This document shows positions 1 through 64,000 of a stretch of 64,000 nt of DNA, piece after piece. How positions within the stretch are numbered: position 1 is the stretch's first letter; every line of letters starts with the position of its first letter. The position numbers and the translations under genes were made by a program. The stretch is from Catajapyx aquilonaris (Eukaryota). The stretch lies in assembly GCA_000934665.2 (NCBI GenBank), contig JYFJ02001452.1:1-64000 (forward strand), in the 5' to 3' direction. The notes under the pieces are model-generated. The model made no database searches and was not told the origin of the DNA. It was given only the letters and a program-made list of their open reading frames with translations.

Positions 1-3000
1 GTTGCTCTAATGAGTGTCACTACCTTCAGGTGGAAGGACATCATTATCAGCCCACGCCATCTACCTTAGGCTCAGAACTTATTGGACGACCCTCGTACAA
101 AAGTTGGAAAAATAATTTGAAATCTTTTCTAACGCAGCTTATAGCCTCTCGCAGGTTCAGTTATAACAACAAGAGTTAGATTTGATCAAGCGTGCGTTAC
201 AGTTTGTAGCCTACAGTAGATATGCTTCGTTGACGAAAACTAGTACTGCCCAACAAAGCTGCAGCCGTCTGAAATAAGCTTAAGTTCGTAATATTACTCG
301 TTAATATCATATTTGACAATCATGTAATAATATATTTCGTCATACCCCTATGCAATGCAAGTGTAACTCAGTTTCGACCAAAATGTGTACTCTGATCGTT
401 CTGGGTTTCAGCTCTTCAAATGAATTACTCCAGGTGTACATCGACCACCGAAAGAGCTGTGTGCGCAGGGATTTTGCTACAAAAAATCAATTTTCTCCCT
501 AATCTGCAGCAGATCCGTACTGTAGGTACTAATGACAGGCTGGACATAGACCTAAACTGCCCGAAGAATATAATCATGAAAATGAAACCCAGCAGACCCT
601 TCTGTAAATGTATGCAAATCTACCGCGAAATCTACACATTATAAAAGATAATGATTGTTCTCAGTGCCAAATTATTTCACTGTATTCAAGTTATGCTGAT
701 ATTTTCATTATTATGATAGACCTGCCTCAAAATCGAACCAAGTGCAAAGTACTGTACAATACTGCACTCCAGACATATTGAAACAAGGCTATACTCTCTG
801 CAGCGGTTGCATCGTTATGCAACTTGCCATCAGACCTCTAATTACACCAACAGACCTAAATTACGGCACCAAAGGAACTCCACCAGTAACAAGACCAACA
901 AATCGAGTCCTGACCACAGGAATACAACCTTAATAAAAAGTTTAAAGGGGCGGCACAGCAAAAAGGGCCTTCATAAGGAGTTATGAAGCAAAGGGAAGGG
1001 GGAGAGAGAGGGAGAGGGTGGGCCTTCCGTGGTAAGGAGTGCTGATTAAACACACATAAAAATGAAGCAAGGGAGCAAAAAAAAAGGTAGGGGGGGGAAA
1101 AAATAGGCGAGGTTCCTGCAGAAGCTCGGAGACAGGAAGCCCAACGCGCAGCCCGCGGTCCTTTGCCCCGAGAAGGTAGGAATTCTGAGGAAATACTCCA
1201 AAGTTCCAGCCGACTACTTCAAAGGCTCCGGTGCGTCAGATCTACAGTGGCTGAGAAACAAGTTTCTATTGATTTCGGTTGCTCTATGCATTCCTTGCGA
1301 GAGAGGGGCCCTATATGAAGGCGCTCAGGGCATTTGCCATGAAGAAATTGTGCAGAATTTCCACGCGGGCGCGGCGAATGCGATGCACCATCAAATACAA
1401 CAAGCCATACGCTCAGACATAACGTGGCACGCACGTAAAACTTATTGCAGGGAGACTCAGCAGGTTTGTGCATACAGTATAAGGCTATACACCAACTAGC
1501 GAGGCTTATTCTCACAAGTTTGAAACATTGTGTCAAATCATAAGTATCATTATAATATAAGATTGCTGTCAATAATGACCATGTTAGAACGCCCATAAAA
1601 GAATTTTTTGACGGATTACTCTCTCCAGTCGCGCATGCGCATTATGTCGTTTTACATAATGGGGAAAATGTGAAAATTGATGGCTTACTCTTTCCAGTCG
1701 CGCATGCGCACTCCGACGTTTAGAGTCACATTATAACTGGAGGTGCCAACTTAGCCAGCCCTGCACCATGCAATTAATAGTTATGATTACTTTTCTGTTT
1801 GTGAAGCAGGGGGCAGAATTACTTTATTGAAAGTTGGTAAAGGCTACCGGAACCGGCTGGTGAAGCAATTTAATTATAAGCAATGGCCTACTTTGATCCT
1901 TTAGTATACCTAACTCCAGTGCTCGGGTTACGCTTTCCAAAGGAGAAGATTGTGTAAATTGTGCAAGGAAATCGATTTTTTTTTTCTCTGGCCATCCTTG
2001 TCGAGGCAACATCTCTAGTTCAACTTATCTGGATTTACATTTCAATTCAATGTGAACTTGGGATTTCCCTCATTACGTGCGATCTGGCAAAATAACTTGT
2101 CCAAATATCTGTATGCGGTACACAATTTATCAACCTTTCGTAGACTTCACTTTAGGCGAGGGTATATGAAAGACTTTGATGTATCTACGGATTAGCTATA
2201 CGTAAGAGTTGTCCTTGCGCATGACCTTTTCTCTGATACAGTCATGCTATTGCATACCAGATGGCGTTTCATAAAAATGGATATTAACAAAGCAATGCAA
2301 ACAGACTCACAAAAATAGCACCGTATGGACAGGGGGGATGTTATTTATTACCCGTGTATGTACACTTGCAGTCACGCATCGTACATCCAGCTTGTAATAA
2401 AATTTTTACATCCACGTTGGTCAGGAATTCCTGCTTTTGCTTTGTGTCAGCCATGTACAGTACCTTTATTTGGCATATCCTAAAACCAAATTATTATGCA
2501 TAATTATTTCTAAATGACATAATTACATCCTGAATGGTCAATGAGGTTTTACCAAGGGTTTTACTCCGTCAATATTTAAAATTTAAGAAATATATTACAT
2601 TACCGGTACTATGCATACCGCAGGGTTTCGACCTGAAATGCATTTCAGATAATTTTAATAATGAAAATAAAAGTTAATTGGCTTTTTATGCAGTAATTAT
2701 GAGTCGTGATAACTTACACTCTTCTCTAATATTACAAAGTACATACAAAGAGTACCAACTGAAGGACGTTATATCTAATGTAGGTTGTCTTACTGGCATA
2801 CATGCTGACAGCAAAGAAATGAAGTAAGTCTATGTTGATGTCATCAAAACAGAAATATTAGTATCTAACATGATATTTTGTTTGCAAGTTCAAGCATGAT
2901 ATTAGATACAGATACGGTATTATTCAAATTTCAATTTGAAAGATATTGGCCTGATCGCTCTTACTACAAGTACTCTGTGTTATTATTACAATGGATTCTC

Positions 3001-6000
3001 ACAGTACAAGAATATCGCTTAGTTCTCTGTTTGATGCAGGCCTTCAATTACTGTACGAGAAAGGAACCAACAATTTTCATTATCTTGACGTCACTCAAGG
3101 AGGCAGAGAGAGAATTTAATTTCACAGGGCTAACGGTGGTGGGAATAACTTCCATGTTAATATCAGTAAAGATTTCTGCAGTAACAACTTGCTAACTCCG
3201 GATTGCGAGAAAAACGTCCAAGTCCTTTCGAATAAGATGAATCTTAAAGCTAATCAACAATAATATTCTTCCAAAGTAAAACGGCACACCATTTAACAAC
3301 GACAAAAGACATTGTCCTTCTCCCAAGATACAAGCAATCATCGCACCGCAGATTTAGTTGAAATATTTTGACATTTCTAAACAGAATATAGTATATGGAA
3401 TAATAACATATCACATTATATAACTTATATGTTCCAGAACATTTAGGATCACTAAAGTGAGACATATTTTTAAAACCAGATGTCTAACTCTTTATTTGAA
3501 GAGTCAATATGCAGACCTTTTCCTAAACAGTTTTTCCTAATGTAATTGAACAAAATTAATATTAAATGGTCATTGAAACTCAGAATAATTATCGTTTAGA
3601 ATAATCACTTTTGATACCCCCCCCCCCCCCAGTTTTATAAATTACACCAAAACCTTCTGGAAATACTGAGCGTACTGCTCATCAACAATGGAGGATGCAT
3701 CTCCATATTGATCATTAGGGTCATAATGAGATAATTAGCTTCATTTAGGAAGTTCTGTAAGCTACAGTATATGTCAATGGAAGACGAGGTACAATACATA
3801 TTGCTAAATGTATGGCGTATAAAGCATGTAGGAGGTTCTATTGTCCAGTTGCTAGCTACAATTAATTTCAACTTCAATTGTATAATGGCTTTGAACATTG
3901 TGTATGAGGATATAGGTAATGGTATATACGTACTGTATTTTAAAGCTCTTGCCAGAATTGTAAATGTTTCCTTGCGGTTCTCTTTTAAGTGTTTCAATAT
4001 TTACCCCGTTTAGGTCTAACAACCATCGGAGTATTTCTCCTCAATTTCCAAAATGAGAATATTTTAGTTGGTTTTGTGGCTGATCATGAAGCCAGAAGAA
4101 AATAAACATGTTCCCTTATTTTTTACAATATTAAAATATTGGAGAATCCAATAATCAAGTACCCATCACTGAGACTTTCAGAGACTGAGTGGAGAGTAAT
4201 TAAAAAATTCCACAATTAAGTAATTAAATTCTGCATCATATATCCTGCACTGTGCTGGTATAGGCCGCATATTTGTCATAATTTGCAAAATAATAGCCTT
4301 GCCCCTCAAAAAATAGTTTCTAAAATAACATGTTTTCTTTTATTAAAATAAGCAAGGAAGTCTGAATATATTAAGATGTATCAAGATCTTAAATTATTCA
4401 AAAATCTCAGTCACATTTTGGTTTGAAACATTTAGTTAGGCGTGTTTGATATAGCCTTGGCAGAGTACTTCTTCATTGTCATGTTAGATTTCTGCAACAT
4501 TTTCACCGACGCGACGATGATACGAATGTAAGATTAATCGGCATAATTATGTGGTGTAAATTAACCGTCTTAATTGCCACTAATATTTGAGTTTATTCCA
4601 CAGGGCATGCGACATAAGCTTATTTACAAAAACTAATCCTTTCATTAGAAAATTTAAAACATTCGCAGTTTGGAGCACTGTTGGTACATTTTATGTACTT
4701 TTTATTCGAACCTACCCACGAAGGTGAACGTAATATTGTTTTACTTTTGACAAATCATAAGAAATATACGGGCCCACCTTAGGGGTCCGCCCTATCATGG
4801 GGTCGAATATATAAAACATATAAATAAATAAATGTACGGCCCACCGCGCCATTTTTAATTTATCAGAAGAACGTGGAACATTAACTTTCTGGGCCTCTGC
4901 AATGTAAGACTCTAACGCACTTACCGGTACTTACAAACCTTGGGATCGTGGATTTAATGATAATACAGTAGCATATTTTAGCAGGAAACTAACCTAACAA
5001 TTAAATCGCATTAAAATTACGAATACGAATGACTAATGGACAACATGAGTTGTTTTCATCTACCCACAATAAATAGTAAATCAACCCGAACCTGGTTCTA
5101 CAACAGTTCCTTTGGTGTTTTACTGTACTGTACCTACCAAATGCCTCTTTTCTCATGCCGTAAACGAACGTGGCCACGAAAAATTAGCATGCACTAAAAC
5201 TGAAGAAACTTCAAGGCCTGCTGAAGTTAAGAAAATAAAAACATCCGAAAAATAAGAGACGTTGTTTTCCTGGTCTTTTCTCAGCTTGACAGAGCTCATG
5301 ACATATTGGAAATATTTACGGCCGCCTTCCGACCATTTATAATTGCAAGCTAGGACACCAGACCGTAGATCTTGGTCAGAAGTCTTTCACGGGTGCGAGA
5401 CGGAAGCAGGGATCTTGACTGCAGGACGAGGTTTGCGGGGACTTGCAGCTACTTGGCCCTCCCCAAGAAAAGCCAAGAAAGAAAAAGAGAGGAAAAAAGC
5501 GCAAGACGGTGGAAAAATCGTAGTTGAGGGATTGTGTGGCACTTTCCTCGGGATTTATGGGGAGTGACTTGTTGTAACACAGAGGTTGTTTGGTTCAGAA
5601 AAGGAAAATCTCCGTGTCGCTATACCACCCAACAAAAAGCTTTGGGATGCGGTTGAATGCCAGCCTTTTTCTCTCTTTTTTCACCTTTTTAGAGTGGGAC
5701 AAACAATCCGATTCACCTGTACCTTCTGGCCCCTTCGCACCTGTCTACAAAACCACCGGGCTTTCATCCCCCTCCCGAGTAATGAAGCCTTACATTTTGT
5801 GCGCATGTAACCCCCGGCTGCTCGTTGCCTCTCTTAGGCATAGTGACCTAAATGGCGCTAAAACACAGGCGAGGCAGTTTGGGGAGAAAGAGGCGAGGAT
5901 TCGTCTTCATTTCTGTCGTCAGAGTCTTCCGTCTTTTCCTCCCTCCCACTCCTCCCACATCTAACCCTTTCCAACAACCTTCCCTCCTTTCAAATATCAA

Positions 6001-9000
6001 AGGTGACTGCCACAGAGGATTCTTCCCGTGGGATCTCTCAACATAGACAACGATACTTGCAGGAAATTTCGTCCCCTCTGGTTAATGGGCTTCGGAAGAC
6101 AGAGGTCACGCTCTTCTGGACGAGCCTGGGATGTGCTTCTCTCGGCTTTTCTCTGGCTATGGGATCACGCCAGGAAAAGAGCTTGTTCCCAGAATGATCG
6201 CGACACTACGTGGGGACCCAGGATGGCTTGCGACATTGGCTGCTATACCCGATGCGGATAGTACACTATAGATGAACTACAATGTTGCCAAAACGATGCA
6301 TATGTAAATCAAAATCTGGGTTTATGCAATATTTTTAGTGCGCCATCGTGGCCGGCAATATTGTCTTGACATGACGGTGGCATTAATTTTTAACAACCCG
6401 GTTAAGCGGTTCCCAATCTATGGGATACGCGATACCCATGGGTATGATAAAATTCTGGCATAAACTGCTGGCAGATAAAGTTTAGGGCGATATTTTAACC
6501 ATCCGCCAAAGACAGTGATTTTTGGTATCTCAGTGCAGCTGGCAGGTAACTACAAAGTATTTTATTAAACTTGCTGACATCTTTTTGCGCGGTAACAGTC
6601 CACACAGAATGCAGATCTGATTTCCACCACATTTTATGGCCATTAGTGGTCACTTTGTCTCTACATAGAACCAATCCTGTCTGCCTCAAAAGCATTCGTT
6701 GTGGTTCATTTGTGCTTCTATGTAACTCTACTGATCCAGAGAACCAATGTTGTATCTGATGGTTGCCAACGCAGGACACGTTTCTAAACAATTGATTTGA
6801 TCCCAGCTCCTATAGCAGCGGATCTGGAACATGTTTCGTTACGAGGAAACCTGGCAGAAAGTAAGCTACAAAAATATATGTAACCTGCCTCTCAGTGTGT
6901 GGAACCTTCGAACTCTAAAAGCAGAAGTCAAGGCCACTGGACCACAAAACAATTCTGGCTTGTTTCCTCATTAACAATACAAGGATTCGAAGATCAAACT
7001 CCATGGGTTGGATTAGTGTTCGCTCCAATGACAGCCCGGTTGCAAAACCCAGCCCTGGAGAGAAAGAAGAAGACGAAGAAGAAGAAAACGCAATCGTAAG
7101 ATGAAGCTCGCTCGGGCTTTCAAAATTCCGGCACGGGTCTATGAATCCAGATGGGCCAATCGGAGGAAAACCACATCCATCGGCAGTGTAGCGTGCTGAG
7201 ATAAAACTTGCGTAAGAGATCAGGGTTTTTTTCTTTTCCTTTTCCTCCTTATCCTTTCTCCGCCCATTCTCTTTTCCACACCCTCAAACCCTCATCTCTC
7301 TTCTTCCTTTATCCTTTCCTCGTCGAGCAACCTGCAGGCGTAACGAGCGCAACTTTTTTTCCAGTGACAAAAGTTGGCAAACAAATCCGATTCACCAAAT
7401 CACCTGAGTGCATAGCGCATCGACAGCTTAAAAGGGAGAAAGACGGGAAAAGAAATGGGGACAAACCGTAAAAAAGTAAAAGGAGCCATCTTACACTTGT
7501 CGCCTTTCGACGAACAAGACGTGTCCTTTTAAGGGTTTAATTAAGTAAAAGGCAGACTGTAAACGAAATGGCCAAACTTTTCTCGCTTAGAGCAGTCGTG
7601 AAAAAAATAATTACATTCGCATGTAACTCTCCCCAATTCGGCTGAGCGTTGTCTAATCACGCTTCTCGAATGGATTGTAAAGGCATTGTACGACCGGATA
7701 CTTGTAAATGCGCATCCGAATGATGAAACATGTCTTCGAATATTTACCGTACATTTTACTTCATACTGCTCCAGCGTAAGTGGCAAAATCAAGCACTTTC
7801 TCTCAACCGTCGCTTTGTTATTATAAAATTCAAAGCTTTCTTGTTTGTACAGTATGTCCATGTTTGGTTTTCATGGCAACCTGCTTTCATGTCAACTGGT
7901 TGCCCTGCCATGAATTCTGATCCGCACAATATTATCCTATGTCCTTGCGAATTACGGGTTCATCTGATAGTTTATTTGAGTAAAGAAATACGTTCATACC
8001 TCCATTTACGTTTCCACAAAAAATATTGCTCTTATTTCCAAGACTTGCTGCGTCATCATGTATGCGCAGTTGGTTCTGTCCTTTACCAGAATCCAAGCCA
8101 TAATGCGAATAATTCCACCTCTCTCTTCCTTTCCAAAATGCAGGTGTTGTCTGTTTAGACTCCGTTTTGCTATAGGGGAGGCGCATTGTGTAGTGAAATC
8201 ACACAAATGGGCTATTAACCCTGTGGGGGCAGCTCAGATCACGTCTCTCGGATCACGCCTTCCCTTTTTCCCCCCTTCCCCTCCCTCTCCCTTCTCTAAA
8301 AAAGGGAGGGTTGGAAGGAGGGGACGCTGCCTGACTACATGACGCCCACGCTTCAATAATTAATTGTCCCGCTCTGGAGCTGACCCGTGCCCAGAATTCA
8401 TAGCCTCCAGGCTATTACGACACCCCCACCCACCCCCTCGTCTCGTGGGGTGGTGGACATGTCCCTTCTACTCCACCTCGCTACCTGATTTTCCATAATT
8501 CCCATCAACGGATCCCTGATGGCTCCCTCCTTGCTTGTACATCGAGATTCTGCAGGACACTAATGGTTCCGCCGGCTTCATGAGGGAATTTAGAAAATAC
8601 TGCCCTTGCTGCTTTGACCTTTTTCGAGGGACATCCCCCCCCCCTCCTTTTCAACCCACTTTTTGTGCACGTTGCGATGAAAAGCCAGAACTCGTGTTAC
8701 ACGTGAAATAAACATGGTCGGGATGAATTTGTTAAACGTTTTGCGAACTGCTTCACCACACTCACAGTAAGTATTTAAAACTCTTTCGTAAACAGTTACC
8801 TATTATTACTGGAGAAAATACGCACACTGCAATGGCTATTCAATACTGTTCCTTAAAACGATAGATCTGATACTTAATTTCGTTAAAATGCGGAGCAGTT
8901 TGCGTTTCCAAGGTGCTTTAATTATCAGCACTTGCCTGTTAGCCATGAAAAATGTATGGACTTTCCCTCCGAGCATTCACCAACTTTTTAAAAACACCCA

Positions 9001-12000
9001 ACAGCGTGTTTGCTGCACCACGTTGGCAAAAAAATAAGCCCATTCCGGTAAACAGGAAGAAAATAAAGCATTCTACAGTATTGAATTCCCGTTTTGTCCT
9101 CTCCTGCATGGATGGAAAATTAATTAAAAATATGTGCAACAATAATTGCAGCCAGTGAACTGACCAAGGATCACTCACCCCAGCCATTGTTAGACTCCGA
9201 ACTTGGGCATTTCACCAGCGCTCTATAGTTTCTCCATCACAATGGAAAAGATGAAACAAGACGTCTCTCTTCATGCCGTTACCCCCTCTTGATGATAGCT
9301 TCTGAACCTTTGGTCGGCACCTGTACACCGCCCTCCCAAAAAATCATCAATTCCTCACACGTCAGCGATAGCCAGAATCGAATCCTAACTCCAAATAGAG
9401 CCCAACTGCCAGCCACTCCTCCCAGGATTGGTCCAGGTCAATATTTTATGCCTCCGGATCCATAGTTTTTTTCTTCTATCCGGCAAAAGGAGGTTAAAAC
9501 GGGAGGGGNGGGGGGGGGGGGGGGGGGTGTTGCGAGCAAGAAGGATCCAAGTTGCATAAAAAATGGAAGCTGAGATGCTGCTGGGTGGGAAATATTCGGG
9601 TGATGGACCCAAGACAATGCAATATAAGGACAGCTAAAGTTCCCTTGGCCTACCAATTACGCAAGGCAGCAGCATCCACACGACCCTAAGGGGACTCCGA
9701 GGCCCCCCGAAGAAGGAAACACGGCATGAATTTTCATCTGCACACAAATTTGGTTCCCCGGGATGCCTTGACTGGCAGCGTAATTGCGGCAAGCAGCGAA
9801 ACTGGAGAAGGAAAGGCATCTGGCGCAGCCGTTCAGGAATGTAGTAGTAGACCCAGGCATTCCATACCGCTGTTTTCTTGAACAGTATCGTGTGCAAGCC
9901 AAGGAAGAAGGGTGGGGGGGGGGGGTCTTTTCCTTGTTTGCCGTCTTAGTCCACGCTCTCAGTTGATGCTCCGCAACCAGCCAAGCTCTCTCTATTCGAC
10001 TCTGGGGAATTGCAATTTCAGAGATTGGATGGCCGCTTCCAAATAGTAACCGGCCATTATGGCCTCCATTTATGTCGCCTTTACTAACTGATTCCTTTCA
10101 TACAAAAACCCTCCCCCCTTCCTTCCTGCCTCCAGTCTCTTTGTTAGCATTGCTTTTATAAAGAATACTATCTCGGTGATACTGGAGGGTTAAGGGCGCA
10201 GTCAAAATTTTTGTTGCGCTGAGGTGAATCTATCCGGCGATTTAACTCGCGACCAATTAGGTTGGGAGGCAAACGGGGCAGGTGTTTAAGAGTGGGATTG
10301 CAGTTAAATGCATTGTGGCAATGCGATTTAGTTTGGTGATTCGCAGCCAGTCGTCATCGTTGTATTCGTAAAATTTGCTTAGAGTTAACTGCTCATTTGA
10401 GGGTGCTCAAAATGGGTCTGAATTGCTCCTAACCAGAATACTGATAATGGGTTGACGCTACCTCTGAGTGAAGAGTTCAGAAGGTTAGATTGCGATGTGA
10501 AATGTTCCAAACTTATTTAATTCCGCGACCACCAATACCAAATTCAAGGAAATGTTTGTTTTCAGGATTTTAGTGTTCTAGTTCTTTCCTGAGCACTGAG
10601 CAGTCATGTTTTCGAATGCTACTGGCTACAAGGTACTTCCTTCCTTACATAAATTTTGAACCTATTTTACCTACAACAGCCTAATATATTTCAAGAACTA
10701 CTTATTATATTAGCCAAATAGTGTTTCCGGTCATTATGCCGAAAAAAACCATTCTTGTACGGCTTTCTTTGATTTGGGTAGCACCTCTTATGTAACAAAA
10801 TCAAAGTGGCATAGAAAGTTATGTCCATTTTTATGGCTCTAATACAGTCCTCACAGCGTAACTTCTCAAAGAAAAACCACCAGACATCCAAAGCGATCTG
10901 ATTGGTGGAGCCAAGGTCGCGGGCCCCTGACTCACCAATCAGATCGGTGGGTACAAGGCCGTACAAAAGAAATGCCACTTTCGAAATCCTACCACAGTGT
11001 GAAAAGTTCGGGTATAAGCACTGCGTGCAGCTACAGCTTGAAAGAAAATATTATCCTGGATTGGCAGAGCCACCCTTCAACGTCTCTTGCCTTCCACAAT
11101 GCCTAGTGTGCAGGGGCTATTTCAAGCGCAATTTTAGCCCCTGCACCCTAGGCATCACTTCACTCAGAAAAGACTGGAGGGTAGCCCTGCCAATCCAGGA
11201 TAAAGCCGCGTTTCTCAATATGATTGTGAAATACTGAAATAAGTTCAGACTGCCACGCATCTCGTAATTAATATAGGCTTTAACTGATATGAGTTGTGTT
11301 TTAAAGCATAAAGATAAATTTCTGTGCGGTATTTCGTAGTTAAAAATGGTTCATTATGAGTTCATTAGGATGCGGACCCCTATTATTACGAGAATACTGT
11401 ATGGTTTGTACAGTTAGAGTTAGGAATAGTACATTTTGCAGGCTTTAGACACGATGGCCTTAACTTCATGTATTGTTACACTTAGCTCTGAATCATCATA
11501 ATAACGAAAGAAATGGCCACTTAGTTTGAGTTTGTCAAGGAGCGTTGAAGAATCGCACAAGTTATGAAGGGTACAGGAGCGCTACACAGTAAAACAGTAG
11601 TGGTGCACAAGGAAAGATACTACTCAATTGAGTAATATTACGTAATTAAGAATGTTCGTACGAAACATGCGATTATTAATATAACTGAAATTGGAATTTA
11701 AATGTCAAAAAATGTAAGGAATGTAGGCCTATTCATCCAATACAATTATAATGAAATGATTAATTGCTTACTTTTTCTGTTAATTGAATACCGAACTTAA
11801 AGCATGTATAACTTACATCTAGTATCGTGTAAAAACATCTCTACAGTTTCTAAGTTTATAATTAGGTTAAAATTAGGTCAACTCTCAGCGAGTACCCCTT
11901 ATGACACCTGAAACATTGTTGCACACATAGTCGTATTCTGCTACTGGCACATGGTTATTATAATTTTACAGCAGCATCCCACTCTCACATTTAAATTGAC

Positions 12001-15000
12001 ATAAAATGGTTTTTACAGCGCATGAAGGCGTTTTATCATCACAACTCACTTATGTTAAAATCATGTACTCCAAAAGCTCATGGTAATATGTGATAATAGT
12101 AGCCCGGAGAAATTCAATTTTTTCACAATAATAGCTTCGGTCTCATGCGGGCAGAAAATAATTGGCTTGTTCGCAAATTTTTTTAAAACTGCCATCCAAT
12201 TTGTACTGATCGCACATCAACACACACAAAACCCGGGCCAAAACCTCCCACGCCAATGCAGCAAAGGTCGCGCTATCTTCAACACCCTTAATTCCCGGAA
12301 TAAACTGATCAATTTTCAGCCCGTCTGCACTCGGTCACATGCCGTACAGCTACACCACTTGATAATCTCTCATTCAAGGTGAAATGAGATTATTATGATC
12401 CACTACCGCTTACGCAGGGAGAAAACAGCCAATCAGTTGACGCAATTCCCCATAGCTCTCCATTTGATTGGATTTGCAATTGTCACAATCCATCAATAGT
12501 GCGGTTTTGCATCATCGCCGCTCTGGTCATGGGCCTTGCCTAGATTTAACCCGAGTATCGAGTATTAATCACGCCGAAAACGTGCCGGGCAAAAATCGGC
12601 ACGTGGGTCGATTTGACACAAAAGAACGCACACATCGGGTTCCTCTAACCACCCACTCAAATGCGATGGCCAGTGAGTGGACTGAAACACACAGATACAA
12701 AAAAAAAAAATCAGAAGGGCCACCTCTCTCTACTGTTTACACGGAATAAACAGTTCCAGGACAATTCAGAAAACATTTCACGGTACTTTTCGCCGAGAGC
12801 AAACTTTTTGGTGTGAAACGAGTGACTGCACTGCGAGCTGTGTTACTGCCATTAGAGAAATGTTTTGATCCATAATCAAGGGTATATCCAATCTGATGAG
12901 AAGCCCTTTGAACCCTCCAACTCCAGGGAGGTAAAAAAAAGGCGGTGGGGCAAAGTGGAGTTTCCTATCAGTCAAGCCGTCCTTTTTTAGTCCTCTAGCG
13001 AGAGTAAGGTACTGAAGGGTTGAGTAGAAGACGAAGAAGAAGAAAAAACGACAACGCGACTTCTAGACGATGGGGAGAGGAGTAAAAAGACGGGCAGAGC
13101 AGAGTGCTGGGTAAATATGTGCCTACATCTCCTCGAAGGGGGTTTCAGTAGCAGCCCATAATGTCCATATGGGCAACGAGATTGAGAGTGGCACAGCGCA
13201 CTTTGCCAGCCTTGAGGAAACAAGTTGGGAAAACCCCTGGCTTGAAAACGTCAAATATTTATGTGTGCTCACACCGCCAGGTTACTTCCCACAATGAGTC
13301 GGGGGTGGGGGTTGGGGGTTACTCTGTAATGAAAATCTACGCACCTAAAAGGCAGCCTAATCTTAAAATACGGCTTCATAAACGGCTCGGCGCGATAACT
13401 CTGCTCGGAGTGAAAAGGGCAAGACAAATTGAGGCTGGCTGGGCTGGCCATGTTTGCAATTGTGTAAAGCACAATATCATCATGCAGAAAAAGAGCGGTG
13501 GCCCAATGTTCATGACAGACTGCAATCATGGGGAGGTGTCAAACGCTCAAAGTTGCATGTGATGTTATTCACAAAATTAATGGATAAAAAAACCGCGCTT
13601 GTGGATAGGACACGCCACACACTCCACAGAAGGACAAGTGGAATACTGGAGTGCATGAAAGAGAACCCTGCAGCTGAGCCCAAGTGCTTTTGTGTGTGCC
13701 GAAGCACACATCTCCCCTTTTTACCCCAATTACTGGATCAAACGCCACCCGGCAATGTCGCAGACACCCCTGGCACAACAGGCACTTCCCCAACCCCAAT
13801 ATAATCGGGCCCCGATTTTGCATATCAAAACTGACAGGAAATCTAATTAAACAAGTTCTTGTCACTTGGAATCACGGCCTACTGCTCCCCCAGGATTACA
13901 AACTGGTGTTGGTGAAGAGACCAAAACTTTAGTTCCAAAATAAAATTCGCGGGGGTTCAATCAGAGAAAAGCATAACACCCGAACAAAACCCAGTTTAAT
14001 GGGTCCATTTAACCAACTTTCTCCTCAGGTTCTTCTTGGAAGGCAACTAAACTGTCGGTCACGGAGTATCCAAGTTGTTTTTCTCCCAACCTGAAACCTT
14101 CCACCAGAGTCATCAACGCTGTCCAGATCGTGTAAACGAGTCAGGCTCCCGGATCCTATTAAAAATCCTGATGAGTGAAGGTGTTGATGTACCCTGGTCA
14201 AGTGTGTAGGTGCAAAAGCTGCTCTCTCTTTTTTTTCCTCTCCAGTTTTTTCCATCCCCCTGCTGGAGTCCAGAGCCAGTGGGAATCACACGAGTCGCAC
14301 ATGAGGCACAAGAATCGAATTCCAATTGCAGAGGTGGAGAGCAGGCGAAAATTTGCAGCTAACTGAATGTTGGCTCCCTTTCCTCCAAACCCAGAAATGC
14401 TTGGAATTTTTGAAACGCACAGACTATCGGATTTACCTCTCCCCCCCTCCTCCCCCTCCAACTCTCTTTTTTGTTGGTTGGATTGAAGATTAGACCTGCA
14501 TTGCTCTCCGACGAATTTTCGGTTTTCAATACTCCGCTTACTGGCAGGGAGAGGTGCCTTTGAGTCGGGGCAAACCGTTTATTGTCCCGTGAAAAATGCG
14601 CAAATTATCCGGCGATGGAATACTTTGTTACTAATGCAATTTATGCACGCCGGCTGAGTAATCAGAGTGATAAACAACCGAAGAAATGCAGTTGTCCTCT
14701 TAAAGCTGAGCGATAAATCACGCGGGATTTAACGTGCCATATAGCGCGCATTTCACCAGTAAATATCCTGCGAGAGAAAAATTGAGTTTTAAGCCTTTCA
14801 CAGGGATGAAGAAATGCAATCTTGTTGCATGAGTATATTTGTCAATATTTAATGGACATTCCTTCCGTCTGAAGCTGCACGGGATTTCCGCTATGCATGT
14901 GCTGCTGCCGCCCTCGGAATATTGGCATCCGTTTGCTTGCTTGCTTGCTCCGCTCAATGCCTCACAACAGCCAGGAATGTGCTATGTTGCTGCTGCTTCT

Positions 15001-18000
15001 AAACCTGACAAAAGTGTACGTTTGGATTAACCTTTGTGTTCTGGACCGTTACATGCGCGTGCCTGGAATTTCCCAATGAATGACAACGATCGTGACATTT
15101 TCGGATACCTGCATCCCCACCCACTTGCACATGTAACGAGTCAATGGCTAATTATTATTCTCACTCTGATTCTAAATATGAGACACAATCGAGCCTCAAA
15201 TACTGTATATTTTAATTCCGCACAATCATATTATATAGGCCAGAAATAATATTGTCCGTCCGTGGCCGGAACACTCAGAAACGAAAGGTGAAATAAATAT
15301 TTCATCTTTTATACAGTGCAGTTAATCCCGCAGTAAAAATCATTCAAACTCATCTTTTAAACATTAGATAGTAGGCAATGTACAGTATTGCAAATGGGAT
15401 GTGATTTCCTGCTATGATTTGTTTTAAATATTCTGCTGACCATACAGTCATACTCCTGAGAAGATAACAACTAAATTTACGTAGCTCAATCTCAAGTTAC
15501 AATGTTCGTGCTTTTTTTCCCACGTCAGAGTTGCCCTATTCCGAGGTTAACGGTTGCAGCAGACCGTTTGGCCACAAAATATAACACCACAGTCTGTTAA
15601 AATGTAGAAAGGCAGCTGCTAGTCTTGTAAGGTTTGGAGTAAAGCGCCTTCAAAATTGCCATCCCTATTGACACATCTAGAATTTATTCCTGGTACTAAA
15701 AATCCGGTCCTGCTTGGAAAAACGCAGACGCAAGCAGGATGAAAGTGGCCTAGGCTCCGGAAAAAGGAGGCGAGAAAACGCACTGAATGACCCTTTTCCT
15801 TAAAGTCCCTTTGAATGTTCCTCAGAAATTAAACTAAGACCAAACTGGGAGACATTAAAGTCCTTCTTAACGGTGTTGATGGGTATCCTGTCCCCCTTCG
15901 AGACTTCTTTCCCAGCTTCAAGTCTCAAAAAAACGCGACGGAACTGTAGGTGAAGAAAAAAAAACACCGAGAGAAGATCCGTTCTAACTCACAAAGAAAT
16001 GGTTTTTTTGGGCTCGCAATGACTCACTTTGATGTCTCATTTGATGTAGAAATCAGCACTCACCACTTGTTAATGGAGCCACGACTCAAAGACGCCGCAA
16101 TGGTAACTACCTCCCCGGTTCGATTGCAAGTCGTTACGTCCGGCGTCAGCAACGTCGTTTGACGAAATGACCACTCGCTAATAAGTCAGTCGTTGAACCC
16201 GCCCTTTTCTTGCAGAAAACGGTCCTTCTAACTGAACTGCTAATTATGCTTTGCCCCCATCAAAGTGCCATGGTGTATCGATATTCCCTGTTACGATATA
16301 TCGATATCAGTGGGTGACGTCTTGGGCTCCGATTGGCTACAGTCAATGGCTTTGATTGGCTGTGTCTACTTCGACTCCTCCCAGCTTCTTCAGCCACACC
16401 TCCGGAAGGACTTTTCCTTTTATATACGTACATATACGTACAGTACAATAGAGACAGGGCAAAAAATTATAGCTTTAGCACACACCCCTTACCAACATGA
16501 GGTATAATTTATGCCACACCTTATTGCAGCCCTAATTTAAATTCTATACGCACAGTTTACCACCATCACGGCCGCCTCTGAGGGCCGGTCCGTCAATTGG
16601 CACCGATTTCTTATTCCGGAGCAACTCGGATGGTAATCGCCAGTTGAGAAGAGGTTCGCATCTATGAAATGACACCCATAGGACCATAGTACACTAGCTG
16701 CTGGCGTGCAGCCAACCTTTCATATGTATCCGGGAGCCCATGGAATCAAATCCGGGGGAAAAAAAGAAAAAGGCCTCTGACTCGATGTTACACGATATGG
16801 AAATTGCCAGGCTATTGTCACGTGGCAACAATATCCTGCTAACCTCTAAGGTTTCCTTCCTACTGAATCGGGCCAGAAAGAGTAGTAAAAATAAACATTT
16901 TCTTTCCCTTTTCGCAAAAAAATATATATAAGGACGCGCCATGAGAGTGAATTAAGGGCCAGAAGCAGGGGTTGCAATAATGTCGACAGCCGCAGAGTTT
17001 TACTGCTCAACTAGAGGCAAATGGACTCTTTTTCCTCGGCAATAGGTCACCGAATTAACCTGCTTGCTTTCCTTTCCAGTAGAAATGAAAAGGATGCTTG
17101 TTTGCGCCATCACGTGGTGGAAGATTTGTTGCCGGACAATAGTTTATCTGACGGAGTTCGCCCGAGGGCTTCCAGGGCTCCCATACCAAACCCTTTACAC
17201 GCTTGCGAGATTTTACCACGTTATATCCCAGCTCAGTGTAGGATGGTTGAACACGCTGATAAACTGTTTCAAAATATCGATTCGAATACAGGTCCGACTT
17301 TTAGTCATAATAGTGATTATGAATATACATGTCACACAATAAAACGCGTTTCCGTGTCTTAATTCCGTCGGGTCATAATGTGTATATGGAACAAACATGT
17401 AGTGTATCTGAAACTAATTGGGGCAATCACCAATATTATTGTAGTATAGGATATGTGCGGTTTACAGCGTTCAGTGCCGCTGCCTGATATTAGCAAACTT
17501 TGTCAGTGCTGCAATTGCTCATTGGGGGCTTAACTATGCCAAGTGTTTCGGGGAATGCCTTCGAAGTGCTCCTCCATTTACTGAGAGTGCGAGGTCTCTA
17601 CAGAATTTGCCAAAGTGATAGGCACTATTTTCAAAACATTGTCTCTCTAAGCTCGCTCAGACGATTAATTTCGTACAGCTATAATGTTTGCAGGTGTGCG
17701 ATGCAATTTAGAGAAGTACAGTGCGATTATATTCCAATACTGGCAAATATCTTAAAATGTAACCCAATTGTTAATAAATATAGGTAGTAATGGTTCTCAA
17801 CTAATTGCTTCATTGCATTATCAACCGTGCAGTTTGGCAACTGATCAATGTGAACTGGTGGATGGTAACAATAATTATCAGAAAATTTTATCATCTATAG
17901 CTACTAAAACTCTAGATTCAGTGGAAGCTGCCTGTGCTGATGCTAAGTTTATACTCACAAACAGATTACCAAAACCACACTCTATGAAGACTTCATTCGA

Positions 18001-21000
18001 ATAACAGGCATACAGTATGTTGATCTTTCAAATCAAGAGACTCGCTACATGACTCTTATTGTCCTGGAGGAAAATTGCACAGTATATCGTTGGTACTATG
18101 CTCTAAACAAAATTATGATTGTAATAAATGAGCAAATGAAATACTCTGATGAGTATAGCGGTTTAGAATAGAAATATAATGTCGGTGTACTTTAAGGAAA
18201 GTAAACTCTAACCGTCTCTTTCAATTGAAAATATTACCAGTAGTACTGAGAAAATACTGTATTACTGTGAATAATATCGCAAGTGCTTCAAAAATTTACA
18301 GGAAATTCCCCGAAGGAAAACATACGTGTATAGTGCCCACCATATATGGATTTCGCTAATGAGCATGTTCCGGATTATGATGGCCTTGCATTTTTATTCT
18401 TGGAAAGTCAGATATAAAATTGCCATGTGTAGACACTCAGGCTGCAGACGACATACCCATTTTAAAATCACGGCTTGCATTTAAAATTATTTTGCACTTT
18501 TTAGACACGCCAGATGTGGTTGTGCAAGATGTTCCTATGCCCTTCTCCTAACTTGTTATTTTGAAAGGTCATATTGTTTTTAAAGTGCAGGGTTTTCAAA
18601 AAAAGCAAAAGTTTCCAAATTATTCTGCGACCTAGGAAAAATCTGATAAAACTTTTTCTTAACAAGCCGCTTTTTTCCACCGGCCTTGACAACACTAGGT
18701 CTTGGTGTTTGGCACTGACTTGTGCGAGAGCGCTACACTAAGTCAGGACTGTTGATTTATTGTAACGTTTAAACTGTCAGTTCTCGGTACAGCCTTGCAA
18801 GACACAAGAGAAACAACATAACATGCCTTTCTCCACACTCAATCGACCGCGACTCAAAGTTTCCGTACAGGAGTGCCAGGAATGACGATATTTTTTTTTC
18901 TTGCAAAGTGTTAAACCAAAGAGGCACCAAATCAAGGTGGGCCTGTACCAGAGCAAAGCAAATCAGTTTGTTAGTTCGCGAGTGTTTTCGGAACAAGTTT
19001 TAATGCAAACAGAGGAGGCGTCATCCATCCTTGATTACGCCATTCCTTCGCAATGCACCAAGAGTTTGCGGGGAAATTTTTGAGGGGGACTTGGCGTCAA
19101 CTTGTTCAGAAATTCTTACAAACTGCGGTGTACCTAACAGTCACTCATTCTTGACAAGGACAAAATAATAATTGCAGGTAAGAGCAACAGACGAAATCCA
19201 ACTGGATGATTTCGCAATTAAAGCAATTGGACCACAAATGAATGATCCGACTCATTATTATCTCTCTTTCCCATTGTTGCGACCGTTGCATTTTCTCTAT
19301 AAAAAGGGGAGGTTGTATGCATTGTAAGCCATACGCCGTCCTTGATTAAATAATAATGCATTACTGGATTAATTCCACATGATAGGGACGGATCATTTGC
19401 ATGCGTTCGCCACGTTTAAATATACGCCTGTAGATCCAAATTAGCGTTTTAGCAAATCCCTTTCGTACATCGTAATGATAAAATTCAATTAAAGGTCGAG
19501 TGAAATTTATTGCCCGTTATAATCACGCCAACTCATGTCTGCCCGTACTTGTCACATGCCTTCATATCGAGTTATGTGTTTTTCATACGCAACGAATTTT
19601 TATAAGTGGATAGGGTTAAAGTTTAGATTTTTATCGCAATAAATGGTAACAAATGACCTCTGTATACATGCTGTAGTGGAGGTTTTGTGTGGTCGGAGAG
19701 CAAGTTCTGAACGAATAGCTGGTTTGGTTGTGGTGGTAGGGATGAGTTAAGCTCCTCCTGTGACACCTCCGTTTAAAACCATTGTAGGGGCAAAGCACTG
19801 TGAAATGAGTCTCCCGCACGAAATCCATCCGAATCCCATTTCCAAGACATAATCCTTCAAGTTTTCCCCCGTCGGAAAATGAGCTTTCAAGAGGCGCACG
19901 ACAACTAGTCTCTCTCTCCCCCCCTCTCCCTTCCTTATTTTTGCATTCGCAATTTCTTTGCATACAAGAGAGAGGGAATAGCGTTTGCATGAATTATCCC
20001 AGCAGCAAATACACACCTGGAAGAACGACGAAAAAAGTGTGCAAGTGTATAGTAGCCCGCTAAGCAACCTTCAGCCCGCATCGGACCCTATTTCCTCCTT
20101 GGAATGTCAACTACTCAACCCCGTGGAACGCCTTGTTTGCACAATGAATCCGAAATTCAGAGCCGTAAATAGACATTCGCTCAAGTCTGCTGAAAAACGA
20201 GATGGAGGTGGGTTTCAGGCTGGAGGAATTTTCTTGGGGGTGCCATCCTCCTATTCGATGCTGGAGGTGCTCGGAACAATTTGGTTGAAGGATCAATAGG
20301 AAGGAATATATATTTTTAGAACATACATTTCTGTTATGTATCTTAAAGTATAAAAATACGTGTGATTCCATATCATCTCTCGTAAAGCGAATGGGAGTGA
20401 AGATTTTAACACTATTTGACTTAGGTAACGACTGGAGGACACCTCAACATAACCCGTATTATTGCGGAGCACCCTGTGTAAGGAGAAGGGTGGGCTCTAG
20501 GCGTATTCATTAGCAATGAGTCTAGGAGTCGTTTGCACCAAAGGCAAGGGTTTCCTTCCCGGAGTGGTTGATCCCAGTGTGTTGATAGGGTCCTGGGGTT
20601 TGCCTTCCAGCGGCCCAACCTTAATTGCATGCCAGCACGAAGAAATGGTCTATCTTCTCCCCCTCCCCTCCCCTCCTTCCCTCCAGTCCAATTCCCCTCC
20701 CAGCCTCTCCCCACTTTCCCCTCCCTCTTCTCTTGGACCAATCTAGATTTCCATTGCTGCTGAATTGGTCTCTCAAGTGGCAAAGCCTGCTGGCGATGAT
20801 TCTGGTAATCGCAGGGAATCGTGAGAACAATACCAACACTAAAACTAGATTTTGGCTCAGAATTGAACTGACGTCGCCAAACGATGCTCCAGATTCATAA
20901 CCCCCCACCCCCACCCCACCCACCATCCCAACACTTTAATATCCTGACAATCGGCGTCATTCGAGACATGTTTATGTACTAAAATGCGGAGTTAGACTTG

Positions 21001-21864
21001 GCATTAGACAATGAGACCAGGTTTATAACAATGTCCATTATATTGGCAGGGATTGTACACATGCATCTCGTCTAAAGTAAATATGTTGAAGCAATTTACA
21101 GTGATGTGATTGTCGACGGTTCAAAGCACAATGTATACTAACTGCATTATAATTCTAGGGGGTTGCAATGGGCAATAGTGTAAATGGGTTTACAACCCGC
21201 CCCTCCCTACAATGATGGCGCTAATCTGGCGTTAACTGATTAAAAATAAATCTTCTGGCCTACAAAATGATTTATTGTTTCATCGTGTCGTTTATTAAAA
21301 TCTGAAAATTTGAGCCGGATCGTTGTTTACACACGCGGTCCATGGGCATCAATGTTTATGGGTTCACACGATTGTCTTTCTGTCGTTTCTGTTGTTTTTG
21401 GTCGATTATTCTACTTGTATAACCAGCCAATATGAGAAAACTGTGGAAAACTGGGCTGAATCATGTGCAAGTCTCCATCAGCCAATGCAATGGTTGGAAA
21501 ACACCAATCAGCACACGCCATGTGACGACAAAGGGGCGTGGCAAGCCATGATTGGCGGACAGATCCACCAATCAGCGATGGCTACGTTGTCTGATCTGAT
21601 TGGTGGATCCCAACCTCAACGACCAAAACGACAACGGCGCCGGTGTGAACCCGGTTTTTGCCCCGCTGTCATTGTTGTTGTCGCTGAGAACGATTGGTCT
21701 GCGGGACGGATGGAAAGGATGGGAGGCGAGGGAATCAGGAATGCCACGCAGGGGCAGCGGATCAAAGCGGAGAGCGCCCAGGACTAGAGGTTGCAAGTGT
21801 CAATAAGCGGTGATGGGAATACCAACTGCACTCCAGGCTTTTGCGTTGCCAGGGGGAGGGTTAC

Positions 21865-21866
<2 letters not shown>

Positions 21867-21906
<40 letters not shown>
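21867..21906. repeat. (AG)20 microsatellite
   Basis: Perfect dinucleotide run. Confidence 0.95.
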
Positions 21907-21911
<5 letters not shown>

Positions 21912-24900
21912 TGATGGTAGGGGGTGGGGGGAGCTTTCACTGTCCATGGACGGGGAATAAAAGACAATGACGCTTTGTACACACAGGCCAGGTTCTACTT
22001 GGACCAATTAAATTTACAGGGTCGAGGGGGTGGGACACTAAATTATTTCGTGTTATGTAAACTGGGGAGGGTTCGAATAGCATTTCAACATGTGGGCTGG
22101 ACAAGCAGGAAAACAGTTGTCTGATTTCCCGGATATGGGTATATATGGTTGATTTAAGTTCAATATGTAAAACGTAATATTTGCATGTGACACACTACGA
22201 TATTGATTAATTTGCGCCAACATGTAGGTTGGGGAGGTTGAACTAGCCGGGGAACGTCAATTAATTTCATTGCATCCAAGTTCAAACCTGATAATGAAAA
22301 AGGGAGTCTACAAAGCACCACAAAAACTCATGGGCTAAAACAGTCATGTGTGGGTGTGTATTTTCAGGGCAGAAATATATGTACTGAGTTGTGTAAGGGT
22401 ACTCTTAACTGAATCAAATCATGAGGAAAGACAGCAGTTGTCATCACCAAGTGAAAAAGTGGAATTTGGTTCATGATATTAAACACTATTAACTTGTTAG
22501 TGCCACATAACACAACAAACATTTTTGCAGCGATGATAATAACACTTGTAGACAAAAGAAGTAATAAATACAAAATAAATAAAATAGCAACATATCTATA
22601 AACGCGAAACAAGCTAACAGAATAAAATAACAAAGTATCAAAAACTATATATAAAATAACAGGGTATAAATAATAATGGTGTCATAAGAGCCACCCAAAA
22701 TTTTGAGTTATACTTTAAGAGTAGAATCCACTTTCGTCAGGCATTCAATACTTGCGATGGTCATAAAAGCATTTGCGAAATAAAAGTTACAGCACAAAGC
22801 GTATAAAGAACGTCGTCGAAGAATACCCTGCAGGCTGTTTTACTTGCCCCCCCCCCCCTCTTTTTTTTCTTTTTGACTCCTTCAAAAGAAATTCCTGCCA
22901 TCTTTTTTTGGAGAAAAAGGAGGGGGGGGGGGGTATACTGCAGTTTCAATTATTACGAACCGCAAAAGTGAGCTGAGCAGAAAGTAGGGGGAGGTGGGGA
23001 GGTAGAATCAATTAGCGTATCTAATGACCTCGGAGTCACAAGTTTCCAGAATCCTTTTTGCGACCCTTTTTAATTAAATCTAGTCTTAGAAACAAAAGAA
23101 TCGGAATCGCTTTGACATTTTTAGAAAAATTCGATACCATTTTTTTTGCAAAATCTTGATTCCTTTTTCTTCGCTCATTTTTTTTGCAAGAAATACACAA
23201 AAGAGGCATTTTTGGTGGGTAAACATACGCGTTGGGAAGAATCAAGACGGTTGAATAGTTTTTAGACCCCGTTTTTCCCCCTCCATGTGCACAGAACTTC
23301 CGGGCAGAAATAAAAAGAGGTGGGGGACCTAACATTGGAACCGGGTTTTTCGGTTGGTGGGGTGGGTAAAGGCGGGTTAGATCTGCGAACCTGGCTTTGT
23401 ATTCAGAGCAGTTTGAGCAAATGTCGCCGTTCCTCTTTTGCTCTTTTTCTCCCCCCACCGACTCCCTGGGCTTTCCATTTCCAGGGTCACCAATCACTTC
23501 CTCCATTGCACGAAAAGGCAATTCCTCGGCACTATTCACATCTCGTGTTGACCGGACCGAAATTGTATCGCTCGGTTCGCCGAGGCTGTGGCTCTCGGGC
23601 CCCCTCTCTCTCTTTTCCTGGGACTTATTTCCAAGGCTTGAGGGGGGGCGGGCCATATATTCTGGCTTGCTTGAACATCAGGGCCTCGAGATGGAAAACG
23701 TGGACTGAAACTGCCCTGCCCGACCCTACTAAACACATGCAAACCCGGGCTCTAACCGGAGACTGAATAGACGGAGAGAGACCCAAGGTTTCTTAAGGAA
23801 TGGTGGCCGAGGAAAGAAGGTTACAGCCAAAGCCAGATATTCAAGTGTAAATTGCATTCAGACCTCGGGTTTGGTTAAACCTGTTCATAGGTATAATAAA
23901 TTGCAAGTAGAATTTTCAATCTGCGTTTAAAGCGGAAAAATAATGGTTTTAGCAACAATTTAGTGAGAACAAGTCTCATGATTTTTTCGCCGATATTCAA
24001 AGCATGGGCTGTTTTGACATGTAATGAATGACCCACATAGTCAGCCCCCGTACGAAGATTGTGTATCGTTTAATATATTACTTCTCCCTCCGCCCTATAT
24101 GTCAAGGGGTTGGGCATTTATAACACGCTCTGTAACATGATGAATGAATAAAATTGATTGACTGATATCCAATTGCCCCTAGGCAATATCGACACTTCCC
24201 ATTTTATAGGAGACATTCTATTACGGCTAATAATGTAGCAGTTTATTATTAAAAATGCATGATAATGCCTGTACTTTGTATCGAAAAATAAGTAATTTTT
24301 CAAACACTTTCCACCTGTATGCCTGACATGATTTAACCCCGAATTTCCCCATTTGGACCTGAGCAATTCCAGTCCGCTCTCGCTATTACTGTACTTGGGT
24401 CGCACTTTATGCCGTAATGAGAACCGAAAAATGGATGGAGAAGAATTGCCTGGATTCAGTTTGGACCGAAATCGTCACTTATGGGGGTAATTAAACTCTC
24501 ATTAGGTTCTAGGTCACCAGACAGAAAGTCGATATGAGAACGCTCCTGTTTTCGAGCCTTTCCGTCAATAGAGCTTCAGTTCGTTACACAATTATGAATT
24601 ACAATGTCCGAATGGCCGCCTCCATCAATAATATTATCCATAGTATAGATCGCCTTAAAGTTCTCATGGCATTTATACAGTATCGCATGAATCAGTTAAT
24701 GCCTATCCATATGAGGAGGACTTTACTAAAACTCATCCGAGCGTGTGAACACACTAGAGTTATGGTTCGATGCTCCAGTGACTTTTATTCCGTGGGGGAG
24801 ACAAAATAATAAAAAAACAAGGCCATAATTCATAAAACGAACGTATCTTGTCCCCAGAAAAGTATACAGCAAGGATTAAAATAACATGCAAAATGTTAAG

Positions 24901-26815
24901 AAAAAAAATCCGGTGAGTAAACGGCGCAGTTGCGGAAAAAGTTTGCCTTTTACAAAAAAAAAATCACTATTGCATTCATCTTCCCTTTGTTCTGCATTGA
25001 GATAACCAAAGTCTCTGGCAATATTTATTGCTCTTTCTTAGATAGGATAGAATTTATGGACGAAATAGGAAGCGCTCAGCGAGTTTCATACACCTCGTGA
25101 GAAAGAAAAAGGCGAGTTTTTCACTCACATTTGATAGCCCCTCGGAATCGACCTATCCGGGACAGTGCAAAATGGTCTTCAAGGCGACCTCTAGAAACTA
25201 ATAAGAAAATCGGTCAAGACGCAGATGGTAGTCTGGTGAAATATTCCGACCGATTAGTTGCTAGGGGAGACAAAAAGAATTTTTGTACGGGAAAAGGAGA
25301 AGTTTATAAAGTCCGGACACGCGCAGGACACCTGGTCGGAAGCGTCTGTGCGATGTTGGCCGGTGACTTGTAACTTTCTGCCGCAGATGTTGGCTACGTA
25401 CAGGGTGGAAAATTACTTCCGAGGGGTGAATTACACGGATCGTTTGGGTCACAGGAAGAGTTCAGCTTAAGGAATTGTGCACGTTGCGGAAGGAGGGAGA
25501 CTCAATTCGCCCATTTTTTTCACTTTCCAGAAAAAAAAAAGTTGTCGACAACCATTATCTATTCAGGTCTTGTTGCTTCTATGAGCTACACTGTAGCTAC
25601 TAGATTCAGGTGGGTGGGATGTAAAAATAATAATAGGACGGATCACGCTTCCTTCCAGCTGCGTGTCCCCCCGTTAAAGCGGGTCGTCAAAAGCGGTTAG
25701 GTGGTAATGCAGAAGCAAAAGACAAGAGAGGTAGAAGCGCCACCACCATTAGAATCCATTAAGGCTGGCAGGACATTTGAGACACCCTATTTCCCCACTA
25801 AGATGATGGGGAACCGAGAGCATTCCCGATATCTGTCACGTCACACAGGTGAAGGTGGCAGGTGCCACCAGGAAGACTCTATCGATGCACATGGTCTGGA
25901 TAAGTTAAAAAAAAAACTGAACCTAAATTTGAGGCACACCCGGTACAAGAGTTCATGGCGCAGAAATACGCGCAATTAAGCTCCACTGTGGGGGGAAACG
26001 GTCATTTCGGATTCCCAAGGTCCGGCTGGTCACGTTAATAACTAATGGGTGTGCCCGGGGTGACCTTTTATGCATGCGATTTTAGGTCCACGGCACTAGG
26101 ACACACCGGTTGTGCCCAGTAAATAATGCAGGTTGTGGTCACTTACCTGGGGAATGTTGCACGCAATTTGCCACTTCCAAACCTGGCTGGAGGAGGACAC
26201 GCTCACAAAAAATACTGTAGACGTCGCGGTTCCTTTTTCTTCTCCAGTTGCAAATGTAAAGTGTTTAAGGGAAGCAAGAATCGCCTGGATCAATAGCTGG
26301 AAGCTTCCCCCATCTCGGAGAGTTGCACCAATTTATCGGAAGCATGCATTCCCATTAAAGTAAATCCTGCGGCGAACGAACAAGAGAAAATTGTCCCCTT
26401 ATGTATTAAGCCCGACGAAACGTGCCTTTTTTATGGCTCCTAAAATTAATTAAATTTACCGCCGGACACTCACCTTCCAGTGAAAGAAGCGGGGCGTCAA
26501 CTGGATTTCCCAGCCTGGAAAAAGGCTGCTCTATGCAGCACCAAGCAAGGGAGAAAAAAAAAATCCCTGGTCATATGAGGTAAAATAAGGAAAAAAACAT
26601 TTCGAGACTGCGAGTGCATGTTGCCTCATTTTATTACGGTCTGTGTGTACATATGAGTATAAAAATGGAGTAGGACATAGATGCGTAATGAATTTTTAAG
26701 ACCATATGACAGTCCTTTGCCGTCAATAAATCAATCAAAGGTGTGGATGAATTATCAGCTAATTTTTCTGCAATAATAAGCTGCATTTATCTTACGAAGT
26801 TACATTTACATTATA

Positions 26816-27044
26816 CAGGGTGTTCTAAATTCGTGGGTCGTTTTTTTATAACTGATATTGCCTAATAGTTGTTACTTTTGTATCTTGTTGTGCGCCGATC
26901 CAGGTTAGCCATTACACACAGGGGGTCAAATATAGCAGATTCTATAGAATGGGGCACATGATTAGGGGCACAACAAGCTACAAAAATAACTACTATTGGG
27001 CGATATCAGTTATAAAAAACGCCCTACGAATTTGGAACACCCTG
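26816..27044. mobile_element. MITE, Tc1/mariner-like non-autonomous element (229 bp)
   Basis: About 85-bp imperfect terminal inverted repeats (CAGGGTGTTCTAAATTCGT...ACGAATTTGGAACACCCTG), flanked by TA on both sides (26814-15, 27045-46); no ORF. Confidence 0.88.
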
Positions 27045-30000
27045 TATTAATTTATGATGCAATGCTTATTAACTGTAAAGAAATTTCTGTAATAAACAAT
27101 ATTATTGTTGAACCCATTTTTGCAGAGCTCTTGAAAAGATGCGATTAGTCCACTAGCTATCAGGAAAATTTATTTGTTATTACTAAAAGTAACTGGTTAA
27201 TTAGCAGAACGATTTGCATATCAAGCTCGTTCAAACGAGCCGCGATTTTACACTAAATAGTGATTATGCTACCTCAACCCAACATTTTTATAAAGGCAAG
27301 AACAGCAAGCACAATCGACTTTTCCGGAGAGGGGCGCCCATTGTTAAATTATGAGTGACAGTAGTGTTTAGCAATGCAGCCATTTGCAAGGAGGACGCAC
27401 GGTTACCCATAAATGAGTGAGATCCAGGGCTAGTCTCAATTGCCGGCTGGCATGGTGTTCAGCAGTACCCTCCATACCAAAAACCGCTGAGGCTACATTT
27501 GCATCAGCATCCTCAAAAAAGCTTAGTTCGAATTAAACCCTTTCGACCCCCCCCCCCCTCCAAAAAAAAACACTGACCGCAATTCTCATGAAAAAAGACA
27601 CGTGTGTGTTACCCTCCCCACAACCAACAATCAGATGGGTTGTCCCCCTCCATCCCTTTTAATCCCCTGAATCGCACAGTGCCAGTGGTCAAAATTATTC
27701 CGCTGGACGTGACACATATGCCTGAACAACGCTCTTTCGCGCAAATTTTGCGGCCCCCCAAAAAAATTGCGTAAATTTTTATAAAAATTGCGGTCATTGG
27801 TTGGATTCCGGAAGAGGTCGGAGGTTATCCACCTCCAACGACGGTAGTACTCTACTATTCCCAGCCTGCAGCGTTGGTCGGTCGGTGTCGGTGGGTGTCG
27901 GTGTGGGGTGGGCGACAAGGACATGGTGTCAGTCATCGTCTGCGCACAGTGCAAGCCAGATCGATAAGGAACGCGACTGTTAAGCCGGCTGCATTCCAAC
28001 CCACCCCCCCTTTCTCTACTACTTTTCCTTTACCCGATGCAACTCAGCAGTGTTGGATGGGTGGGGATGAAAAGGCATCCACATATCCACACACACAATC
28101 CATCCACATTTTTGCCAAATAAGCCGATACCGGCACGTGTCCTCAATGTGTTCGCGAGGACAAAAAAAATTCCAGCCTTTGTCACAGTTTGCTTTAAAAA
28201 AGCAATATTTTCGTACAGTATAATTGCAGACGAGACGCATTGTTTACCTTGTAAACAGCTGTTGCAGCAATCTCGGCCATGTTCGTTTTTTTTTCTTTTT
28301 CAGAAACAGCCAGCAGGGTTCAATCAATAATATTAATCGAGAGAGGGGGGCCTAACTTGTCACTATTAGTGAAACATCGTTCCACCTCTGGCTGAACAAT
28401 TGGACACAAAAAAGGTGTCACACCACCGAGTAGTTTCCATTAGCATAGTAACACTGGGTGGAGGGGAGTAGCCTGCAGCAAATCAAAGTTGTGTTGCATG
28501 ACACAGTGTCCTGTCCCCCAAATTTTAAGAAAGTGGACCCGGAGAGGTCCTCGTCACATCGTTGCCATGGAAAAGGCAGAGGGGGGGGGGGGGCAGCAGG
28601 AGGAGGGGGCAAGAAACTTCCACCTGCTTTGGCTTTCAGGCCGGATTATGATGGCTTCAGACGCCCACAAAACCTCCGCCTGCGAGTTCATTTGGCTGTG
28701 AGTGTACTCAGAGTTATGCGACATGGAAAAGCTTTCCGGAATTTCAAATTGGAAGTGACGTGGTGGGCTTAGGCTCCGAAACAAATCAATCCACGCCACT
28801 CCGGGTGGTTGGAGGAAGGGGGGGGGGGGCTCTCTTTTTCGAGGGGGGGGGGGAGGACGACAGGACCCACTTTTCAGGCCCCCTTTTCGGTCTCAGCCTT
28901 TTGGAAAAGCTGTCCGCCAACTTGTGGCAATCAGTTCTGACCTGGGGCAATTAATTTGCAAATGGGCTGGATCGCACTGTGGCAGAGAGGGTGAAGGGAA
29001 GGGCATGACACCCATAAGGTACACAGTTTGATCCCCCGTAAGGGCTGATTGGTCTCTTCAGGTTCGAGTATGTTTTCTCGGGGTTCTTTCTCCACCAGTT
29101 GAGAAGTGTATTGGTAGACAGCTTGTTTCCAGATCCATATGAACCTAATACTAAAACGTAAGTTTTGAATGGTCACTTGTTGTCATAACAAGTAATGGAA
29201 CATTTAAAATTTGGAGAATAAACACTCAAATTGCCCATTAATTGGGAGTCAACATGTAACATGTGTGTAGTTATGTCGCCAAAATACAGTGTTACCAGCT
29301 TAATGTGCCAAACACGTTGGTATCAAATGTATTAACATATTCGCCGAAGTAGACCGGATCTAGACCGAGTCCAGTTGACTCGTAGTCGTGTAAATGCCCC
29401 CCAATTAAATGGAGGCCCCTACTGGGCATGGGTATCCAGGTCGAGCAGACAGCTCCTGATTGGTCCGCTGTGCCTGGCATCTGTGCGGGCTGGGCGGAAG
29501 GAGGAAGGGTTCCCAGGTGGGAAGCGTTTGAAAGTTTCAAAGTGGTTCCTTGCTCCCAAGTCCCAGGTCGGGAACTGATCAAGCTCTCCCGATGGCGCCA
29601 GCATCTTCCATTAGCTCCGGCTGCCGATCGATTTTCCGCATCTCCCGGATAGTCCAGGGCGCAGCTGCCCCCTCTGCTCCATGCCCCACATCCCTCCCTC
29701 CCTTCCCTTCCCTCCCTTTTCCTTCCTTCGACTGGCTCCAACACTGCTGGCTGGGGGATACATACATACATACATACTGTACTACAACCCACTGTAAAGC
29801 CTACTATTAAGGGCACGGACCTCACACTGTTCGAACTCAGGAAGACAGATGGCGCTGGCGCTGATTGGCCAGCCTGTAAAAACTTCTTTTTTTGTGCAGA
29901 AAAAAAGAATAACTGTAGTTTGTGGGAAAGTGTGTCAGTTGTCACGCTGGGTGTGCGACCGTAAGTGACGATCGAAAACCTCGCAAACTCCACAGCTAAG

Positions 30001-33000
30001 AGTGAAAGAAATTGCAATATGATGAGAGAAATGTGTTGTCGACAATAAAACCATTCGTGCATAGTTCTTTTCATATAAAATTGATTTATTTCCATAAGGG
30101 AAGTAGGTTTGTCCAAGAGGAGATAACAACTACTGCTTCTTACATGCCCAAGACTGCGTGTGCGAGAGAGCTTTGACCACCTCGTACTGCCTTCCATTGC
30201 ATAAGTACTTTTTCCTCACCAGAATACCAGGGAAAGTGTGGCCGTCGGGTGACACTCACAGTTGTCACCATTTTGTGAACTCGTGACCAGGTGAGACAAC
30301 GATACGCTCTAGTTATTATTATTTATTAAAGTATGGTCCTCGTATTGCGGTCTCACCGGCGGAAATAGGGACCACAACAATGCGTGTTCTTATCGTTATT
30401 TTTTTATAATTATTTTTTCGTGTCGGATCTGTAAGGAGTCACACTTAGCCTACATGTTTTAAAAATTATTGTTGTTATTATTAAATTACAATTGGACAAT
30501 TTGATCGCTATCTATTGCTAGAATAAGAACCACTGACATGCTCAGTGTGAATGCTCGTCCAAGGTTTTGTGCTTTCCATGGTTTACATAATATTCGTAAT
30601 CGTTTTTCATGTAAGGTGCGAGAGATCAAAGGTGATTATTTTTTTTTTCAAAAAAGTTTGGTCATAACCTTGGGGTGCTGATAGGGAAATAATAAATTGA
30701 TTCGCTTGGTCTCGCGTGTCGACATGAGCAAAAAGTTTTGACTTAAAATGGTAATGGCTTATTTTTTCCAAATTGATATTTCGTAGTGGGAAAACTGTAC
30801 ACTTTAGAAAAAATTTGGGGACAAGTTTTTTTTTCTTCTATTTTCTCCTTCGCTTCAAAAAAGATTTGACACAGGGTGGAAAAAGGAATAAAGAACCGTA
30901 GAGATATTCCCGTATTTTGTATTTTTAGAAAGCTGATTAGGCCCGCTCAAAAATTCGCATTCACACTCACATCCACAATGAACAAAAAGGTCGTTTTAAA
31001 AAGATGAATGCATTTGGTGGGGGGTGGGTCGGGGGATGGGTGGGGAAAAGGCTGTAATGACTATGAAGCTCCATAGACACGCATGAAAATTTGAGACTAC
31101 CTTACACAACACTGGAATGATCAAAGGCGACGCTATGAAGCACCACTCTCTCTCACGCCCTTCAAAATAAAACGATTGTTGACATTCCAGTTTTACCAGC
31201 AAATGAAACGTCATCGTAGTTAATGCTGTATTCCAAACCTGATCACAATCGCTCTTCCCCAGTGGAAAGGTCGTTAAAAGCCTTGAGCAGGGATTGTCTG
31301 TTTTCCTTGTGCCAAAGTGGAGGAAGGAATGGGGGTAAAGAAAAGGGAATGAGGCACGCTCTATACCTTCCTGGACTCAAGAAAGGGATGGGGACGGTTG
31401 CGAAGAAAAAAAGGAACTGAGAGAGAAAGAGGGAAAATGCCTTTATCGGAAAGAGCCTCGAATTGTTTGCAAGGAATGGAGGCGCTGCAATTACCGAAAG
31501 GGCGGAGGCGGCAAAGAAGTTATTTGCTCTGAAAAGGGACAAACACGGAGACGGTGCAGTTGTGATCATTCAATATGGGGCCTCCTACCCGGATGATATT
31601 TACCCTCCCCTTTTTGATGATCGCAAAAAGAGGAGGGGGGACATGGAATCGAGGATGCAATCACGCAGCAAGTAGCAGGATCCCGCAGATGTTTGGTCGG
31701 ATCATTTCCACTTTTCCTGTCCAGGCAAGCCTCTCTTTTTCATTTAAAAGGCTATTTCGTCTAATGCGACCAACTCGAGCGATCATTTCTACTCTCCAAG
31801 CCTGGAATCTGCTCTCTAACATATTTTGAGTGTTTCCAGATTTCCTCAAAACGTTTCCTCACAAAGACAATGAGTGGGGGCCAACAATAGCTCAAAATAT
31901 TTTTAGAGAGTGTACTGTACGCACAACGACTAAACGCATTCCTACCACGGCTTTTATCGAGGTGAAGTCTGTAATATAATTGCTCAGAAACTATTCAAAG
32001 TGTTTCTAGAGAAGATTACCCTGGAAAGTTCGCGACACTAAACACCCCCCACCTTCTTCTAAGAGACACGACGGTGCAAGGAGATAGTTACCACAGCCAG
32101 ATGTACGAGCTACTATATTTTTTTCGTGTGGTTTGAAATAGCCTGCAGTTTGCACTATAGATTTTTTTTTTAAAGTTCTTTCCCACAATACGGTTAACGT
32201 TACAACTAGGACATTATAGAACAAGCGAGCGTGTACAGCGCGTAGATAGCCAAGCGTGAAAATTGATCTCGTTTCCAACGCGAAAAGTTGGTCCAGCGAA
32301 AAATCCGCGAATTTGCTAGTGGACTTTGCCAAGGCTGGATGCCATGGCGCAACCCCACCCAATCCTACCCACTCTCACAAGTCTCTGGCGCTGCTTTACA
32401 CATGAGAAAATATTGAGCGGGTGCTGCGAGACTCTTGATTTTTGTGCTATCTTTTTTGGGGAGGGCCGAAAATATAGAGAGAAGGTGGGGCATTGTTGAG
32501 CGTCTATATACATGCATACTGTCGCCTCCTCCCAAAGGTCTTTATGGTTGCAAGTGGTTGTCAGTGGGGCTCAGCAACCTTTGGACGAGCGGGCGACAGT
32601 TTGCAATGAGAAAAGGGGGCGATGGTTTTGCAGCCAGCCAGGATGAGACTCCCGTTCGCGAAATCCCTCCATGATTGCAAAAAAAGGGAAGAACCAAAAC
32701 CTCTTCCCAATTTTTGCAAAAAAAATGGAGGGAAGACACGTCAGTTCGAGCTACAATCGCTACAGACTTGGACATTAAGAGAGGGTCAAAAAACTGGATG
32801 GAAGCTTTTTTCCAGGCTGGATGCAAACCCTATAGTGACGCTCAAGCCCATGAAGGAGGGGTAAAGCGCTTTTGCATCTAAATCTCTGCAATCTATCAAA
32901 GTCGAATTAGGGATCCCAGGTAGTTGGGTGCGATCATAACTCTTCGGGCTCTATATATACGGAGCACACAACTAGACTGGAGGCAAAGTGAAGGGAAGGA

Positions 33001-33274
33001 GGAAAAGGGGTAATTCAAGTCGGACCAGGGTTTGTTCCTTATTATCATAACCGCCACCTTGGGCTGCTACAGGCTAATGTTTTACGACAACTTGAGAACG
33101 TAGCACAAGCAACTACCCCATTTAAAATGGCAAAACGCGCCCGTCTGGCATGACATCTACAATCCGGCTCTCAACCAGTTGGAATCTCTGAACTACACTG
33201 CTCTGTTGGGAGGCGGAAAAATAACAAGCAGTTCTCAACTGGAAACCTAAGCGCGCTCTTAAGGGGATTCCCCG

Positions 33275-33662
33275 CAGTGAGGGGGGTTGCAGATAAATTA
33301 GCGTAGCTGCTAATTAGCAGCCCTGCGAAATTTGGCTAGCTGCAGAGGCTAATTTTAGCGTTAGGTGTTAAATTATTAAGCAGTTACATCTGGAGCTGTT
33401 AATTTAGCATTTCCCCATCTCTTCAGGTTTTTCCCATATAATGAGGATGAGAGAGTAAGCTGATAGCCGTTCCTAATTAGCAGCTACCGGTAAATTACGG
33501 TGCTGCTCTAAAATAAATATAGCAACTGCGAATTAGAATAGCTGCTAATTCGCAGTTGCTAAAACAACGCTTTAGCACTTCCTGCTAGCGCTTCTGGTAA
33601 TTTTAGAGTTCACTGCTACATTTTAAAATAAGCTCCAGATTTAGCTGCTTTCCCCATCACTA
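33275..33662. mobile_element. Degraded non-autonomous DNA transposon relic (hAT-like ends) with internal AATTAGCAGC palindromic repeats
   Basis: Ends CAGTGAGGGGGGTTGCAGATAAAT and the reverse complement TAGTGATGGGGAAAGCAGCTAAAT; many TAATTAGCAGC/GCTGCTAATT copies; perfect 17-bp stem 33520-33536/33545-33561; no matching TSD seen. Confidence 0.5.
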
Positions 33663-36600
33663 ATTTTTGAGCGGGATCCTAAGATAAACCGATCCTGACA
33701 GGTCGCAATATGCAAGCACTACCTGAAAAGCGACATGTCTGCATCCCAATTTATTATAACTTTTTTTTAAACCGAGAAAGGTCATAACCGGGCGCGAGCT
33801 ACGTGTTAAGAAGAAGACACGCCTGGGATTAAGTACTCACAGATCACGACACAATTAGTGAGTGCGTCACCCCGCCGACTTCAATTAGCCATTGTCCAAA
33901 GTGAAAGGTATTGTTCAGCCTTCAGGCTATCAATTTCTCGCATCACCGCACCCGACCCCCCTTGAAAAGCAGGGGTCTTGAAGACAAGCCCGGTTGAATT
34001 ATGCGAGTCGTGGTGCAAGGCAACGGCAGAGAAGCTTTTCCTCAACCCCCCTCCCCTACCACTACCCTTCTTGCTAAGTTTATATCCGCTTGGCTACCCC
34101 CCTCCTTCCCCTTATACCGAAGAAAGTGGCTGCCTTGATTACAGCCACCGCGGAAATACAACGTTAATGAGCAGAAACCTCGGTTAAAAGCAGCGCATCA
34201 AGTATTCAGACACCTCTGGAGAAGCGTCTCTTCCTCCATTTCACTCAATACTTGGAATGCGCGCCCGCTAATTGAAAACCTACTTTGTAAACGGAGGGAA
34301 ACATCTCTGTCTAAAACGTTTGCCTCTCATTTGCCCGGTGCGGGTGTGTGTCTGTGTGTGAGAGTGTGAAATGTGTGATGACACGTGTGCTGTGGTGGGG
34401 GGCTCTTTTGCACGCCCGAAAGGCAAACGGTAGGCCTTCGTCGTACCTAAGATGTCAGGCTTGGAGAGAGAGAGAGAGAGAGAACGGATTTAAATTATTG
34501 AAATTAATATTAAAACCTGGATTTTTTTCCTCTATTTTTGATCCACTTGGAACGTTCCAAGGCCAGGCAGCAGCTTTACCCCCAAAAATTTGACGAGCCC
34601 GATAGTTTCGCGGGGGTGGGACCCGTTGTTCCAGAATAAAATCAATCGAGCCGAGAAGATTTAGATTGATGGTCCAGCACCGAAGACGAGAAGGGTAAAA
34701 ACGGTGGGGTGGGGAGAGGAGGAGAAAAGGCAGGGTATAGGGGAAAGGGAGGGGAACTAAAATAAGGTTTGATCCAGGAAATATCTGCCGCAGCTCCAGT
34801 TTCCCAATAAAAATCCGGCTTAATAAAACAGGAGTGGAAGAAGGAGGAGGGAAAAAGTCCAGCGAGAAATATTACGAGTGCACAGTCGCGTTTCTGAACC
34901 TTCCCTCCCCCCGGAAAAAAAGTAAGAAGAAAAGGGAAGGCCCAGCTTTCAGGGCTTTTCTCCATTTTGGGACCGAATGTATCTGCAAGCGGTGTGTCGT
35001 CCATTTCGAGTCGCCAAGTGCCCCCACGTGACGGGATCAATTTCTTGCCTTTAACAAATGAGCTTCCCTGGGTACAGAAAGGCAATAATGACTCTCTTGC
35101 AGCTAAAACTTAGTGCGAGAAAGGACGGAGGAAAAGCACGAATAAATCGACGTCATGATTCCAGTTAACTGGTCACGTAAATTCGACACAAGCGTGGGAA
35201 AGGCTTTAAATCAGTCCATTTAGAGCAGAGGAATCAAGAGGGGGGGGCCTTATTACGTTGGAAAGTAGAAAAAAAGAAGAAATCCCATCACAGGCTACAA
35301 AAAAAAGGTCACACTGGGGAAACATCCTGATCCTCATTCATTATGCAGTCGTCTTCTCTTAGCGAAATTCTGTTTGGAAAACAGGATTAGCACGTTGCTT
35401 CCTGCTCGCACGCAATAGGCAAAATTATTTCCCTAATCACGTGCAATTAGGGCTGTTTTACGAGGCGTCGCATTATTTTGGGACGAACCAAAGTGAATGA
35501 AGGACGAAAAATATATACATTATGGGTGCTTCTGTTGCGTTCTGTTAGTTAATTTTAACAAGAATAACAGCAGGGTGTCATTCATGCCAGCCTGGAATGT
35601 TTTTTTTTGGAAAATAACTGGTCGTTTCAGTTATATGATGATGAAATAACAGTTTGAGAGGCGTGAGAGAGAAGCGGCTTCTTCTCCAGCGTGGCCCCCA
35701 ATGGACCTCGATCCTCGATACCGCTGTGAGCAACTTGAGAGTGAAAGACATGGTTGAACGCTCCTGGCAAAAAACGCGCATTCAGAGATGTCTATACGAA
35801 GAACGTGACGTGCAAGGGAAGAAAATGAGTACAGCACATGTGTTTTCTCTGGCTTCTTCTCTCTTTGTTTTAAAGTGTCCATTTGGTGAGGAAGAAAGAA
35901 GGTGGGGGTGATGATGGAGGGAGGAGGCTTGTGCTTCTTGCTCGTTATTTTTTTATACTTTTCAAAATCGGTTAGCTTAGATTAGTAGTTGGAAAGACGC
36001 CTAAGTGCTGCACTCGAAAATATAAAGTTGGACAGGAAAGGGCTGAGTTTGCTCAAAAAAATGTCGTTTTCCAAAATCTGCACAGTGTCTTAATTGCAAG
36101 CTGGCTCTTTTTTTTTGCAAACATTTGGGGAAAGCAGGACAGTCACGTCTACTCTCCCCTTAGGCAAAGATTACCCAACATTTTCCCGGCATACAAAAAA
36201 AATAAAACCGCTAATGGTAATTTTGCATCGATTTTTGACCGCGCCCCACCCAAATTTTACATATTCACAATTCGCCCAGCAAAAGGCTTTTTCCCCGGTT
36301 TTTGTGGTGGAAGCAACGTGAGTAGCATCGCAATGGCAGTCAAGTGGACAAAAAAATTTAAAGCCAGACACATTGTTGTGCTTTCGGAAAACGTATGGAA
36401 ACAAATGCTGCTATAACAAAGGGTGTGATAAAAAAATTAGTTTGTCACTTGAGCAAATGGGTCAGTTTCAGTCCTCTGCACTGCGAAAAAGTCTACTCAT
36501 GTTTGAAATTTATAAGACACGCACAAGTAAAGTTATTATAGAAACCTAACGGACCTTGATCGATCGAACTTTTCTTTAGTAGATCTGACTTCAAACTCAA

Positions 36601-38803
36601 AGCACCTTCTACAGCCGGTTTTTCACGCTGAGGCTCGCCTCCCAACACACAAAAAAATCTTTGCACTTTTTTTTCACCAAGACCCATCGTTATAGCAGCA
36701 CCTCAGACTCTCGCCCATCCAACTCAGCTACAAAAGCTTCAAAGAATCTATGTACAAGTGCGGGCTGGCACCCCCAAAAAATTGTTCACTTTTTTTTTCT
36801 TCCTGCTCTACGAGTAGCACCTAGCTGAGTACAAATTATGCCAGTGCAGATACACATTACGTGAGTAGAGATTGTCACAGCACGATTCGATACTCAACCG
36901 GATTCGCGACTCCAGCCAGAATTCTAGAAGGTCTTCTCGAAGAAAGAGAGATAAGTTTAGGAAAAAAAGAGGCGTAACGCATTGTTGAAAAGGGATTTGT
37001 TTGCTTTGTGTGTAAGAGAAAAAAAACTAAATGTATTTTTTTTTAATGGCTACCACAAAATAACGAGGTTGGGGGAAAATATTTTCGCAACGCACTGTAC
37101 AAAAACGGTCTAAAAATATCAAATCGTTTGTGCTCGTCATGCAGTCAGGGGAAGAAACAAAGTTCTCACAAAATTTGCTCTTTTTATCTTACACACTAGG
37201 TCTACATATGCGTAAGAGAATATCTTATACATATCGTACTTTACGTGACGTTCTTCACCCAAGTCAGAATTTGTTACTAATGACAAGTTCTTTTCAAGAA
37301 ACATGCAGCGTACGTTTTTTTTCAACTTTGAAGCATTGTCATCTGAAGTTGAATTAAAATCAAACAAAGTAGAGAGTCGTGCGCATAGTGATAAGACATC
37401 TTTTGAAATTGGAACGTAAGATTGTGAGAGATGGTTTTGGGGAGTGGGAAGGAGAGAACAGGATGTGAGGCAGCGTTGAGGGTTTGGAGAAAAGTTAGGG
37501 GACTGATATGGTATGTATGAGAAAACTGCATCAATTCCGGGGGAGTTTGAAATTATTTGACTTTGAGTAATATTCCTACCGCACTACCAGGCCTAGTGTG
37601 AGATAAGATATTGGCACTGCATAATATTGTCACCCCTAGGGCCGCATGGTTCCAATTTCGACGCCTACTGGTATATACTCTCTCATATTTTTTTTACCTT
37701 TTTTTTGAAAATTCTGTCTGGGGAGGGGAAGAGGAGGGGGAGGAAGGAGGGGAGACGGAGCGCCTGCGCCCTACAAGCCCCGACTCCTCACCGCCGCTTC
37801 CACTACCAATCAGCAGATCAATCAATCCTTATTACTCGATTTATAAAAGGGGGGGAAAAAAATGGGGACACCGTCTCGCTTCAGATCCAGCACCAACTAC
37901 CAGAACTACCGACCACCATCACCCGCCAAATCTACCATCCAGCACATACCTCCTCCATTTTTCCATGACGAGTCCAAACTTCTTCTGTTGTGTTAAAAAC
38001 CAGCCAAAATCCCGCATTTTCCTCTTTTTTTCCTTCGCACTTTTCATACACCTGACCCTCAAAAACCACTTTTTTGCACTATCACGAACTCGCACTTCTC
38101 TTGCGTTTTGGTCTCCAGTGAGCATCGTTTATCTTTTCTTTTGCCAGGATTTTTCTTGGAAAAACCGTACCACACCTCTGATGAAGATTCTTCTCCAAAC
38201 AACAACAACAACAACAAAAACAGCAACAAAACTTTGGTCTCTCTTCATCATCATTCTCAAACCAGACGCCGGTTTTTTTCTTTCTCGTTTCTTTTCTCAA
38301 CTATATTCACCAGTATTTTTTTTTCTTCACTCGCACCGGAATTAAAGGCGACGTAAACAAAGGGACCGACCATTGTTGTCGAGCGGTCACAATAACACTT
38401 GAGGACCCGTTTGGAAAAAGAAGGTGCGGGGCAAGGAAAAGGGGGGGTTGTGAAATAAAGAAAGTGTGACTTTATATGGTGAGGAAGAAATAATTTTGGC
38501 CGCGTGTACGTGTGGTGTAGATAGAGAGAGGACAGAAGTTGAAAGAGAAAAAATAATTAGACGACAAGAAATTGAGTTAAGCAATCAATCAACAGCCATC
38601 CAGCAGCATCCATTCCGCATCCATGCATCTCATCCATTTTTTGTGGTGAAACATCTACCAGTAGTAGTAGTAATAGTTGTTTAGTTTAGTTATTAGCATG
38701 AGTAGTTTGAATATCACTAGTAAAACGGTAAAAACTCAACGGTGAGGAAGGTGGTGCAACACGGGTTGGGTGGTGGGTGGTGGCGGCAGAGGAGGAGCCA
38801 GAG

Positions 38804-39280
38804 TCATGGAACCATGATGTGCGGCGCCGAGAATAAGACCGCGATAGTGGCAATGATGGTGAACAAGGTGAAGATGATGAGGCACATCCTGTCGACCACC
38901 ATGGCGGCGAACTTCCAGTCATTGGTGATCTCCGCGGCTTCGTCCTCCTTGCGCATCTTGTCCGTGATGACCCGGAGCTCCTTGAGGATGAGCGAGAGCT
39001 CCCGGTGGGCGCACACGCAGCTGTGCACTAAGGCTGGGTCCTCGTGGGAGCTTCCCCCGACCCGGATAAAACCCCCGGTGGTGTGCGAAGACTGCAGCGT
39101 GGCCTGCCGGAAGTCGTCGTCAATGTCCAGCACGTTGGCCAGCAGGCTCTTCGACGAGCGCTCCTTCAGCTCCAACTCACGCATCTTGTTGTTCATCGTT
39201 ATAGTCTTCCGGGTTATCTTCTCGCCCGGACGACTCATCCGCAGCAGCCACGGAAGCCACTGCAGGAAGAGAGCCTTGAT
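38804..39280 (-). CDS. nAChRalpha6/nAChRalpha7: nAChR terminal coding exon (477 nt including stop): intracellular loop and TM4
   Basis: Acceptor ttccag|ATCAAG; reads [15 protein letters not shown]...[17 protein letters not shown]...[17 protein letters not shown]...SAPHIMVP then TGA (38806-38804). Confidence 0.96.
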   Translation of the reverse strand: MKALFLQWLPWLLRMSRPGEKITRKTITMNNKMRELELKERSSKSLLANVLDIDDDFRQATLQSSHTTGGFIRVGGSSHEDPALVHSCVCAHRELSLILKELRVITDKMRKEDEAAEITNDWKFAAMVVDRMCLIIFTLFTIIATIAVLFSAPHIMVP

Positions 39281-42200
39281 CTGGAAGAGCAAGGAAAGGA
39301 AAGGTGGTCAGAAAATGCACGTGGTCAACAGCAGGGGAACAAACCTGTGTGAAAATGCGCATGCGCGACACGTCTGGATTAGTCCCTCCAGTCGCGCATG
39401 CGCACAGCTGCCTGACTACAACTAGTCTCACATAACGAGTGCACTAAATCACTAACAAATATATCATATAAGCGCAATAATTGAACGTATGGAAAACTTT
39501 ACACCCACAAAGAGGCAAGCTTTTCATATTAATGAAGCGCCTCGTGTAATTAGTCAGAAAACGGTGTACTTGAAGTGGCATACAATGCTGTAGGCCTATA
39601 TAAATTTTTGCAAAATGTCACAAAAATGAGGCGGTATGATGAAACGGTGATATCGTTGACGCCAACTATCACGTTTCGATAACAAGACTCCAATTAGCAA
39701 TAAATCGAGGCATTAATTATGAAATTAATTTAATTACCAAATCGGCGGGTTATGTTTCACAGTCACAGTCATATTATTTCGGGTGCGGCTCGCATTTGGC
39801 GCTTGTTAAACAGAACATGTAATAATTACTAATCTAAAACAAATTAACTCTGCAACTCCGTAATTGAACTGGTATTTCCGCTTCTTTTTGCACTGTAATT
39901 AGATGCTACCGTCTGACCTAACCGCGGTTGAAATAAAAAGGCATCGCCACACACCGAAAGACTACAAAATTCACATTTATTTGGCCGAATTTTCACCTAT
40001 TTTTTTTCGAAGTCGGAACAAGCGCAAAAACATAGCAATAAATCGACAGGGGAGTGGCAAATATGTATTTGACAGTTGTTATTGCTCGGCGAGAGCACAT
40101 CGACAAACTCCCGAGAGATCGGTGGCGGTAGCACTGTTTGCTGTCACCGTCAGTTATTGAGGAATATCTCCACTCTAAGGGGATTGTCAAGTCTCCCATA
40201 GAATTGATAACGGAAGTGATAAACTCGAGGTGTCGCCACCGTTTGTGTGACATCCGAGAAAACGAGTGCGTCTGCGGATCTCTACAGAGAAAATATTTTT
40301 TCACTTCCCCTTTCAAGCTCTAGCAACATTGCACAACTTGTGTACAATGAGCTAGATTTTTCGGAAGGTTTAAACTATTATACGGGGAAATCTAATCTCC
40401 ACCTTTTAAGGGATAATAATCAATATGCGGGTACTGCCAAGTAGCCTTCTAATATCGACTCCTGTCACTAGGGTCTTGCGGGATAAATCCTTTGGGCGTC
40501 CCAAAGGGGATCAGGGCCCCCGAATTTTCAATACCTGCTTGGCATTGTTGTTTTGTGCAAGAAAATTCTGGCGAGGAAAAACCGTGGATGGAAAGCAGAA
40601 AGTTTGAGGAGCAAGTGAAGAAGAAGAAGAAAAAAATGGTGGAAGGAAGACTTGGAAGGCTGGTGGTGGCAAGAGCAGAATAAATAACGGTCGTCTCTTT
40701 ACCGAGTAATTTGGGTCCGGACAAATGGTTCTTGGGAATCGCATCCCCGCAAAGTCCGCCTTCTTGATTGAGGTGACATGGGACTTCGATTCCCAAATTG
40801 GATTTCTCCCCTCTACTACTCAGGAAGTGGCGAAGGAAGTGACGCAGCGTGGCACTCAAGTCCCTGCCTCCTGATTAATTGTTTCCATCATGGAGACGCT
40901 CATTTCTCGAACGAACGGCCCCGGGTCGTTCGGGTATCCCTCCCAACTCATTCTTTAGCCCTACTCCCAGAGAGGGAAAATACACAGGGTGTTTCGTAAC
41001 GATACAACTACAGCGTGTGCGCGGTATTCAAATGTGGAGGGAAAGCTGACAAGTTTGTATCTATCTCCTTCTATCTATCCCTGAGGCACGACCGGATGCG
41101 AAATGTCCCCTCGGGAAGAGGTCGTCTTGGGCTGCCCATCTCGATGGGGTCATCCGTCAACGACACTGGTTATGGTCCCATCACAATCCGACGCCAAACC
41201 TCCCGCCGAGTCCTCATTGGATTGCAATGTGCAAACGCAGCGGGGTGTAGCCCGCGGGCGTGTTCAGCAAGAAAAATAAGTCCGTGAATCGAAAGCCGAG
41301 TGCAAAACGTGATGACCTGCAACAAGCCGGATACCTTGTGCGGACCTGATAAGTGCGGGCAGTTTGCTCGGATTCCCATTCCAAACACCCCCTACCAGCA
41401 CCCATCTCTTTTTTTCACCATCCTGCACTAATGCACTCACTCACTCGATGGACACTGGCGACACGTTTCTTTCGATAATACCGTGCACGCTCAGGTTCAA
41501 GCGGCCATCATTAGTCACTCGGTCAGACTTGTGCGGAAGTACCGGCGTATTGAACAGAAAGAATAATTATTTGTTGTTGGACACGTAACAGGGTCCGATT
41601 TGCGTGATCGGTGGCAAACATATGACAAATGGTATCATTGTTATTTAAATGTAGGATTAAATACTTGTTGTGGATATGGAACATGCGACAGCCCTTAATC
41701 AAAATTTGTAGATTGGAATAAATAAATAAAAATTCCAGAATAACAAATCATCATAAATTACAGATTTTTTCACTTAGGTGCTACTTATTGAGGAATTGCT
41801 TTTGAACAGTTTCTAGGAGGAAATTTTTAAAATATCGCATGCTAATATTAAGTCGATCAGACACATTTTTCAAAACAATATTGGAGGGTAGAGCCAGAAA
41901 ACCTTGACATCATGTGCCAGTAGGTCAAGTGAATGTCTGGCAATATCTCATGGTTGTGAATAAATCTCAAGGCCTGAATGAATGATTCTGCTAAGCCTAA
42001 TACTACAAGACTAAATTTTTACAGCCACTAACTATAGTAATAGCTCGAAGGTAACTGCTACATAGTAAGCAGATTAGTTAAAAAAAAATACAATGGAAAC
42101 GGGAACCCGAATTGGAACACACTGCGTTATGTGACACCAGAAGTGAACAAAAATATTCCACTTCCCACAAGTGCTCAACTCATGATATTGAACTGTAATG

Positions 42201-45200
42201 TACTGTAGTAATAGGTGCAACTTTCGCCAAGTTTGTACATTTACTCTAAGCTGACGACATAATCTTCAGCCAGCAGTGACAGTAACAGATTACGCCTGTT
42301 TGCTCCTTGTAGGACATGAGACACTGGAGCAGTTGCAGATATTGCGCAAGTGGAAGGACATCCTTACACAGACCGTTCGGGAGACCAAATTGTAATTACT
42401 GCTTATGACGAGTCCTGCATTAGCAAGATGAGAGTTAGTTACCTACTCGTGAATTATTACGTTCATGCGCCAGATGATTAAAGCCAAACTAAGGCAACAT
42501 TCCAGCCAAGTTCCTGTTTTATATCCTGTCAAAAATAATTCCGAAATATTACAGTACCAGTTGCAACTTCTCTTGTTGCCATCCTACAACAAACCCTAAC
42601 TCTTGGATCATCAACCACTTTTACTCATCCCTAGAAACGTAAATGACAACCCCCATAAAGCACCTCCGATAAATCGATCGCCTTTTCCCAGCAAAATATA
42701 CCGTAATTACCCCGTGCGAAGCGTCTTCTGCAACGATGGTGGAGCCTTAATAGCACAAGCCAGCTCTGCACCTTCCCTTCGCACATTTAGGTTGCAACAA
42801 TTCCGATTAACAGAAGGGGGGCAGCCAAGAGACCATTAGCCCTTAGCCTGAGTTTCTCTGTCTCTTGCTGGCATCCACAGGAGAGAAGAGGATGGGAGTA
42901 GCAGAAGGAGAAAAAAAAGAGGGAAAGTTTCTTTTCCATTCCCCTCTCCTTGCTTGCTCCGCTGGCTGAGAATCTACGGCTTATCTCCCGCCGACCACTC
43001 GCCCCCTTCTCTTCTCTTCCCCATCCTCGCCTTGTTTTGCCCGCAGCACGCCCAAATTGACGGCAGATGTTGCCCTTTCTACTCCACTTCTCACCCTGCC
43101 CTTCCCTACTGAAATAATGGAGACGACGACGAGGCTTCCAGAAGATGGAGAAAGAAAGAAGAAAATGGCGGAGAATGTGAGGATCAGACAAAGTGCAGCA
43201 CACCTCGCCAGCTAAATCTTATTAGTCCTGCTGTTGGAAATCGGATAATTAGCTTCGCGCTCTGGAGTTCAGAAAAGGTATGTAACGAGGTGTAAATGCT
43301 TAAGGGGAAGTCGCATAAAGAAGGACACGGTTCTGCACATTTTCGGGGATGAATTGGCTGATTGGCTGCATGTAAGTTACTGGAGTTTCTATCTGAAGTT
43401 CATTGACTTCATTGCTGCAGTTAAAGGCTAGTAGTTGTTGGAGAATCTGAGCAAAATGACACAAATGTGCAGAGAAATAATTAATACATGTAGGTGTATC
43501 CATCTCAAGAAGCAGAACGTAAATATGGGCAAAATGTAATACTGTACCAAAATTAAGTGAAAAAGCAATATTTGTTACTATAACTCTTATGCGGACAGAT
43601 AGTCTTAGTGGCTTTATTTCCTTGCCATTCAAACGTTGATTATCCAACAGTAATATTTATAATAAAGGGTTTATTTTTGAAAATATGGGACATTTGTTTA
43701 ATTTATCAGGTCAATGGTAATTTTTAATACACAGAATGATTGATTTTACAGAAATTTCTATTAATACCGCATTTGTGTCATTGTGTTCAGACCACTCGTG
43801 GTTTTTAAATAACATATTAGCGCCAAAAAAAACAATATGTTGGTACTGTTGAAATTGTTAACAATCGCTGAATTAGCTCTACATGGCTGGGATACACAAA
43901 ATTAATTATTGGGCATGAGTCATTTAGCGGACGGAGAGTTTATTGTGGAGCAGCCTCTGTTGGGGCTATTGCTGTATGGTTAACATGGCCATGTGGAGTT
44001 TATACCAAGCGGTCAATGCTCACCCCCTTCCTCCCCACCCCCTTCAATGGGGGGGGGGGGAGAATATTATATCTCATATTAATTACTATTCCAGCTCATG
44101 CCAAAACCGCGTCGGGTGGATTTACATCGATGTACGAGCAGTATAATTCATGCCGTAGAAATCAATGAATTTGGGATGGTCTTAATTCGCAAAATTATTG
44201 GGCATAGTGGGAAGAGTATTTTTGTATCCCACTAGTAAAATTTGTATTAATAAATCTGCATTTTATAACGTGTACAAGAAACGCTTCTTGTAACCAACTT
44301 GTCTCCAATTGTAGAATAGAAGGTTAAGACTGTGCATAATTGACCAATCCTGACTCTTAATTGATCCATCATTGCCGCGCAAAAGACCCCAGACCAGGTG
44401 TGAGATTCGAATTGATTACGCCATTTTGTCGCGAAAAGATGGGCCGCAATAAAAAGAAAAAGAAAAAGAAGAAGGAAATCTGCCCGCTTTTCCTGTGAGT
44501 GAGCTGTTCTTTGTTTCACTCCCTGCAATATTATTATTCATGGAGGATAAATTTCCCAACATGGCGAACTTTATGCAAAAATGGCCCAGTCGTATTTCAT
44601 CCCTCCAAAGCTTATTCTTGGGAAGGTGCACTCCAGGAAAAAAAAAGGACGAAGAGGGAAAAGGGGTGGTTACAGGAATGGGGGGGAAGAGAGAGAAAAA
44701 AATATAAATGCTCCGGTGGTTTTCTTTTCCTGCCGGTTTTGTAAAGAAAGAAAACGACGGAAGGAAAAGGAGGAAAAGGAAGGAAGGAAGGAAAAGGACC
44801 GCAATGCAGGGAGGAGACTACTTTTGGCTCCGGCCCACCGATGTCGCCACAGCTTTGCTCCGTCCTCCCCCTCCCTTCCCTCCCTTCCCTCCCTTCCCTC
44901 CCTTCCCTCCCTACAGTGAGAAAGAGAGGGAAGGGGGGAGGGGGGAGAGGAGAGGTGGTGGGAATGCTGGCGATGGATACATCGAGTTTGTCCGGACCAG
45001 TCCGAATTTTCTCCGCAGGGGGTGAGGATGACTACTTTTCGGCACGTCTGTACCACTGCTGCCAGGTTTGGGGGGGCCAATGATGTAACAATTGGGCGAC
45101 TTGGCAACGCAGGGATCGGACAGGGTTGCCATTTCATTTTTGGACTCAATTAAAAGCTCGCCTGCATTGCGAATAATTATACGAATTGGCGATATTTTGT

Positions 45201-48200
45201 GATCGGACAATGGCCCTGCTTAAATGTATGTTAGTATGTCATTTTTAAGTATATAAGGTGGAATTTTCGTGCCACTGCTAGTCACTGCTAACTTAGCACT
45301 GCCAACACCGGCACTGCTAAGTTAGCAGTAATTAGCAGTAATACGACAATTACACCCATGCACTTTAACTACAACACATCCGGTAATGTTATGGCAAACT
45401 GCACGTAATGCACATTATTTTTGTACTGATGTACCTTATGCTAATCATTTGTAAGAAAGCAATTATTGAGTGCAACCGGGTGAAAGTTAGCGGCTGACAC
45501 ATAATTAGCAGTTACCGTTATAGCCTTGGTCCATTGTATGGCCAGAGGACATGACACCCCCCAAAAAAACCATTAATGTGTCTTTTATCAGGACCGGATC
45601 GAAATGTCACTTTCCATTAAATATGTAATTTTATTTTTCCGCCAGGTCTGTTCCCAAATAATGAGTCGAATTACACGTGGCACGTTATTTCGCATCGCCT
45701 GCCAGCGGCCTAATTGCACGTAGTTATGTAGTAATGCGGCCCGTTTCCGTATAAATATATCCGGGTCGCCGGACATACGCCCTTTTCTTACAGGCGGAGT
45801 TAAAATGCGGAGGGTAGCCCGGATGAATGGCCATCTCCCCAGGTGGCCAGAATTCCTTGTTTTCCGGCGACAAGCAGTACCTCCAAAGTGCATTGTGTCG
45901 TTCTGGGAGCATCCTCCGCGTTTAATTATCCCAACCCGGACCGAAGTAATTACGCATGGAAATGAAAATATTTGTCCTGATGCCGCATTTCCCCCGGAAT
46001 GAAAAGAACTCTCTGCCTCTCGGGCCACTACTGCACACACAGTAGTTACGTATGACTTGAGCCCGTATCGGCCAAAGAACATAATTTGCCCTGAAAAAAT
46101 ATATTGTCCAAACAGTAAACAATAATGCGCACAAATTCATAGAATTATAGAGTCGGACGAAATATATTTTTTGTGACATTTCAATAGCTTGGGCCAGAGA
46201 ACGAAAGGATTTCGAAGGCGTCAAAAGTAATAGCGATTTTTTTTTTCCAGGAGAAAATCTGCAGGTTATCAGCACCGATGGAACTATCAGTCATGGCGGG
46301 CTCGTAATCAATTTAGGCACTTGAGCCTTATTTCGGTTATCAGCTGTGCCACGGGCCTGAGCTAACGTCCCACTTTTGCAACCAACTGCAGCTGATCCCC
46401 TCAATATCGGCTCACAAAATTAATGAGAGAGGACGTTGCACTCGCTCGTTTTCTGTTTTCCCGATCGCTCCTTTTTGCTACGGCGTTTTCTACCCCTCCA
46501 GAAACTAAATCAAGCCGTGTCTGGCAGTGCAAACACGGGCCAGGCACTTAGAAACATCGAGGAGTAACTTTCCAAGTCAAATATAAACAAGGCTGACGGC
46601 CAGAGCATGCATTTTTTTATAAAGTGGAAAGAAGATAGAACGTGTGACTCACCCAAGGTGTCATTTCGTGCGTGTCGGAACTCCTATGATGGTAGTTGAG
46701 GATGAGGATGGTCGACACCACCGACGAGGCCACCATAAACATGATGCAGTTAAAATAAGTACCTGTATCACGAGATGGGAGGGAATAATAAAGAAAGGGA
46801 GGGAAAAAAATTGGGGAATTAATGGTTGGGTACAGCGACATTTGTCATCAAACAAGTCACTTTTTTTTCCATGCTTGTGAACAGAACGTTCAAAAAAAGG
46901 ACAAGTCTACAATCACTGCCTGATCTCAACTGTGAGATGACACCACGCCCGAATAAAGGAACATGGTTGGGGAGATGGCACATTTGATGACGTGCCTGGT
47001 CAGATTGGTCATGCAAACAATTTTTGGTCTGTCAGAGCGGTAGCTTGAAAATAGCCTTGCGTGCGTTTTCTTTTAAAAGTTCCAAGGCAGAAAAAATAAC
47101 TCTACAGAGAACCATACTAGAAGGCAATGCCCAGAGAGTTCTTGAGACTACCGCACCGTTCCAACAGTGATCTGGAAGGATGCAGGATCCACACATGGGC
47201 TCTCAGGCAGGCTATCAGCGAGGATTGAAAAAAAATTGGAGTTGAAAAAAGAGCTCATGACAGACATGGGAGTGGGCAAGGATTTCATGTCTCCACGAAA
47301 AAAATGCCAAATCGGAAGAGAGAAAAAAAAATCGCGAGAGAGCAAATATAAAGACAAGAGGGCTATATAAAAAGGGGTCGCGGACATACGTGTTATATAG
47401 TTACATATGTAGCCGGAACATTTCCGTATAAAATCCTTGCCGCTCACATCCGCACAAGGCAGCTTGAGTGGATTCAAAAAACGAGAAATGCAAAACTGCA
47501 AGACTTAACTCGGCAAGCACGATACTTTTGCACATGTTTCATGCCGGCCAGGAACGTATAACTCGGTGTACATCAAATGCAACACGCTCCAGTTTTCAGT
47601 TCCCAGCTATGTAAATATAATCACCTATCTCTGTCACAACATGCGTTAAATCCATCAAAATGTCAAGACACCATCACCCCCGAAAAAAAGTTCGCTATAT
47701 GCTAAAACATGAAAGAATTATGGAAGAAGAGCACAACCATTTGATACTTGGAGGCAGAGGGGAAGGGGTATCTTTAGTCACGCAAAATCTGATTCCTCCG
47801 TGAATTATGATTCAGAATTGTGGTAAATTCGTGGTATAAAAAGAGCAAAAGAGAATTCTCTTTTTTTCAAAAAACGTGAGAGAAGAATATGCCAATAATA
47901 AAAAACGACGGATCTGTAATCAAAAAAGTACTGGACGGGAGACCTTCATTTCTCCGCACTTGTCTGCAAAAAAGAGCAGTTAAGCTGACAAAAACTACTG
48001 TAAAAATACCCTATTTTCGTCTTATTGGCAAAGGGAAGGCTACAACTCCGCCTTCTCGAATTATTATAAGGTTTAAAAAGAGAGCGCATCGCTGCTGGCA
48101 TGTGGCTGTACTTTTTTATTACTTATCCTAACTATAATATGGAGGTGTGCCATACAGAAATACAATAAAATATTATAATCCTGTAAAAGTCACTGTTGTG

Positions 48201-51200
48201 TAATCCCATGTTAATATAGCATGATTTAAAAACACAACAACAGCGAAAAAAACAACAAAACGTCAAAAGAGGTTGGCGCCCAAAAACACCAACGGGCGAC
48301 GATTATTAGTAGCAAGAATACACATCGTATAACATTATTACATAGTGTGGAAGCAGGCAGAGACTCAAGCTGAGGCAAACTCAAAGCAAATGGCTGTTAC
48401 ATAATTCAGAAAGCAATCTTGATACGCCCAAGGAGCATATGGCCTGCTCCTCGAGTATTATTTCCAACTCATGTCTCTACCGAACAGGTTACTATACTAC
48501 AGATTTTGCTGCCTCCTACAGCACACACTTGAAAAAAGGGGGTAGCCTCTATAATAATAAACAAATATGCAAAAAGCGAGATTTGGGTGGATAGATACAA
48601 GGGGGGACCTAAGAGAGTCGCGACGTCGGGAACTGCGCAAAGCCTCAGCGGTCACAGGAAAATAGTAGAGAGAAATATAGAGGGGGGAATGAGAGGGAGA
48701 AAAAGAGAGTCACTCCTGAAATCAAGGGCAGTCAAAAATGGTATAAATGATGGCCATAGTAAAAAAAAAAACATTCAAAATATTGCTTTCCGGAAATATA
48801 ATGGCTGGGACGAAAAACCACACACACATGACGCACAACCGGCCCATATTTTTCATGTACAAAAAAGTGCAATATCTACCATCCGTCGAGAGCTCATCAA
48901 AAGCATGATCGTGTGGAGAGAGCAAAAGTATATAAAAAAGTACACCAAAAAATACGGGCAGCAGCCAAAAAGGGGAGGTCCAGCTGGCTGAAGACCCGTC
49001 TGACGATGGCGAAAGGAGCTGAGAGAAAACAGACAGAAAAATAGAGAGCAGAGCGGAAAAATAGGGGCGACAACAACACGACACCTGGCAGAAGGCAATA
49101 CCTAGAACGGGCAGCGCGTCAGACACCTGGGGGAGCGTCTCTGCTACTAGGTTATGGAACACGGTCAGAGATAGAAGGATGGTAACTCCTGAAATAAAGA
49201 AAGACATCTGTATCATTAAAGCTTCTCCTCAGGATAAGAAAGGCGTCCCAGACAGACAGACGGAGAGGTAGAGAGAGTGAGAGAAAAAGGAAACATCGAG
49301 AAGTGGTGGTGGGGGGACAGTATCTACTAATGGTCAGCCTCAAGCACGTCAAGTCAAGTCCTATTCTCCCCAATCCAAAATACGTCGAGTCGAGCATCTT
49401 GACGTGTTCAGGGCCGGACCGAAATGACTAGAAGGAAATACCAAGCGAGTGGAAGAGATGTACTACGATGCACAGTAGAGACGGCTCTCAACATATTCTA
49501 CACGAGAAATCTACAGGGGAGTGTGAGAAAAGTTCCTGGTACAGAGTGTTATGAAAAATAAATGAGAAAAAACAAATGGAAAGAGAAAAAGTACGAACAT
49601 GCATGATGGTAAAAATCAGCAATGAAACCGTGGTGGTTAGGAGATGTATCGTTATTATTTCTCGTTAATTATTTCTGTAATTCAGGTGCCCTTTTGTCGC
49701 TCTCGTGGACATTATCAAAAAGACAGTGCGTAGAGATATGAAGATTGCAAATACTTGCGCAATTTGTCGGGTCAGTCAAACCTATGTCGTCAACCCGCGT
49801 GAATGGGGTCAAGTGTGTGGGTACAGTACTTGTGGTGGGTATGATTATACCCGCCATCGCCTGTCTGCAACATATCAAAACACTGTTATATCAGTCGGCA
49901 GGCCGTCCATCTGAAAGAGGTTAGATTTTGTCGCCTTTTTTTTTGTTTGTTTGTTTGTTGTTCGGGAATCCTTCAGGTTCCGGTCACCCCCTGTAAGCAA
50001 ACCAAGTGATATTCATGCAAGGCACACCTCCATCTGTGTTGGGGAACCGCGTGCATGCTTCCACCCCTTCTCTCTCCCAAGTATCCAGAAGCCATGTGAG
50101 AGATGGCATGCGGCTGGCAATCAGGCTTCAGACCACATCATTCCAGGTTTGTGGGTAGTATATACACAGTCACAAAAACAACCAAATAAATATATGTACA
50201 TAAACAGCAGACGGGAACCCGGTTGCCTGCAGTGACCCAGTCCGTTGCGGCTGGAAGGTACCCTGGTCCTCTCCTTCTCGAAACTGAGTCACCTGTGTTC
50301 TCCCGGGGGTCAGTGGTTGGAAGGAGAGGGCCGGGTGCCCTCAGGTCATGAGGCCAACAAAAGTTCGACAGCCGCAACCGGACGGGGTCACCATGCACAG
50401 CCCTCATCCGACTCATGGCTTCTCCCGGGGGGGAGACATACGTCACATTCGGTCATAATTATATCTCTAGCGAGTATATACAGTTAATGATAATAATAAT
50501 ATACGGAAAATCATATCTATAGCTGAGAGTAAGCTGGTTGCAGAAGGACGGAAAGAAAACGTGTCATGACTGCCTTTGTACACTACCTATCAAGGGCACA
50601 GCTTCGGAAGTGGTAGGCATGGACTCTGCCACCAGATTCAGGAAGACAGTCAAAGAGAGCAGAATAGTGATTTCTGTAACGGAAAAAGAGGATGAAGGAG
50701 AGGTCCAAAGCATGTTCTCAATTCAAGGACAGCGTCCTTGCTTCCATAGTGCATCTCGAATGTCATGGAAAATATTACATAATTTCTTTTTTTTCTCTTG
50801 TTACGTGTTTTGAAGGATTGCATTGGGATGAATAAACTGCAGCTTCGAAGCAGGAAGCAGGATATGGTCGCTGGAATATACGTATACTTTTTCCTCTTAC
50901 ACCTCGGAAAAATACCGTCTGCATAAGGACGACCGTCAATTACAAAAATTATGACAACACATGTTATAATCATAATAATACAAATGAAATGAACATAACG
51001 CTCTCGTGGGAATGAAAGTATATACAATGAAAGGTAAACGATAAGTAGTATGCCTTTGAGTCGAGATTGAAATTTCACGGTTGTTGTTCTCACGTACTCA
51101 CACACTCATGCTTCCGAAATTCTTTAAAATTTAAAACAATTAAAAAAAACATGTAGACGTAAGCGCAACTTCTCGTCGGAGAAGAGGGAACGAAAGTCCT

Positions 51201-52730
51201 GAAAAACAGAAACAGCAAAAAAGAGTGACGAACGGACACATGCAAGGCACACGTTCAAAAGTGAAATGTCATAGGAAATGATAAATCATGCGAACGCTTC
51301 TGTCTGTCTCGCCGAGTGTGGAAGAACCACACGTCGCCATGCATAACTAGAAAAATTGATTCTCCCTCGTGCGCTGACGAGTGGTGAATAGAAGGGGGGG
51401 GGTGCAGCGGTGCGGAATGGGGAACGTGAAAAGTCGTATAGTGCTACTTAAACTAATATGTTCTCCATCCATGTAAACGCCACACGGGGGGGTTTGTAAC
51501 ACACCGCGATGATTGGTATCACTGCCACTTTGGACCTACTATCACATGAAAAACAAACCATTCCCATCACAAATGAGAGAGAGATAGAGGAAAAATAATT
51601 TTTAAACAAATAGGGGAGGTTGACACAGGTGGGCCACCTGGCTGGACTAAAAATGGGGGTGTTTTACTCGCTTCCCTTCTAGGTACGACAAAGGTAAATA
51701 TACTGTAACATTACTACTCTACTTAGTTGCCACCCCCTCTACTTGTCTAGTACGTAACCCATGTATTGACACTGCCCTGTTTGTGTGGTGGGTCACAAAC
51801 ATGCAGATTCTGCGGTCAGTGACACTTGCTTTTTTCGAGTGCTCTAGTGAGAGTGAGAAAAAACTTTCAAGCTGTGCTGTGAGTTACGGAAAGCATTTCA
51901 ACATTTCCGTGTGGACAAGAAAAAGAAATATGGTAACAGTAAAAAAGTTGAACCTACTTCAACACGACACAGTGAACACGGGACAGTACAAATGGTGCTC
52001 TGTATTTCTTTTGTTCTCCCCTCTGCTGTCCAAGTAACAAACCACCTGCTTCGAGTTGCGTTCGGTGTTTACCTATGAGAGGACGTTCGGAAGTAGGAGG
52101 CATACTCTCAGCCACCATATTGAGGAAAAACGTCAGAGACAGCAGCACAGTTACATCTACGGACAGAAAGACAAAGAGGAATATTGGCTGTAGCCATTGA
52201 ACGAGGAACTGTAGGAGTCTCTCGGACCCCCTGAGGACCTCCTAAACGAGAAAGAGATGGATGAGTGATCAGGCGGAACGGGACGGTGACAAGCAACACA
52301 ACAAACTAAACAAATCAGAGAAACAAGAGGAGAGAAAAACAAACAGTCAGAGTAAATCGGGATATCCAAAAAATGACTTTATTTTTTTAGTCATTTCTCA
52401 AAAAATCAAAGAGGACACCACGATGCGTTCATTCCACCGTTCTCGACTTACATGCAACGAAACTTTCCTGAAAGTAAAGGTCAGCTAGGAGAAAAAAACA
52501 GAGATAGAGAGAGGAAGTTGCAGTAAAAAGAGACAAGTCCGCATTCACCACTGCAAAAGCGGAAGAAATTGGCCCGTTCTCATATTTTGGGGGGAGTTTC
52601 GGGAAACCAAAACATACATATTGTTTCTTCACTCACTTTTTTTTTCCTCTCAAAAAATTTTCTATGGAAAAATTATGGGGAGAAAAAGTATTGCATGCTG
52701 CTCATGTCGGCACTGAGGTTCCAATCAGGC

Positions 52731-52771
<41 letters not shown>

Positions 52772-55700
52772 GCACGGTAACGACTCGGGGAAGGAGGATA
52801 AGGACTACGAGAGTCCAACTCTTGATGGACCCGTAGTCTCTCATCGGCTATATGCATATAATATATTTTGGTTGTCATGCAATCATGTCCCATCTCATTC
52901 CCCTCTGTGCCTCTAGAGGTAGCAAATGGCCGCTCTAGCATCCTCTACAAGGTGTACAGTACCTAATAAAGGCACAGCGTCCGATGTGGCTGGCATGGTC
53001 TCAGCGACCATGTTTAGGAATACGGTAAGGGAAAGGAGAACTGTAACACCTGCAAAACAAAAGGACATTCGAACTGTGATGCAAAGGGTGAGAAAGCGAT
53101 GCATTCAGAAAAGAAATTGGCGTCTCCAAAAAATGTGATGTCCTCTATTCTCAAAAAGGTCATCTCTAAGGCGCATTCCAAGGGAGCATAATAAACTCAT
53201 TGTGGAGGTGGCATAAAACAAAGGGTCACCTGGGTCGCACCCAGTTTCCAGTTGTCTCTCGACGGCACCATAAAACTTTGCATATATTATAATATAAGGC
53301 TACGCTTAAGTAAATTACCATGTCAAAAATAGTTGACCTACATTAGTGAGCATGACCCACGACCTACAATACAAACATGAGAGGGTGGGGAGGAAGAAAG
53401 AAAAGTGGGCAAAAAAGTCGTCACTCAATCCTTCTCCAAAGACATCGACTTATAGAAAGACACTTAACTATGACGAGTCATCTCCATGACATTCGAGTGG
53501 AAAACAAGCGAATCCCAAATCTAAAGCAAGTCAGAAAACAAATCAAACTCTCAGCAGGGGGAAGAGAGAGTCACTGGGAAGCAGCTTGGCTGAGAAAACG
53601 CGTCATGTTTTGTAAACTCCCGCTCCTTCAAAGGTTAAATGCTCGGAAATAACGAGACTCAAGCATCGGAGTCTCTGAAGAGAGGAAAAATACTCTCCAT
53701 CTCTCTCTCTCTTAGTAAAGTGGCATCCTTGGGCCCTGCGCGTCTTCTTTTCGTGCTCGAGCTGGCACTGACTTGGAGTTGATAGGCAAGGCAATTCATC
53801 TTTTCCACGTTTCAAAGAGAGGGCTCAATCGATCATCGGCAACTCCTTACTGAATGACCTGGATCAATGTGCATAATGACTCCTCAGAAAAGTTTACTTC
53901 AGCCGCTACTTTACCGACACAAACATTTCTTCAATGCTCCCGGAGTTACATATAAGAAAAAGCTGCGGTTTGGACTACCATTTTTAAGTTTTAAAAAATG
54001 TGCCTCAGCTTTAACGTACTTTATGGGAACAAGTGTGTATTTCCTTCATGTTGTTTTGAAACTTGCTTGGAATGATCATGCATTGATATACAGTTGGATT
54101 ATGAACGAAACACAAACATCGTATGGACAACAATTTTCATAAGCAGCTTTGGCACATTTTTTTTTTTTTTTTTTTTGCAAATCATCCCAGTGACTTGACT
54201 CTTCCCAGTAGCGTACACAAAACTAGAGCATGCCACATTTTGACTGCACTACGCCAAACATACTGCAGTCAAAATTTTATGTCACAAGAAAGCAATCCAA
54301 CACTCTTAACCACGATGAATACCAAGATGAAAAAGATATAAACATATACATGAGGAAAAAAAAATATAATCATATAGTGTTAATGAAGCCTCATGATTAT
54401 TCTGAGGGGGAAAAAAGGTGCCTCATGAAAACTCTTCCTGAAAGGGGGTCAATTTAAAGCTGTGATGTATTCAAATGCTCTTACCTGTATATATTATTTT
54501 TTTGTTTTAAAAGAAAACAAATGCATAACATTGTGGATAAGGGGGTTATGTAACACATGTAATATTTTTTTGCCTGCATTCAAATTTGATCGGGGGGGAT
54601 ATGTAAACGTGGGGAGGGTATTTTGTGGGTGTCACGAGGAAGCGTGCCTTGTCATACTCGCCAGTAACATTTTTTTTGCATTAAAGCGTCACTGCTCGGG
54701 TTTAAACACTTTGGATGGCTCCGACCCAAATTCCACATCGAATGACCTTTTTTACCATCATGTACTGCGGATGGTTCATTTTTTTCCTCTGTAAAATTAT
54801 CCACGTGATTTTGGTCATTGGCAGTACATCGCATGTTTGGAAAATTGAAAACGGGATGAATTTTGTCCTTCGCGCAGCGCCGCTTTAAACCACTCATTAA
54901 ACGCCTCTACATCATTAAGTCGTACTTACACACTAGGTTAAATTAGCAATTTGGTTCGGTCAACAAATGGCAGACATAATTAATCCAGGTCCGATCAGCG
55001 CTACACGTGCGGTATGATGAAGCCGAAACGTCTGAATATTTTACGTATCTCCCAGTGAACCACCACGGTTAGTACTGACAACGTTACCAGTCAAAAACTT
55101 CATTTTTGTTTTTACCGCTCAGTCTCATCTGGTCCAAAAGTGAGCAAATTTTGGCATAGTACAAACACGATCGAATTGGCTGCAGTGGACATGCGGTAGT
55201 AGAGAAAGAGCTTGTATTATAATCAGGGCGTGCAGAGCACAGGAGCTACTAGAGTGCACAGAACTTCACGAAGAACGTAAGATAGACAGAAGAGGGGAGA
55301 AGTTGGCTGCCGCTCATTCTGCAGGCCGACGACCATCTCATTTTTTTAAAAAAACAATTAATTCTGGCAACAATAAGATGGTCGATGGCACCCTCATTTG
55401 TAAGAACCCACTGAATGGCTGCGCAAGATTTCCCAGACCTGAAGTGGAAATAATTTTTATTTGAAACAGATCTTAAATGATTCCCAGCATGAAATGGCAA
55501 CAAACTTTCATCTCCATACTCGGGCAGCTTCTGCGCTCCCCGATTAATTTGAAAATATCGACCCTTCACACAAACCCAAGTCACGCGACACAGTTTCATT
55601 TAACTCGAATGCCACCGAATATCGGTTTTCTCCCGGACCTACCGCATTCGTAAAAAGCAGGGGATGGGGCGGGGAACGCCTGCCCTGTAAAAAAAAAAAA

Positions 55701-58700
55701 ATCCTCATTCCAAACGCTTACATCTCGCCAAGGTAAACCTTTATCCCGCAAAAAAAGAACCGGTACCATCCCCTAAAAATTCATGCTATCGGCCCCCTCC
55801 AAAAAATAGGTCGGATCAATAGGTCCCTGCCACAATAATGATCCTCACCCTGCACCCGGAATGGGGCATCCGGAAATGGGGCACAGCCATACTTATCCAG
55901 GAGCAGAATGAGCGCCCTTGCCCGTATATAGACAGAACCAGGATATGTGAATATGCAACTGGCAGGGGCACAGCCAACAACTATACCTATCGTCAGCTTC
56001 TCGCCGCACTCGTGAGGAAGGGTGAACCCTAGTAGTGTCATAGAGGCGATCATGACGCAGGGGATTATCAGATTCACCATGTAAAAAAGGGTTCGCCGAC
56101 GGATATGGATGGTGTAAGTTACGTCAATGTATGGCTCGGGGCAGCACACGTAGAAGATTACGTTCTTTTTCACCGGCACAGCTGGAATATGCCACAATGA
56201 TTTTTTTTTTCGGGGGGGGCGGGGGGCGGTGGGTGGTGGGTGGTCGTGAAAAGAAATGGAAAAGAAATACCATGGGGCATGTAAATATCAATGCACAGAC
56301 AAACAAGAAGACCAACAAATATATGGATGAATATGATATTTAAAAAGACATGGATATGTAACAAACCAAACAAGCCATAGACAGGTAACTACTGGCAAGC
56401 GAATGGCCATACCTAGGGAAAGTTTTTCTCCCGAGTCCGGTGGCAAGGTAAAACCAAGAACAGCCATGGAGGCGATGAGAACACATGGAACGATTAAGTT
56501 GAAAAAGTAGTACAAAGTCCGCCGACGGATAATTATTGTGAAAGTAATGTCTACATAAGGTTCAGGGCAGCATTGGTAGAATATTACATTCCTTTTGCCA
56601 GGCACACCTGTAATGGAGAAAGAGGTGGAAGAAAAAAAAATCGGCGTAAATATAAAGTCGCCGGCAGCCAAGATGAGCTGAAAAAAGCAGACAAAATTTT
56701 TCCAAAACAAAACAGAAACAGAAAAAAAATATTTGTTATTTTGTGGCTCTGCTCTCCAAATATGTATCAAACGTCGCGAGGAAAACGTTGCTCTTTTAAA
56801 ATGTCCACAATTATTTCAAAAAAGAAAATTCGGCGAAAAATTCCAGGAAATTTGAAGAGCGGAAACGGTTCTAAAAGGAAAAATGGACCACCAACAGAGT
56901 GATAGAGGATTTCTTTTTAAAAATAGACGCATTTTGTTCATAATATACTTTCAGAATAATTAGTCACCATGTCTTCATATTAATGAATGGGAAATTAAGC
57001 AATTTAATTAATAACTGTATGTAATTGCCCTCATTACAATTATGAGCAAAATGCCTGCGACTGGTGACCGATTGCCGTGAAAGAAAACCATTTTAGCTCG
57101 TAAAGACCCCAAATAGTTCCCTTTGACTTGTCACCAGTACTTTTGAGAGAAGAAGGCAGTGGACAGGACAAACAGGATCGGAGTGTGCCCTTAGGAAAAC
57201 TTAATAGACAGTGAGGGGATGAAATGGATGGAAACTGTGGGGGGAAGAAGGGTAAATGTTTCAAACGTCGGACGGACCTGACTCAGGCTCTCTGAACTAA
57301 AGTGAACTCTTCTGAATGAGTCCATGCAGCCTCCGAGAGTATTGATTCGAGGGGAGGGAATAGGGTGGGTGGGTGGTAGAGTGTGGATGGGGATGGTGTG
57401 GGTGGGGAAGAGAGTTGAGCAAACTGTGGGGGGGAGGCTGCTGCTTTTCCAACACACTAAAACTACCTTTCCTTGCCATCTAGCGAGGCGGATTCAACTC
57501 TGCCTCTGCTATGTAACAAACATCCGCGCCCTCAAACTTTGAAACTACGTAACTCCTCTCTGAACAAAGCGGGAGAATTAGTTTGGCCACCGACAAAACT
57601 TTTTTTTATAGTTTAAAAAAATTAGTTTAAACTACAGATCGGCTACGCTCTGCTGCGCTTTTGAAAAACTGTCATGCATGAACTAAAAATTTGCACATGG
57701 AGTAGAAAGAGATTGTGAATAATTGAAGTGGGTTCGAATATTTTTGCACCTGCAGGACCAGTTTCCATCAGTTCATAAAAATTTGCAAATGCATATAAAC
57801 TGACATGAATAGTAAAAGGCCGTATCTGGACTGTGAAATAATGCTCAATTATACTATTGAGTGTTCCTTTTACTCTACTTAATGCGAATCTTTTACTAAC
57901 CAGTGCAGAAATGATCTGCAAGTACGTATATTTAAGTTGTGTACAAACTGCAACCTGCATATATACATTTTAGGTAATGAAATTCAAACCTGTCGATATG
58001 TACGATCACATCAAGCATACAGTAACTACTAAAATATATGGCACACCCTGCTATTACCAGCTTGATAATTCAGCGCATTTGCACAATATTATTATTTTTT
58101 GTCCTGATGGAATATCACACCTTTTTGAGTGATGTTGCTAACTTCTTGCCTTACGAGAGAGAGAGAGGGGTAGTAATGTAATCTTCACTGACGTAAATTG
58201 CTCCTTTGGTTATTTCGGAGCGGAAAACTTTTCTCTCTGCAGTGAGTGTCAGTTTGAGAAGAAATGCGATTACTTTCCAAGTCACCTTGAACGAAGTGAC
58301 CGTCTGATGGTTGAAGCTATCGGCAGGCCCCATCAAATGCAATTTCTGGACCTGGGCACAAATATATCCGAACTTCTCCAGAAACATATCTCCAAGATCT
58401 GAGACACTGAATTAGATATTGCCTCCAGTGAAAAAACGAGGTTCGAGGAGAGATCGACGACCTCTCCTCTTGCAATTTAAAATTTAAACTGAAATGACGC
58501 CAAAACTCATGCATGACCTGGGAGGACTTTTGTGTTTATTAAATTTTGCGAACTGTTCCTTCACTTGGAAGAAAAATAGGGCGCGAGCCAATGGTGTTTG
58601 CGCCTGGACTTTCTCCTCGAGGAGAGTCCCCGTCTTACCGATGAGGTCCCATTCTCCATTTGTGATGAAACTGCTTATGTCGCCTCCGTCCTCGCTCTGC

Positions 58701-61700
58701 AGCTGCAGGTCCAGCTGCAAATTCAAAGCGGGGGCCTCGTTATTACAAACCTGCTCTAATTACACATCCCACTCAGTCGCCTGCAGTGCCTGAAACATTT
58801 TCCAAAATCCGCTTCTGCGCTGGTCATGCGTCAAAAGAAAGGACATGGGAACGTTTTAGGCGACTGATGTGGAATATTTTGGATGGGAGGAACACACACC
58901 GTGTATCCAGACAACCATGATTAAGTGGTATTCTTTCTCTTCCCACCCTCCCCATCCCAATCCCCCTCGTCTCTTCACATATTCAGGAAATACGACTTCA
59001 ACATACAGTATAAACTGAAAGAGCTGTCTTTCGAATAAAAGCCTAAGTATATGCAGTCCTCATGCATTCTTTCATGTACCTTCAAAATATACACACACAT
59101 GCACGTTCATTGTTAATGGGAAAATAATACGCTGCAATCAAGAGAAAAATGTCTAACTATTGCATGTCGTATGCAAATACGTCCAAAATATTCTTTCAAA
59201 CATCATTTCACACCATTGATGTGACAGTTTACTGGAGAAAAACACCACGTACTCTGTACTGTAGCATAAACCTCACTTGATCATCAAATTGTGCACTATA
59301 TTAACTAACTTGTTAAATGTACAGTTCCAATACATACTTGTTACGTATGTCAAAATCTTACCAGCAGAGATAACGTTTATCTGTAGTGGTTTTTTTAAAA
59401 AAGAAAAAAAGTCAAAACCTCTGCGCCAAAATTTCGGCGAAATATGCACATTGGATGTCTTCCTATTCCAATATCTCGACTTTTTTGGCCCCCACCCCCC
59501 AAAATGCCGCTGCAAAAAATAAATCTTAAAAATACGAAAATATATGACGTTATATCTTTTCATAGAACGCAGTACAAACGCCTCCTGATCCGGCGAGATT
59601 ATCCTTTTCCATTTGTATCAGTTGAGACACTGAAGCAACTTGTCCAACACTATAATTATAACCTTCCTCTATATGTAGGTCTGCGTGTAATTTTCTCCTT
59701 GCAAAAACATGTCAGACGCGCAATTTCCTTAAGCACACAAAACTCGCACACTGCCGTTGTCGCAGTTTAAAGGGGCAAAGAAACCGTCAACTCAAGCGTT
59801 GCTTCAATGTTCGTTCAAGTCTGACACGTCGACAAAGTGAAGGCCCAAAAGCAAACATTTTCCGCGCCCCCAAACGTCGAACTTCTGTTATATACTGTAT
59901 ATAAAAATATATAGATATATATTCCTGTTGGTTTTCTCTCTCTCGGTTTTTTTTTTGTGATACACACTAACACTACTCTACCAGTAAGAAATTACATGTT
60001 CTACCTCGAAAGTGCTTATACCTGGAAGCCATCATAAGTCCAGCTACCAAACTTCATGTCACAGCGCTGATCGTCAAAGGGGAACCACGTAATGTCTATC
60101 TTGCATGTGCTCTTGAAGATGCCCGGCGGAACGTACAAGCAGCTACCGTTATTTCTGACCACAACATTTGTGGGATAGGTCCCGTCGAAACCCTCATCGG
60201 CACTTGCAGGAAAGGTGGGAAACAAGGGGTAAGTATAACGGTTTACTTTTTTTTTCTTTTTTGCACGGTTAGTAAACAGAACAACACAGACTGCCCTATA
60301 AATGCAGGGGTGGAATATTAGGTGAGAAAAGAAACAATTTACGTTCCACTATAAGAGAATAAGTGCACTACTCAACCGGAGGGGGGATAAAGATTAAAAA
60401 TGTCGACTTTTTTTAAAAGAACAGGACAGAAGAAAAAAAATGGCCAGTTTTATGTCAAGAAAAATCAACCCAGCCCCAGAAAAACTCAAAAGGTTGCACA
60501 CCGAAGAAGAAAAATAGAAGAAAAAACGAGAGAGAACAGCTATCAAAAAATATAGAGATTTAAAAAAAATAGAGTTCAGAGGAAAATTGTGGACAAGAAA
60601 AAAAAAAACACCGAAGCAGCCAAAACCACGTATTGGGCTACACGATACGCAGTTCATGGGACTATCACCAGGCGACCATCACCCCACATGGAAACACAGG
60701 ATTTGGTGAGTCCGCTGGGGAGTCACCTCCTGCGCCTCAACCGCTGTGTTTCCAGCAAGAGCGATTCTAACTTGGAAACATGGTGGCCCAACAACAACGG
60801 CATCTGGCCATCGTACATTGTCACCGGGCAGGTCACAAAAAGATCAGAGCCAAAAGTGAGTTTCCCCTTTACGCATGATATGATATTGTATAAGATATGT
60901 GTACTGAACGAACTGCTGCACCAGACAGCTCGAGCTTCAGTTTTACCCCCGACTAGTTGGTTTGTTCGCCATGGGAGTTCGCTATTTCCAACCCCATGAC
61001 TCGCAAACCCTTCAGCTAATATTAGATATCACCTACTAAGGACAATAGTTTTAAAAGCAATATTTCTGCAAAATTATGTCTAAAAGTCTTGGGATAGGAA
61101 GAGAGTGTGAGCATTTCCTTTTTCTTTCTTTCTCTATGATTTATGGTGCCGCTCACAACGTCTGACTGGACAGTACTTGTACTGGGTGTCACTCCAGCTC
61201 TGTCCCAGCACAAATCAAACCACTTCCTCCACCTAACACTACTTACATTTGTCCTGACCAGTCCAGTAATTAATTGGTTCGGCGACATCAGACGTTACCT
61301 TTCTTTCGACCATCGGTTGCATATCCTTTCGTAACACAACTTCAGTTGCATCGGTCTCGAAATGAAACTGCAGGTGTGGAAAACGATACAAACGAAACAA
61401 AAAAGGCGCAGTCGTTCACTCCAGCAAATGTGACACACTCAAAAAGGGTTTACTTTTACTCGCATTAAGCGGAGTAACAAATACTCTACAAAGCAATCAG
61501 GAAACATTCGCTTGTAATTTGTACAGTGGGCGTCCCCAGTTAAATTCGAGTGTCTTTTGCACATGTGTCTGGACAATTAACAAATCTTTGTACTCGCATA
61601 TGTGGCAAAAAAAAACCTACTTGCGATACACCCTGTACTACTGGGCGCCAAACATGCATATCTTGTTTTGGTATCAGAAAAAAATCCTATTCACCCTCCG

Positions 61701-62944
61701 CCAGTTCTCTCACACACTTTTTTTTCGCAGGGACGTCCAGAATTTGACGGTATCTGTACTTCGAGCGGAGATAAAACCCGGGTTCTCTGGCGCCCACAAA
61801 CAAAAGGAGTCCGAAGGCCATTGTGTGGATTCACCGTTTGAATTAATCGCCATTGAACTGACACACACATAAAAGTAGTCTGGCGTTTTGACTTGGCCGT
61901 CGCATGTCTGTAAACTTTTTCCGAAAAACAATGGGGTTGTCCAGCGAGTGCATAATATGCGCCTGGGAAATAGAATAATCAACAAAATAGTTTATAGGAA
62001 GACTACAACAAGTTGGTCGAAAGGAAAGAAACAGCACATCGGCCAGAGACATGTTCACACGTTCTCACCCATCGCACCTCCTCGCGTCCTCTTTCGCATA
62101 CCATCTAAAACAAAGCATTACAACTAGACTAAGAGTAGGGAGGCTTACCTTTCCCATCACATATAACAAGACAGTTATATACCGAAGGCCATCAATATGT
62201 GGCCGAAATAGGAGGTGGCACACACGCAAGACAGGAGCGGCCAGGGGCAAAACTGAAGTCTGCCGAGTTGGAAGCCATAAGGCTACATACCAACAGTCCT
62301 TTGGCTACAACTTTTGGGCTCCCAATAAGCCTCGTCCCCTTCCACGGTGTCCCTTGTTGCTGGCTTGCCAACTGAACAACTGGCCACACTAAACTTTTCT
62401 TTTTTTTTGTAAGTAACTACACAGCAGGGGAAGGAAAATCATTGCTGAAACACAAAGTGTAACTGTTTTCTCTCGAATATTTAAAAAAATGGTATCTGTA
62501 TAAAAAAAAAGAAATTGAGACGAACATAGTCGTAAAATTTATAGGGCAGAGTACAGGCTAAATAAATTTTAAGTATACTTTTCAAATCAAGTGAGCTACA
62601 ATTTTGTCAGTTGAATTACGTTCAATGCATATTTATCAGGGGAGAGAAATGGTGCGGGTTAATTGTTGGACACTCCGCACTATATCTCCATCCTGTATTT
62701 ACGTGTAACTGCGATGTCATTAGGCAGCCGTTCACAAAAATTCTGTTACGTCTTGCAGCTTCCTATTGTCATCGCGGATGCAACTAAGATCACGTGATGA
62801 GAGACAACGGCACACGCATGCTTTTTGGCCATACCTGTTGTACATGAGCACATCGGGTTTCCAGATGCGATGCGGCGGTATCCTAAGATCCTTCACCCCA
62901 CCATATTCAGACACGTTCCACCGGAGATTCACGTCGTTCCATTC
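38804..62944 (-). CDS. nAChRalpha6/nAChRalpha7: Nicotinic acetylcholine receptor alpha subunit, alpha7 class (insect alpha5/6/7 group); spliced, 5'-partial (exon 4 to terminal exon)
   Basis: Exons join in frame at GT-AG boundaries: 62944-62835, 60202-60022, 58714-58639, [56607-56413 or 56181-55987], [53049-52963, 52156-52073, 50673-50587 or 49188-49102], 46762-46653, 39280-38804. The product has [10 protein letters not shown] (loop A), the Cys-loop [20 protein letters not shown] (loop B), vicinal YxCC (alpha subunit), the GEK cation filter and TM1-TM4. The alpha6 versus alpha7 orthology is ambiguous. Confidence 0.97.
44871..44912. repeat. 9-bp tandem repeat (CTCCCTTCC), about 4.7 copies
   Basis: Direct reading; explains the REGREG and PSLPSL low-complexity ORFs. 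Confidence 0.9.
45257..45356. repeat. Palindromic (foldback) element with ~47-bp imperfect arms, MITE-like, in the last intron
   Basis: Left arm GGTGGAATTTTCGTGCCACTGCTAGTCACTGCTAACTTAGCACTGCC versus right-arm reverse complement GGTGTAATTGTCGTATTACTGCTAATTACTGCTAACTTAGCAGTGCC, with a ~6-nt spacer. Confidence 0.8.
46653..46762 (-). CDS. nAChRalpha6/nAChRalpha7: nAChR exon 9 (110 nt): (G)[36 protein letters not shown]
   Basis: Acceptor tacag|GTACT, donor TGG|gtgagt, phase 1 to 0; TM3. Confidence 0.96.
48609..48715 (-). pseudogene. Decayed fifth copy of exon 8 (pseudo-exon or poison exon, 107 nt)
   Basis: Acceptor atttcag|GAGTGACT mirrors that of 8-4. It starts (G)VTLFFSLS and ends AVPDVATLL(G)|gt in another frame, with GCT GAG GCT TTG (AEAL) between. 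It has a net +20 nt, frameshifts, an in-frame TGA and a weak gtcccc donor. Confidence 0.6.
49102..49188 (-). CDS. nAChRalpha6/nAChRalpha7: nAChR alternative exon 8-4 (87 nt): (G)[28 protein letters not shown](G)
   Basis: Acceptor atttcag|GAGTT, donor CTAG|gtattg, phase 1 to 1. Confidence 0.86.
50228..50397. repeat. Nested GC-rich inverted repeat (stem-loop) between exons 8-3 and 8-4
   Basis: Outer stem GTGACCCAGTCCGTTGCGGCTG (50232-50253) pairs with CAGCCGCAACCGGACGGGGTCAC (50369-50391); inner stem 50257-50277 pairs with 50320-50339. Confidence 0.8.
50587..50673 (-). CDS. nAChRalpha6/nAChRalpha7: nAChR alternative exon 8-3 (87 nt): (E)[28 protein letters not shown](G)
   Basis: Acceptor ttacag|AAATC, donor ATAG|gtagtg, phase 1 to 1. 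Absent from the ORF track in this frame, so translated by hand. Confidence 0.88.
52073..52156 (-). CDS. nAChRalpha6/nAChRalpha7: nAChR alternative exon 8-2 (84 nt): (D)[27 protein letters not shown](G)
   Basis: Pyrimidine tract then ccgtag|ATGTA, donor ATAG|gtaaac, phase 1 to 1; one codon shorter than the others, frame intact. Confidence 0.82.
52731..52771. repeat. (ATCA)10 microsatellite between exons 8-1 and 8-2
   Basis: Perfect tetranucleotide run. Confidence 0.95.
52963..53049 (-). CDS. nAChRalpha6/nAChRalpha7: nAChR alternative exon 8-1 (87 nt): (G)[28 protein letters not shown](G)
   Basis: Acceptor ttgcag|GTGTT, donor TTAG|gtactg, phase 1 to 1; TM2 and M2-M3 loop. Confidence 0.93.
55987..56181 (-). 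CDS. nAChRalpha6/nAChRalpha7: nAChR alternative exon 7B (195 nt): (A)[64 protein letters not shown]
   Basis: Acceptor ttccag|CTGTG, donor ATAG|gtatag; same length and phase as 7A, no stops or indels, YxCC and GEK retained. Confidence 0.88.
56413..56607 (-). CDS. nAChRalpha6/nAChRalpha7: nAChR exon 7A (195 nt): (G)[64 protein letters not shown]
   Basis: Acceptor tacag|GTGTG, donor CTAG|gtatgg, phase 1 to 1; loop C with vicinal Cys, TM1, canonical LPPDSGEK. Confidence 0.95.
58639..58714 (-). CDS. nAChRalpha6/nAChRalpha7: nAChR exon 6 (76 nt): [25 protein letters not shown]
   Basis: Acceptor ttgcag|CTGGAC, donor ATCG|gtaaga, phase 0 to 1; loop F with NGEW motif. Confidence 0.95.
60022..60202 (-). 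CDS. nAChRalpha6/nAChRalpha7: nAChR exon 5 (181 nt): (S)[60 protein letters not shown]
   Basis: Acceptor tgcaag|TGCC (uncommon AAG), donor CAG|gtataa; contains the Cys-loop and loop B; phase matches exons 4 and 6. Confidence 0.96.
62835..62944 (-). CDS. nAChRalpha6/nAChRalpha7: nAChR exon 4 (110 nt): [36 protein letters not shown](S)
   Basis: Acceptor ccag|GAATGG, donor AACAG|gtatgg, phase 0 to 2; loop A motif. Confidence 0.96.
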
Positions 62945-64000
62945 CTGGTCATAGATTCAGACAGTTAGTTAACAAATTCTGATACCCCGAGCACTCCTAG
63001 GACGCAATTGCCTCACTTCATCTTTCCATTTTTCAAAAAAATTATTAGCTCAAAGTTTGCTCCGTATTTATATTATTCCAGAGGCAAAGATTCCTGGAGC
63101 GCTGAACAACAACGACTACGAAAAGACATCCAGGATGCAAGAGTAATTATAAAATAACCGAGTGATAGATGTAACAAGTTAATTGTAAAAACCGCGGCCA
63201 GACAGAAACGCACAAGGCGACAGAAAATAGCGACATCCATTTTCTCTGTGATTTGTGTGTTTGCAACCGCTTTTTGGTTATTATATCTCCCCCGAAGATT
63301 GATGTGCAGTATACTTCAGTGCAACTGATACGATCCGTACCTTTCCGCATCTATAATGGAAACACACAACCCACAGAGGGCAAAAAACATAATAATCCCA
63401 CAGACTGTAAAACAAAAAGGCCAGAAAAAAATATAGTAGCAAAATTTTTTCCATATACCGATCATTTTTTATATCACAAAAGTCACCCAGTTATAAAAAC
63501 TAAATCTATCTAAAACACGTCAGGTCTACAGCTACACAAATCGTTTAGATGTGTTTTCAGTTTGTGAAATGTTTAAAAAGCACATGTATACAATGCAGTC
63601 TATATGCTAGTTAACATTTACCTCAGGCAATTGCTTTCAGCAATTGCTTGAATTACCCATTTACAAACAAAAACATCTTAAAACAATCAACTCCGTTTGT
63701 AAAAGGTAATTTTGCTAGATGCCTACACAAAACCCCAAAATGCTTTTTGGTTGAAAAAACTCAAAAGTTAATGCAGTACTGCTTCCCTCACATTGTACCG
63801 CAAAACCAAAAAACAACAACGCGATAACTCAAAAATTTAAAAATAAACGAATGACCGGTTTTCGTCAGGCCCAAAAACTGATGAAAGCCACGGTAGAGAA
63901 AGAAAGCAAACTGCAACAGTCGCCTCCTCAGAACTGATCAGAAACCTAAATCAGAAACCGATACAGGCCTGTTTATGTAACAATGCAATCCCTGACATTT

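What the first reader, a model, noticed from the sequence alone, without database searches (positions are those of the whole stretch)
38804..62944. Mosaic alpha6/alpha7 identity: possible pre-duplication state of insect alpha5/alpha6/alpha7
This compares the window with Drosophila sequences from memory, not an alignment. Exons 4-6 (RIPPHR, YDGFQLDLQLQ), 7A (GVPGKRN, EKLSL), 8-1 ([18 protein letters not shown]) and the TM4 region look alpha5/alpha7-like. 8-3 ([11 protein letters not shown]) and 8-4 ([12 protein letters not shown]) match alpha6 exons 8a and 8b. 7B (A.P.KKN, EKLT) and RPG.KITRKTI...ELELKERSS also look alpha6-like. Inference: an ancestral gene carried both exon types as splice alternatives, and insect paralogs later partitioned them after gene duplication.
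Basis: inference. Interest (0 to 1): 0.78.

Follow-up and report, generated by a model that had tools for sequence, protein, structure and literature searches.

The report
Alpha7-type nicotinic receptor gene, alternative exons
This is an ordinary arthropod alpha7-type nicotinic acetylcholine receptor gene with two interchangeable copies of exon 7 and four of exon 8, the same layout as in insect and crustacean alpha7 genes, and not a relic from before the alpha6/alpha7 gene split.

Summary
The minus strand of 38804-62944 holds exons 4 to the stop codon of a nicotinic receptor alpha subunit. It has 2 tandem copies of exon 7 and 4 of exon 8. All have AG/GT sites, and 8 of 8 combinations give an open frame.

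The quoted motifs are present. The "mosaic" reading fails. Every constitutive exon is closer to insect alpha7-type genes than to alpha6. The gene sits inside the alpha7-type clade (99/96).

Termite, locust, stick-insect, cockroach, bug and louse alpha7 gene models carry the same 7A plus 7B pair. They also carry exon-8 types matching 8-1, 8-2 and 8-4. The same species hold a separate alpha6 gene. Decapods, an isopod, amphipods and barnacles share 7A/7B, and barnacles also have an alpha6-like gene. So insects did not partition the exons between paralogs.

The alpha6-like loop motif is ancestral: it also occurs in myriapods and in crustacean alpha7-type genes.

Alpha6 exons 8a/8b/8c and the alpha7 exon-8 types correspond in type and in order (AU p 0.03). 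This suggests the exon-8 cluster predates the gene duplication.

RNA contigs show 7A joined to 8-2 or to 8-3, and each of these to exon 9.

The parts
62835..62944 (-). Exon 4 ([10 protein letters not shown]...LMYN, loop A region); first coding exon inside the window
   Evidence: AG/GT sites, 110 nt. RNA joint 60202-62835 in run X6. 35-36 of 37 residues match insect alpha7-type rows against 28-31 of 37 for alpha6.
60022..60202 (-). Exon 5 (Cys-loop: C, 13 residues, C)
   Evidence: AG/GT sites, 181 nt. Run X5 has a contig joining 60022-60106 to 58637-58714 with 0 differences. 58-59 of 60 residues match polyneopteran, odonate and mayfly alpha7-type rows against 52-56 of 60 for alpha6.
58639..58714 (-). 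Exon 6 ([26 protein letters not shown])
   Evidence: AG/GT sites, 76 nt. RNA joint to 7A in run X6, 56605-58637 with cut +2.
56413..56607 (-). Exon 7A (loop C with YxCC, TM1, GEKLSLG)
   Evidence: AG/GT sites, 195 nt, phase 1. Pfam PF02932 hit. Lies in the 7A clade at 99/93. RNA joints to exon 6, to 8-2 and to 8-3.
55987..56181 (-). Exon 7B, alternative to 7A (…[37 protein letters not shown])
   Evidence: Same length and phase as 7A, AG/GT sites. Groups with exon 7B of insect alpha7 gene models at 100/97. Covered by an X6 RNA contig, 55986-56188 with 5 differences; its splice partners were not in the part of the table shown.
52963..53049 (-). Exon 8-1 (TM2, ...[19 protein letters not shown])
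   Evidence: 87 nt, AG/GT sites. 28 of 29 residues match the commonest insect alpha7 exon 8. No spliced RNA joint among those shown.
52073..52156 (-). Exon 8-2 (TM2, 28 residues, ...[20 protein letters not shown], first codon gives D)
   Evidence: 84 nt, AG/GT sites. 27 of 28 residues match the insect alpha7 exon of the same type; the pair has support 99/94 and 94/79. RNA joints to 7A and to exon 9 in run X6.
50587..50673 (-). Exon 8-3 (TM2, E-ITILL...[19 protein letters not shown])
   Evidence: 87 nt, AG/GT sites. 27 of 29 residues match alpha6 exon 8a and 26 of 29 match a barnacle alpha7-type exon. RNA joints to 7A and to exon 9 in run X6.
49102..49188 (-). Exon 8-4 (TM2, ...[20 protein letters not shown])
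   Evidence: 87 nt, AG/GT sites. 28 of 29 residues match the insect alpha7 H-type exon, 27 of 29 the decapod one and 26 of 29 alpha6 8b. Clade support 100/93. No spliced RNA joint among those shown.
46653..46762 (-). Exon 9 (TM3, [26 protein letters not shown]...)
   Evidence: 110 nt, AG/GT sites. Joints to 8-2 and 8-3 in run X6. The loose end at 46653 reads on into the start of the last exon with 2 differences in 30 letters. 32-34 of 37 residues match alpha7-type rows against 27-29 of 37 for alpha6.
38804..39280 (-). Terminal coding exon (TM3-TM4 loop, TM4, stop codon at 38804-38806)
   Evidence: Open frame of 158 residues. Pfam PF02932, E 4.6e-16. Best database identity 74%, in decapods.

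Best explanation
The window holds exon 4 through the stop codon of the ortholog of the arthropod alpha7-type nicotinic acetylcholine receptor subunit. This is the group that holds non-dipteran insect alpha7 and, according to PMC12309072, Drosophila alpha5.

The gene carries two clusters of tandem, same-length, same-phase alternative exons. There are two copies of exon 7 (loop C plus TM1 plus the GEK ring) and four copies of exon 8 (the pore-lining TM2). One copy of each is spliced in per transcript. That gives up to 8 subunit variants from this part of the gene, differing in pore-lining and gating residues.

The apparent alpha6/alpha7 mosaic is an effect of shared ancestry. Alpha6 and alpha7-type genes arose by duplication in the pancrustacean stem, from a gene that probably already had several exon-8 types. 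Both daughter genes kept them. The 'alpha6-like' loop motif is the ancestral state, which winged-insect alpha7 later lost.

Shown here: the exon anatomy, the orthology of each exon, and the gene's placement in the tree. Partly shown: one-at-a-time use of the exons (8-2 and 8-3 only). Inferred: the functional differences between variants and the way mutual exclusion is enforced.
For: Anatomy
- 11 exons have AG/GT sites.
- 8 of 8 exon-7 by exon-8 combinations give one open frame with a terminal stop.
- There are exactly four exon-8 loci (E 3e-14 or better); the next best match has E 0.049.

Family
- Pfam PF02932 hits.
- Cys-loop and YxCC motifs are read directly from the sequence.

Orthology
- Per-exon identities favour the alpha7 type in exons 4, 5, 6, 7A, 8-1 and 9.
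- The alpha7-type clade that holds the window has support 99/95 (37 rows) and 99/96 (25 rows). It includes the named alpha7 of Leptinotarsa, Cotesia and Colletes.
- The AU test rejects insect alpha6 plus hexapod alpha7 as one clade with the window outside (p 0.003).

Shared exon clusters
- 21 of the 27 top hits P0122-P0148 hold two exon-7 units by pattern match, and 2 more do by eye.
- These include Periplaneta, Cryptotermes, Zootermopsis, Schistocerca, Anabrus, Timema, Nilaparvata, Rhodnius, Polyplax, Sipha, Armadillidium, Trinorchestia, Panulirus, Macrobrachium, Homarus and Amphibalanus.
- Timema read-through models give the exon-8 order 8-1, 8-2, H-type (8-4), SL-type.
- The window's 7B groups with insect 7B at 100/97, and 7A lies in the 7A clade at 99/93.

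Separate alpha6 genes
- Separate alpha6 genes exist in the same insects (Cryptotermes, Lycorma, Periplaneta, Timema, Hetaerina, Anabrus).
- Barnacles have alpha6-like genes (P0410, P0426; 96/85 with insect alpha6).

RNA
- Run X6 has joints 6-7A, 7A-8-2, 7A-8-3, 8-2-9, 8-3-9 and 4-5. Run X5 has 5-6.
- Run X5 (same organism label) also holds a second, roughly 92% similar exon-5 transcript. It is flanked by IWRPDVLMYN and LDLSLQSEEG. In the protein set, that exon-4 ending occurs in alpha6 rows and one horseshoe-crab row, and in none of the rows labelled alpha7-type (21 hits).
Against: - The strictest test is not significant. Holding all 38 other pancrustacean alpha6 and alpha7 rows together with the window outside costs 25.5 log-likelihood units, but AU p is 0.062.
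- The clades tested were named after trees had been seen.
- The organism's genome is not held, so a separate alpha6 gene is only hinted at by two 10-residue loose ends.
- The ostracod (Cyprideis) row moves between the alpha6 side and the alpha7 side.
- The joints shown give no spliced-RNA evidence for 8-1 and 8-4 and none for the partners of 7B (10 joints were not shown). Most X6 contigs are only 90-95% like the window, so they may come from a close relative.
- Many of the 'two exon 7' proteins are automatic read-through gene models, not sequenced transcripts.
Confidence: 0.85

Rival explanations
1. The gene is a surviving pre-duplication form whose alternative exons were later divided between insect alpha5/alpha7 (7A, 8-1) and alpha6 (7B, 8-3, 8-4).
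For: - 8-3 and 8-4 resemble alpha6 8a and 8b (27 and 26 of 29).
- The loop motif KITRK is shared with 18 of 18 alpha6 rows.
- The window's exon copies do not group with each other.
- The tree with the window outside all other pancrustacean genes is not formally rejected (AU p 0.062).
Against: - Insect alpha7 models keep 7A plus 7B and the 8-1, 8-2, 8-4 and SL types, so nothing was partitioned.
- 7B groups with alpha7 7B, not with alpha6 exon 7 (100/97).
- All constitutive exons are closer to the alpha7 type.
- The clade that holds the window has support 99/96.
- AU p 0.003 against a hexapod-only duplication.
- Barnacles have both genes.
- The loop motif is also present in myriapods and in crustacean alpha7-type genes.
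- There is a hint of a second, alpha6-like transcript in the same organism.
Confidence: 0.06
2. The gene is an alpha7-type ortholog, but the likeness between its exon-8 copies and alpha6 8a/8b/8c is not inherited from one ancestral cluster. It would come instead from independent tandem duplications followed by convergence on a few workable TM2 sequences, or from gene conversion between paralogs.
For: - Only 29 columns are available, and most forks are unresolved (18 of 30 open, 23 of 40).
- AU p 0.030 is only just under 0.05, and the group was named after the tree had been seen.
- TM2 is under strong constraint.
That could allow gene conversion.
- Chelicerate, flatworm and annelid models also have tandem copies, so such duplications may recur.
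Against: - Three type-to-type matches occur in the same order along both genes: MPxTS type, then TLPQVSD type, then SL type.
- The TLPQVSD clade spans both genes at 96/94 and 93/95.
- Alpha6 8c is nested among alpha7 SL types.
- The exon 3 pair is likewise shared by alpha6, insect alpha7 and a tick's single alpha6/alpha7-like gene (PMC13578988, passages).
Confidence: 0.25
3. Some of the copies (7B, 8-1, 8-4) are unused relics in this organism, and the gene makes only the 7A plus 8-2 or 8-3 forms.
For: Only the joints 7A-8-2 and 7A-8-3 are among those shown.
Against: - All copies keep open frames, exact length and phase, and AG/GT sites.
- They are 78-97% identical to orthologous exons of distant taxa, which implies purifying selection.
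- 7B is covered by an RNA contig.
- 10 joints were not displayed.
Confidence: 0.08

Closest known systems
Insect nAChR alpha7 ('alpha7-like group', which per PMC12309072 also holds Drosophila alpha5); e.g. the named alpha7 of Leptinotarsa, Cotesia and Colletes in the database
   Same: Same clade (99/96). 85-86% identity over the constitutive exons. The same 7A/7B pair and the same 8-1, 8-2 and 8-4 exon types in the same order.
   Different: The window has an 8-3 exon (E-I start, ESMPTTSE) that I did not see in insect alpha7 models but that resembles decapod and barnacle exons. It lacks the SL-type exon of insect alpha7. Its TM3-TM4 loop keeps the ancestral GEKITRKTI...NNKM stretch, which winged-insect alpha7 has replaced.
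Crustacean 'alpha-7-like' genes with many predicted isoforms (Panulirus, Macrobrachium, Scylla, Pollicipes, Amphibalanus; automatic NCBI annotation)
   Same: 7A/7B pair, multiple exon-8 alternatives including the H-type, and the same loop motif.
   Different: Decapods show at least 6 exon-8 types, some of them very divergent. The window's constitutive exons are closer to insect sequences.
Insect nAChR alpha6, the spinosyn target, with mutually exclusive exons 3a/3b and 8a/8b/8c (PMC1919356 sections 6 and 11; PMC2064938 passages)
   Same: Sister gene within the pancrustacean clade. Tandem exon-8 cluster with matching types and order. Shared loop motif.
   Different: Alpha6 has a single exon 7 and no 8-1 or 8-2 types. 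Every constitutive exon of the window is less like alpha6 than like alpha7. The window lies outside the alpha6 clade.
Single alpha6/alpha7-like subunit of ticks and parasitiform mites (PMC12979025 and PMC13578988, passages)
   Same: Same wider clade. The tick gene has exon 3a/3b alternatives, and spider and tick gene models show tandem exon-8 copies.
   Different: These branch, together with myriapods, before the alpha6/alpha7 split (98/92 and 99/95). They, and not the window's gene, are the candidates for a pre-duplication state.

Membership tests
[quoted passage not shown] | Cys-loop (two Cys separated by 13 residues) in the extracellular domain | tested here: met
   Exon 5 reads [15 protein letters not shown].
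[quoted passage not shown] | Vicinal cysteines (YxCC) in loop C, which define an alpha subunit | tested here: met
   FYQCCPEPY in 7A and FYVCCPEPY in 7B.
[quoted passage not shown] | Transmembrane region profile (TM1-TM4) and GEK motif before TM2 | tested here: met
   Pfam PF02932 on 7A (30.1 bits), on 7B (28.0 bits, just under the 28.1 cut-off) and on the last exon (60.2 bits). GEKLSLG and GEKLTIG are read from the sequence.
[quoted passage not shown] | Complete gene with signal peptide and exons 1-3 | not testable with these tools
   No exon 3-like frame in 62945-64000. Exons 1-3 lie beyond the window, and no genome is held.
Arthropod alpha7-type (alpha7-like) orthology group | Groups with named insect alpha7 to the exclusion of alpha6 in a rooted tree | tested here: met
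   99/96 for 25 rows with spiralian, chelicerate and myriapod outgroups; 99/95. The stricter AU test gives p 0.062, which is not significant.
Arthropod alpha7-type (alpha7-like) orthology group | Shared exon clusters: 7A/7B pair and exon-8 types 8-1, 8-2 and H-type | tested here: met
Arthropod alpha7-type (alpha7-like) orthology group | Neighbourhood with the beta1 gene, reported for several insects (PMC12309072, passage) | tested here: not met
   tblastn with the beta1 half of P0147 finds only the alpha7-type exons within the window. The reported distance in the beetle is 474 kb, so a 64 kb window cannot decide this.
Insect alpha6 orthology group | Groups with named alpha6 (Drosophila, Bombyx, Bactrocera and others) | tested here: not met
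   The alpha6 clade (100/97, plus barnacle alpha6-like at 96/85) excludes the window. Per-exon identities are lower.
Mutually exclusive exon cluster | Tandem homologous exons of equal length and phase with intact splice sites | tested here: met
   7A and 7B are each 195 nt. The exon-8 copies are 87, 84, 87 and 87 nt. All have AG/GT sites and phase 1.
Mutually exclusive exon cluster | Transcripts hold exactly one copy per cluster | tested here: inconclusive
   X6 contigs join 7A directly to 8-2 or to 8-3, and each of these directly to exon 9. The other copies are not seen in the joints shown. Contigs cannot give frequencies.
Mutually exclusive exon cluster | A mechanism that enforces exclusion, such as docking and selector RNA pairing | tested here: inconclusive
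   Duplex scan of the introns: the best 'weakest of three' energies were -27.6 and -27.8 kcal/mol against a minimum of -25.2 and -24.7 in 150 shuffles each. The pairings are low-complexity purine/pyrimidine tracts.

The most novel reading that the evidence does not exclude
The exon-8 cluster held at least three TM2 types, in the order MPxTS, TLPQVSD, SL. Together with the exon 3 pair, it already existed in the single alpha6/alpha7 ancestor in the pancrustacean stem, and both daughter genes inherited it in the same order. If so, the cluster is older than the gene duplication. The alpha7-type gene, not alpha6, would then keep the fuller ancestral set (2 exon 7 copies by 4-5 exon 8 copies).

Tandem exon-7 copies in annelid gene models and tandem exon-7 and exon-8 copies in flatworm models would allow an even older, protostome-wide origin.

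My five searches of the open-access library and the passages I read describe alternative exons only for alpha4 and alpha6, not for alpha7.
Probability: 0.45. Interest if true: 0.5.

Novelty: new member of a known kind. Interest (0 to 1): 0.3.

Why it matters
For this window, it matters little. The gene is one more ortholog of a gene whose many isoforms are already predicted automatically in insects and crustaceans.

The comparison does bring out a point that the receptor papers I could read do not state. Outside the holometabolous model insects, the arthropod alpha7 gene carries larger alternative-exon clusters than the well-studied alpha6. These clusters affect loop C, TM1 and the pore-lining TM2. 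The exon-8 types of the two genes also correspond one to one.

This bears on two questions. One is how receptor diversity is made in crustaceans and hemimetabolous insects. The other is which subunit variants non-target crustaceans expose to insecticides that act on this receptor class.

Tried and rejected
- Own-genome search for paralogs: no genome is held.
- Earlier notes of this scan: none by place or by sequence.
- The listing of cluster members, to name the unnamed JGI and Logan proteins: the database is switched off.
- The representative search with 7B returned mostly single-exon fragments (the top 150 of 4041 hits are listed). It was of little use for full-length trees. It did show 7B-like exons at up to 82% identity and gave the flatworm outgroup.
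- Exon 3 in 62945-64000: not found.
- A fifth exon 8 (SL type): not found. The best extra matches had E 0.049 and 0.13, taken as chance.
- Beta1 neighbour: not in the window.
- Pfam on the 10 longest other open frames of 1-38800: 0 families.
- Docking and selector RNA pairing: inconclusive, low-complexity pairings only.
- A-to-I editing: the T>C differences at 60149 and 60153 (A>G on the gene's strand) occur in contigs that differ at many other places too. They are better explained by a paralog or a relative, so no editing is claimed.
- Exon 7 relations among alpha6, 7A and 7B: alpha6 grouped with 7A in one tree (91/74) and stood apart in the next. I leave this unresolved.
- Rows left out before trees: P0323; 3 rows; 8 long or unnamed rows; 7 rows.
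The rows were then taken from the stored alignment instead.
- Parts of the window without RNA cover (8-1, 8-4) are not counted as evidence.


Full report
**What is there**

Reading the DNA at each place and locating the boundaries gives eleven exons with AG acceptors and GT donors:

| Exon | Coordinates | Note |
|---|---|---|
| 4 | 62944-62835 | |
| 5 | 60202-60022 | |
| 6 | 58714-58639 | |
| 7A | 56607-56413 | 195 nt |
| 7B | 56181-55987 | 195 nt |
| 8-1 | 53049-52963 | 87 nt |
| 8-2 | 52156-52073 | 84 nt |
| 8-3 | 50673-50587 | 87 nt |
| 8-4 | 49188-49102 | 87 nt |
| 9 | 46762-46653 | |
| terminal | 39280-38804 | includes the stop codon |

- All 8 of 8 combinations of one exon 7 with one exon 8 give an open frame with a single terminal stop.
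- A tblastn with 28 distinct exon-8 peptides finds exactly four loci (E 3e-14 or better). The next best match has E 0.049.
- No exon 3 lies in the 1056 bases upstream of exon 4. Exons 1-3 are therefore outside the window.
- The protein has a Cys-loop and the YxCC motif of alpha subunits, and Pfam PF02932 hits.
- No whole genome is held for this window.

**Expression**

One search found six runs, and three were laid.
- The RNA run X6 is an invertebrate metatranscriptome. Most of its contigs are 90-95% like the window, so it may represent a close relative.
- X6 has contigs with these joints: exon 4-5, exon 6-7A, 7A-8-2, 7A-8-3, 8-2-9 and 8-3-9. All lie exactly at the predicted sites.
- X6 also has a contig that covers 7B.
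- Run X5, which carries the same organism label as the DNA runs, joins exon 5 to exon 6 with no differences.
- So 8-2 and 8-3 are each used alone between 7A and exon 9. For 8-1, 8-4 and the partners of 7B, no joint was among those displayed (10 were not shown).

**Who are its relatives**

- The terminal exon finds 895 proteins (120 listed). The best are decapod, barnacle and mayfly 'alpha-7-like' proteins at 71-74% identity, with no self-hit.
- Exon 7A finds 1404 proteins (120 listed).
- The top hits score about twice what a 66-residue query can give, because they contain two exon-7 units in tandem. This holds for 21 of the 27 proteins P0122-P0148 by pattern match, and for 2 more by eye.
- These hits are alpha7-type gene models of cockroach, termites, locust, katydid, stick insects, planthopper, kissing bug, louse and aphid. 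They also include an isopod, an amphipod, decapods and barnacles.
- Their second unit (…[37 protein letters not shown] in insects) is the counterpart of the window's 7B.
- The same insect models carry exon-8 units that match 8-1 (28 of 29), 8-2 (27 of 28, including the one-residue shortening and the D at the junction) and 8-4 (28 of 29).
- Timema read-through models give the order 8-1, 8-2, H-type, SL-type.
- The same species also have a separate alpha6 gene: Cryptotermes on another contig, plus Lycorma, Periplaneta, Timema, Hetaerina and Anabrus.

**Is it a mosaic?**

No. Exon by exon, the window is closer to insect alpha7-type rows than to alpha6:

| Exon | vs most insect alpha7-type rows (mayfly, damselfly, termites, locust, most bugs) | vs alpha6 |
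|---|---|---|
| 4 | 35-36 of 37 | 28-31 of 37 |
| 5 | 58-59 of 60 | 52-56 of 60 |
| 6 | 21-22 of 25 | 16-19 of 25 |
| 9 | 32-34 of 37 | 27-29 of 37 |
| terminal | about 75% | about 69% |

The terminal exon is about 77% identical to decapod orthologs.

The 'alpha6-like' loop stretch ([11 protein letters not shown]…NNKM) occurs in 18 of 18 alpha6 rows. It also occurs in 11 of 12 crustacean alpha7-type rows and 2 of 2 myriapods, but in only 2 of 25 hexapod alpha7-type rows. It is therefore an ancestral state that winged-insect alpha7 replaced.

**Trees of the constitutive exons (317 columns)**

First set: 52 rows, P0323 left out, rooted on a protein later named as a flatworm alpha7.
- The window lies in an alpha7-type clade of 37 rows (99/95).

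Second set: 53 rows with spiralian outgroups, chelicerates, myriapods, the named alpha6 of Drosophila, Bombyx, Bactrocera and others, and the named alpha7 of Leptinotarsa, Cotesia and Colletes.
- Myriapods and chelicerates group together (98/92), outside a pancrustacean clade (99/95).
- That clade splits into alpha6 (insects 100/97, joined by two barnacle alpha6-like genes at 96/85) and alpha7-type (99/96, 25 rows).
- The alpha7-type side holds malacostracans, barnacles, Artemia, the window, a springtail with unnamed rows, and winged-insect alpha7.
- The window is sister to the hexapod alpha7 rows (92/80).
- The ostracod row is unstable between the two sets.

AU tests:
- Insect alpha6 plus hexapod alpha7 held as one clade, with the window and crustaceans outside: rejected, p 0.003.
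- All 38 other pancrustacean rows held together with the window outside: 25.5 log-likelihood units worse but not significant, p 0.062.
- Both groups were named after trees had been seen.

This agrees with published trees. Parasitiform mites have one alpha6/alpha7-like subunit without one-to-one insect orthology (PMC12979025, abstract and passages). Drosophila alpha5 groups with non-dipteran alpha7 (PMC12309072, passage).

**Exon 7 trees (64 columns)**

- The window's 7A lies in a 7A clade of 20 rows (97/92, then 99/93).
- 7B lies with insect alpha7 7B (98/97, then 100/97).
- Crustacean 7B units form their own group (96/88, then 97/89). They join the insect 7B group weakly (91/54).
- Alpha6 exon 7 grouped with 7A in the first tree (91/74) and stood apart in the second (88/82).
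- 7B is therefore not the alpha6 exon. Its T at the second pore position and its 'ISSM' are also found in myriapod and chelicerate exons.

**Exon 8 trees (29 columns)**

- 8-4 groups with the decapod and insect alpha7 H-type (99/95, then 100/93). That group joins alpha6 8b (96/94, then 93/95).
- 8-2 pairs with the insect alpha7 exon of the same type.
- Alpha6 8c is nested among alpha7-type SL exons.
- 8-1, 8-3, alpha6 8a and the myriapod exon sit in an unresolved comb.
- Holding the eight alpha6 exon-8 rows as one clade costs 28 log-likelihood units (AU p 0.030).

Read-through models show the same order of types in both genes:
- Alpha6: 8a ([14 protein letters not shown]), then 8b (ETLPQVSD), then 8c (SLLVAQ).
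- Alpha7-type: 8-1, 8-2, [8-3], [11 protein letters not shown].

The names 8a and 8b are confirmed by a database protein named Dalpha6 variant type V, which holds both in that order. Statements that 8b is invariant and that 8c replaces a conserved glutamate also fit (PMC2064938, passages).

The exon 3 pair is likewise shared by alpha6 and insect alpha7, and by a tick's single gene (PMC13578988, abstract and passages).

**A second paralog in the same organism?**

- Run X5 also holds contigs over exon 5 with 8 differences in 85-128 letters.
- Their flanks read IWRPDVLMYN (the end of an exon 4) and LDLSLQSEEG (the start of an exon 6).
- In the protein set, IWRPD occurs in 21 proteins. Those with a label are alpha6 or alpha6-type rows plus one horseshoe crab, and none is a row I had labelled alpha7-type.
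- This is a weak hint of a separate alpha6-like gene.

**How it works**

Shown: the exon clusters, and the single use of 8-2 or 8-3.

Inferred:
- One exon 7 and one exon 8 are chosen per transcript.
- By the standard TM2 prime numbering, which I recall rather than take from a call, 7A and 7B differ at the 2' pore position (S against T), in TM1 and next to the loop C cysteines.
- By the same numbering, the exon-8 copies differ at pore-facing and outer-ring positions: F for V in 8-2, H for L in 8-4, and ET/ES…P variants.
- Differences in conductance, gating and perhaps ligand response are therefore expected, as has been proposed for alpha6 exon 8 (PMC2064938 and PMC10906874, passages).
- All copies have lengths divisible by three, so double inclusion would not be removed by a frame shift.
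- The 7A-7B intron is 231 nt, which argues against steric exclusion. RNA pairing is a candidate mechanism, but my scan was inconclusive.

**Novelty**

- Alternative exons are described for alpha4 and alpha6 in the papers I read: PMC1919356 (sections 6 and 11), and PMC2064938, PMC12309072 and PMC10906874 (passages).
- PMC8471617, on cockroach alpha7, has no occurrence of 'exon', 'splice' or 'isoform' in its main text.
- Five library searches brought up no description of the alpha7 exon 7 and exon 8 clusters.
- Subscription journals and supplementary files were not seen, and automatic annotation already lists up to 42 isoforms for crustacean orthologs.
- The original Drosophila description (Grauso et al. 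2002) is recalled and was not read.

**Verdict**

This is an ordinary alpha7-type ortholog. The secondary idea that the exon-8 cluster is older than the alpha6/alpha7 duplication is moderately supported.

Noticed in passing
Proteins P0380 (Capitella), P0382 (Owenia), P0236 and P0374 (Macrostomum), P0233, P0234 (unnamed); Annelid and flatworm alpha7-like gene models also contain two exon-7-like units in tandem. One is a shared divergent type with RRRKLYYVFNL. A flatworm model also has two exon-8 units. Spider and tick models have two exon-8 units. Tandem exon 7 and 8 copies in this receptor class may be much older or more recurrent than the arthropod literature suggests.
   Followed up: partly
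Run X5 contigs over window 60022-60204 (records 14 and 15): A second transcript of the same organism label has a roughly 92% similar exon 5, flanked by IWRPDVLMYN and LDLSLQSEEG. It is probably a paralogous alpha6/alpha7-class gene, and the exon-4 ending is the alpha6 kind in my protein set.
   Followed up: partly
Contig lengths: Alpha6 and alpha7-type genes are reported on contigs of identical length, so probably the same chromosome, in Lycorma, Hetaerina, Anabrus, Schistocerca gregaria and Pollicipes. This would fit an origin by local duplication, or allow gene conversion.
   Followed up: no
window 49054-48998, minus strand, about 50 nt after the donor of exon 8-4: The frame that runs on from exon 8-4 reads [18 protein letters not shown]. 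This faintly resembles the SQ/SL exon-8 type that follows the H-type exon in insects and decapods (tblastn E 0.13). It is probably chance, but it sits where a decayed fifth copy would be expected.
   Followed up: no
window 60149 and 60153: T>C on the plus strand (A>G on the gene's strand) in RNA-derived contigs of X5 and X6 but not in the DNA run. It looks like editing, but the contigs differ at many other places, so a paralog or a relative is the likelier source.
   Followed up: partly
window 47771-47737, and 52945-52914, 52045-52033, 50086-50078: A pyrimidine-rich stretch in the intron before exon 9 can pair with purine-rich stretches 20-50 nt downstream of exons 8-1 and 8-2 and about 500 nt downstream of 8-3 (-26 to -37 kcal/mol). 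It is low-complexity and barely beyond the shuffled controls.
   Followed up: partly
window 1-38800: The 10 longest open frames have no Pfam family. There is one N at 9509, and short repeats: an AG run at 21867-21910, CCCTCCCTT x5 at 44869-44912 and ATCA x10 at 52731-52771.
   Followed up: no
Gene tree: The window's gene branches between Artemia and the springtail plus winged-insect alpha7 rows. Its exons 4-9 are 92-97% identical to winged-insect alpha7, while its loop is of the crustacean kind. The organism therefore looks like a lineage close to the base of the hexapods. It was not identified further.
   Followed up: no

Follow-up and report, generated by a model that had tools for sequence, protein, structure and literature searches.

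The window, a stretch of 64,000 nt of Catajapyx aquilonaris DNA, carries on its minus strand an alpha-subunit gene of the nicotinic acetylcholine receptor, assigned to the alpha7/gfA type and represented by its 3' two-thirds. The gene stems from a pancrustacean arthropod and contains four tandem copies of exon 8, each encoding its own version of the pore-lining TM2 segment. All four copies very probably function as alternative exons. Taken as a whole, the data are probably best explained by four alternative exons 8 that are kept by purifying selection, used one per transcript and, more tentatively, chosen through competing RNA pairing.

Gene structure and paralogue assignment

The exons and the candidate regulatory elements are listed in Table 1. 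The exon 4 equivalent showed 94-97% identity with insect alpha7-like proteins in tblastn; no tblastn match to exon 3 was obtained within 62945-64000, and exons 1-3 lie beyond the end of the window. The translation of exon 5 was 97-98% identical to many arthropod receptors, and those matches carry precomputed Pfam PF02931 assignments. In keeping with an alpha subunit, the extracellular domain has two cysteines 13 residues apart, and the vicinal cysteines of loop C (YxCC) were found in both versions of exon 7. All four membrane segments were accounted for: exon 7 contributes M1, exon 8 M2, exon 9 M3 and the last exon M4, as judged from tblastn, from alignments to solved structures and from Pfam PF02932 matches of both exons 7 and of the last exon. 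The last exon matched Pfam Neur_chan_memb with an E-value of 4.6e-16, and its best protein matches were from decapods (72-74%).

Two quick trees with SH-aLRT support only were computed, one of 38 rows and one of 27 rows that was restricted to constitutive exons and ran without Folsomia and Strigamia (cut anchors missing). Both placed the gene outside the insect alpha6 clade (SH-aLRT 100 and 99, respectively), so that orthology with alpha6, with which the sequence-only reading had compared the gene, was rejected. The highest identities (86-87%) were with insect alpha7/gfA-type subunits, headed by a leafhopper alpha7-like protein. A fork in the 38-row tree united the gene with Artemia, Folsomia and insect alpha7 (support 84), a grouping that the 27-row constitutive-exon tree leaves unresolved. 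The exon architecture was likewise that of the alpha7/gfA type, with 7a, 7b, 8a, 8b and an exon bearing the FHNL motif in the same order and of the same types as in the insect contigs L001, L006 and L008 and in Timema gene models.

Table 1. Exons and candidate pairing elements of the receptor gene in the window.
Feature	Position	Strand	Length	Description
Exon 4 equivalent	62835..62944	-	110 nt	Most upstream exon in the window; AG/GT bounded
Exon 5	60022..60202	-	181 nt	Cys-loop (two Cys, 13 residues between)
Exon 6	58639..58714	-	76 nt	From tblastn, boundaries and RNA joint to 7a
Exon 7a	56413..56607	-	195 nt	Loop C (YxCC), M1, M2 positions -5' to 3'; widely conserved version
Exon 7b	55987..56181	-	195 nt	Alternative exon 7 copy; weak, A-rich pyrimidine tract before acceptor
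Second C/U-rich element	55269..55302	-		7b-to-8a intron; possible upstream docking site
Exon 8a	53049-52963	-	87 nt	alpha7-type TM2
Candidate selector Sa	52888..52927	-		Starts 35 nt past 8a donor; duplex with D -29.3 kcal/mol, 24 pairs
Exon 8b	52156-52073	-	84 nt	Asp at 4', Phe at 13'; M2-M3 loop shorter by one residue
Candidate selector Sb	52015..52042	-		Starts 30 nt past 8b donor; duplex with D -35.5 kcal/mol, 23 pairs
Exon 8c	50673-50587	-	87 nt	Glu at 4'; nearest match an exon 8 type of insect alpha6
Candidate selector Sc	50061..50086	-		~500 nt past 8c donor; duplex with D -32.9 kcal/mol
Exon 8d	49188-49102	-	87 nt	His at 15' (FHNL motif)
Candidate docking site D	47740..47775	-		C/U-rich; 8d-to-exon-9 intron, ~1.33 kb past 8d
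Exon 9	46653..46762	-	110 nt	M3; RNA joints to 8b, 8c and e10
Last exon (e10)	38804..39280	-		Intracellular loop, M4, stop codon

Anatomy and constraint of the alternative exons

The four exons 8, which follow one another in the transcript in the order 8a, 8b, 8c and 8d, are each preceded by a pyrimidine tract and AG and directly followed by GT. All four are of phase 1/1, because a concatenation of seven exons in one frame gave 412 codons with a terminal stop only. The four intact TM2 exons put forward in the sequence-only reading were thus recovered with the same bounds (AG/GT), phase and lengths (87, 84, 87 and 87 nt) and with M2 and the M2-M3 loop in each, and such tandem homologous exons of equal phase and near-equal length are as expected of a mutually exclusive cluster. 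The limits given in that reading coincide with the cluster ends, 49102 being the final base of 8d and 53049 the base at which 8a starts. Exactly four TM2-like frames were retrieved by a motif scan of 1736 stop-to-stop open reading frames of at least 25 aa, and tblastn with insect receptor proteins led to the same four sites. Sensitive tblastn with nine whole proteins over 46000-57000 revealed no fifth TM2 copy or relic, the best non-exon match having an E-value of 1.6.

For each exon 8, the best match among solved structures was human alpha7 from M2 to the M2-M3 loop (residues 243-270 or part of them), with E-values of 3.3e-7 for 8a, 5.6e-3 for 8b, 3.6e-6 for 8c and 5.2e-4 for 8d; with the cut-off set to 1e-4, no structure matched 8b or 8d. 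Exon 8 encodes M2 starting with position 4' and, beyond it, the M2-M3 gating loop. The residue at 4' is Gly, Asp, Glu and Gly in 8a, 8b, 8c and 8d, respectively, whereas 13' is Val (Phe in 8b), 15' is Leu (His in 8d) and 17' is Met or Leu. Exon choice would vary these four positions together with the M2-M3 loop and would thereby tune conductance and gating.

A neighbouring pair of exons 7 had also been proposed and was found as 7a and 7b, of 195 nt each, on the 5' side of the exon 8 cluster. Exon 7a aligned with residues 178-241 of human alpha7 (E 7e-25) and was 84-94% identical to its relatives. Exon 7b matched Pfam Neur_chan_memb with an E-value of 9e-6 and 26.6 bits, the curated cut-off being slightly higher at 28.1, and was 75-83% identical to the 7b-type segments of insect models and contigs. 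Exon 7 holds loop C, M1, the -1' Glu ring and 2' of M2. The suggestion that the two sets of exons diversify the receptor from the binding loop to the gating loop agrees with this division, in which exon 7 supplies loop C and M1 as well as the cytoplasmic end of M2, and exon 8 the remainder of M2 along with the M2-M3 loop.

Coding constraint was assessed by counting codons with synonymous-only and with amino-acid-changing differences, using the insect locus L001 as reference, except for 8c, which was compared with the alpha6-type locus L011, a paralogue. The respective counts were 11/1 for 8a, 17/1 for 8b, 14/1 for 8d, 28/5 for 7a and 27/15 for 7b against L001, and 18/4 for 8c against the paralogue L011. 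At the protein level, 8a shared 27 of 28 residues with exon 1 of L001, 8b 26 of 27 with its L001 counterpart, and 8d 27 of 28 with the third exon 8 of L001 and 20 of 28 with an exon 8 type of L011; 8c shared 24 of 28 with the first exon 8 of L011. The 8d type also occurred in decapod, Lycorma, Timema and Ephemera models. Judged by these sequence comparisons, every copy of exon 7 and exon 8 is intact and maintained by purifying selection, and the four-exon pattern is far beyond chance; most differences from the orthologous exons of the insect locus fall at synonymous sites.

Transcripts, candidate RNA pairing and rival explanations

The RNA data consisted of contigs from one run (X1) of a related organism, in which 39 of the 54 contigs were only 90-95% alike; this contig form drops rare splice forms and shows presence, not absence. 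Splice joints were found for e6-7a (56605/58637, cut +2), 7a-8b (52156/56413), 8b-e9 (46759/52070, cut +3), 7a-8c (50673/56413), 8c-e9 (46759/50584, cut +3) and e9-e10 (39280/46653), with joint ends CT..AC, which correspond to GT..AG on the minus strand. The two joints of 8b lay on separate contigs, and likewise those of 8c. All four listed joints into the cluster started from 7a, and the 15 joints listed for run X1 of the related organism, beyond which there were 6 more, comprised none from one exon 8 to another and none of spliced 8a, 8d or 7b. The mutual exclusivity claimed in the sequence-only reading was therefore upheld in part: 8b and 8c each sit directly between 7a and exon 9 in the relative's RNA, whereas splicing of 8a, 8d and 7b and the free combination of exons 7 and 8 were not among the joints listed. 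We infer that each transcript takes up a single exon 8 copy, and it is likely that this holds strictly.

In an unbiased scan for candidate elements, D ranked first among the I4 windows, and an equal score went to a GA-repeat window from the upstream intron. Over ~14 kb, the three best partners of D were Sb, Sc and Sa, one in each inter-variant intron, downstream of 8b, 8c and 8a, respectively. By computation, a single intronic element would thus be complementary to elements beside three of the four variants. Conversely, no element paired better with Sa or with Sb than D (at -38.0 for Sb), which ranked only fifth among the partners of Sc, which is purine-rich. None of 103 dinucleotide shuffles of D reached the observed weakest or summed energy, D having been picked beforehand as the best of ~1300 windows, a selection for which the shuffle figure carries no correction. 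The second C/U-rich element (55302-55269) forms a 17-nt inverted repeat with Sb that is 94% complementary, and is the second-best partner of Sb at -33.8.

Conservation was clearest for Sb, of which 20 of 23 nt recur at equal offset in L001, a score that 0 of 1000 shuffles reached (905 and 938 of 1000 for the control flanks). Sb was conserved in three lineages, with its core also in L015; the 13-nt core lay on the sense strand of the gene in L001, L003, L006, L008, L009 and L015, and elsewhere in 496 kb (both strands) it occurred only as the complement of D and as one one-mismatch match in L050. The conservation of Sa with the insect locus was weak and not significant (127 of 1000 shuffles). 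In the insect locus, from whose sequence the last intron is missing, the sole docking candidate ranked third to fourth for Sb and outside the top six for Sa. Paired with D of the window, the insect selectors reached -36.0 for Sb (window's own, -35.5) and -31.4 for Sa (window's own, -29.3). The conservation is thus without compensatory change, the insect selectors being at least equal to those of the window in their pairing with this D.

We tentatively favour competing RNA pairing as the most likely mechanism. D (47775-47740) would pair with one of the selectors downstream of 8a, 8b or 8c, the pairing would loop out the intervening exons and bring the donor of the chosen exon beside exon 9, and 8d would be the default when D is unpaired. 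Nonsense-mediated decay cannot enforce the choice, because co-inclusion, or skipping of all four exons, would stay in frame.

A choice made instead through splice-site strength and RNA-binding proteins, with the conserved G-rich elements past 8a and 8b acting as protein-bound enhancers or silencers, is a serious possibility, if a somewhat doubtful one. A G-run closes the conserved Sb core, and such runs are frequent among intronic splicing elements; the introns are rich in GA/CU low-complexity sequence that pairs readily; the lack of compensatory change between lineages and the low ranks of the docking candidate in the insect locus point in the same direction. Pairing is favoured by the reciprocal ranking of D with Sa and Sb over 14 kb, by the placement of its top three partners at one per intron, and by a complementarity of 23-24 pairs that includes the half outside the G-run and that no composition-matched shuffle equalled.

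The two other explanations concern which exons are used, and how cleanly. That 8b and 8c alone are genuine alternative exons, with 8a, 8d (and 7b) as unused duplicates that still look intact, is very improbable. Exons 8b and 8c had the sole exon 8 joints listed for run X1, and their contig depths (60-85 for 8b, 61-92 for 8c) sum to about the 137-200 of the constitutive exons. Exon 8a was found only within a contig of 2733 nt that is unspliced, and depth was 1.7 in the bin containing 8d. However, contigs of one run are informative on presence rather than absence, 8a, 8d and 7b retain AG/GT and reading frame with mainly synonymous differences from their insect counterparts, and other species have annotated isoforms in which these exon types provide the only TM2. 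Leaky exclusivity, with in-frame transcripts that contain two or zero exons 8 and a diversity smaller or messier than 2 x 4, is improbable too. The exon 8 lengths are all multiples of 3 and exon 7 has 195 nt, so such transcripts would keep the frame and escape nonsense-mediated decay, and many automatic models of relatives contain 7a plus 7b or two to four tandem TM2 segments. These segments may nevertheless be prediction artefacts, the 7a-8c joint skips 8a and 8b and the 8b-e9 joint skips 8c and 8d, no 8b-8c joint is among the 15 listed, and two M2 helices in one subunit would presumably give a wrong topology.

Comparison with other arthropods and known splicing systems

The layout 7a-7b-8-8-8-8 was also present in the insect genomic contigs L001, L006 and L008, which derive from metagenomes, and in the Timema gene models. 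The sequence-only reading had set the four variants against the two or three typical of insect alpha6; since insect members of the orthologue group have the 2 x 4 arrangement too, four variants are ordinary for this gene and not an expansion. Literature searches returned no description of a four-variant layout of an alpha7/gfA-type gene. The hemimetabolous insect alpha7/gfA genes (L001, L003, L006, L008, Timema and NCBI predicted isoforms) share the order 7a, 7b, 8a type, 8b type and FHNL type, exon identities with the window of 26-27 of 27-28 residues, and an Sb element likewise ~30-37 nt past the 8b donor. They differ in the fourth exon, which is of another type and follows the FHNL exon, whereas in the window the alpha6-like 8c precedes it; tblastn over 46000-57000 detected no relic of the insect fourth type in the window cluster.

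On these sequence grounds, the arrangement appears old and is also present in insects. More speculatively, and with considerable doubt, the common ancestor of arthropod alpha6 and alpha7 may already have had the exon 7 pair and about five TM2 exons under a docking-site/selector switch, present genes being differing prunings of it: the window without the fifth type, insect alpha7 without the 8c type, and insect alpha6 without the 8a and 8b types. The Sb selector would then be older than the divergence of the compared lineages and would rank with the oldest splicing switches based on RNA structure that are known from ion-channel genes.

Human CHRNA7 (solved structures, e.g. 7koo and 8c9x) provided the best structure match for exon 7 (178-241) and exon 8 (243-270). 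Its exons 7, 8 and 9 also measure 195, 87 and 110 nt; if these lengths are correct, the intron positions would be conserved. In vertebrate CHRNA7, those exons are single-copy.

Insect alpha6 is known for mutually exclusive exons 3a/3b and 8a/8b/8c (Jin et al. 2007, PMC1919356; Leptinotarsa study, PMC12309072), and, according to the text available of these sources, it shares with the present gene tandem alternative TM2 copies of exon 8, an old duplication and unequal use of variants. In addition, 8c and 8d most resemble two alpha6 exon 8 types (24/28 and 20/28 versus L011), in the same relative order. Insect alpha6 is, however, a different paralogue with two to three exon 8 copies and, in the portions available of that literature, without a pair of exons 7 (0 occurrences of 'exon 7' in the available text of PMC1919356), whereas the gene in the window has four exons 8 and two exons 7.

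Downstream docking sites have been described for 14-3-3 xi and for Dscam exons 4 and 9 (Yang et al. 2011, as summarised in the available part of PMC4691838). As described there, these clusters resemble the present one in having a docking element after the cluster that is complementary to one element per upstream variant, with the exon nearest the docking site lacking a selector. They differ from the window, which has only four variants and a computationally predicted pairing, and 'Dscam-like', as the cassette had been called, is too strong a label for 8 theoretical isoforms. The weaker upstream element at 55302-55269 would, in turn, resemble the bidirectional model presented in the same part of PMC4691838.

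Exon anatomy and identity of the receptor gene

A scan of all 1736 stop-to-stop open reading frames (ORFs) of at least 25 aa in the window picked out four TM2-like frames, and the full exon set was mapped on the minus strand using tblastn with insect receptor proteins, with exon boundaries assigned by sequence reading. Each exon listed in the Table is preceded by AG and followed by GT. With one exon 7 and one exon 8 joined in, the exons read through 412 codons without a break in the frame, and exons 1–3 lie outside the window. Re-reading of the boundaries reproduced exactly the coordinates, sizes and phases that the sequence-only reading had given for the four alternative exon 8 copies (8a–8d). 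No fifth TM2 copy or relic was found in a sensitive search with nine whole proteins.

Table. Receptor exons, codon differences from their counterparts, and candidate pairing elements.
Feature	Position	Strand	Length (nt)	Counterpart	Synonymous-only codons	Amino-acid-changing codons	Duplex with D (kcal/mol)
e4	62944–62835	minus	110				
e5, Cys-loop exon	60202–60022	minus	181				
e6	58714–58639	minus	76				
7a	56607–56413	minus	195	L001	28	5	
7b	56181–55987	minus	195	L001	27	15	
8a	53049–52963	minus	87	L001	11	1	
8b	52156–52073	minus	84	L001	17	1	
8c	50673–50587	minus	87	L011, first exon 8 (alpha6-type)	18	4	
8d	49188–49102	minus	87	L001	14	1	
e9	46762–46653	minus	110				
Last exon	39280–38804	minus	477				
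D, candidate docking site	47775–47740						
Sa, candidate selector	35 nt past 8a						−29.3
Sb, candidate selector	30 nt past 8b donor						−35.5
Sc, candidate selector	500 nt past 8c						−32.9

The Cys-loop exon is 97–98% identical to many arthropod subunits, and decapod proteins are nearest to the last exon (72–74%). In a quick tree of 38 rows, the window grouped with Artemia, Folsomia and the insect alpha7/gfA clade (support 84) and was not part of the clade of insect alpha6 (supported at 100). Restricting the alignment to constitutive exons (27 rows, with two rows dropped) again placed it outside alpha6 (99), and otherwise left it unplaced. The highest overall identity, 86–87%, was to a leafhopper alpha7-like protein. 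On the basis of the trees and this identity, the gene is called alpha7-type, and its earlier assignment to alpha6 does not hold. Its source is a pancrustacean.

Several further features of the region were recorded. In a short ORF at 54097–54198 (minus strand), the motif Y-x-N-CC-P-Y resembles loop C, and there is a weak alignment with the first part of exon 7 (34% over 35 aa, E 7.6–10); the ORF is either a chance occurrence or what erosion has left of a third copy of exon 7. The 8a–8b intron carries a (TCAA)n microsatellite at 52735–52770, GA/CT low-complexity runs are plentiful in the introns of the gene, and the plus strand is A-rich across it, with an AT skew of up to 0.21. Outside the receptor exons, a Pfam scan of the 18 longest ORFs, which lie mostly downstream of the gene in the 1–38000 region, gave no family at E ≤ 0.01. 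A single N occurs at position 9509. In the alpha7-like model P0108 of Lycorma, two exon-3-like segments (DEKNQ... twice) stand in tandem, which probably reflects an exon 3 pair in an insect alpha7-type gene; if the window gene also has such a pair off the window, the theoretical isoform count would double.

Coding content, constraint and distribution of the alternative exons

Exon 7a aligned to residues 178–241 of human alpha7, which comprise loop C, M1 and M2 from its beginning to 3'. For all four exon 8 copies, the best solved-structure match was to alpha7 from M2 to the M2–M3 loop, over residues 243–270 or a shorter part (E-values of 3.3e-7 for 8a, 5.6e-3 for 8b, 3.6e-6 for 8c and 5.2e-4 for 8d), with no solved-structure match for 8b or 8d at a 1e-4 cut-off. 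Prime numbering, by convention counted from the lysine of the GEK motif as 0', agrees with the alignment of exon 8 to human alpha7. Thr 6', Leu 9' and Glu 20' are common to all variants, which differ at 4' (Gly in 8a and 8d, Asp in 8b, Glu in 8c), 13' (Phe in 8b, Val in the other three), 15' (His in 8d, Leu in the other three) and 17' (Met in 8a and 8b, Leu in 8c and 8d). The M2–M3 loop also varies and is one residue shorter in 8b. The choice of exon 8 alters both the pore and the gating loop. Exon 7b retains YxCC, the RRR motif and GEK, and differs from 7a by a Ser-to-Thr change at 2' and by several altered M1 residues.

Codon-by-codon comparison of each exon with its counterpart in the insect genomic locus L001, or for 8c with the first exon 8 of the alpha6-type locus L011, revealed overwhelmingly synonymous differences. 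Nucleotide identity among the copies within the window is only 55–71%, and they are therefore old duplicates. Decay was rejected as the source of the short 8b loop and of His 15' in 8d, as the same variants occur in other species: the short-loop 8b type in Rhodnius, Halyomorpha, Zootermopsis, Timema and Ephemera, and the 8d type in decapods, Lycorma, Timema and Ephemera. The observation of four intact TM2 exons beside an exon 7 pair is confirmed, and the interpretation put on it is right in part: the copies are functional alternative pore exons accompanied by an exon 7 pair, but in a gene of alpha7 type, and free combination of the two choices into eight isoforms is a prediction.

A search with 7b retrieved segments 75–83% identical to it, directly after the 7a segment, in insect models from termites, Schistocerca, Timema, cockroaches, Anabrus, a louse, Nilaparvata and Rhodnius, and more distant copies from an amphipod, lobsters and Daphnia. 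It also retrieved 79 metagenome loci, 24 of them at least 6 kb long, and both exon 7 copies were present in seven of these 24. In the insect alpha7/gfA-type contigs L001, L006 and L008, 7a and 7b are followed by the 8a type, the 8b type, the 8d-like type with His at 15' (FHNL type) and a fourth type; L003 contains the first three TM2 types before the contig ends. Reciprocal best matches in these loci reached 27/28 residues for 8a, 26/27 for 8b and 27/28 for 8d; 8c was nearest to the first exon 8 of L011 (24/28), where exon 7 is single and exon 8 is present three times. Given this shared layout and the reciprocal best matches, the architecture is old and conserved, and two exon 7 with four exon 8 copies (2 × 4) is the norm for the alpha7-type gene. 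PMC1919356 and PMC12309072 give two or three exon 8 copies for alpha6, as the sequence-only reading had it for insects; comparison of cluster sizes indicated that four variants are not unusual here, L001, L006 and L008 also being 2 × 4. A literature search at the level of listings found no published description of a 2 × 4 alpha7-type layout, and neither "exon 8d" nor an exon 7a/7b pair of nicotinic acetylcholine receptors was found in the literature searched.

Other exon arrangements were encountered among the metagenome contigs. At 10001–17510 of L018 (51.5 kb) lies an alpha7-like gene that is more distantly related. Its single exon 7 and single TM2 exon precede a tandem run of five exon-9-like (M3) exons, at 11031, 12375, 13996, 14203 and 17406, which may form a mutually exclusive M3 cluster of another animal lineage. 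Two loci named as contigs of one metagenome record set, the alpha7-type L010 (3620–3800 and 5614–5870) and the alpha6-type L011 (3341–3424), have split exons: in both, an additional intron interrupts the QVSD/FHNL-type exon 8 directly after the ETLPQ codons, and the 8a exon of L010 is likewise split at a different place.

Spinosyn insecticides have their target within the alpha5/6/7 group of arthropod nicotinic receptors. The analysis shows an old 2 × 4 cassette in the alpha7-type gene, and not in alpha6 alone, which widens the field in which isoform-dependent pharmacology and resistance should be sought, including exposed non-target crustaceans.

Exon usage in RNA from a relative

One public RNA run (X1), an invertebrate metatranscriptome used as contigs, contained 6% of the sampled words. 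Among 54 contigs aligned over 38800–58750, 39 were 90–95% alike to the window, and differences in the last exon were spaced three bases apart; X1 was therefore taken to hold orthologous mRNA of a related organism. Six joints with CT..AC ends, equivalent to GT..AG on the minus strand, agreed with the exon boundaries (e6–7a, 7a–8b, 7a–8c, 8b–e9, 8c–e9 and e9–e10); no spliced 8a, 8d or 7b was among the 15 joints listed, a further six being unlisted, a gap that does not count against their use. Contig depths of 60–85 for 8b, 61–92 for 8c and 137–200 for constitutive exons would fit 8b and 8c as the main forms in this sample, per-contig depth being a poor measure. Exon 8a occurred only within an unspliced contig of 2733 nt, the bin containing 8d had a depth of 1.7, and the contig over 7b included intron sequence. 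The proposed mutually exclusive use was thus seen in part: 8b and 8c were used one at a time, in the relative's RNA only, and no joint was listed for 8a or 8d.

A non-splice joint with AT..TG ends indicated that the X1 organism is without about 170 nt of the 231-nt 7a–7b intron (window 56188–56359). Its intron would be only ~60 nt, close to the minimum size for splicing.

A candidate RNA switch for exon 8 choice

Three ways of enforcing exclusivity were rejected. Steric hindrance is incompatible with inter-variant introns of 806, 1399 and 1398 nt; U2/U12 incompatibility, with donors that are all GT and lack the U12-type consensus. Nonsense-mediated decay of mis-spliced RNA cannot enforce exclusivity either, since the reading frame is kept in every combination.

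In an unbiased scan, 24-nt windows from both flanking introns were compared with the three introns between the variants; one window in the intron between 8d and exon 9 ranked first, with a GA repeat in the other flanking intron scoring similarly. Pairing scans with long sequences mostly returned low-complexity GA/CU matches and very large interior loops, and the usable ones were the short-window scans. In such a scan of the first-ranked element, candidate D, against about 14 kb of pre-mRNA, the three best partners fell one per inner intron (Sa, Sb and Sc), and the fourth-best reached −26.6 kcal/mol. In the reverse scan, D was the top partner of Sb (−38.0) and Sa (−35.2), and only the fifth-best of Sc. 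The observed pairing values were reached by none of 103 dinucleotide shuffles of D; as D itself had been chosen from about 1300 windows, this figure is uncorrected for that choice.

The 23 nt around Sb match the insect locus at 20 positions, with an equal distance to the 8b donor (score reached by 0/1000 shuffles), and the 13-nt core of Sb also occurs in L009 and in L015, which represents a third lineage. This conservation provides independent support for the RNA pairing model, in which D would pair with one of Sa, Sb or Sc and so determine exon 8 choice. Conservation of Sa with the insect locus is weak (127/1000), and the flanks of 7b and 8d showed none against it (938/1000 and 905/1000). No compensatory changes were seen, the insect selectors pairing with the window's D at least as well as the window's own. 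In the insect sequence examined no docking site was confirmed, and one candidate, L001:17518–17556, was not upheld by the reciprocal scan. A fourth selector-like element, at 56746–56772 (minus strand), lies 165 nt upstream of 7a, a position that does not fit a role in choosing exon 8, and pairs with D at −25.5 kcal/mol through 20 pairs with zero G-U.

The candidate switch is the part most deserving of experiment: D and its three selectors make up a short, concrete set of sequences for mutation, and the 8b selector, being deeply conserved, gives a starting point for tracing the origin of the exon arrays in both paralogues. Docking-site/selector control of acetylcholine receptor exons was not found in the literature searched. 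In PMC4691838, downstream docking sites are described for 14-3-3 xi and for Dscam exons 4 and 9, with the exon nearest the docking site as the default, and the candidate layout of D with Sa, Sb and Sc is of this same downstream-docking-site type.

Follow-up and report, generated by a model that had tools for sequence, protein, structure and literature searches.

The question raised by this locus is whether a nicotinic acetylcholine receptor gene can exchange, by splicing, the module that carries its ligand-binding loop C together with its first transmembrane helix (TM1). The locus lies in a window of 64,000 nt (positions 1 to 64,000, forward strand, of contig JYFJ02001452.1 in the Catajapyx aquilonaris assembly GCA_000934665.2), in which two homologous exons, 7A and 7B, follow exon 6 of a receptor gene. 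We consider it likely that 7A and 7B are ancient tandemly duplicated, mutually exclusive exons of an arthropod alpha7-type nicotinic receptor gene, of which each mRNA receives one.

Identity of the gene

Exon 5, which encodes the Cys-loop with its two cysteines 13 residues apart, matches the Pfam family Neur_chan_LBD (E 1e-20), and the last coding exon matches Neur_chan_memb (E 4.5e-16). With these family domains, the Cys-loop, the YxCC motif and the GEK before TM2, the features of a nicotinic alpha subunit are all present. The TM2 exon itself occurs in four variants, 8a to 8d (Table 1). The ten long ORFs found elsewhere in the window match no Pfam family.

Judged by its sequence, the gene is an alpha7-type subunit (the group of Dalpha5, Dalpha7 and insect alpha7) and not alpha6, which the initial annotation had taken for comparison. 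In a tree, 7A falls into one clade (support 98/97) with the alpha7 exons of Apis, mayfly, beetle and mosquito and the alpha5/alpha7 exons of Drosophila, apart from alpha6 (99/88); it is 94% identical to mayfly alpha7 exon 7. Identity to Dalpha5 versus planthopper alpha6 is 92 vs 83% for exon 4, 95 vs 90% for exon 5, 97 vs 68% for exon 8a and 81 vs 74% for exon 9; the last exon does not separate the alpha7 type from alpha6.

Table 1. Features of the receptor gene in the window (exon borders are marked by slashes in lower/upper case sequence)
Feature	Coordinates	Strand	Length, phase	Content and evidence
Exon 4	62835..62944	-	110 nt	Ligand-binding domain; tblastn with termite, locust and lobster alpha7-type proteins; RNA joint 60202/62835 (GT..AG, minus strand)
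Exon 5	60022..60202	-		Cys-loop; tblastn 95-97% to insect alpha7-type proteins; RNA joint at 60202, loose end at 60022
Exon 6	58639..58714	-	76 nt, phase 1	Ends ...EWDLI + G; ttgcag/CTGGAC...CTCATCG/gtaaga; RNA joint 56605/58637 (cut +2) = 58639>56607
Exon 7A	56413..56607	-	195 nt, phase 1/1	Loop C, beta10, pre-M1, TM1, M1-M2 loop through GEKLSL
Spacer intron 7A-7B	56182..56412	-	231 nt	Rich in pyrimidines; C-run, then A10 directly before the 7B acceptor
Exon 7B	55987..56181	-	195 nt, phase 1/1	Alternative copy of the 7A module; PHECGEKLT in M1-M2 loop
Exon 8a (TM2)	52963..53049	-	87 nt	97% identity with Drosophila alpha5/alpha7 TM2 exon
Exon 8b (TM2 variant)	52073..52156	-	84 nt	RNA joints 52156/56413, 46759/52070 (cut +3)
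Exon 8c (TM2 variant)	50587..50673	-	87 nt	RNA joints 50673/56413, 46759/50584 (cut +3)
Exon 8d (TM2 variant)	49102..49188	-	87 nt	88% identity with lobster exon of the same type
Exon 9 (TM3)	46653..46762	-	110 nt	RNA joints from 8b and 8c
Last coding exon	38807..39280	-		TM3-TM4 loop, TM4, stop; best matches decapod alpha7-like proteins, 72-74%

Two homologous copies of exon 7

Both copies are open in the frame carried on from exon 6, and both have canonical borders on the minus strand: ...ttacag/GTGTGCCTGG...CCCTAG/gtatgg for 7A and ...ttccag/CTGTGCCGG...ACGATAG/gtatag for 7B. Each takes two codon bases at its start and one at its end. The initial annotation of two open, phase-1/1 exons of equal length with canonical sites thus holds, as does its reading of YxCCPEPY and GEK in both translations. 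The acceptor of 7A is preceded by a strong pyrimidine tract; that of 7B looks poor, with the A10 run ahead of it and C as the first exon base.

In a pairwise comparison the copies share 128 of 195 nucleotides and 45 of 64 residues. Identity is 49/64, 56/64 and 21/64 at codon positions 1, 2 and 3, with third positions saturated, the pattern of two coding sequences held by selection since an old duplication; it excludes chance, a recent duplication or an assembly artefact as the origin of the pair. Both exons encode RRRTL and GEK as well as the vicinal cysteine pair of loop C (FYQCC in 7A, FYVCC in 7B), and the three residues upstream of GEK differ (PDS in 7A vs HEC in 7B), with a negative charge retained. 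Their TM1 parts match Neur_chan_memb at E 3e-6 (28.0 bits) for 7A and 9e-6 (26.6 bits) for 7B, just below the curated cut-off of 28.1 bits, as expected for pieces of 28 residues.

Conservation and age of the pair

A search with 7B listed 120 proteins, of which 23 contain two exon-7 segments in tandem, and further searches gave more. At least 23 named species carry 7B: 14 hexapods (termites, cockroaches, orthopterans, three Timema species, a louse, three hemipterans and a thrips) and nine crustaceans (decapods, an amphipod, an isopod, Daphnia and barnacles). Both exons are present as genomic DNA in 13 of 34 metagenome loci; in the 12 metagenome loci checked for splice sites, as in the window, AG/../GT stand at the same places and in equal phase.

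The 7B of the window shares 66-81% identity with its counterparts in six other species; an alignment of the seven has 33 invariant columns, and the window 7B keeps every one. Against six other loci, the window gave pN 0.12-0.18 and pS 0.74-0.97 for 7B, with pN 0.05-0.09 for 7A; pN lies far under pS for both copies in all distant pairs, and omega is 0.05 and 0.12 in the two 7B pairs with finite dS. Across 7B orthologues, pN of 0.10-0.21 against pS of 0.64-0.97 rejects neutral decay: neutral divergence, which the initial annotation had set, together with a lack of spliced reads into 7B, against a functional second copy, is refuted, and 7B has been under strong purifying selection.

In the tree, the 7B exons of hexapods, that of the window included, form a clade with support 93/88, and the 7A exons of crustaceans and hexapods together fall into the single clade with insect alpha7 exons noted above. 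These separate, old 7A and 7B clades place the duplication before the hexapod-crustacean split. Among the matches listed, no holometabolan model contained 7B. A springtail model has 7A only, yet springtail-like metagenome loci carry 7B, so absence from models proves nothing, and we do not read a loss of 7B in Holometabola from them.

Transcripts and annotated isoforms

The RNA data are one run (X1) of a close relative, as assembled contigs. They contain joints at exactly the predicted sites from exon 6 to 7A, from 7A to 8b and to 8c, and from 8b and 8c to exon 9. Since 7A is joined to 8b and 8c, 7A transcripts of the relative skip 7B. Among the 15 of 21 joints listed from these contigs, which drop rare variants, none led into or out of 7B, and none was the 7A-to-7B joint 56413>56181. 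One 403-nt contig of the run covers 7B at 55986-56188, with five mismatches in 203 and no gaps. It stretches 7 nt into the upstream intron and has a depth of 18, against 16-25 for intronic contigs; it may therefore be pre-mRNA or DNA, and not spliced mRNA. It stops 1 nt beyond the 7B donor, a weak hint that the contig end could reflect a graph branch from spliced reads.

Annotations of other arthropods contain the choice in explicit form. As models of a pipeline that also yields 7A and 7B in series and two exons 8 in series, RefSeq isoforms with 7B only exist in six species: Thrips palmi, Scylla, Macrobrachium (three isoforms), Panulirus, Pollicipes and Amphibalanus. In two isoform pairs the changes are confined to exon 7: Macrobrachium X28 and X24, both of 776 aa, have all 21 differences inside residues 470-533, and Pollicipes X6 and X4, both of 499 aa, have all 19 inside residues 208-270. 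Among the 120 listed 7B matches, only the Thrips palmi model has a 7B-only exon flanked by spliced sequence; ten further 7B-only fragments run into intron-like sequence and look genomic, and no assembled Logan contig with a spliced 7B-only exon was among these matches.

Some read-through proteins of assembled contigs suggested spacers of 21 nt (P0003, P0004) and 42 nt (P0027) by protein sequence alone; these were set aside, and the 21-nt case could be RNA spliced in part, from a donor within the spacer. In a cockroach model, such a donor seems to lie 18 nt into the spacer.

What the splice choice would change

We propose that the mature mRNA would run from exon 6 to either 7A or 7B and on to one of the four exon-8 versions, and that the resulting subunits would keep the normal four-helix topology. 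The swapped module would consist of 65 residues and take in the loop C hairpin, strand beta10, pre-M1, TM1 and the three positions ahead of GEK, itself unchanged. 7A would be the default version and 7B a minor, regulated choice, as its acceptor behind the A10 run and its first base C suggest; we infer that 7B is used in the window organism. The swap should tune agonist binding, by way of the loop C flank and of the residue that separates Y from CC. A further effect should fall on TM1, on its side facing lipid and subunits, and on the pore's cytoplasmic mouth, where PDS becomes HEC. Changes at these sites would be relevant to gating, desensitisation, conductance, assembly partner or modulator sites, without altering cation selectivity as such. 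The initial annotation held that splicing switches both the binding loop and the filter. Its first half stands, in that these are homologous alternatives of one gene with different loops C; the term "selectivity-filter swap" is overstated, because GEK, whose Glu is the residue of selectivity and Ca permeability, is identical in 7A and 7B.

A possible objection is that 7B is a relic in the window organism, functional elsewhere, no longer spliced here and still undecayed. Such a relic would agree with the lack of a 7B junction among the joints listed in the relative's RNA and with the poor-looking acceptor; the end branch of the window 7B is ten times that of 7A (0.22 vs 0.022), and the exon has odd residues (V for the G of PG found in most other 7B, and KLTI for KLTL). 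Branches of other 7B exons are equally long, however (0.15-0.37), and the 65 codons remain open with both splice sites and the 33 invariant columns intact. Between the window and its relative, moreover, 7B shows 5 differences in 203 places and no gap, against 40 in 779 plus 30 gaps in five listed intronic pieces of one contig. We therefore regard a relic as improbable. That 7A and 7B are instead joined in series as a real product is far less probable still. Serial models do exist in RefSeq and other annotations (about 20 species), and the 231-nt spacer could be spliced in principle; the initial annotation correctly noted that inclusion of both exons keeps the frame, at the cost of an extra TM helix. 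Receptors of this family have an established topology of four helices, with the sidedness of the pore helix and the large loop fixed. With a fifth helix, TM2-TM4 would be inverted, and both the large loop and the pore helix would end up across the membrane from where they belong. Several of the serial models, among them three of termites and katydids, also contain two TM2 exons one after the other, which betrays them as prediction artefacts; both listed joints from the 7A donor cross 7B to reach 8b and 8c, with 56413>56181 absent among the joints listed, and isoform pairs exist that replace 7A with a 7B of equal length. Mutually exclusive use of 7A and 7B thus remains our preferred reading.

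How exclusion may work

The intron between the two copies offers a candidate mechanism. From about 23 nt past the 7A donor right up to the 7B acceptor (56390 to 56182), 205 nt contain no AG. No other of the 3507 gaps between AGs on the window's minus strand is as long (mean 16, median 9), and the AG-free zones before the other eight acceptors of the gene measure 19-97 nt. Such a zone suggests a distant branch point and steric exclusion: the branch point for 7B may be so near the 7A donor that splicing of 7A to 7B is blocked. A distant branch point with a long AG exclusion zone is said to have been described for exons 2/3 of alpha-tropomyosin and the NM/SM exons of alpha-actinin, by Smith and Nadal-Ginard in 1989 and Gooding et al. 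in 2006. As in those genes, a long pyrimidine-rich AG-free zone precedes the downstream exon and reaches almost to the upstream donor, and the pair is in frame, so that nonsense-mediated decay cannot serve. Unlike in those genes, the branch point in the window is a predicted one, and the long zone is not common to the other species examined: in five of these the AG-free zone is 18-94 nt and the spacer 152-886 nt, so steric exclusion cannot be the general mechanism. For the window gene, steric exclusion through a distant branch point is a tentative proposal, to which we give somewhat less than even chances; help from an unusual branch point is most likely.

We see close to an even chance that the exons are alternative and the exclusion is non-steric, through competition of a strong and a weak acceptor under the control of tissue-specific splicing factors or through rival base pairings within the introns, of the kind seen in Dscam and 14-3-3 xi. 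The range of spacers and the ordinary AG-free zones elsewhere mean that a general mechanism must differ from steric exclusion, and inverted repeats able to loop out 7B exist. One pair, 56201-56221 with 55677-55697, flanks 7B and is homopolymer-rich; another, of 14 nt, pairs 56527-56540 (in 7A) with 55831-55844 (in the intron after 7B) and is at about chance level by our estimate. Against pairing, the repeats are short or of low complexity, and we estimate that about as many would be expected by chance. Among 32 inverted-repeat pairs in the 5.7 kb searched, none gave convincing RNA pairing of the docking/selector type seen in Dscam; RNA duplexfold of whole introns returned only meaningless global duplexes; and blastn of the intron regions found no conserved intronic block between the six loci, only exon-8 copies and chance-level words aligning. 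A non-steric mechanism also leaves the extreme AG-free zone of the window unexplained.

Relation to known receptor exons

Grauso is said to have described mutually exclusive exons in alpha6 in 2002. Later sources give insect alpha6 as having mutually exclusive exons 3a/3b and 8a/8b/8c (Jin 2007, PMC1919356; review PMC8505678). The pair described here resembles these: it is a tandem duplication within the alpha5-7 group, its copies match in length and phase, and it is old, conserved and probably used one per transcript. The window gene also shares with alpha6 a cluster of TM2 exons (exon 8). It differs in its paralogue (alpha7-type) and in the module swapped, which is loop C, TM1 and the M1-M2 loop and not loop D or TM2. 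Alternative homologous exons that alter ligand-binding loops of insect Cys-loop receptors are likewise given for Dalpha4 (exon 4/4'), RDL (exons 3 and 6) and GluCl (exon 3) (PMC2064938, PMC12309072); theirs are wholly extracellular, and none joins a membrane helix with loop C.

Jin 2007 (PMC1919356), a Tribolium paper and a 2025 potato beetle paper contain no "exon 7", and Table 1 of the review PMC8505678 lists alternative splicing of Dalpha7 as "not reported". Our full-text searches found no paper describing the 7A/7B pair; the cockroach LGIC paper (Jones et al. 2021) may cover alpha7 splice forms. The initial annotation, which knew of no duplicated exon 7, is borne out as far as these papers go, whereas RefSeq isoforms of crustaceans and a thrips encode 7B. 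The choice is thus already visible in the annotations of other arthropods, and does not seem to have been described for insect receptors.

If 7B is a real alternative, the cloned "alpha7" cDNAs of cockroaches, locusts, planthoppers, thrips, aphids, shrimps and barnacles would each represent one of two pharmacological forms. The pair would also explain a recurrent annotation error, in which about twenty public models place 7A and 7B one after the other, sometimes with a doubled TM2 exon as well, and so predict impossible five- or six-helix subunits. It would further be a natural domain swap retained for roughly half a billion years, and a ready-made experiment on the role of loop C and TM1 in gating and assembly. 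Alpha7-type subunits form fast, calcium-permeable, bungarotoxin-sensitive receptors of arthropod nervous systems.

A wider proposal, possible but in our view rather doubtful, is that the alpha7-type gene of the pancrustacean ancestor already had the loop C/TM1 pair beside a multi-copy TM2 cluster, giving at least 2 x 4 subunit forms, and that the 7B form, with a TM1 and pore mouth nearer the heteromeric neuronal type (HECGEK), had distinct partners or gating. The pair would then have gone unnoticed because the gene models of fly, bee, beetle and moth, the insects from which the receptor nomenclature derives, show only 7A, and in the window its exclusivity would come from a branch point beside the 7A donor.

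In human CHRNA7, exon 7 is likewise 195 nt long, and the next exons measure 87 and 110 nt; to our knowledge it is single-copy in vertebrates. Residues 178-241 of the human alpha7 chains can be aligned gap-free with 7A as well as with 7B, the GEK of each exon falling on the GEK at chain positions 236-238. Human alpha7 scores 90 bits with 7A and 72 bits with 7B. For the human alpha3, alpha6 and alpha4 chains, the scores are 65.8, 63.2 and 62.3 bits with 7B, against 60.0, 55.6 and 55.4 bits with 7A.

The exon pair and its gene

The exons 7A and 7B form an alternative pair, very probably mutually exclusive, in a gene of the alpha7 type, with use of 7B here predicted. The gene was laid out by tblastn with termite, locust and lobster proteins, and its boundaries were then refined from the sequence and from RNA joints (see the table); Pfam confirmed the ligand-binding and membrane domains of the receptor, and the exons before exon 4 lie beyond the window. 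Both versions of exon 7 are exactly 195 nt on the minus strand, bounded by AG and GT, in phase 1 at both ends and open in the frame of the upstream exon; the initial annotation had their sites, phase, frame and divergence right in all details. They agree at 128 of 195 bases and 45 of 64 residues. By codon position the identities are 49, 56 and 21 of 64 (first, second, third); third positions are no more alike than in unrelated sequence while first and second positions are conserved, so the duplication is old and both copies are constrained as coding sequence. These identities exclude that the pair arose by chance, by recent copying or through faulty assembly.

Exons of the receptor gene within the window
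Exon	Positions	Strand	Remark
4	62944-62835	minus	
5	60202-60022	minus	contains Cys-loop
6	58714-58639	minus	
7A	56607-56413	minus	
7B	56181-55987	minus	
8a	53049-52963	minus	TM2 version
8b	52156-52073	minus	TM2 version, 84 nt
8c	50673-50587	minus	TM2 version
8d	49188-49102	minus	TM2 version
9	46762-46653	minus	
last	39280-38807	minus	

Exon 8 occurs in four tandem versions (8a-8d, encoding TM2 and the TM2-TM3 linker) at 49102-53049 on the minus strand. Such exon-8 clusters are on record for alpha6; the table of a 2021 review gives none for the alpha7 type in Drosophila (PMC8505678).

The comparison gene had been alpha6, but the gene itself proved to be of the alpha7 type by the exon-7 tree and by exon identities. 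In a tree of 59 exon-7 peptides, 7A falls in a clade (support 98/97) with Apis alpha7, Drosophila alpha5 and alpha7, and mayfly, beetle and mosquito alpha7, with the alpha6 exons in a separate clade (99/88); exons 4, 5, 8a and 9 are nearer to Dalpha5 than to a planthopper alpha6. Drosophila alpha5 is grouped with non-dipteran alpha7 in the 2025 potato beetle paper, as far as its available part goes. The last exon matches decapods at 72-74%, a mayfly at 73% and a springtail at 70%, with no close annotated relative. Judged by its PHECGEK motif and its place in the tree, 7B belongs with those of hexapods.

Spread, age and constraint of 7B

The protein search with 7B gave 241 matches from 246 candidates, and two exon-7 segments in series were present in 23 of 120 proteins among the matches listed for 7B. 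Together with further searches, the matches listed place 7B in at least 23 named species: 14 hexapods (two termites, two cockroaches, a locust, a katydid, three Timema, a louse, a planthopper, a kissing bug, an aphid and a thrips) and nine crustaceans (four decapods, an amphipod, an isopod, Daphnia galeata and two barnacles). Scanning metagenome contigs yielded 34 loci, in 13 of which both 7A and 7B are present as genomic DNA; one has 7B at its very start, one has a split copy, and 19, from other animals, have just one exon, of a different type. The AG and GT of both exons lie at identical positions in the window and in the 12 loci checked for splice sites, with a 7A-7B spacer of 152-153, 231 or 708-886 nt.

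By Nei-Gojobori counts of the window against six loci, pN was 0.12-0.18 and pS 0.74-0.97 in 7B (7A: 0.05-0.09 and 0.62-1.09), and omega for 7B was 0.05 and 0.12 where dS was finite. With pN so far below pS, 7B has not diverged neutrally, the outcome that the initial annotation had held against its use. In three springtail-like loci (L001, L011, L012), pS was 0.28-0.35 in 7A, far below the 0.64-0.89 of 7B; either silent sites of 7A are constrained there or strict orthology does not hold among the 7B copies.

In the tree, the 7A exons of crustaceans and hexapods fall together. The 7B exons of hexapods make up one clade (93/88) and those of malacostracans and barnacles a second (82/93), within an unresolved polytomy. 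Judging from these sequences, 7B may have a single origin, and the 7A/7B duplication is placed before the hexapod-crustacean split. In a non-arthropod-like lineage (P0025 and P0026, from ENA contigs; loci L015-L034) the homologous exon is also tandemly duplicated, with a divergent first copy in which GEK is gone (GENVNC), perhaps through an independent duplication. In loci L031-L034 the exon is interrupted by an extra intron.

What the exchange would alter

Both exons align gap-free to positions 178-241 of human alpha7 chains, a stretch spanning the loop C hairpin (YxCC), strand beta10, the pre-M1 RRR, TM1 and the M1-M2 loop. The window's two versions differ at 19 positions. The loop C hairpin accounts for three, one of them the residue between Y and CC (Q in 7A, V in 7B), and several lie in TM1, including position 48, which corresponds to human alpha7 chain position 225, presumably part of the alpha7 transmembrane modulator site. 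Just before GEK, 7A has PDS and 7B HEC, with the negative charge retained (D to E), and GEK itself is unchanged. With the selectivity motif identical in both exons and the charge kept, the exchange should adjust binding, gating, conductance or assembly and is not expected to switch ion selectivity. An alignment of seven 7B sequences has 33 invariant columns, including F32, the TLL of TM1 and H-E-C-G-E-K (one F for H). Against human alpha7, 7B scores below 7A (72 versus 90 bits); against alpha3, alpha6 and alpha4 it scores higher (65.8, 63.2 and 62.3 versus 60.0, 55.6 and 55.4 bits). One lead that fits these scores is that the TM1 and pore mouth of 7B may be more of the heteromeric type.

Transcripts and annotated models bearing on use of 7B

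RefSeq isoform models with 7B replacing 7A exist in six species: Thrips palmi (X1, with 7A in X3), Scylla paramamosain (X7), Macrobrachium nipponense (X14, X28, X42), Panulirus ornatus (X15), Pollicipes pollicipes (X6) and Amphibalanus amphitrite (X7). Macrobrachium X28 and X24 (776 residues each) have 21 differences, all within residues 470-533, and Pollicipes X6 and X4 (499 each) have 19, all within 208-270; as predicted models, both pairs are clean 7A/7B substitutions. The same annotation pipelines also output models with 7A and 7B in series. Such models include P0005, P0006, P0008, P0016 and about 20 other public ones from hemimetabolous insects and crustaceans. A possible objection is that they reflect real joining of the two exons; the four named, however, also have two exon-8 (TM2) copies in series, which marks them as prediction artefacts over mutually exclusive exons. 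The serial models are thus a systematic annotation error, predicting subunits with extra helices.

The scarcity of spliced matches to 7B counts against use of 7B alone: among the 120 matches listed for 7B, a 7B-only exon has spliced flanks just once, in the Thrips palmi model, and no assembled Logan contig has it spliced, though spliced 7A contigs are present; the other ten 7B-only fragments listed run into intron-like sequence and look genomic. We also placed on window positions 44001-64000 the assembled contigs of one RNA run from a close relative (56 records: eight at least 99% alike, 11 at 95-99% and 37 at 90-95%). Joints at the exact predicted GT..AG sites on the minus strand link exon 4 to 5, 6 to 7A, 7A to 8b and to 8c, and 8b and 8c to 9, so in the relative 7B is left out of 7A transcripts, which use two of the four exon-8 versions. 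Of the junctions that the initial annotation had singled out, those of 7A were found from exon 6 and to 8b and 8c; no joint at 56181 or 55987 is among the 15 of 21 joints listed from this run. One 403-nt contig covers 7B (55986-56188, five mismatches, gap-free) and extends 7 nt into the upstream intron. Its depth of 18 is like that of intronic contigs (16-25; joint-bearing contigs 60-142), although contig depth is unfit for ranking parts of a gene. Its end, 1 nt past the 7B donor, is a weak hint of a branch from spliced reads.

In many annotated or assembled alpha6 and alpha7-type isoforms (P0061, P0226-P0229, P0279, P0310, P0311, P0313, P0323-P0327) exon 7 is joined straight to exon 9 (GEKLSL or GEKLTL, then TYFNCIMF); all exon-8 copies are skipped in frame and TM2 is lost.

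Relation to described splice variants

The principle of alternative tandem exons is familiar. Mutually exclusive exons of insect nicotinic receptors are known for Dalpha4 (exon 4) and alpha6 (exons 3 and 8); in the 2021 review's table, alternative splicing of Dalpha7 is marked "not reported" and Dalpha5 has cassette exons only (PMC8505678). In the available parts of Jin et al. 2007 (PMC1919356), the Tribolium superfamily paper and the 2025 potato beetle paper, "exon 7" is not mentioned, and that of the cockroach alpha7 cloning paper has no isoform, exon or splicing, its sole "variant" being in the title of a cited GABA receptor paper. No prior account of the pair was found in the full-text literature searched, in keeping with the novelty first supposed; a 2021 cockroach superfamily paper, outside that scope, may bear on it. 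As far as searched, the pair is already in public annotation, yet undescribed. The original interpretation is supported in part: the exons are an alternative pair, very probably exclusive, but the gene is of the alpha7 type and the selectivity motif does not change. Recognising the pair sets right an annotation error that is widespread, and it suggests that non-holometabolan insects and crustaceans have a very old source of receptor diversity that has been overlooked.

How exclusion may work

As first noted, 7A and 7B joined would stay in frame, each being 195 nt and phase 1/1; nonsense-mediated decay cannot clear such a product, and exclusion is needed at splicing. A strong pyrimidine tract precedes the 7A acceptor. 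Before the 7B acceptor come a C-run, an A10 run and then only 19 more bases, and the exon starts with C. The 231-nt spacer contains only two AG, both in its first 24 nt. The resulting 205-nt AG-free stretch (56390 to 56182, minus strand) begins about 23 nt past the 7A donor and extends right up to the 7B acceptor. None of the other inter-AG gaps on the window's minus strand, 3507 in all, is as long (mean 16, median 9); AG-free zones at the gene's other eight acceptors span 19-97 nt. Pyrimidines predominate in the stretch (56182-56390), and UCUU occurs in it several times, which resembles exons repressed via distant branch points.

Long AG-free zones are a sign of distant branch points, one example being alpha-tropomyosin exons 2 and 3, where a branch point near the upstream donor prevents joining of both exons. 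A putative 7B branch point close to the 7A donor would likewise block 7A-7B joining, and steric exclusion by a distant branch point is, tentatively, the likeliest local mechanism in the window. It would not be general, since in five other species AG-free zones are ordinary (18-94 nt) and spacers reach 886 nt. Intronic comparison and a pairing search around the exon pair gave no conserved element and no convincing pairing. In P0003, P0004 and P0027, read-through translations of assembled contigs, the implied 7A-7B gap is only 21 or 42 nt, which, if genomic, is too short for intron removal.
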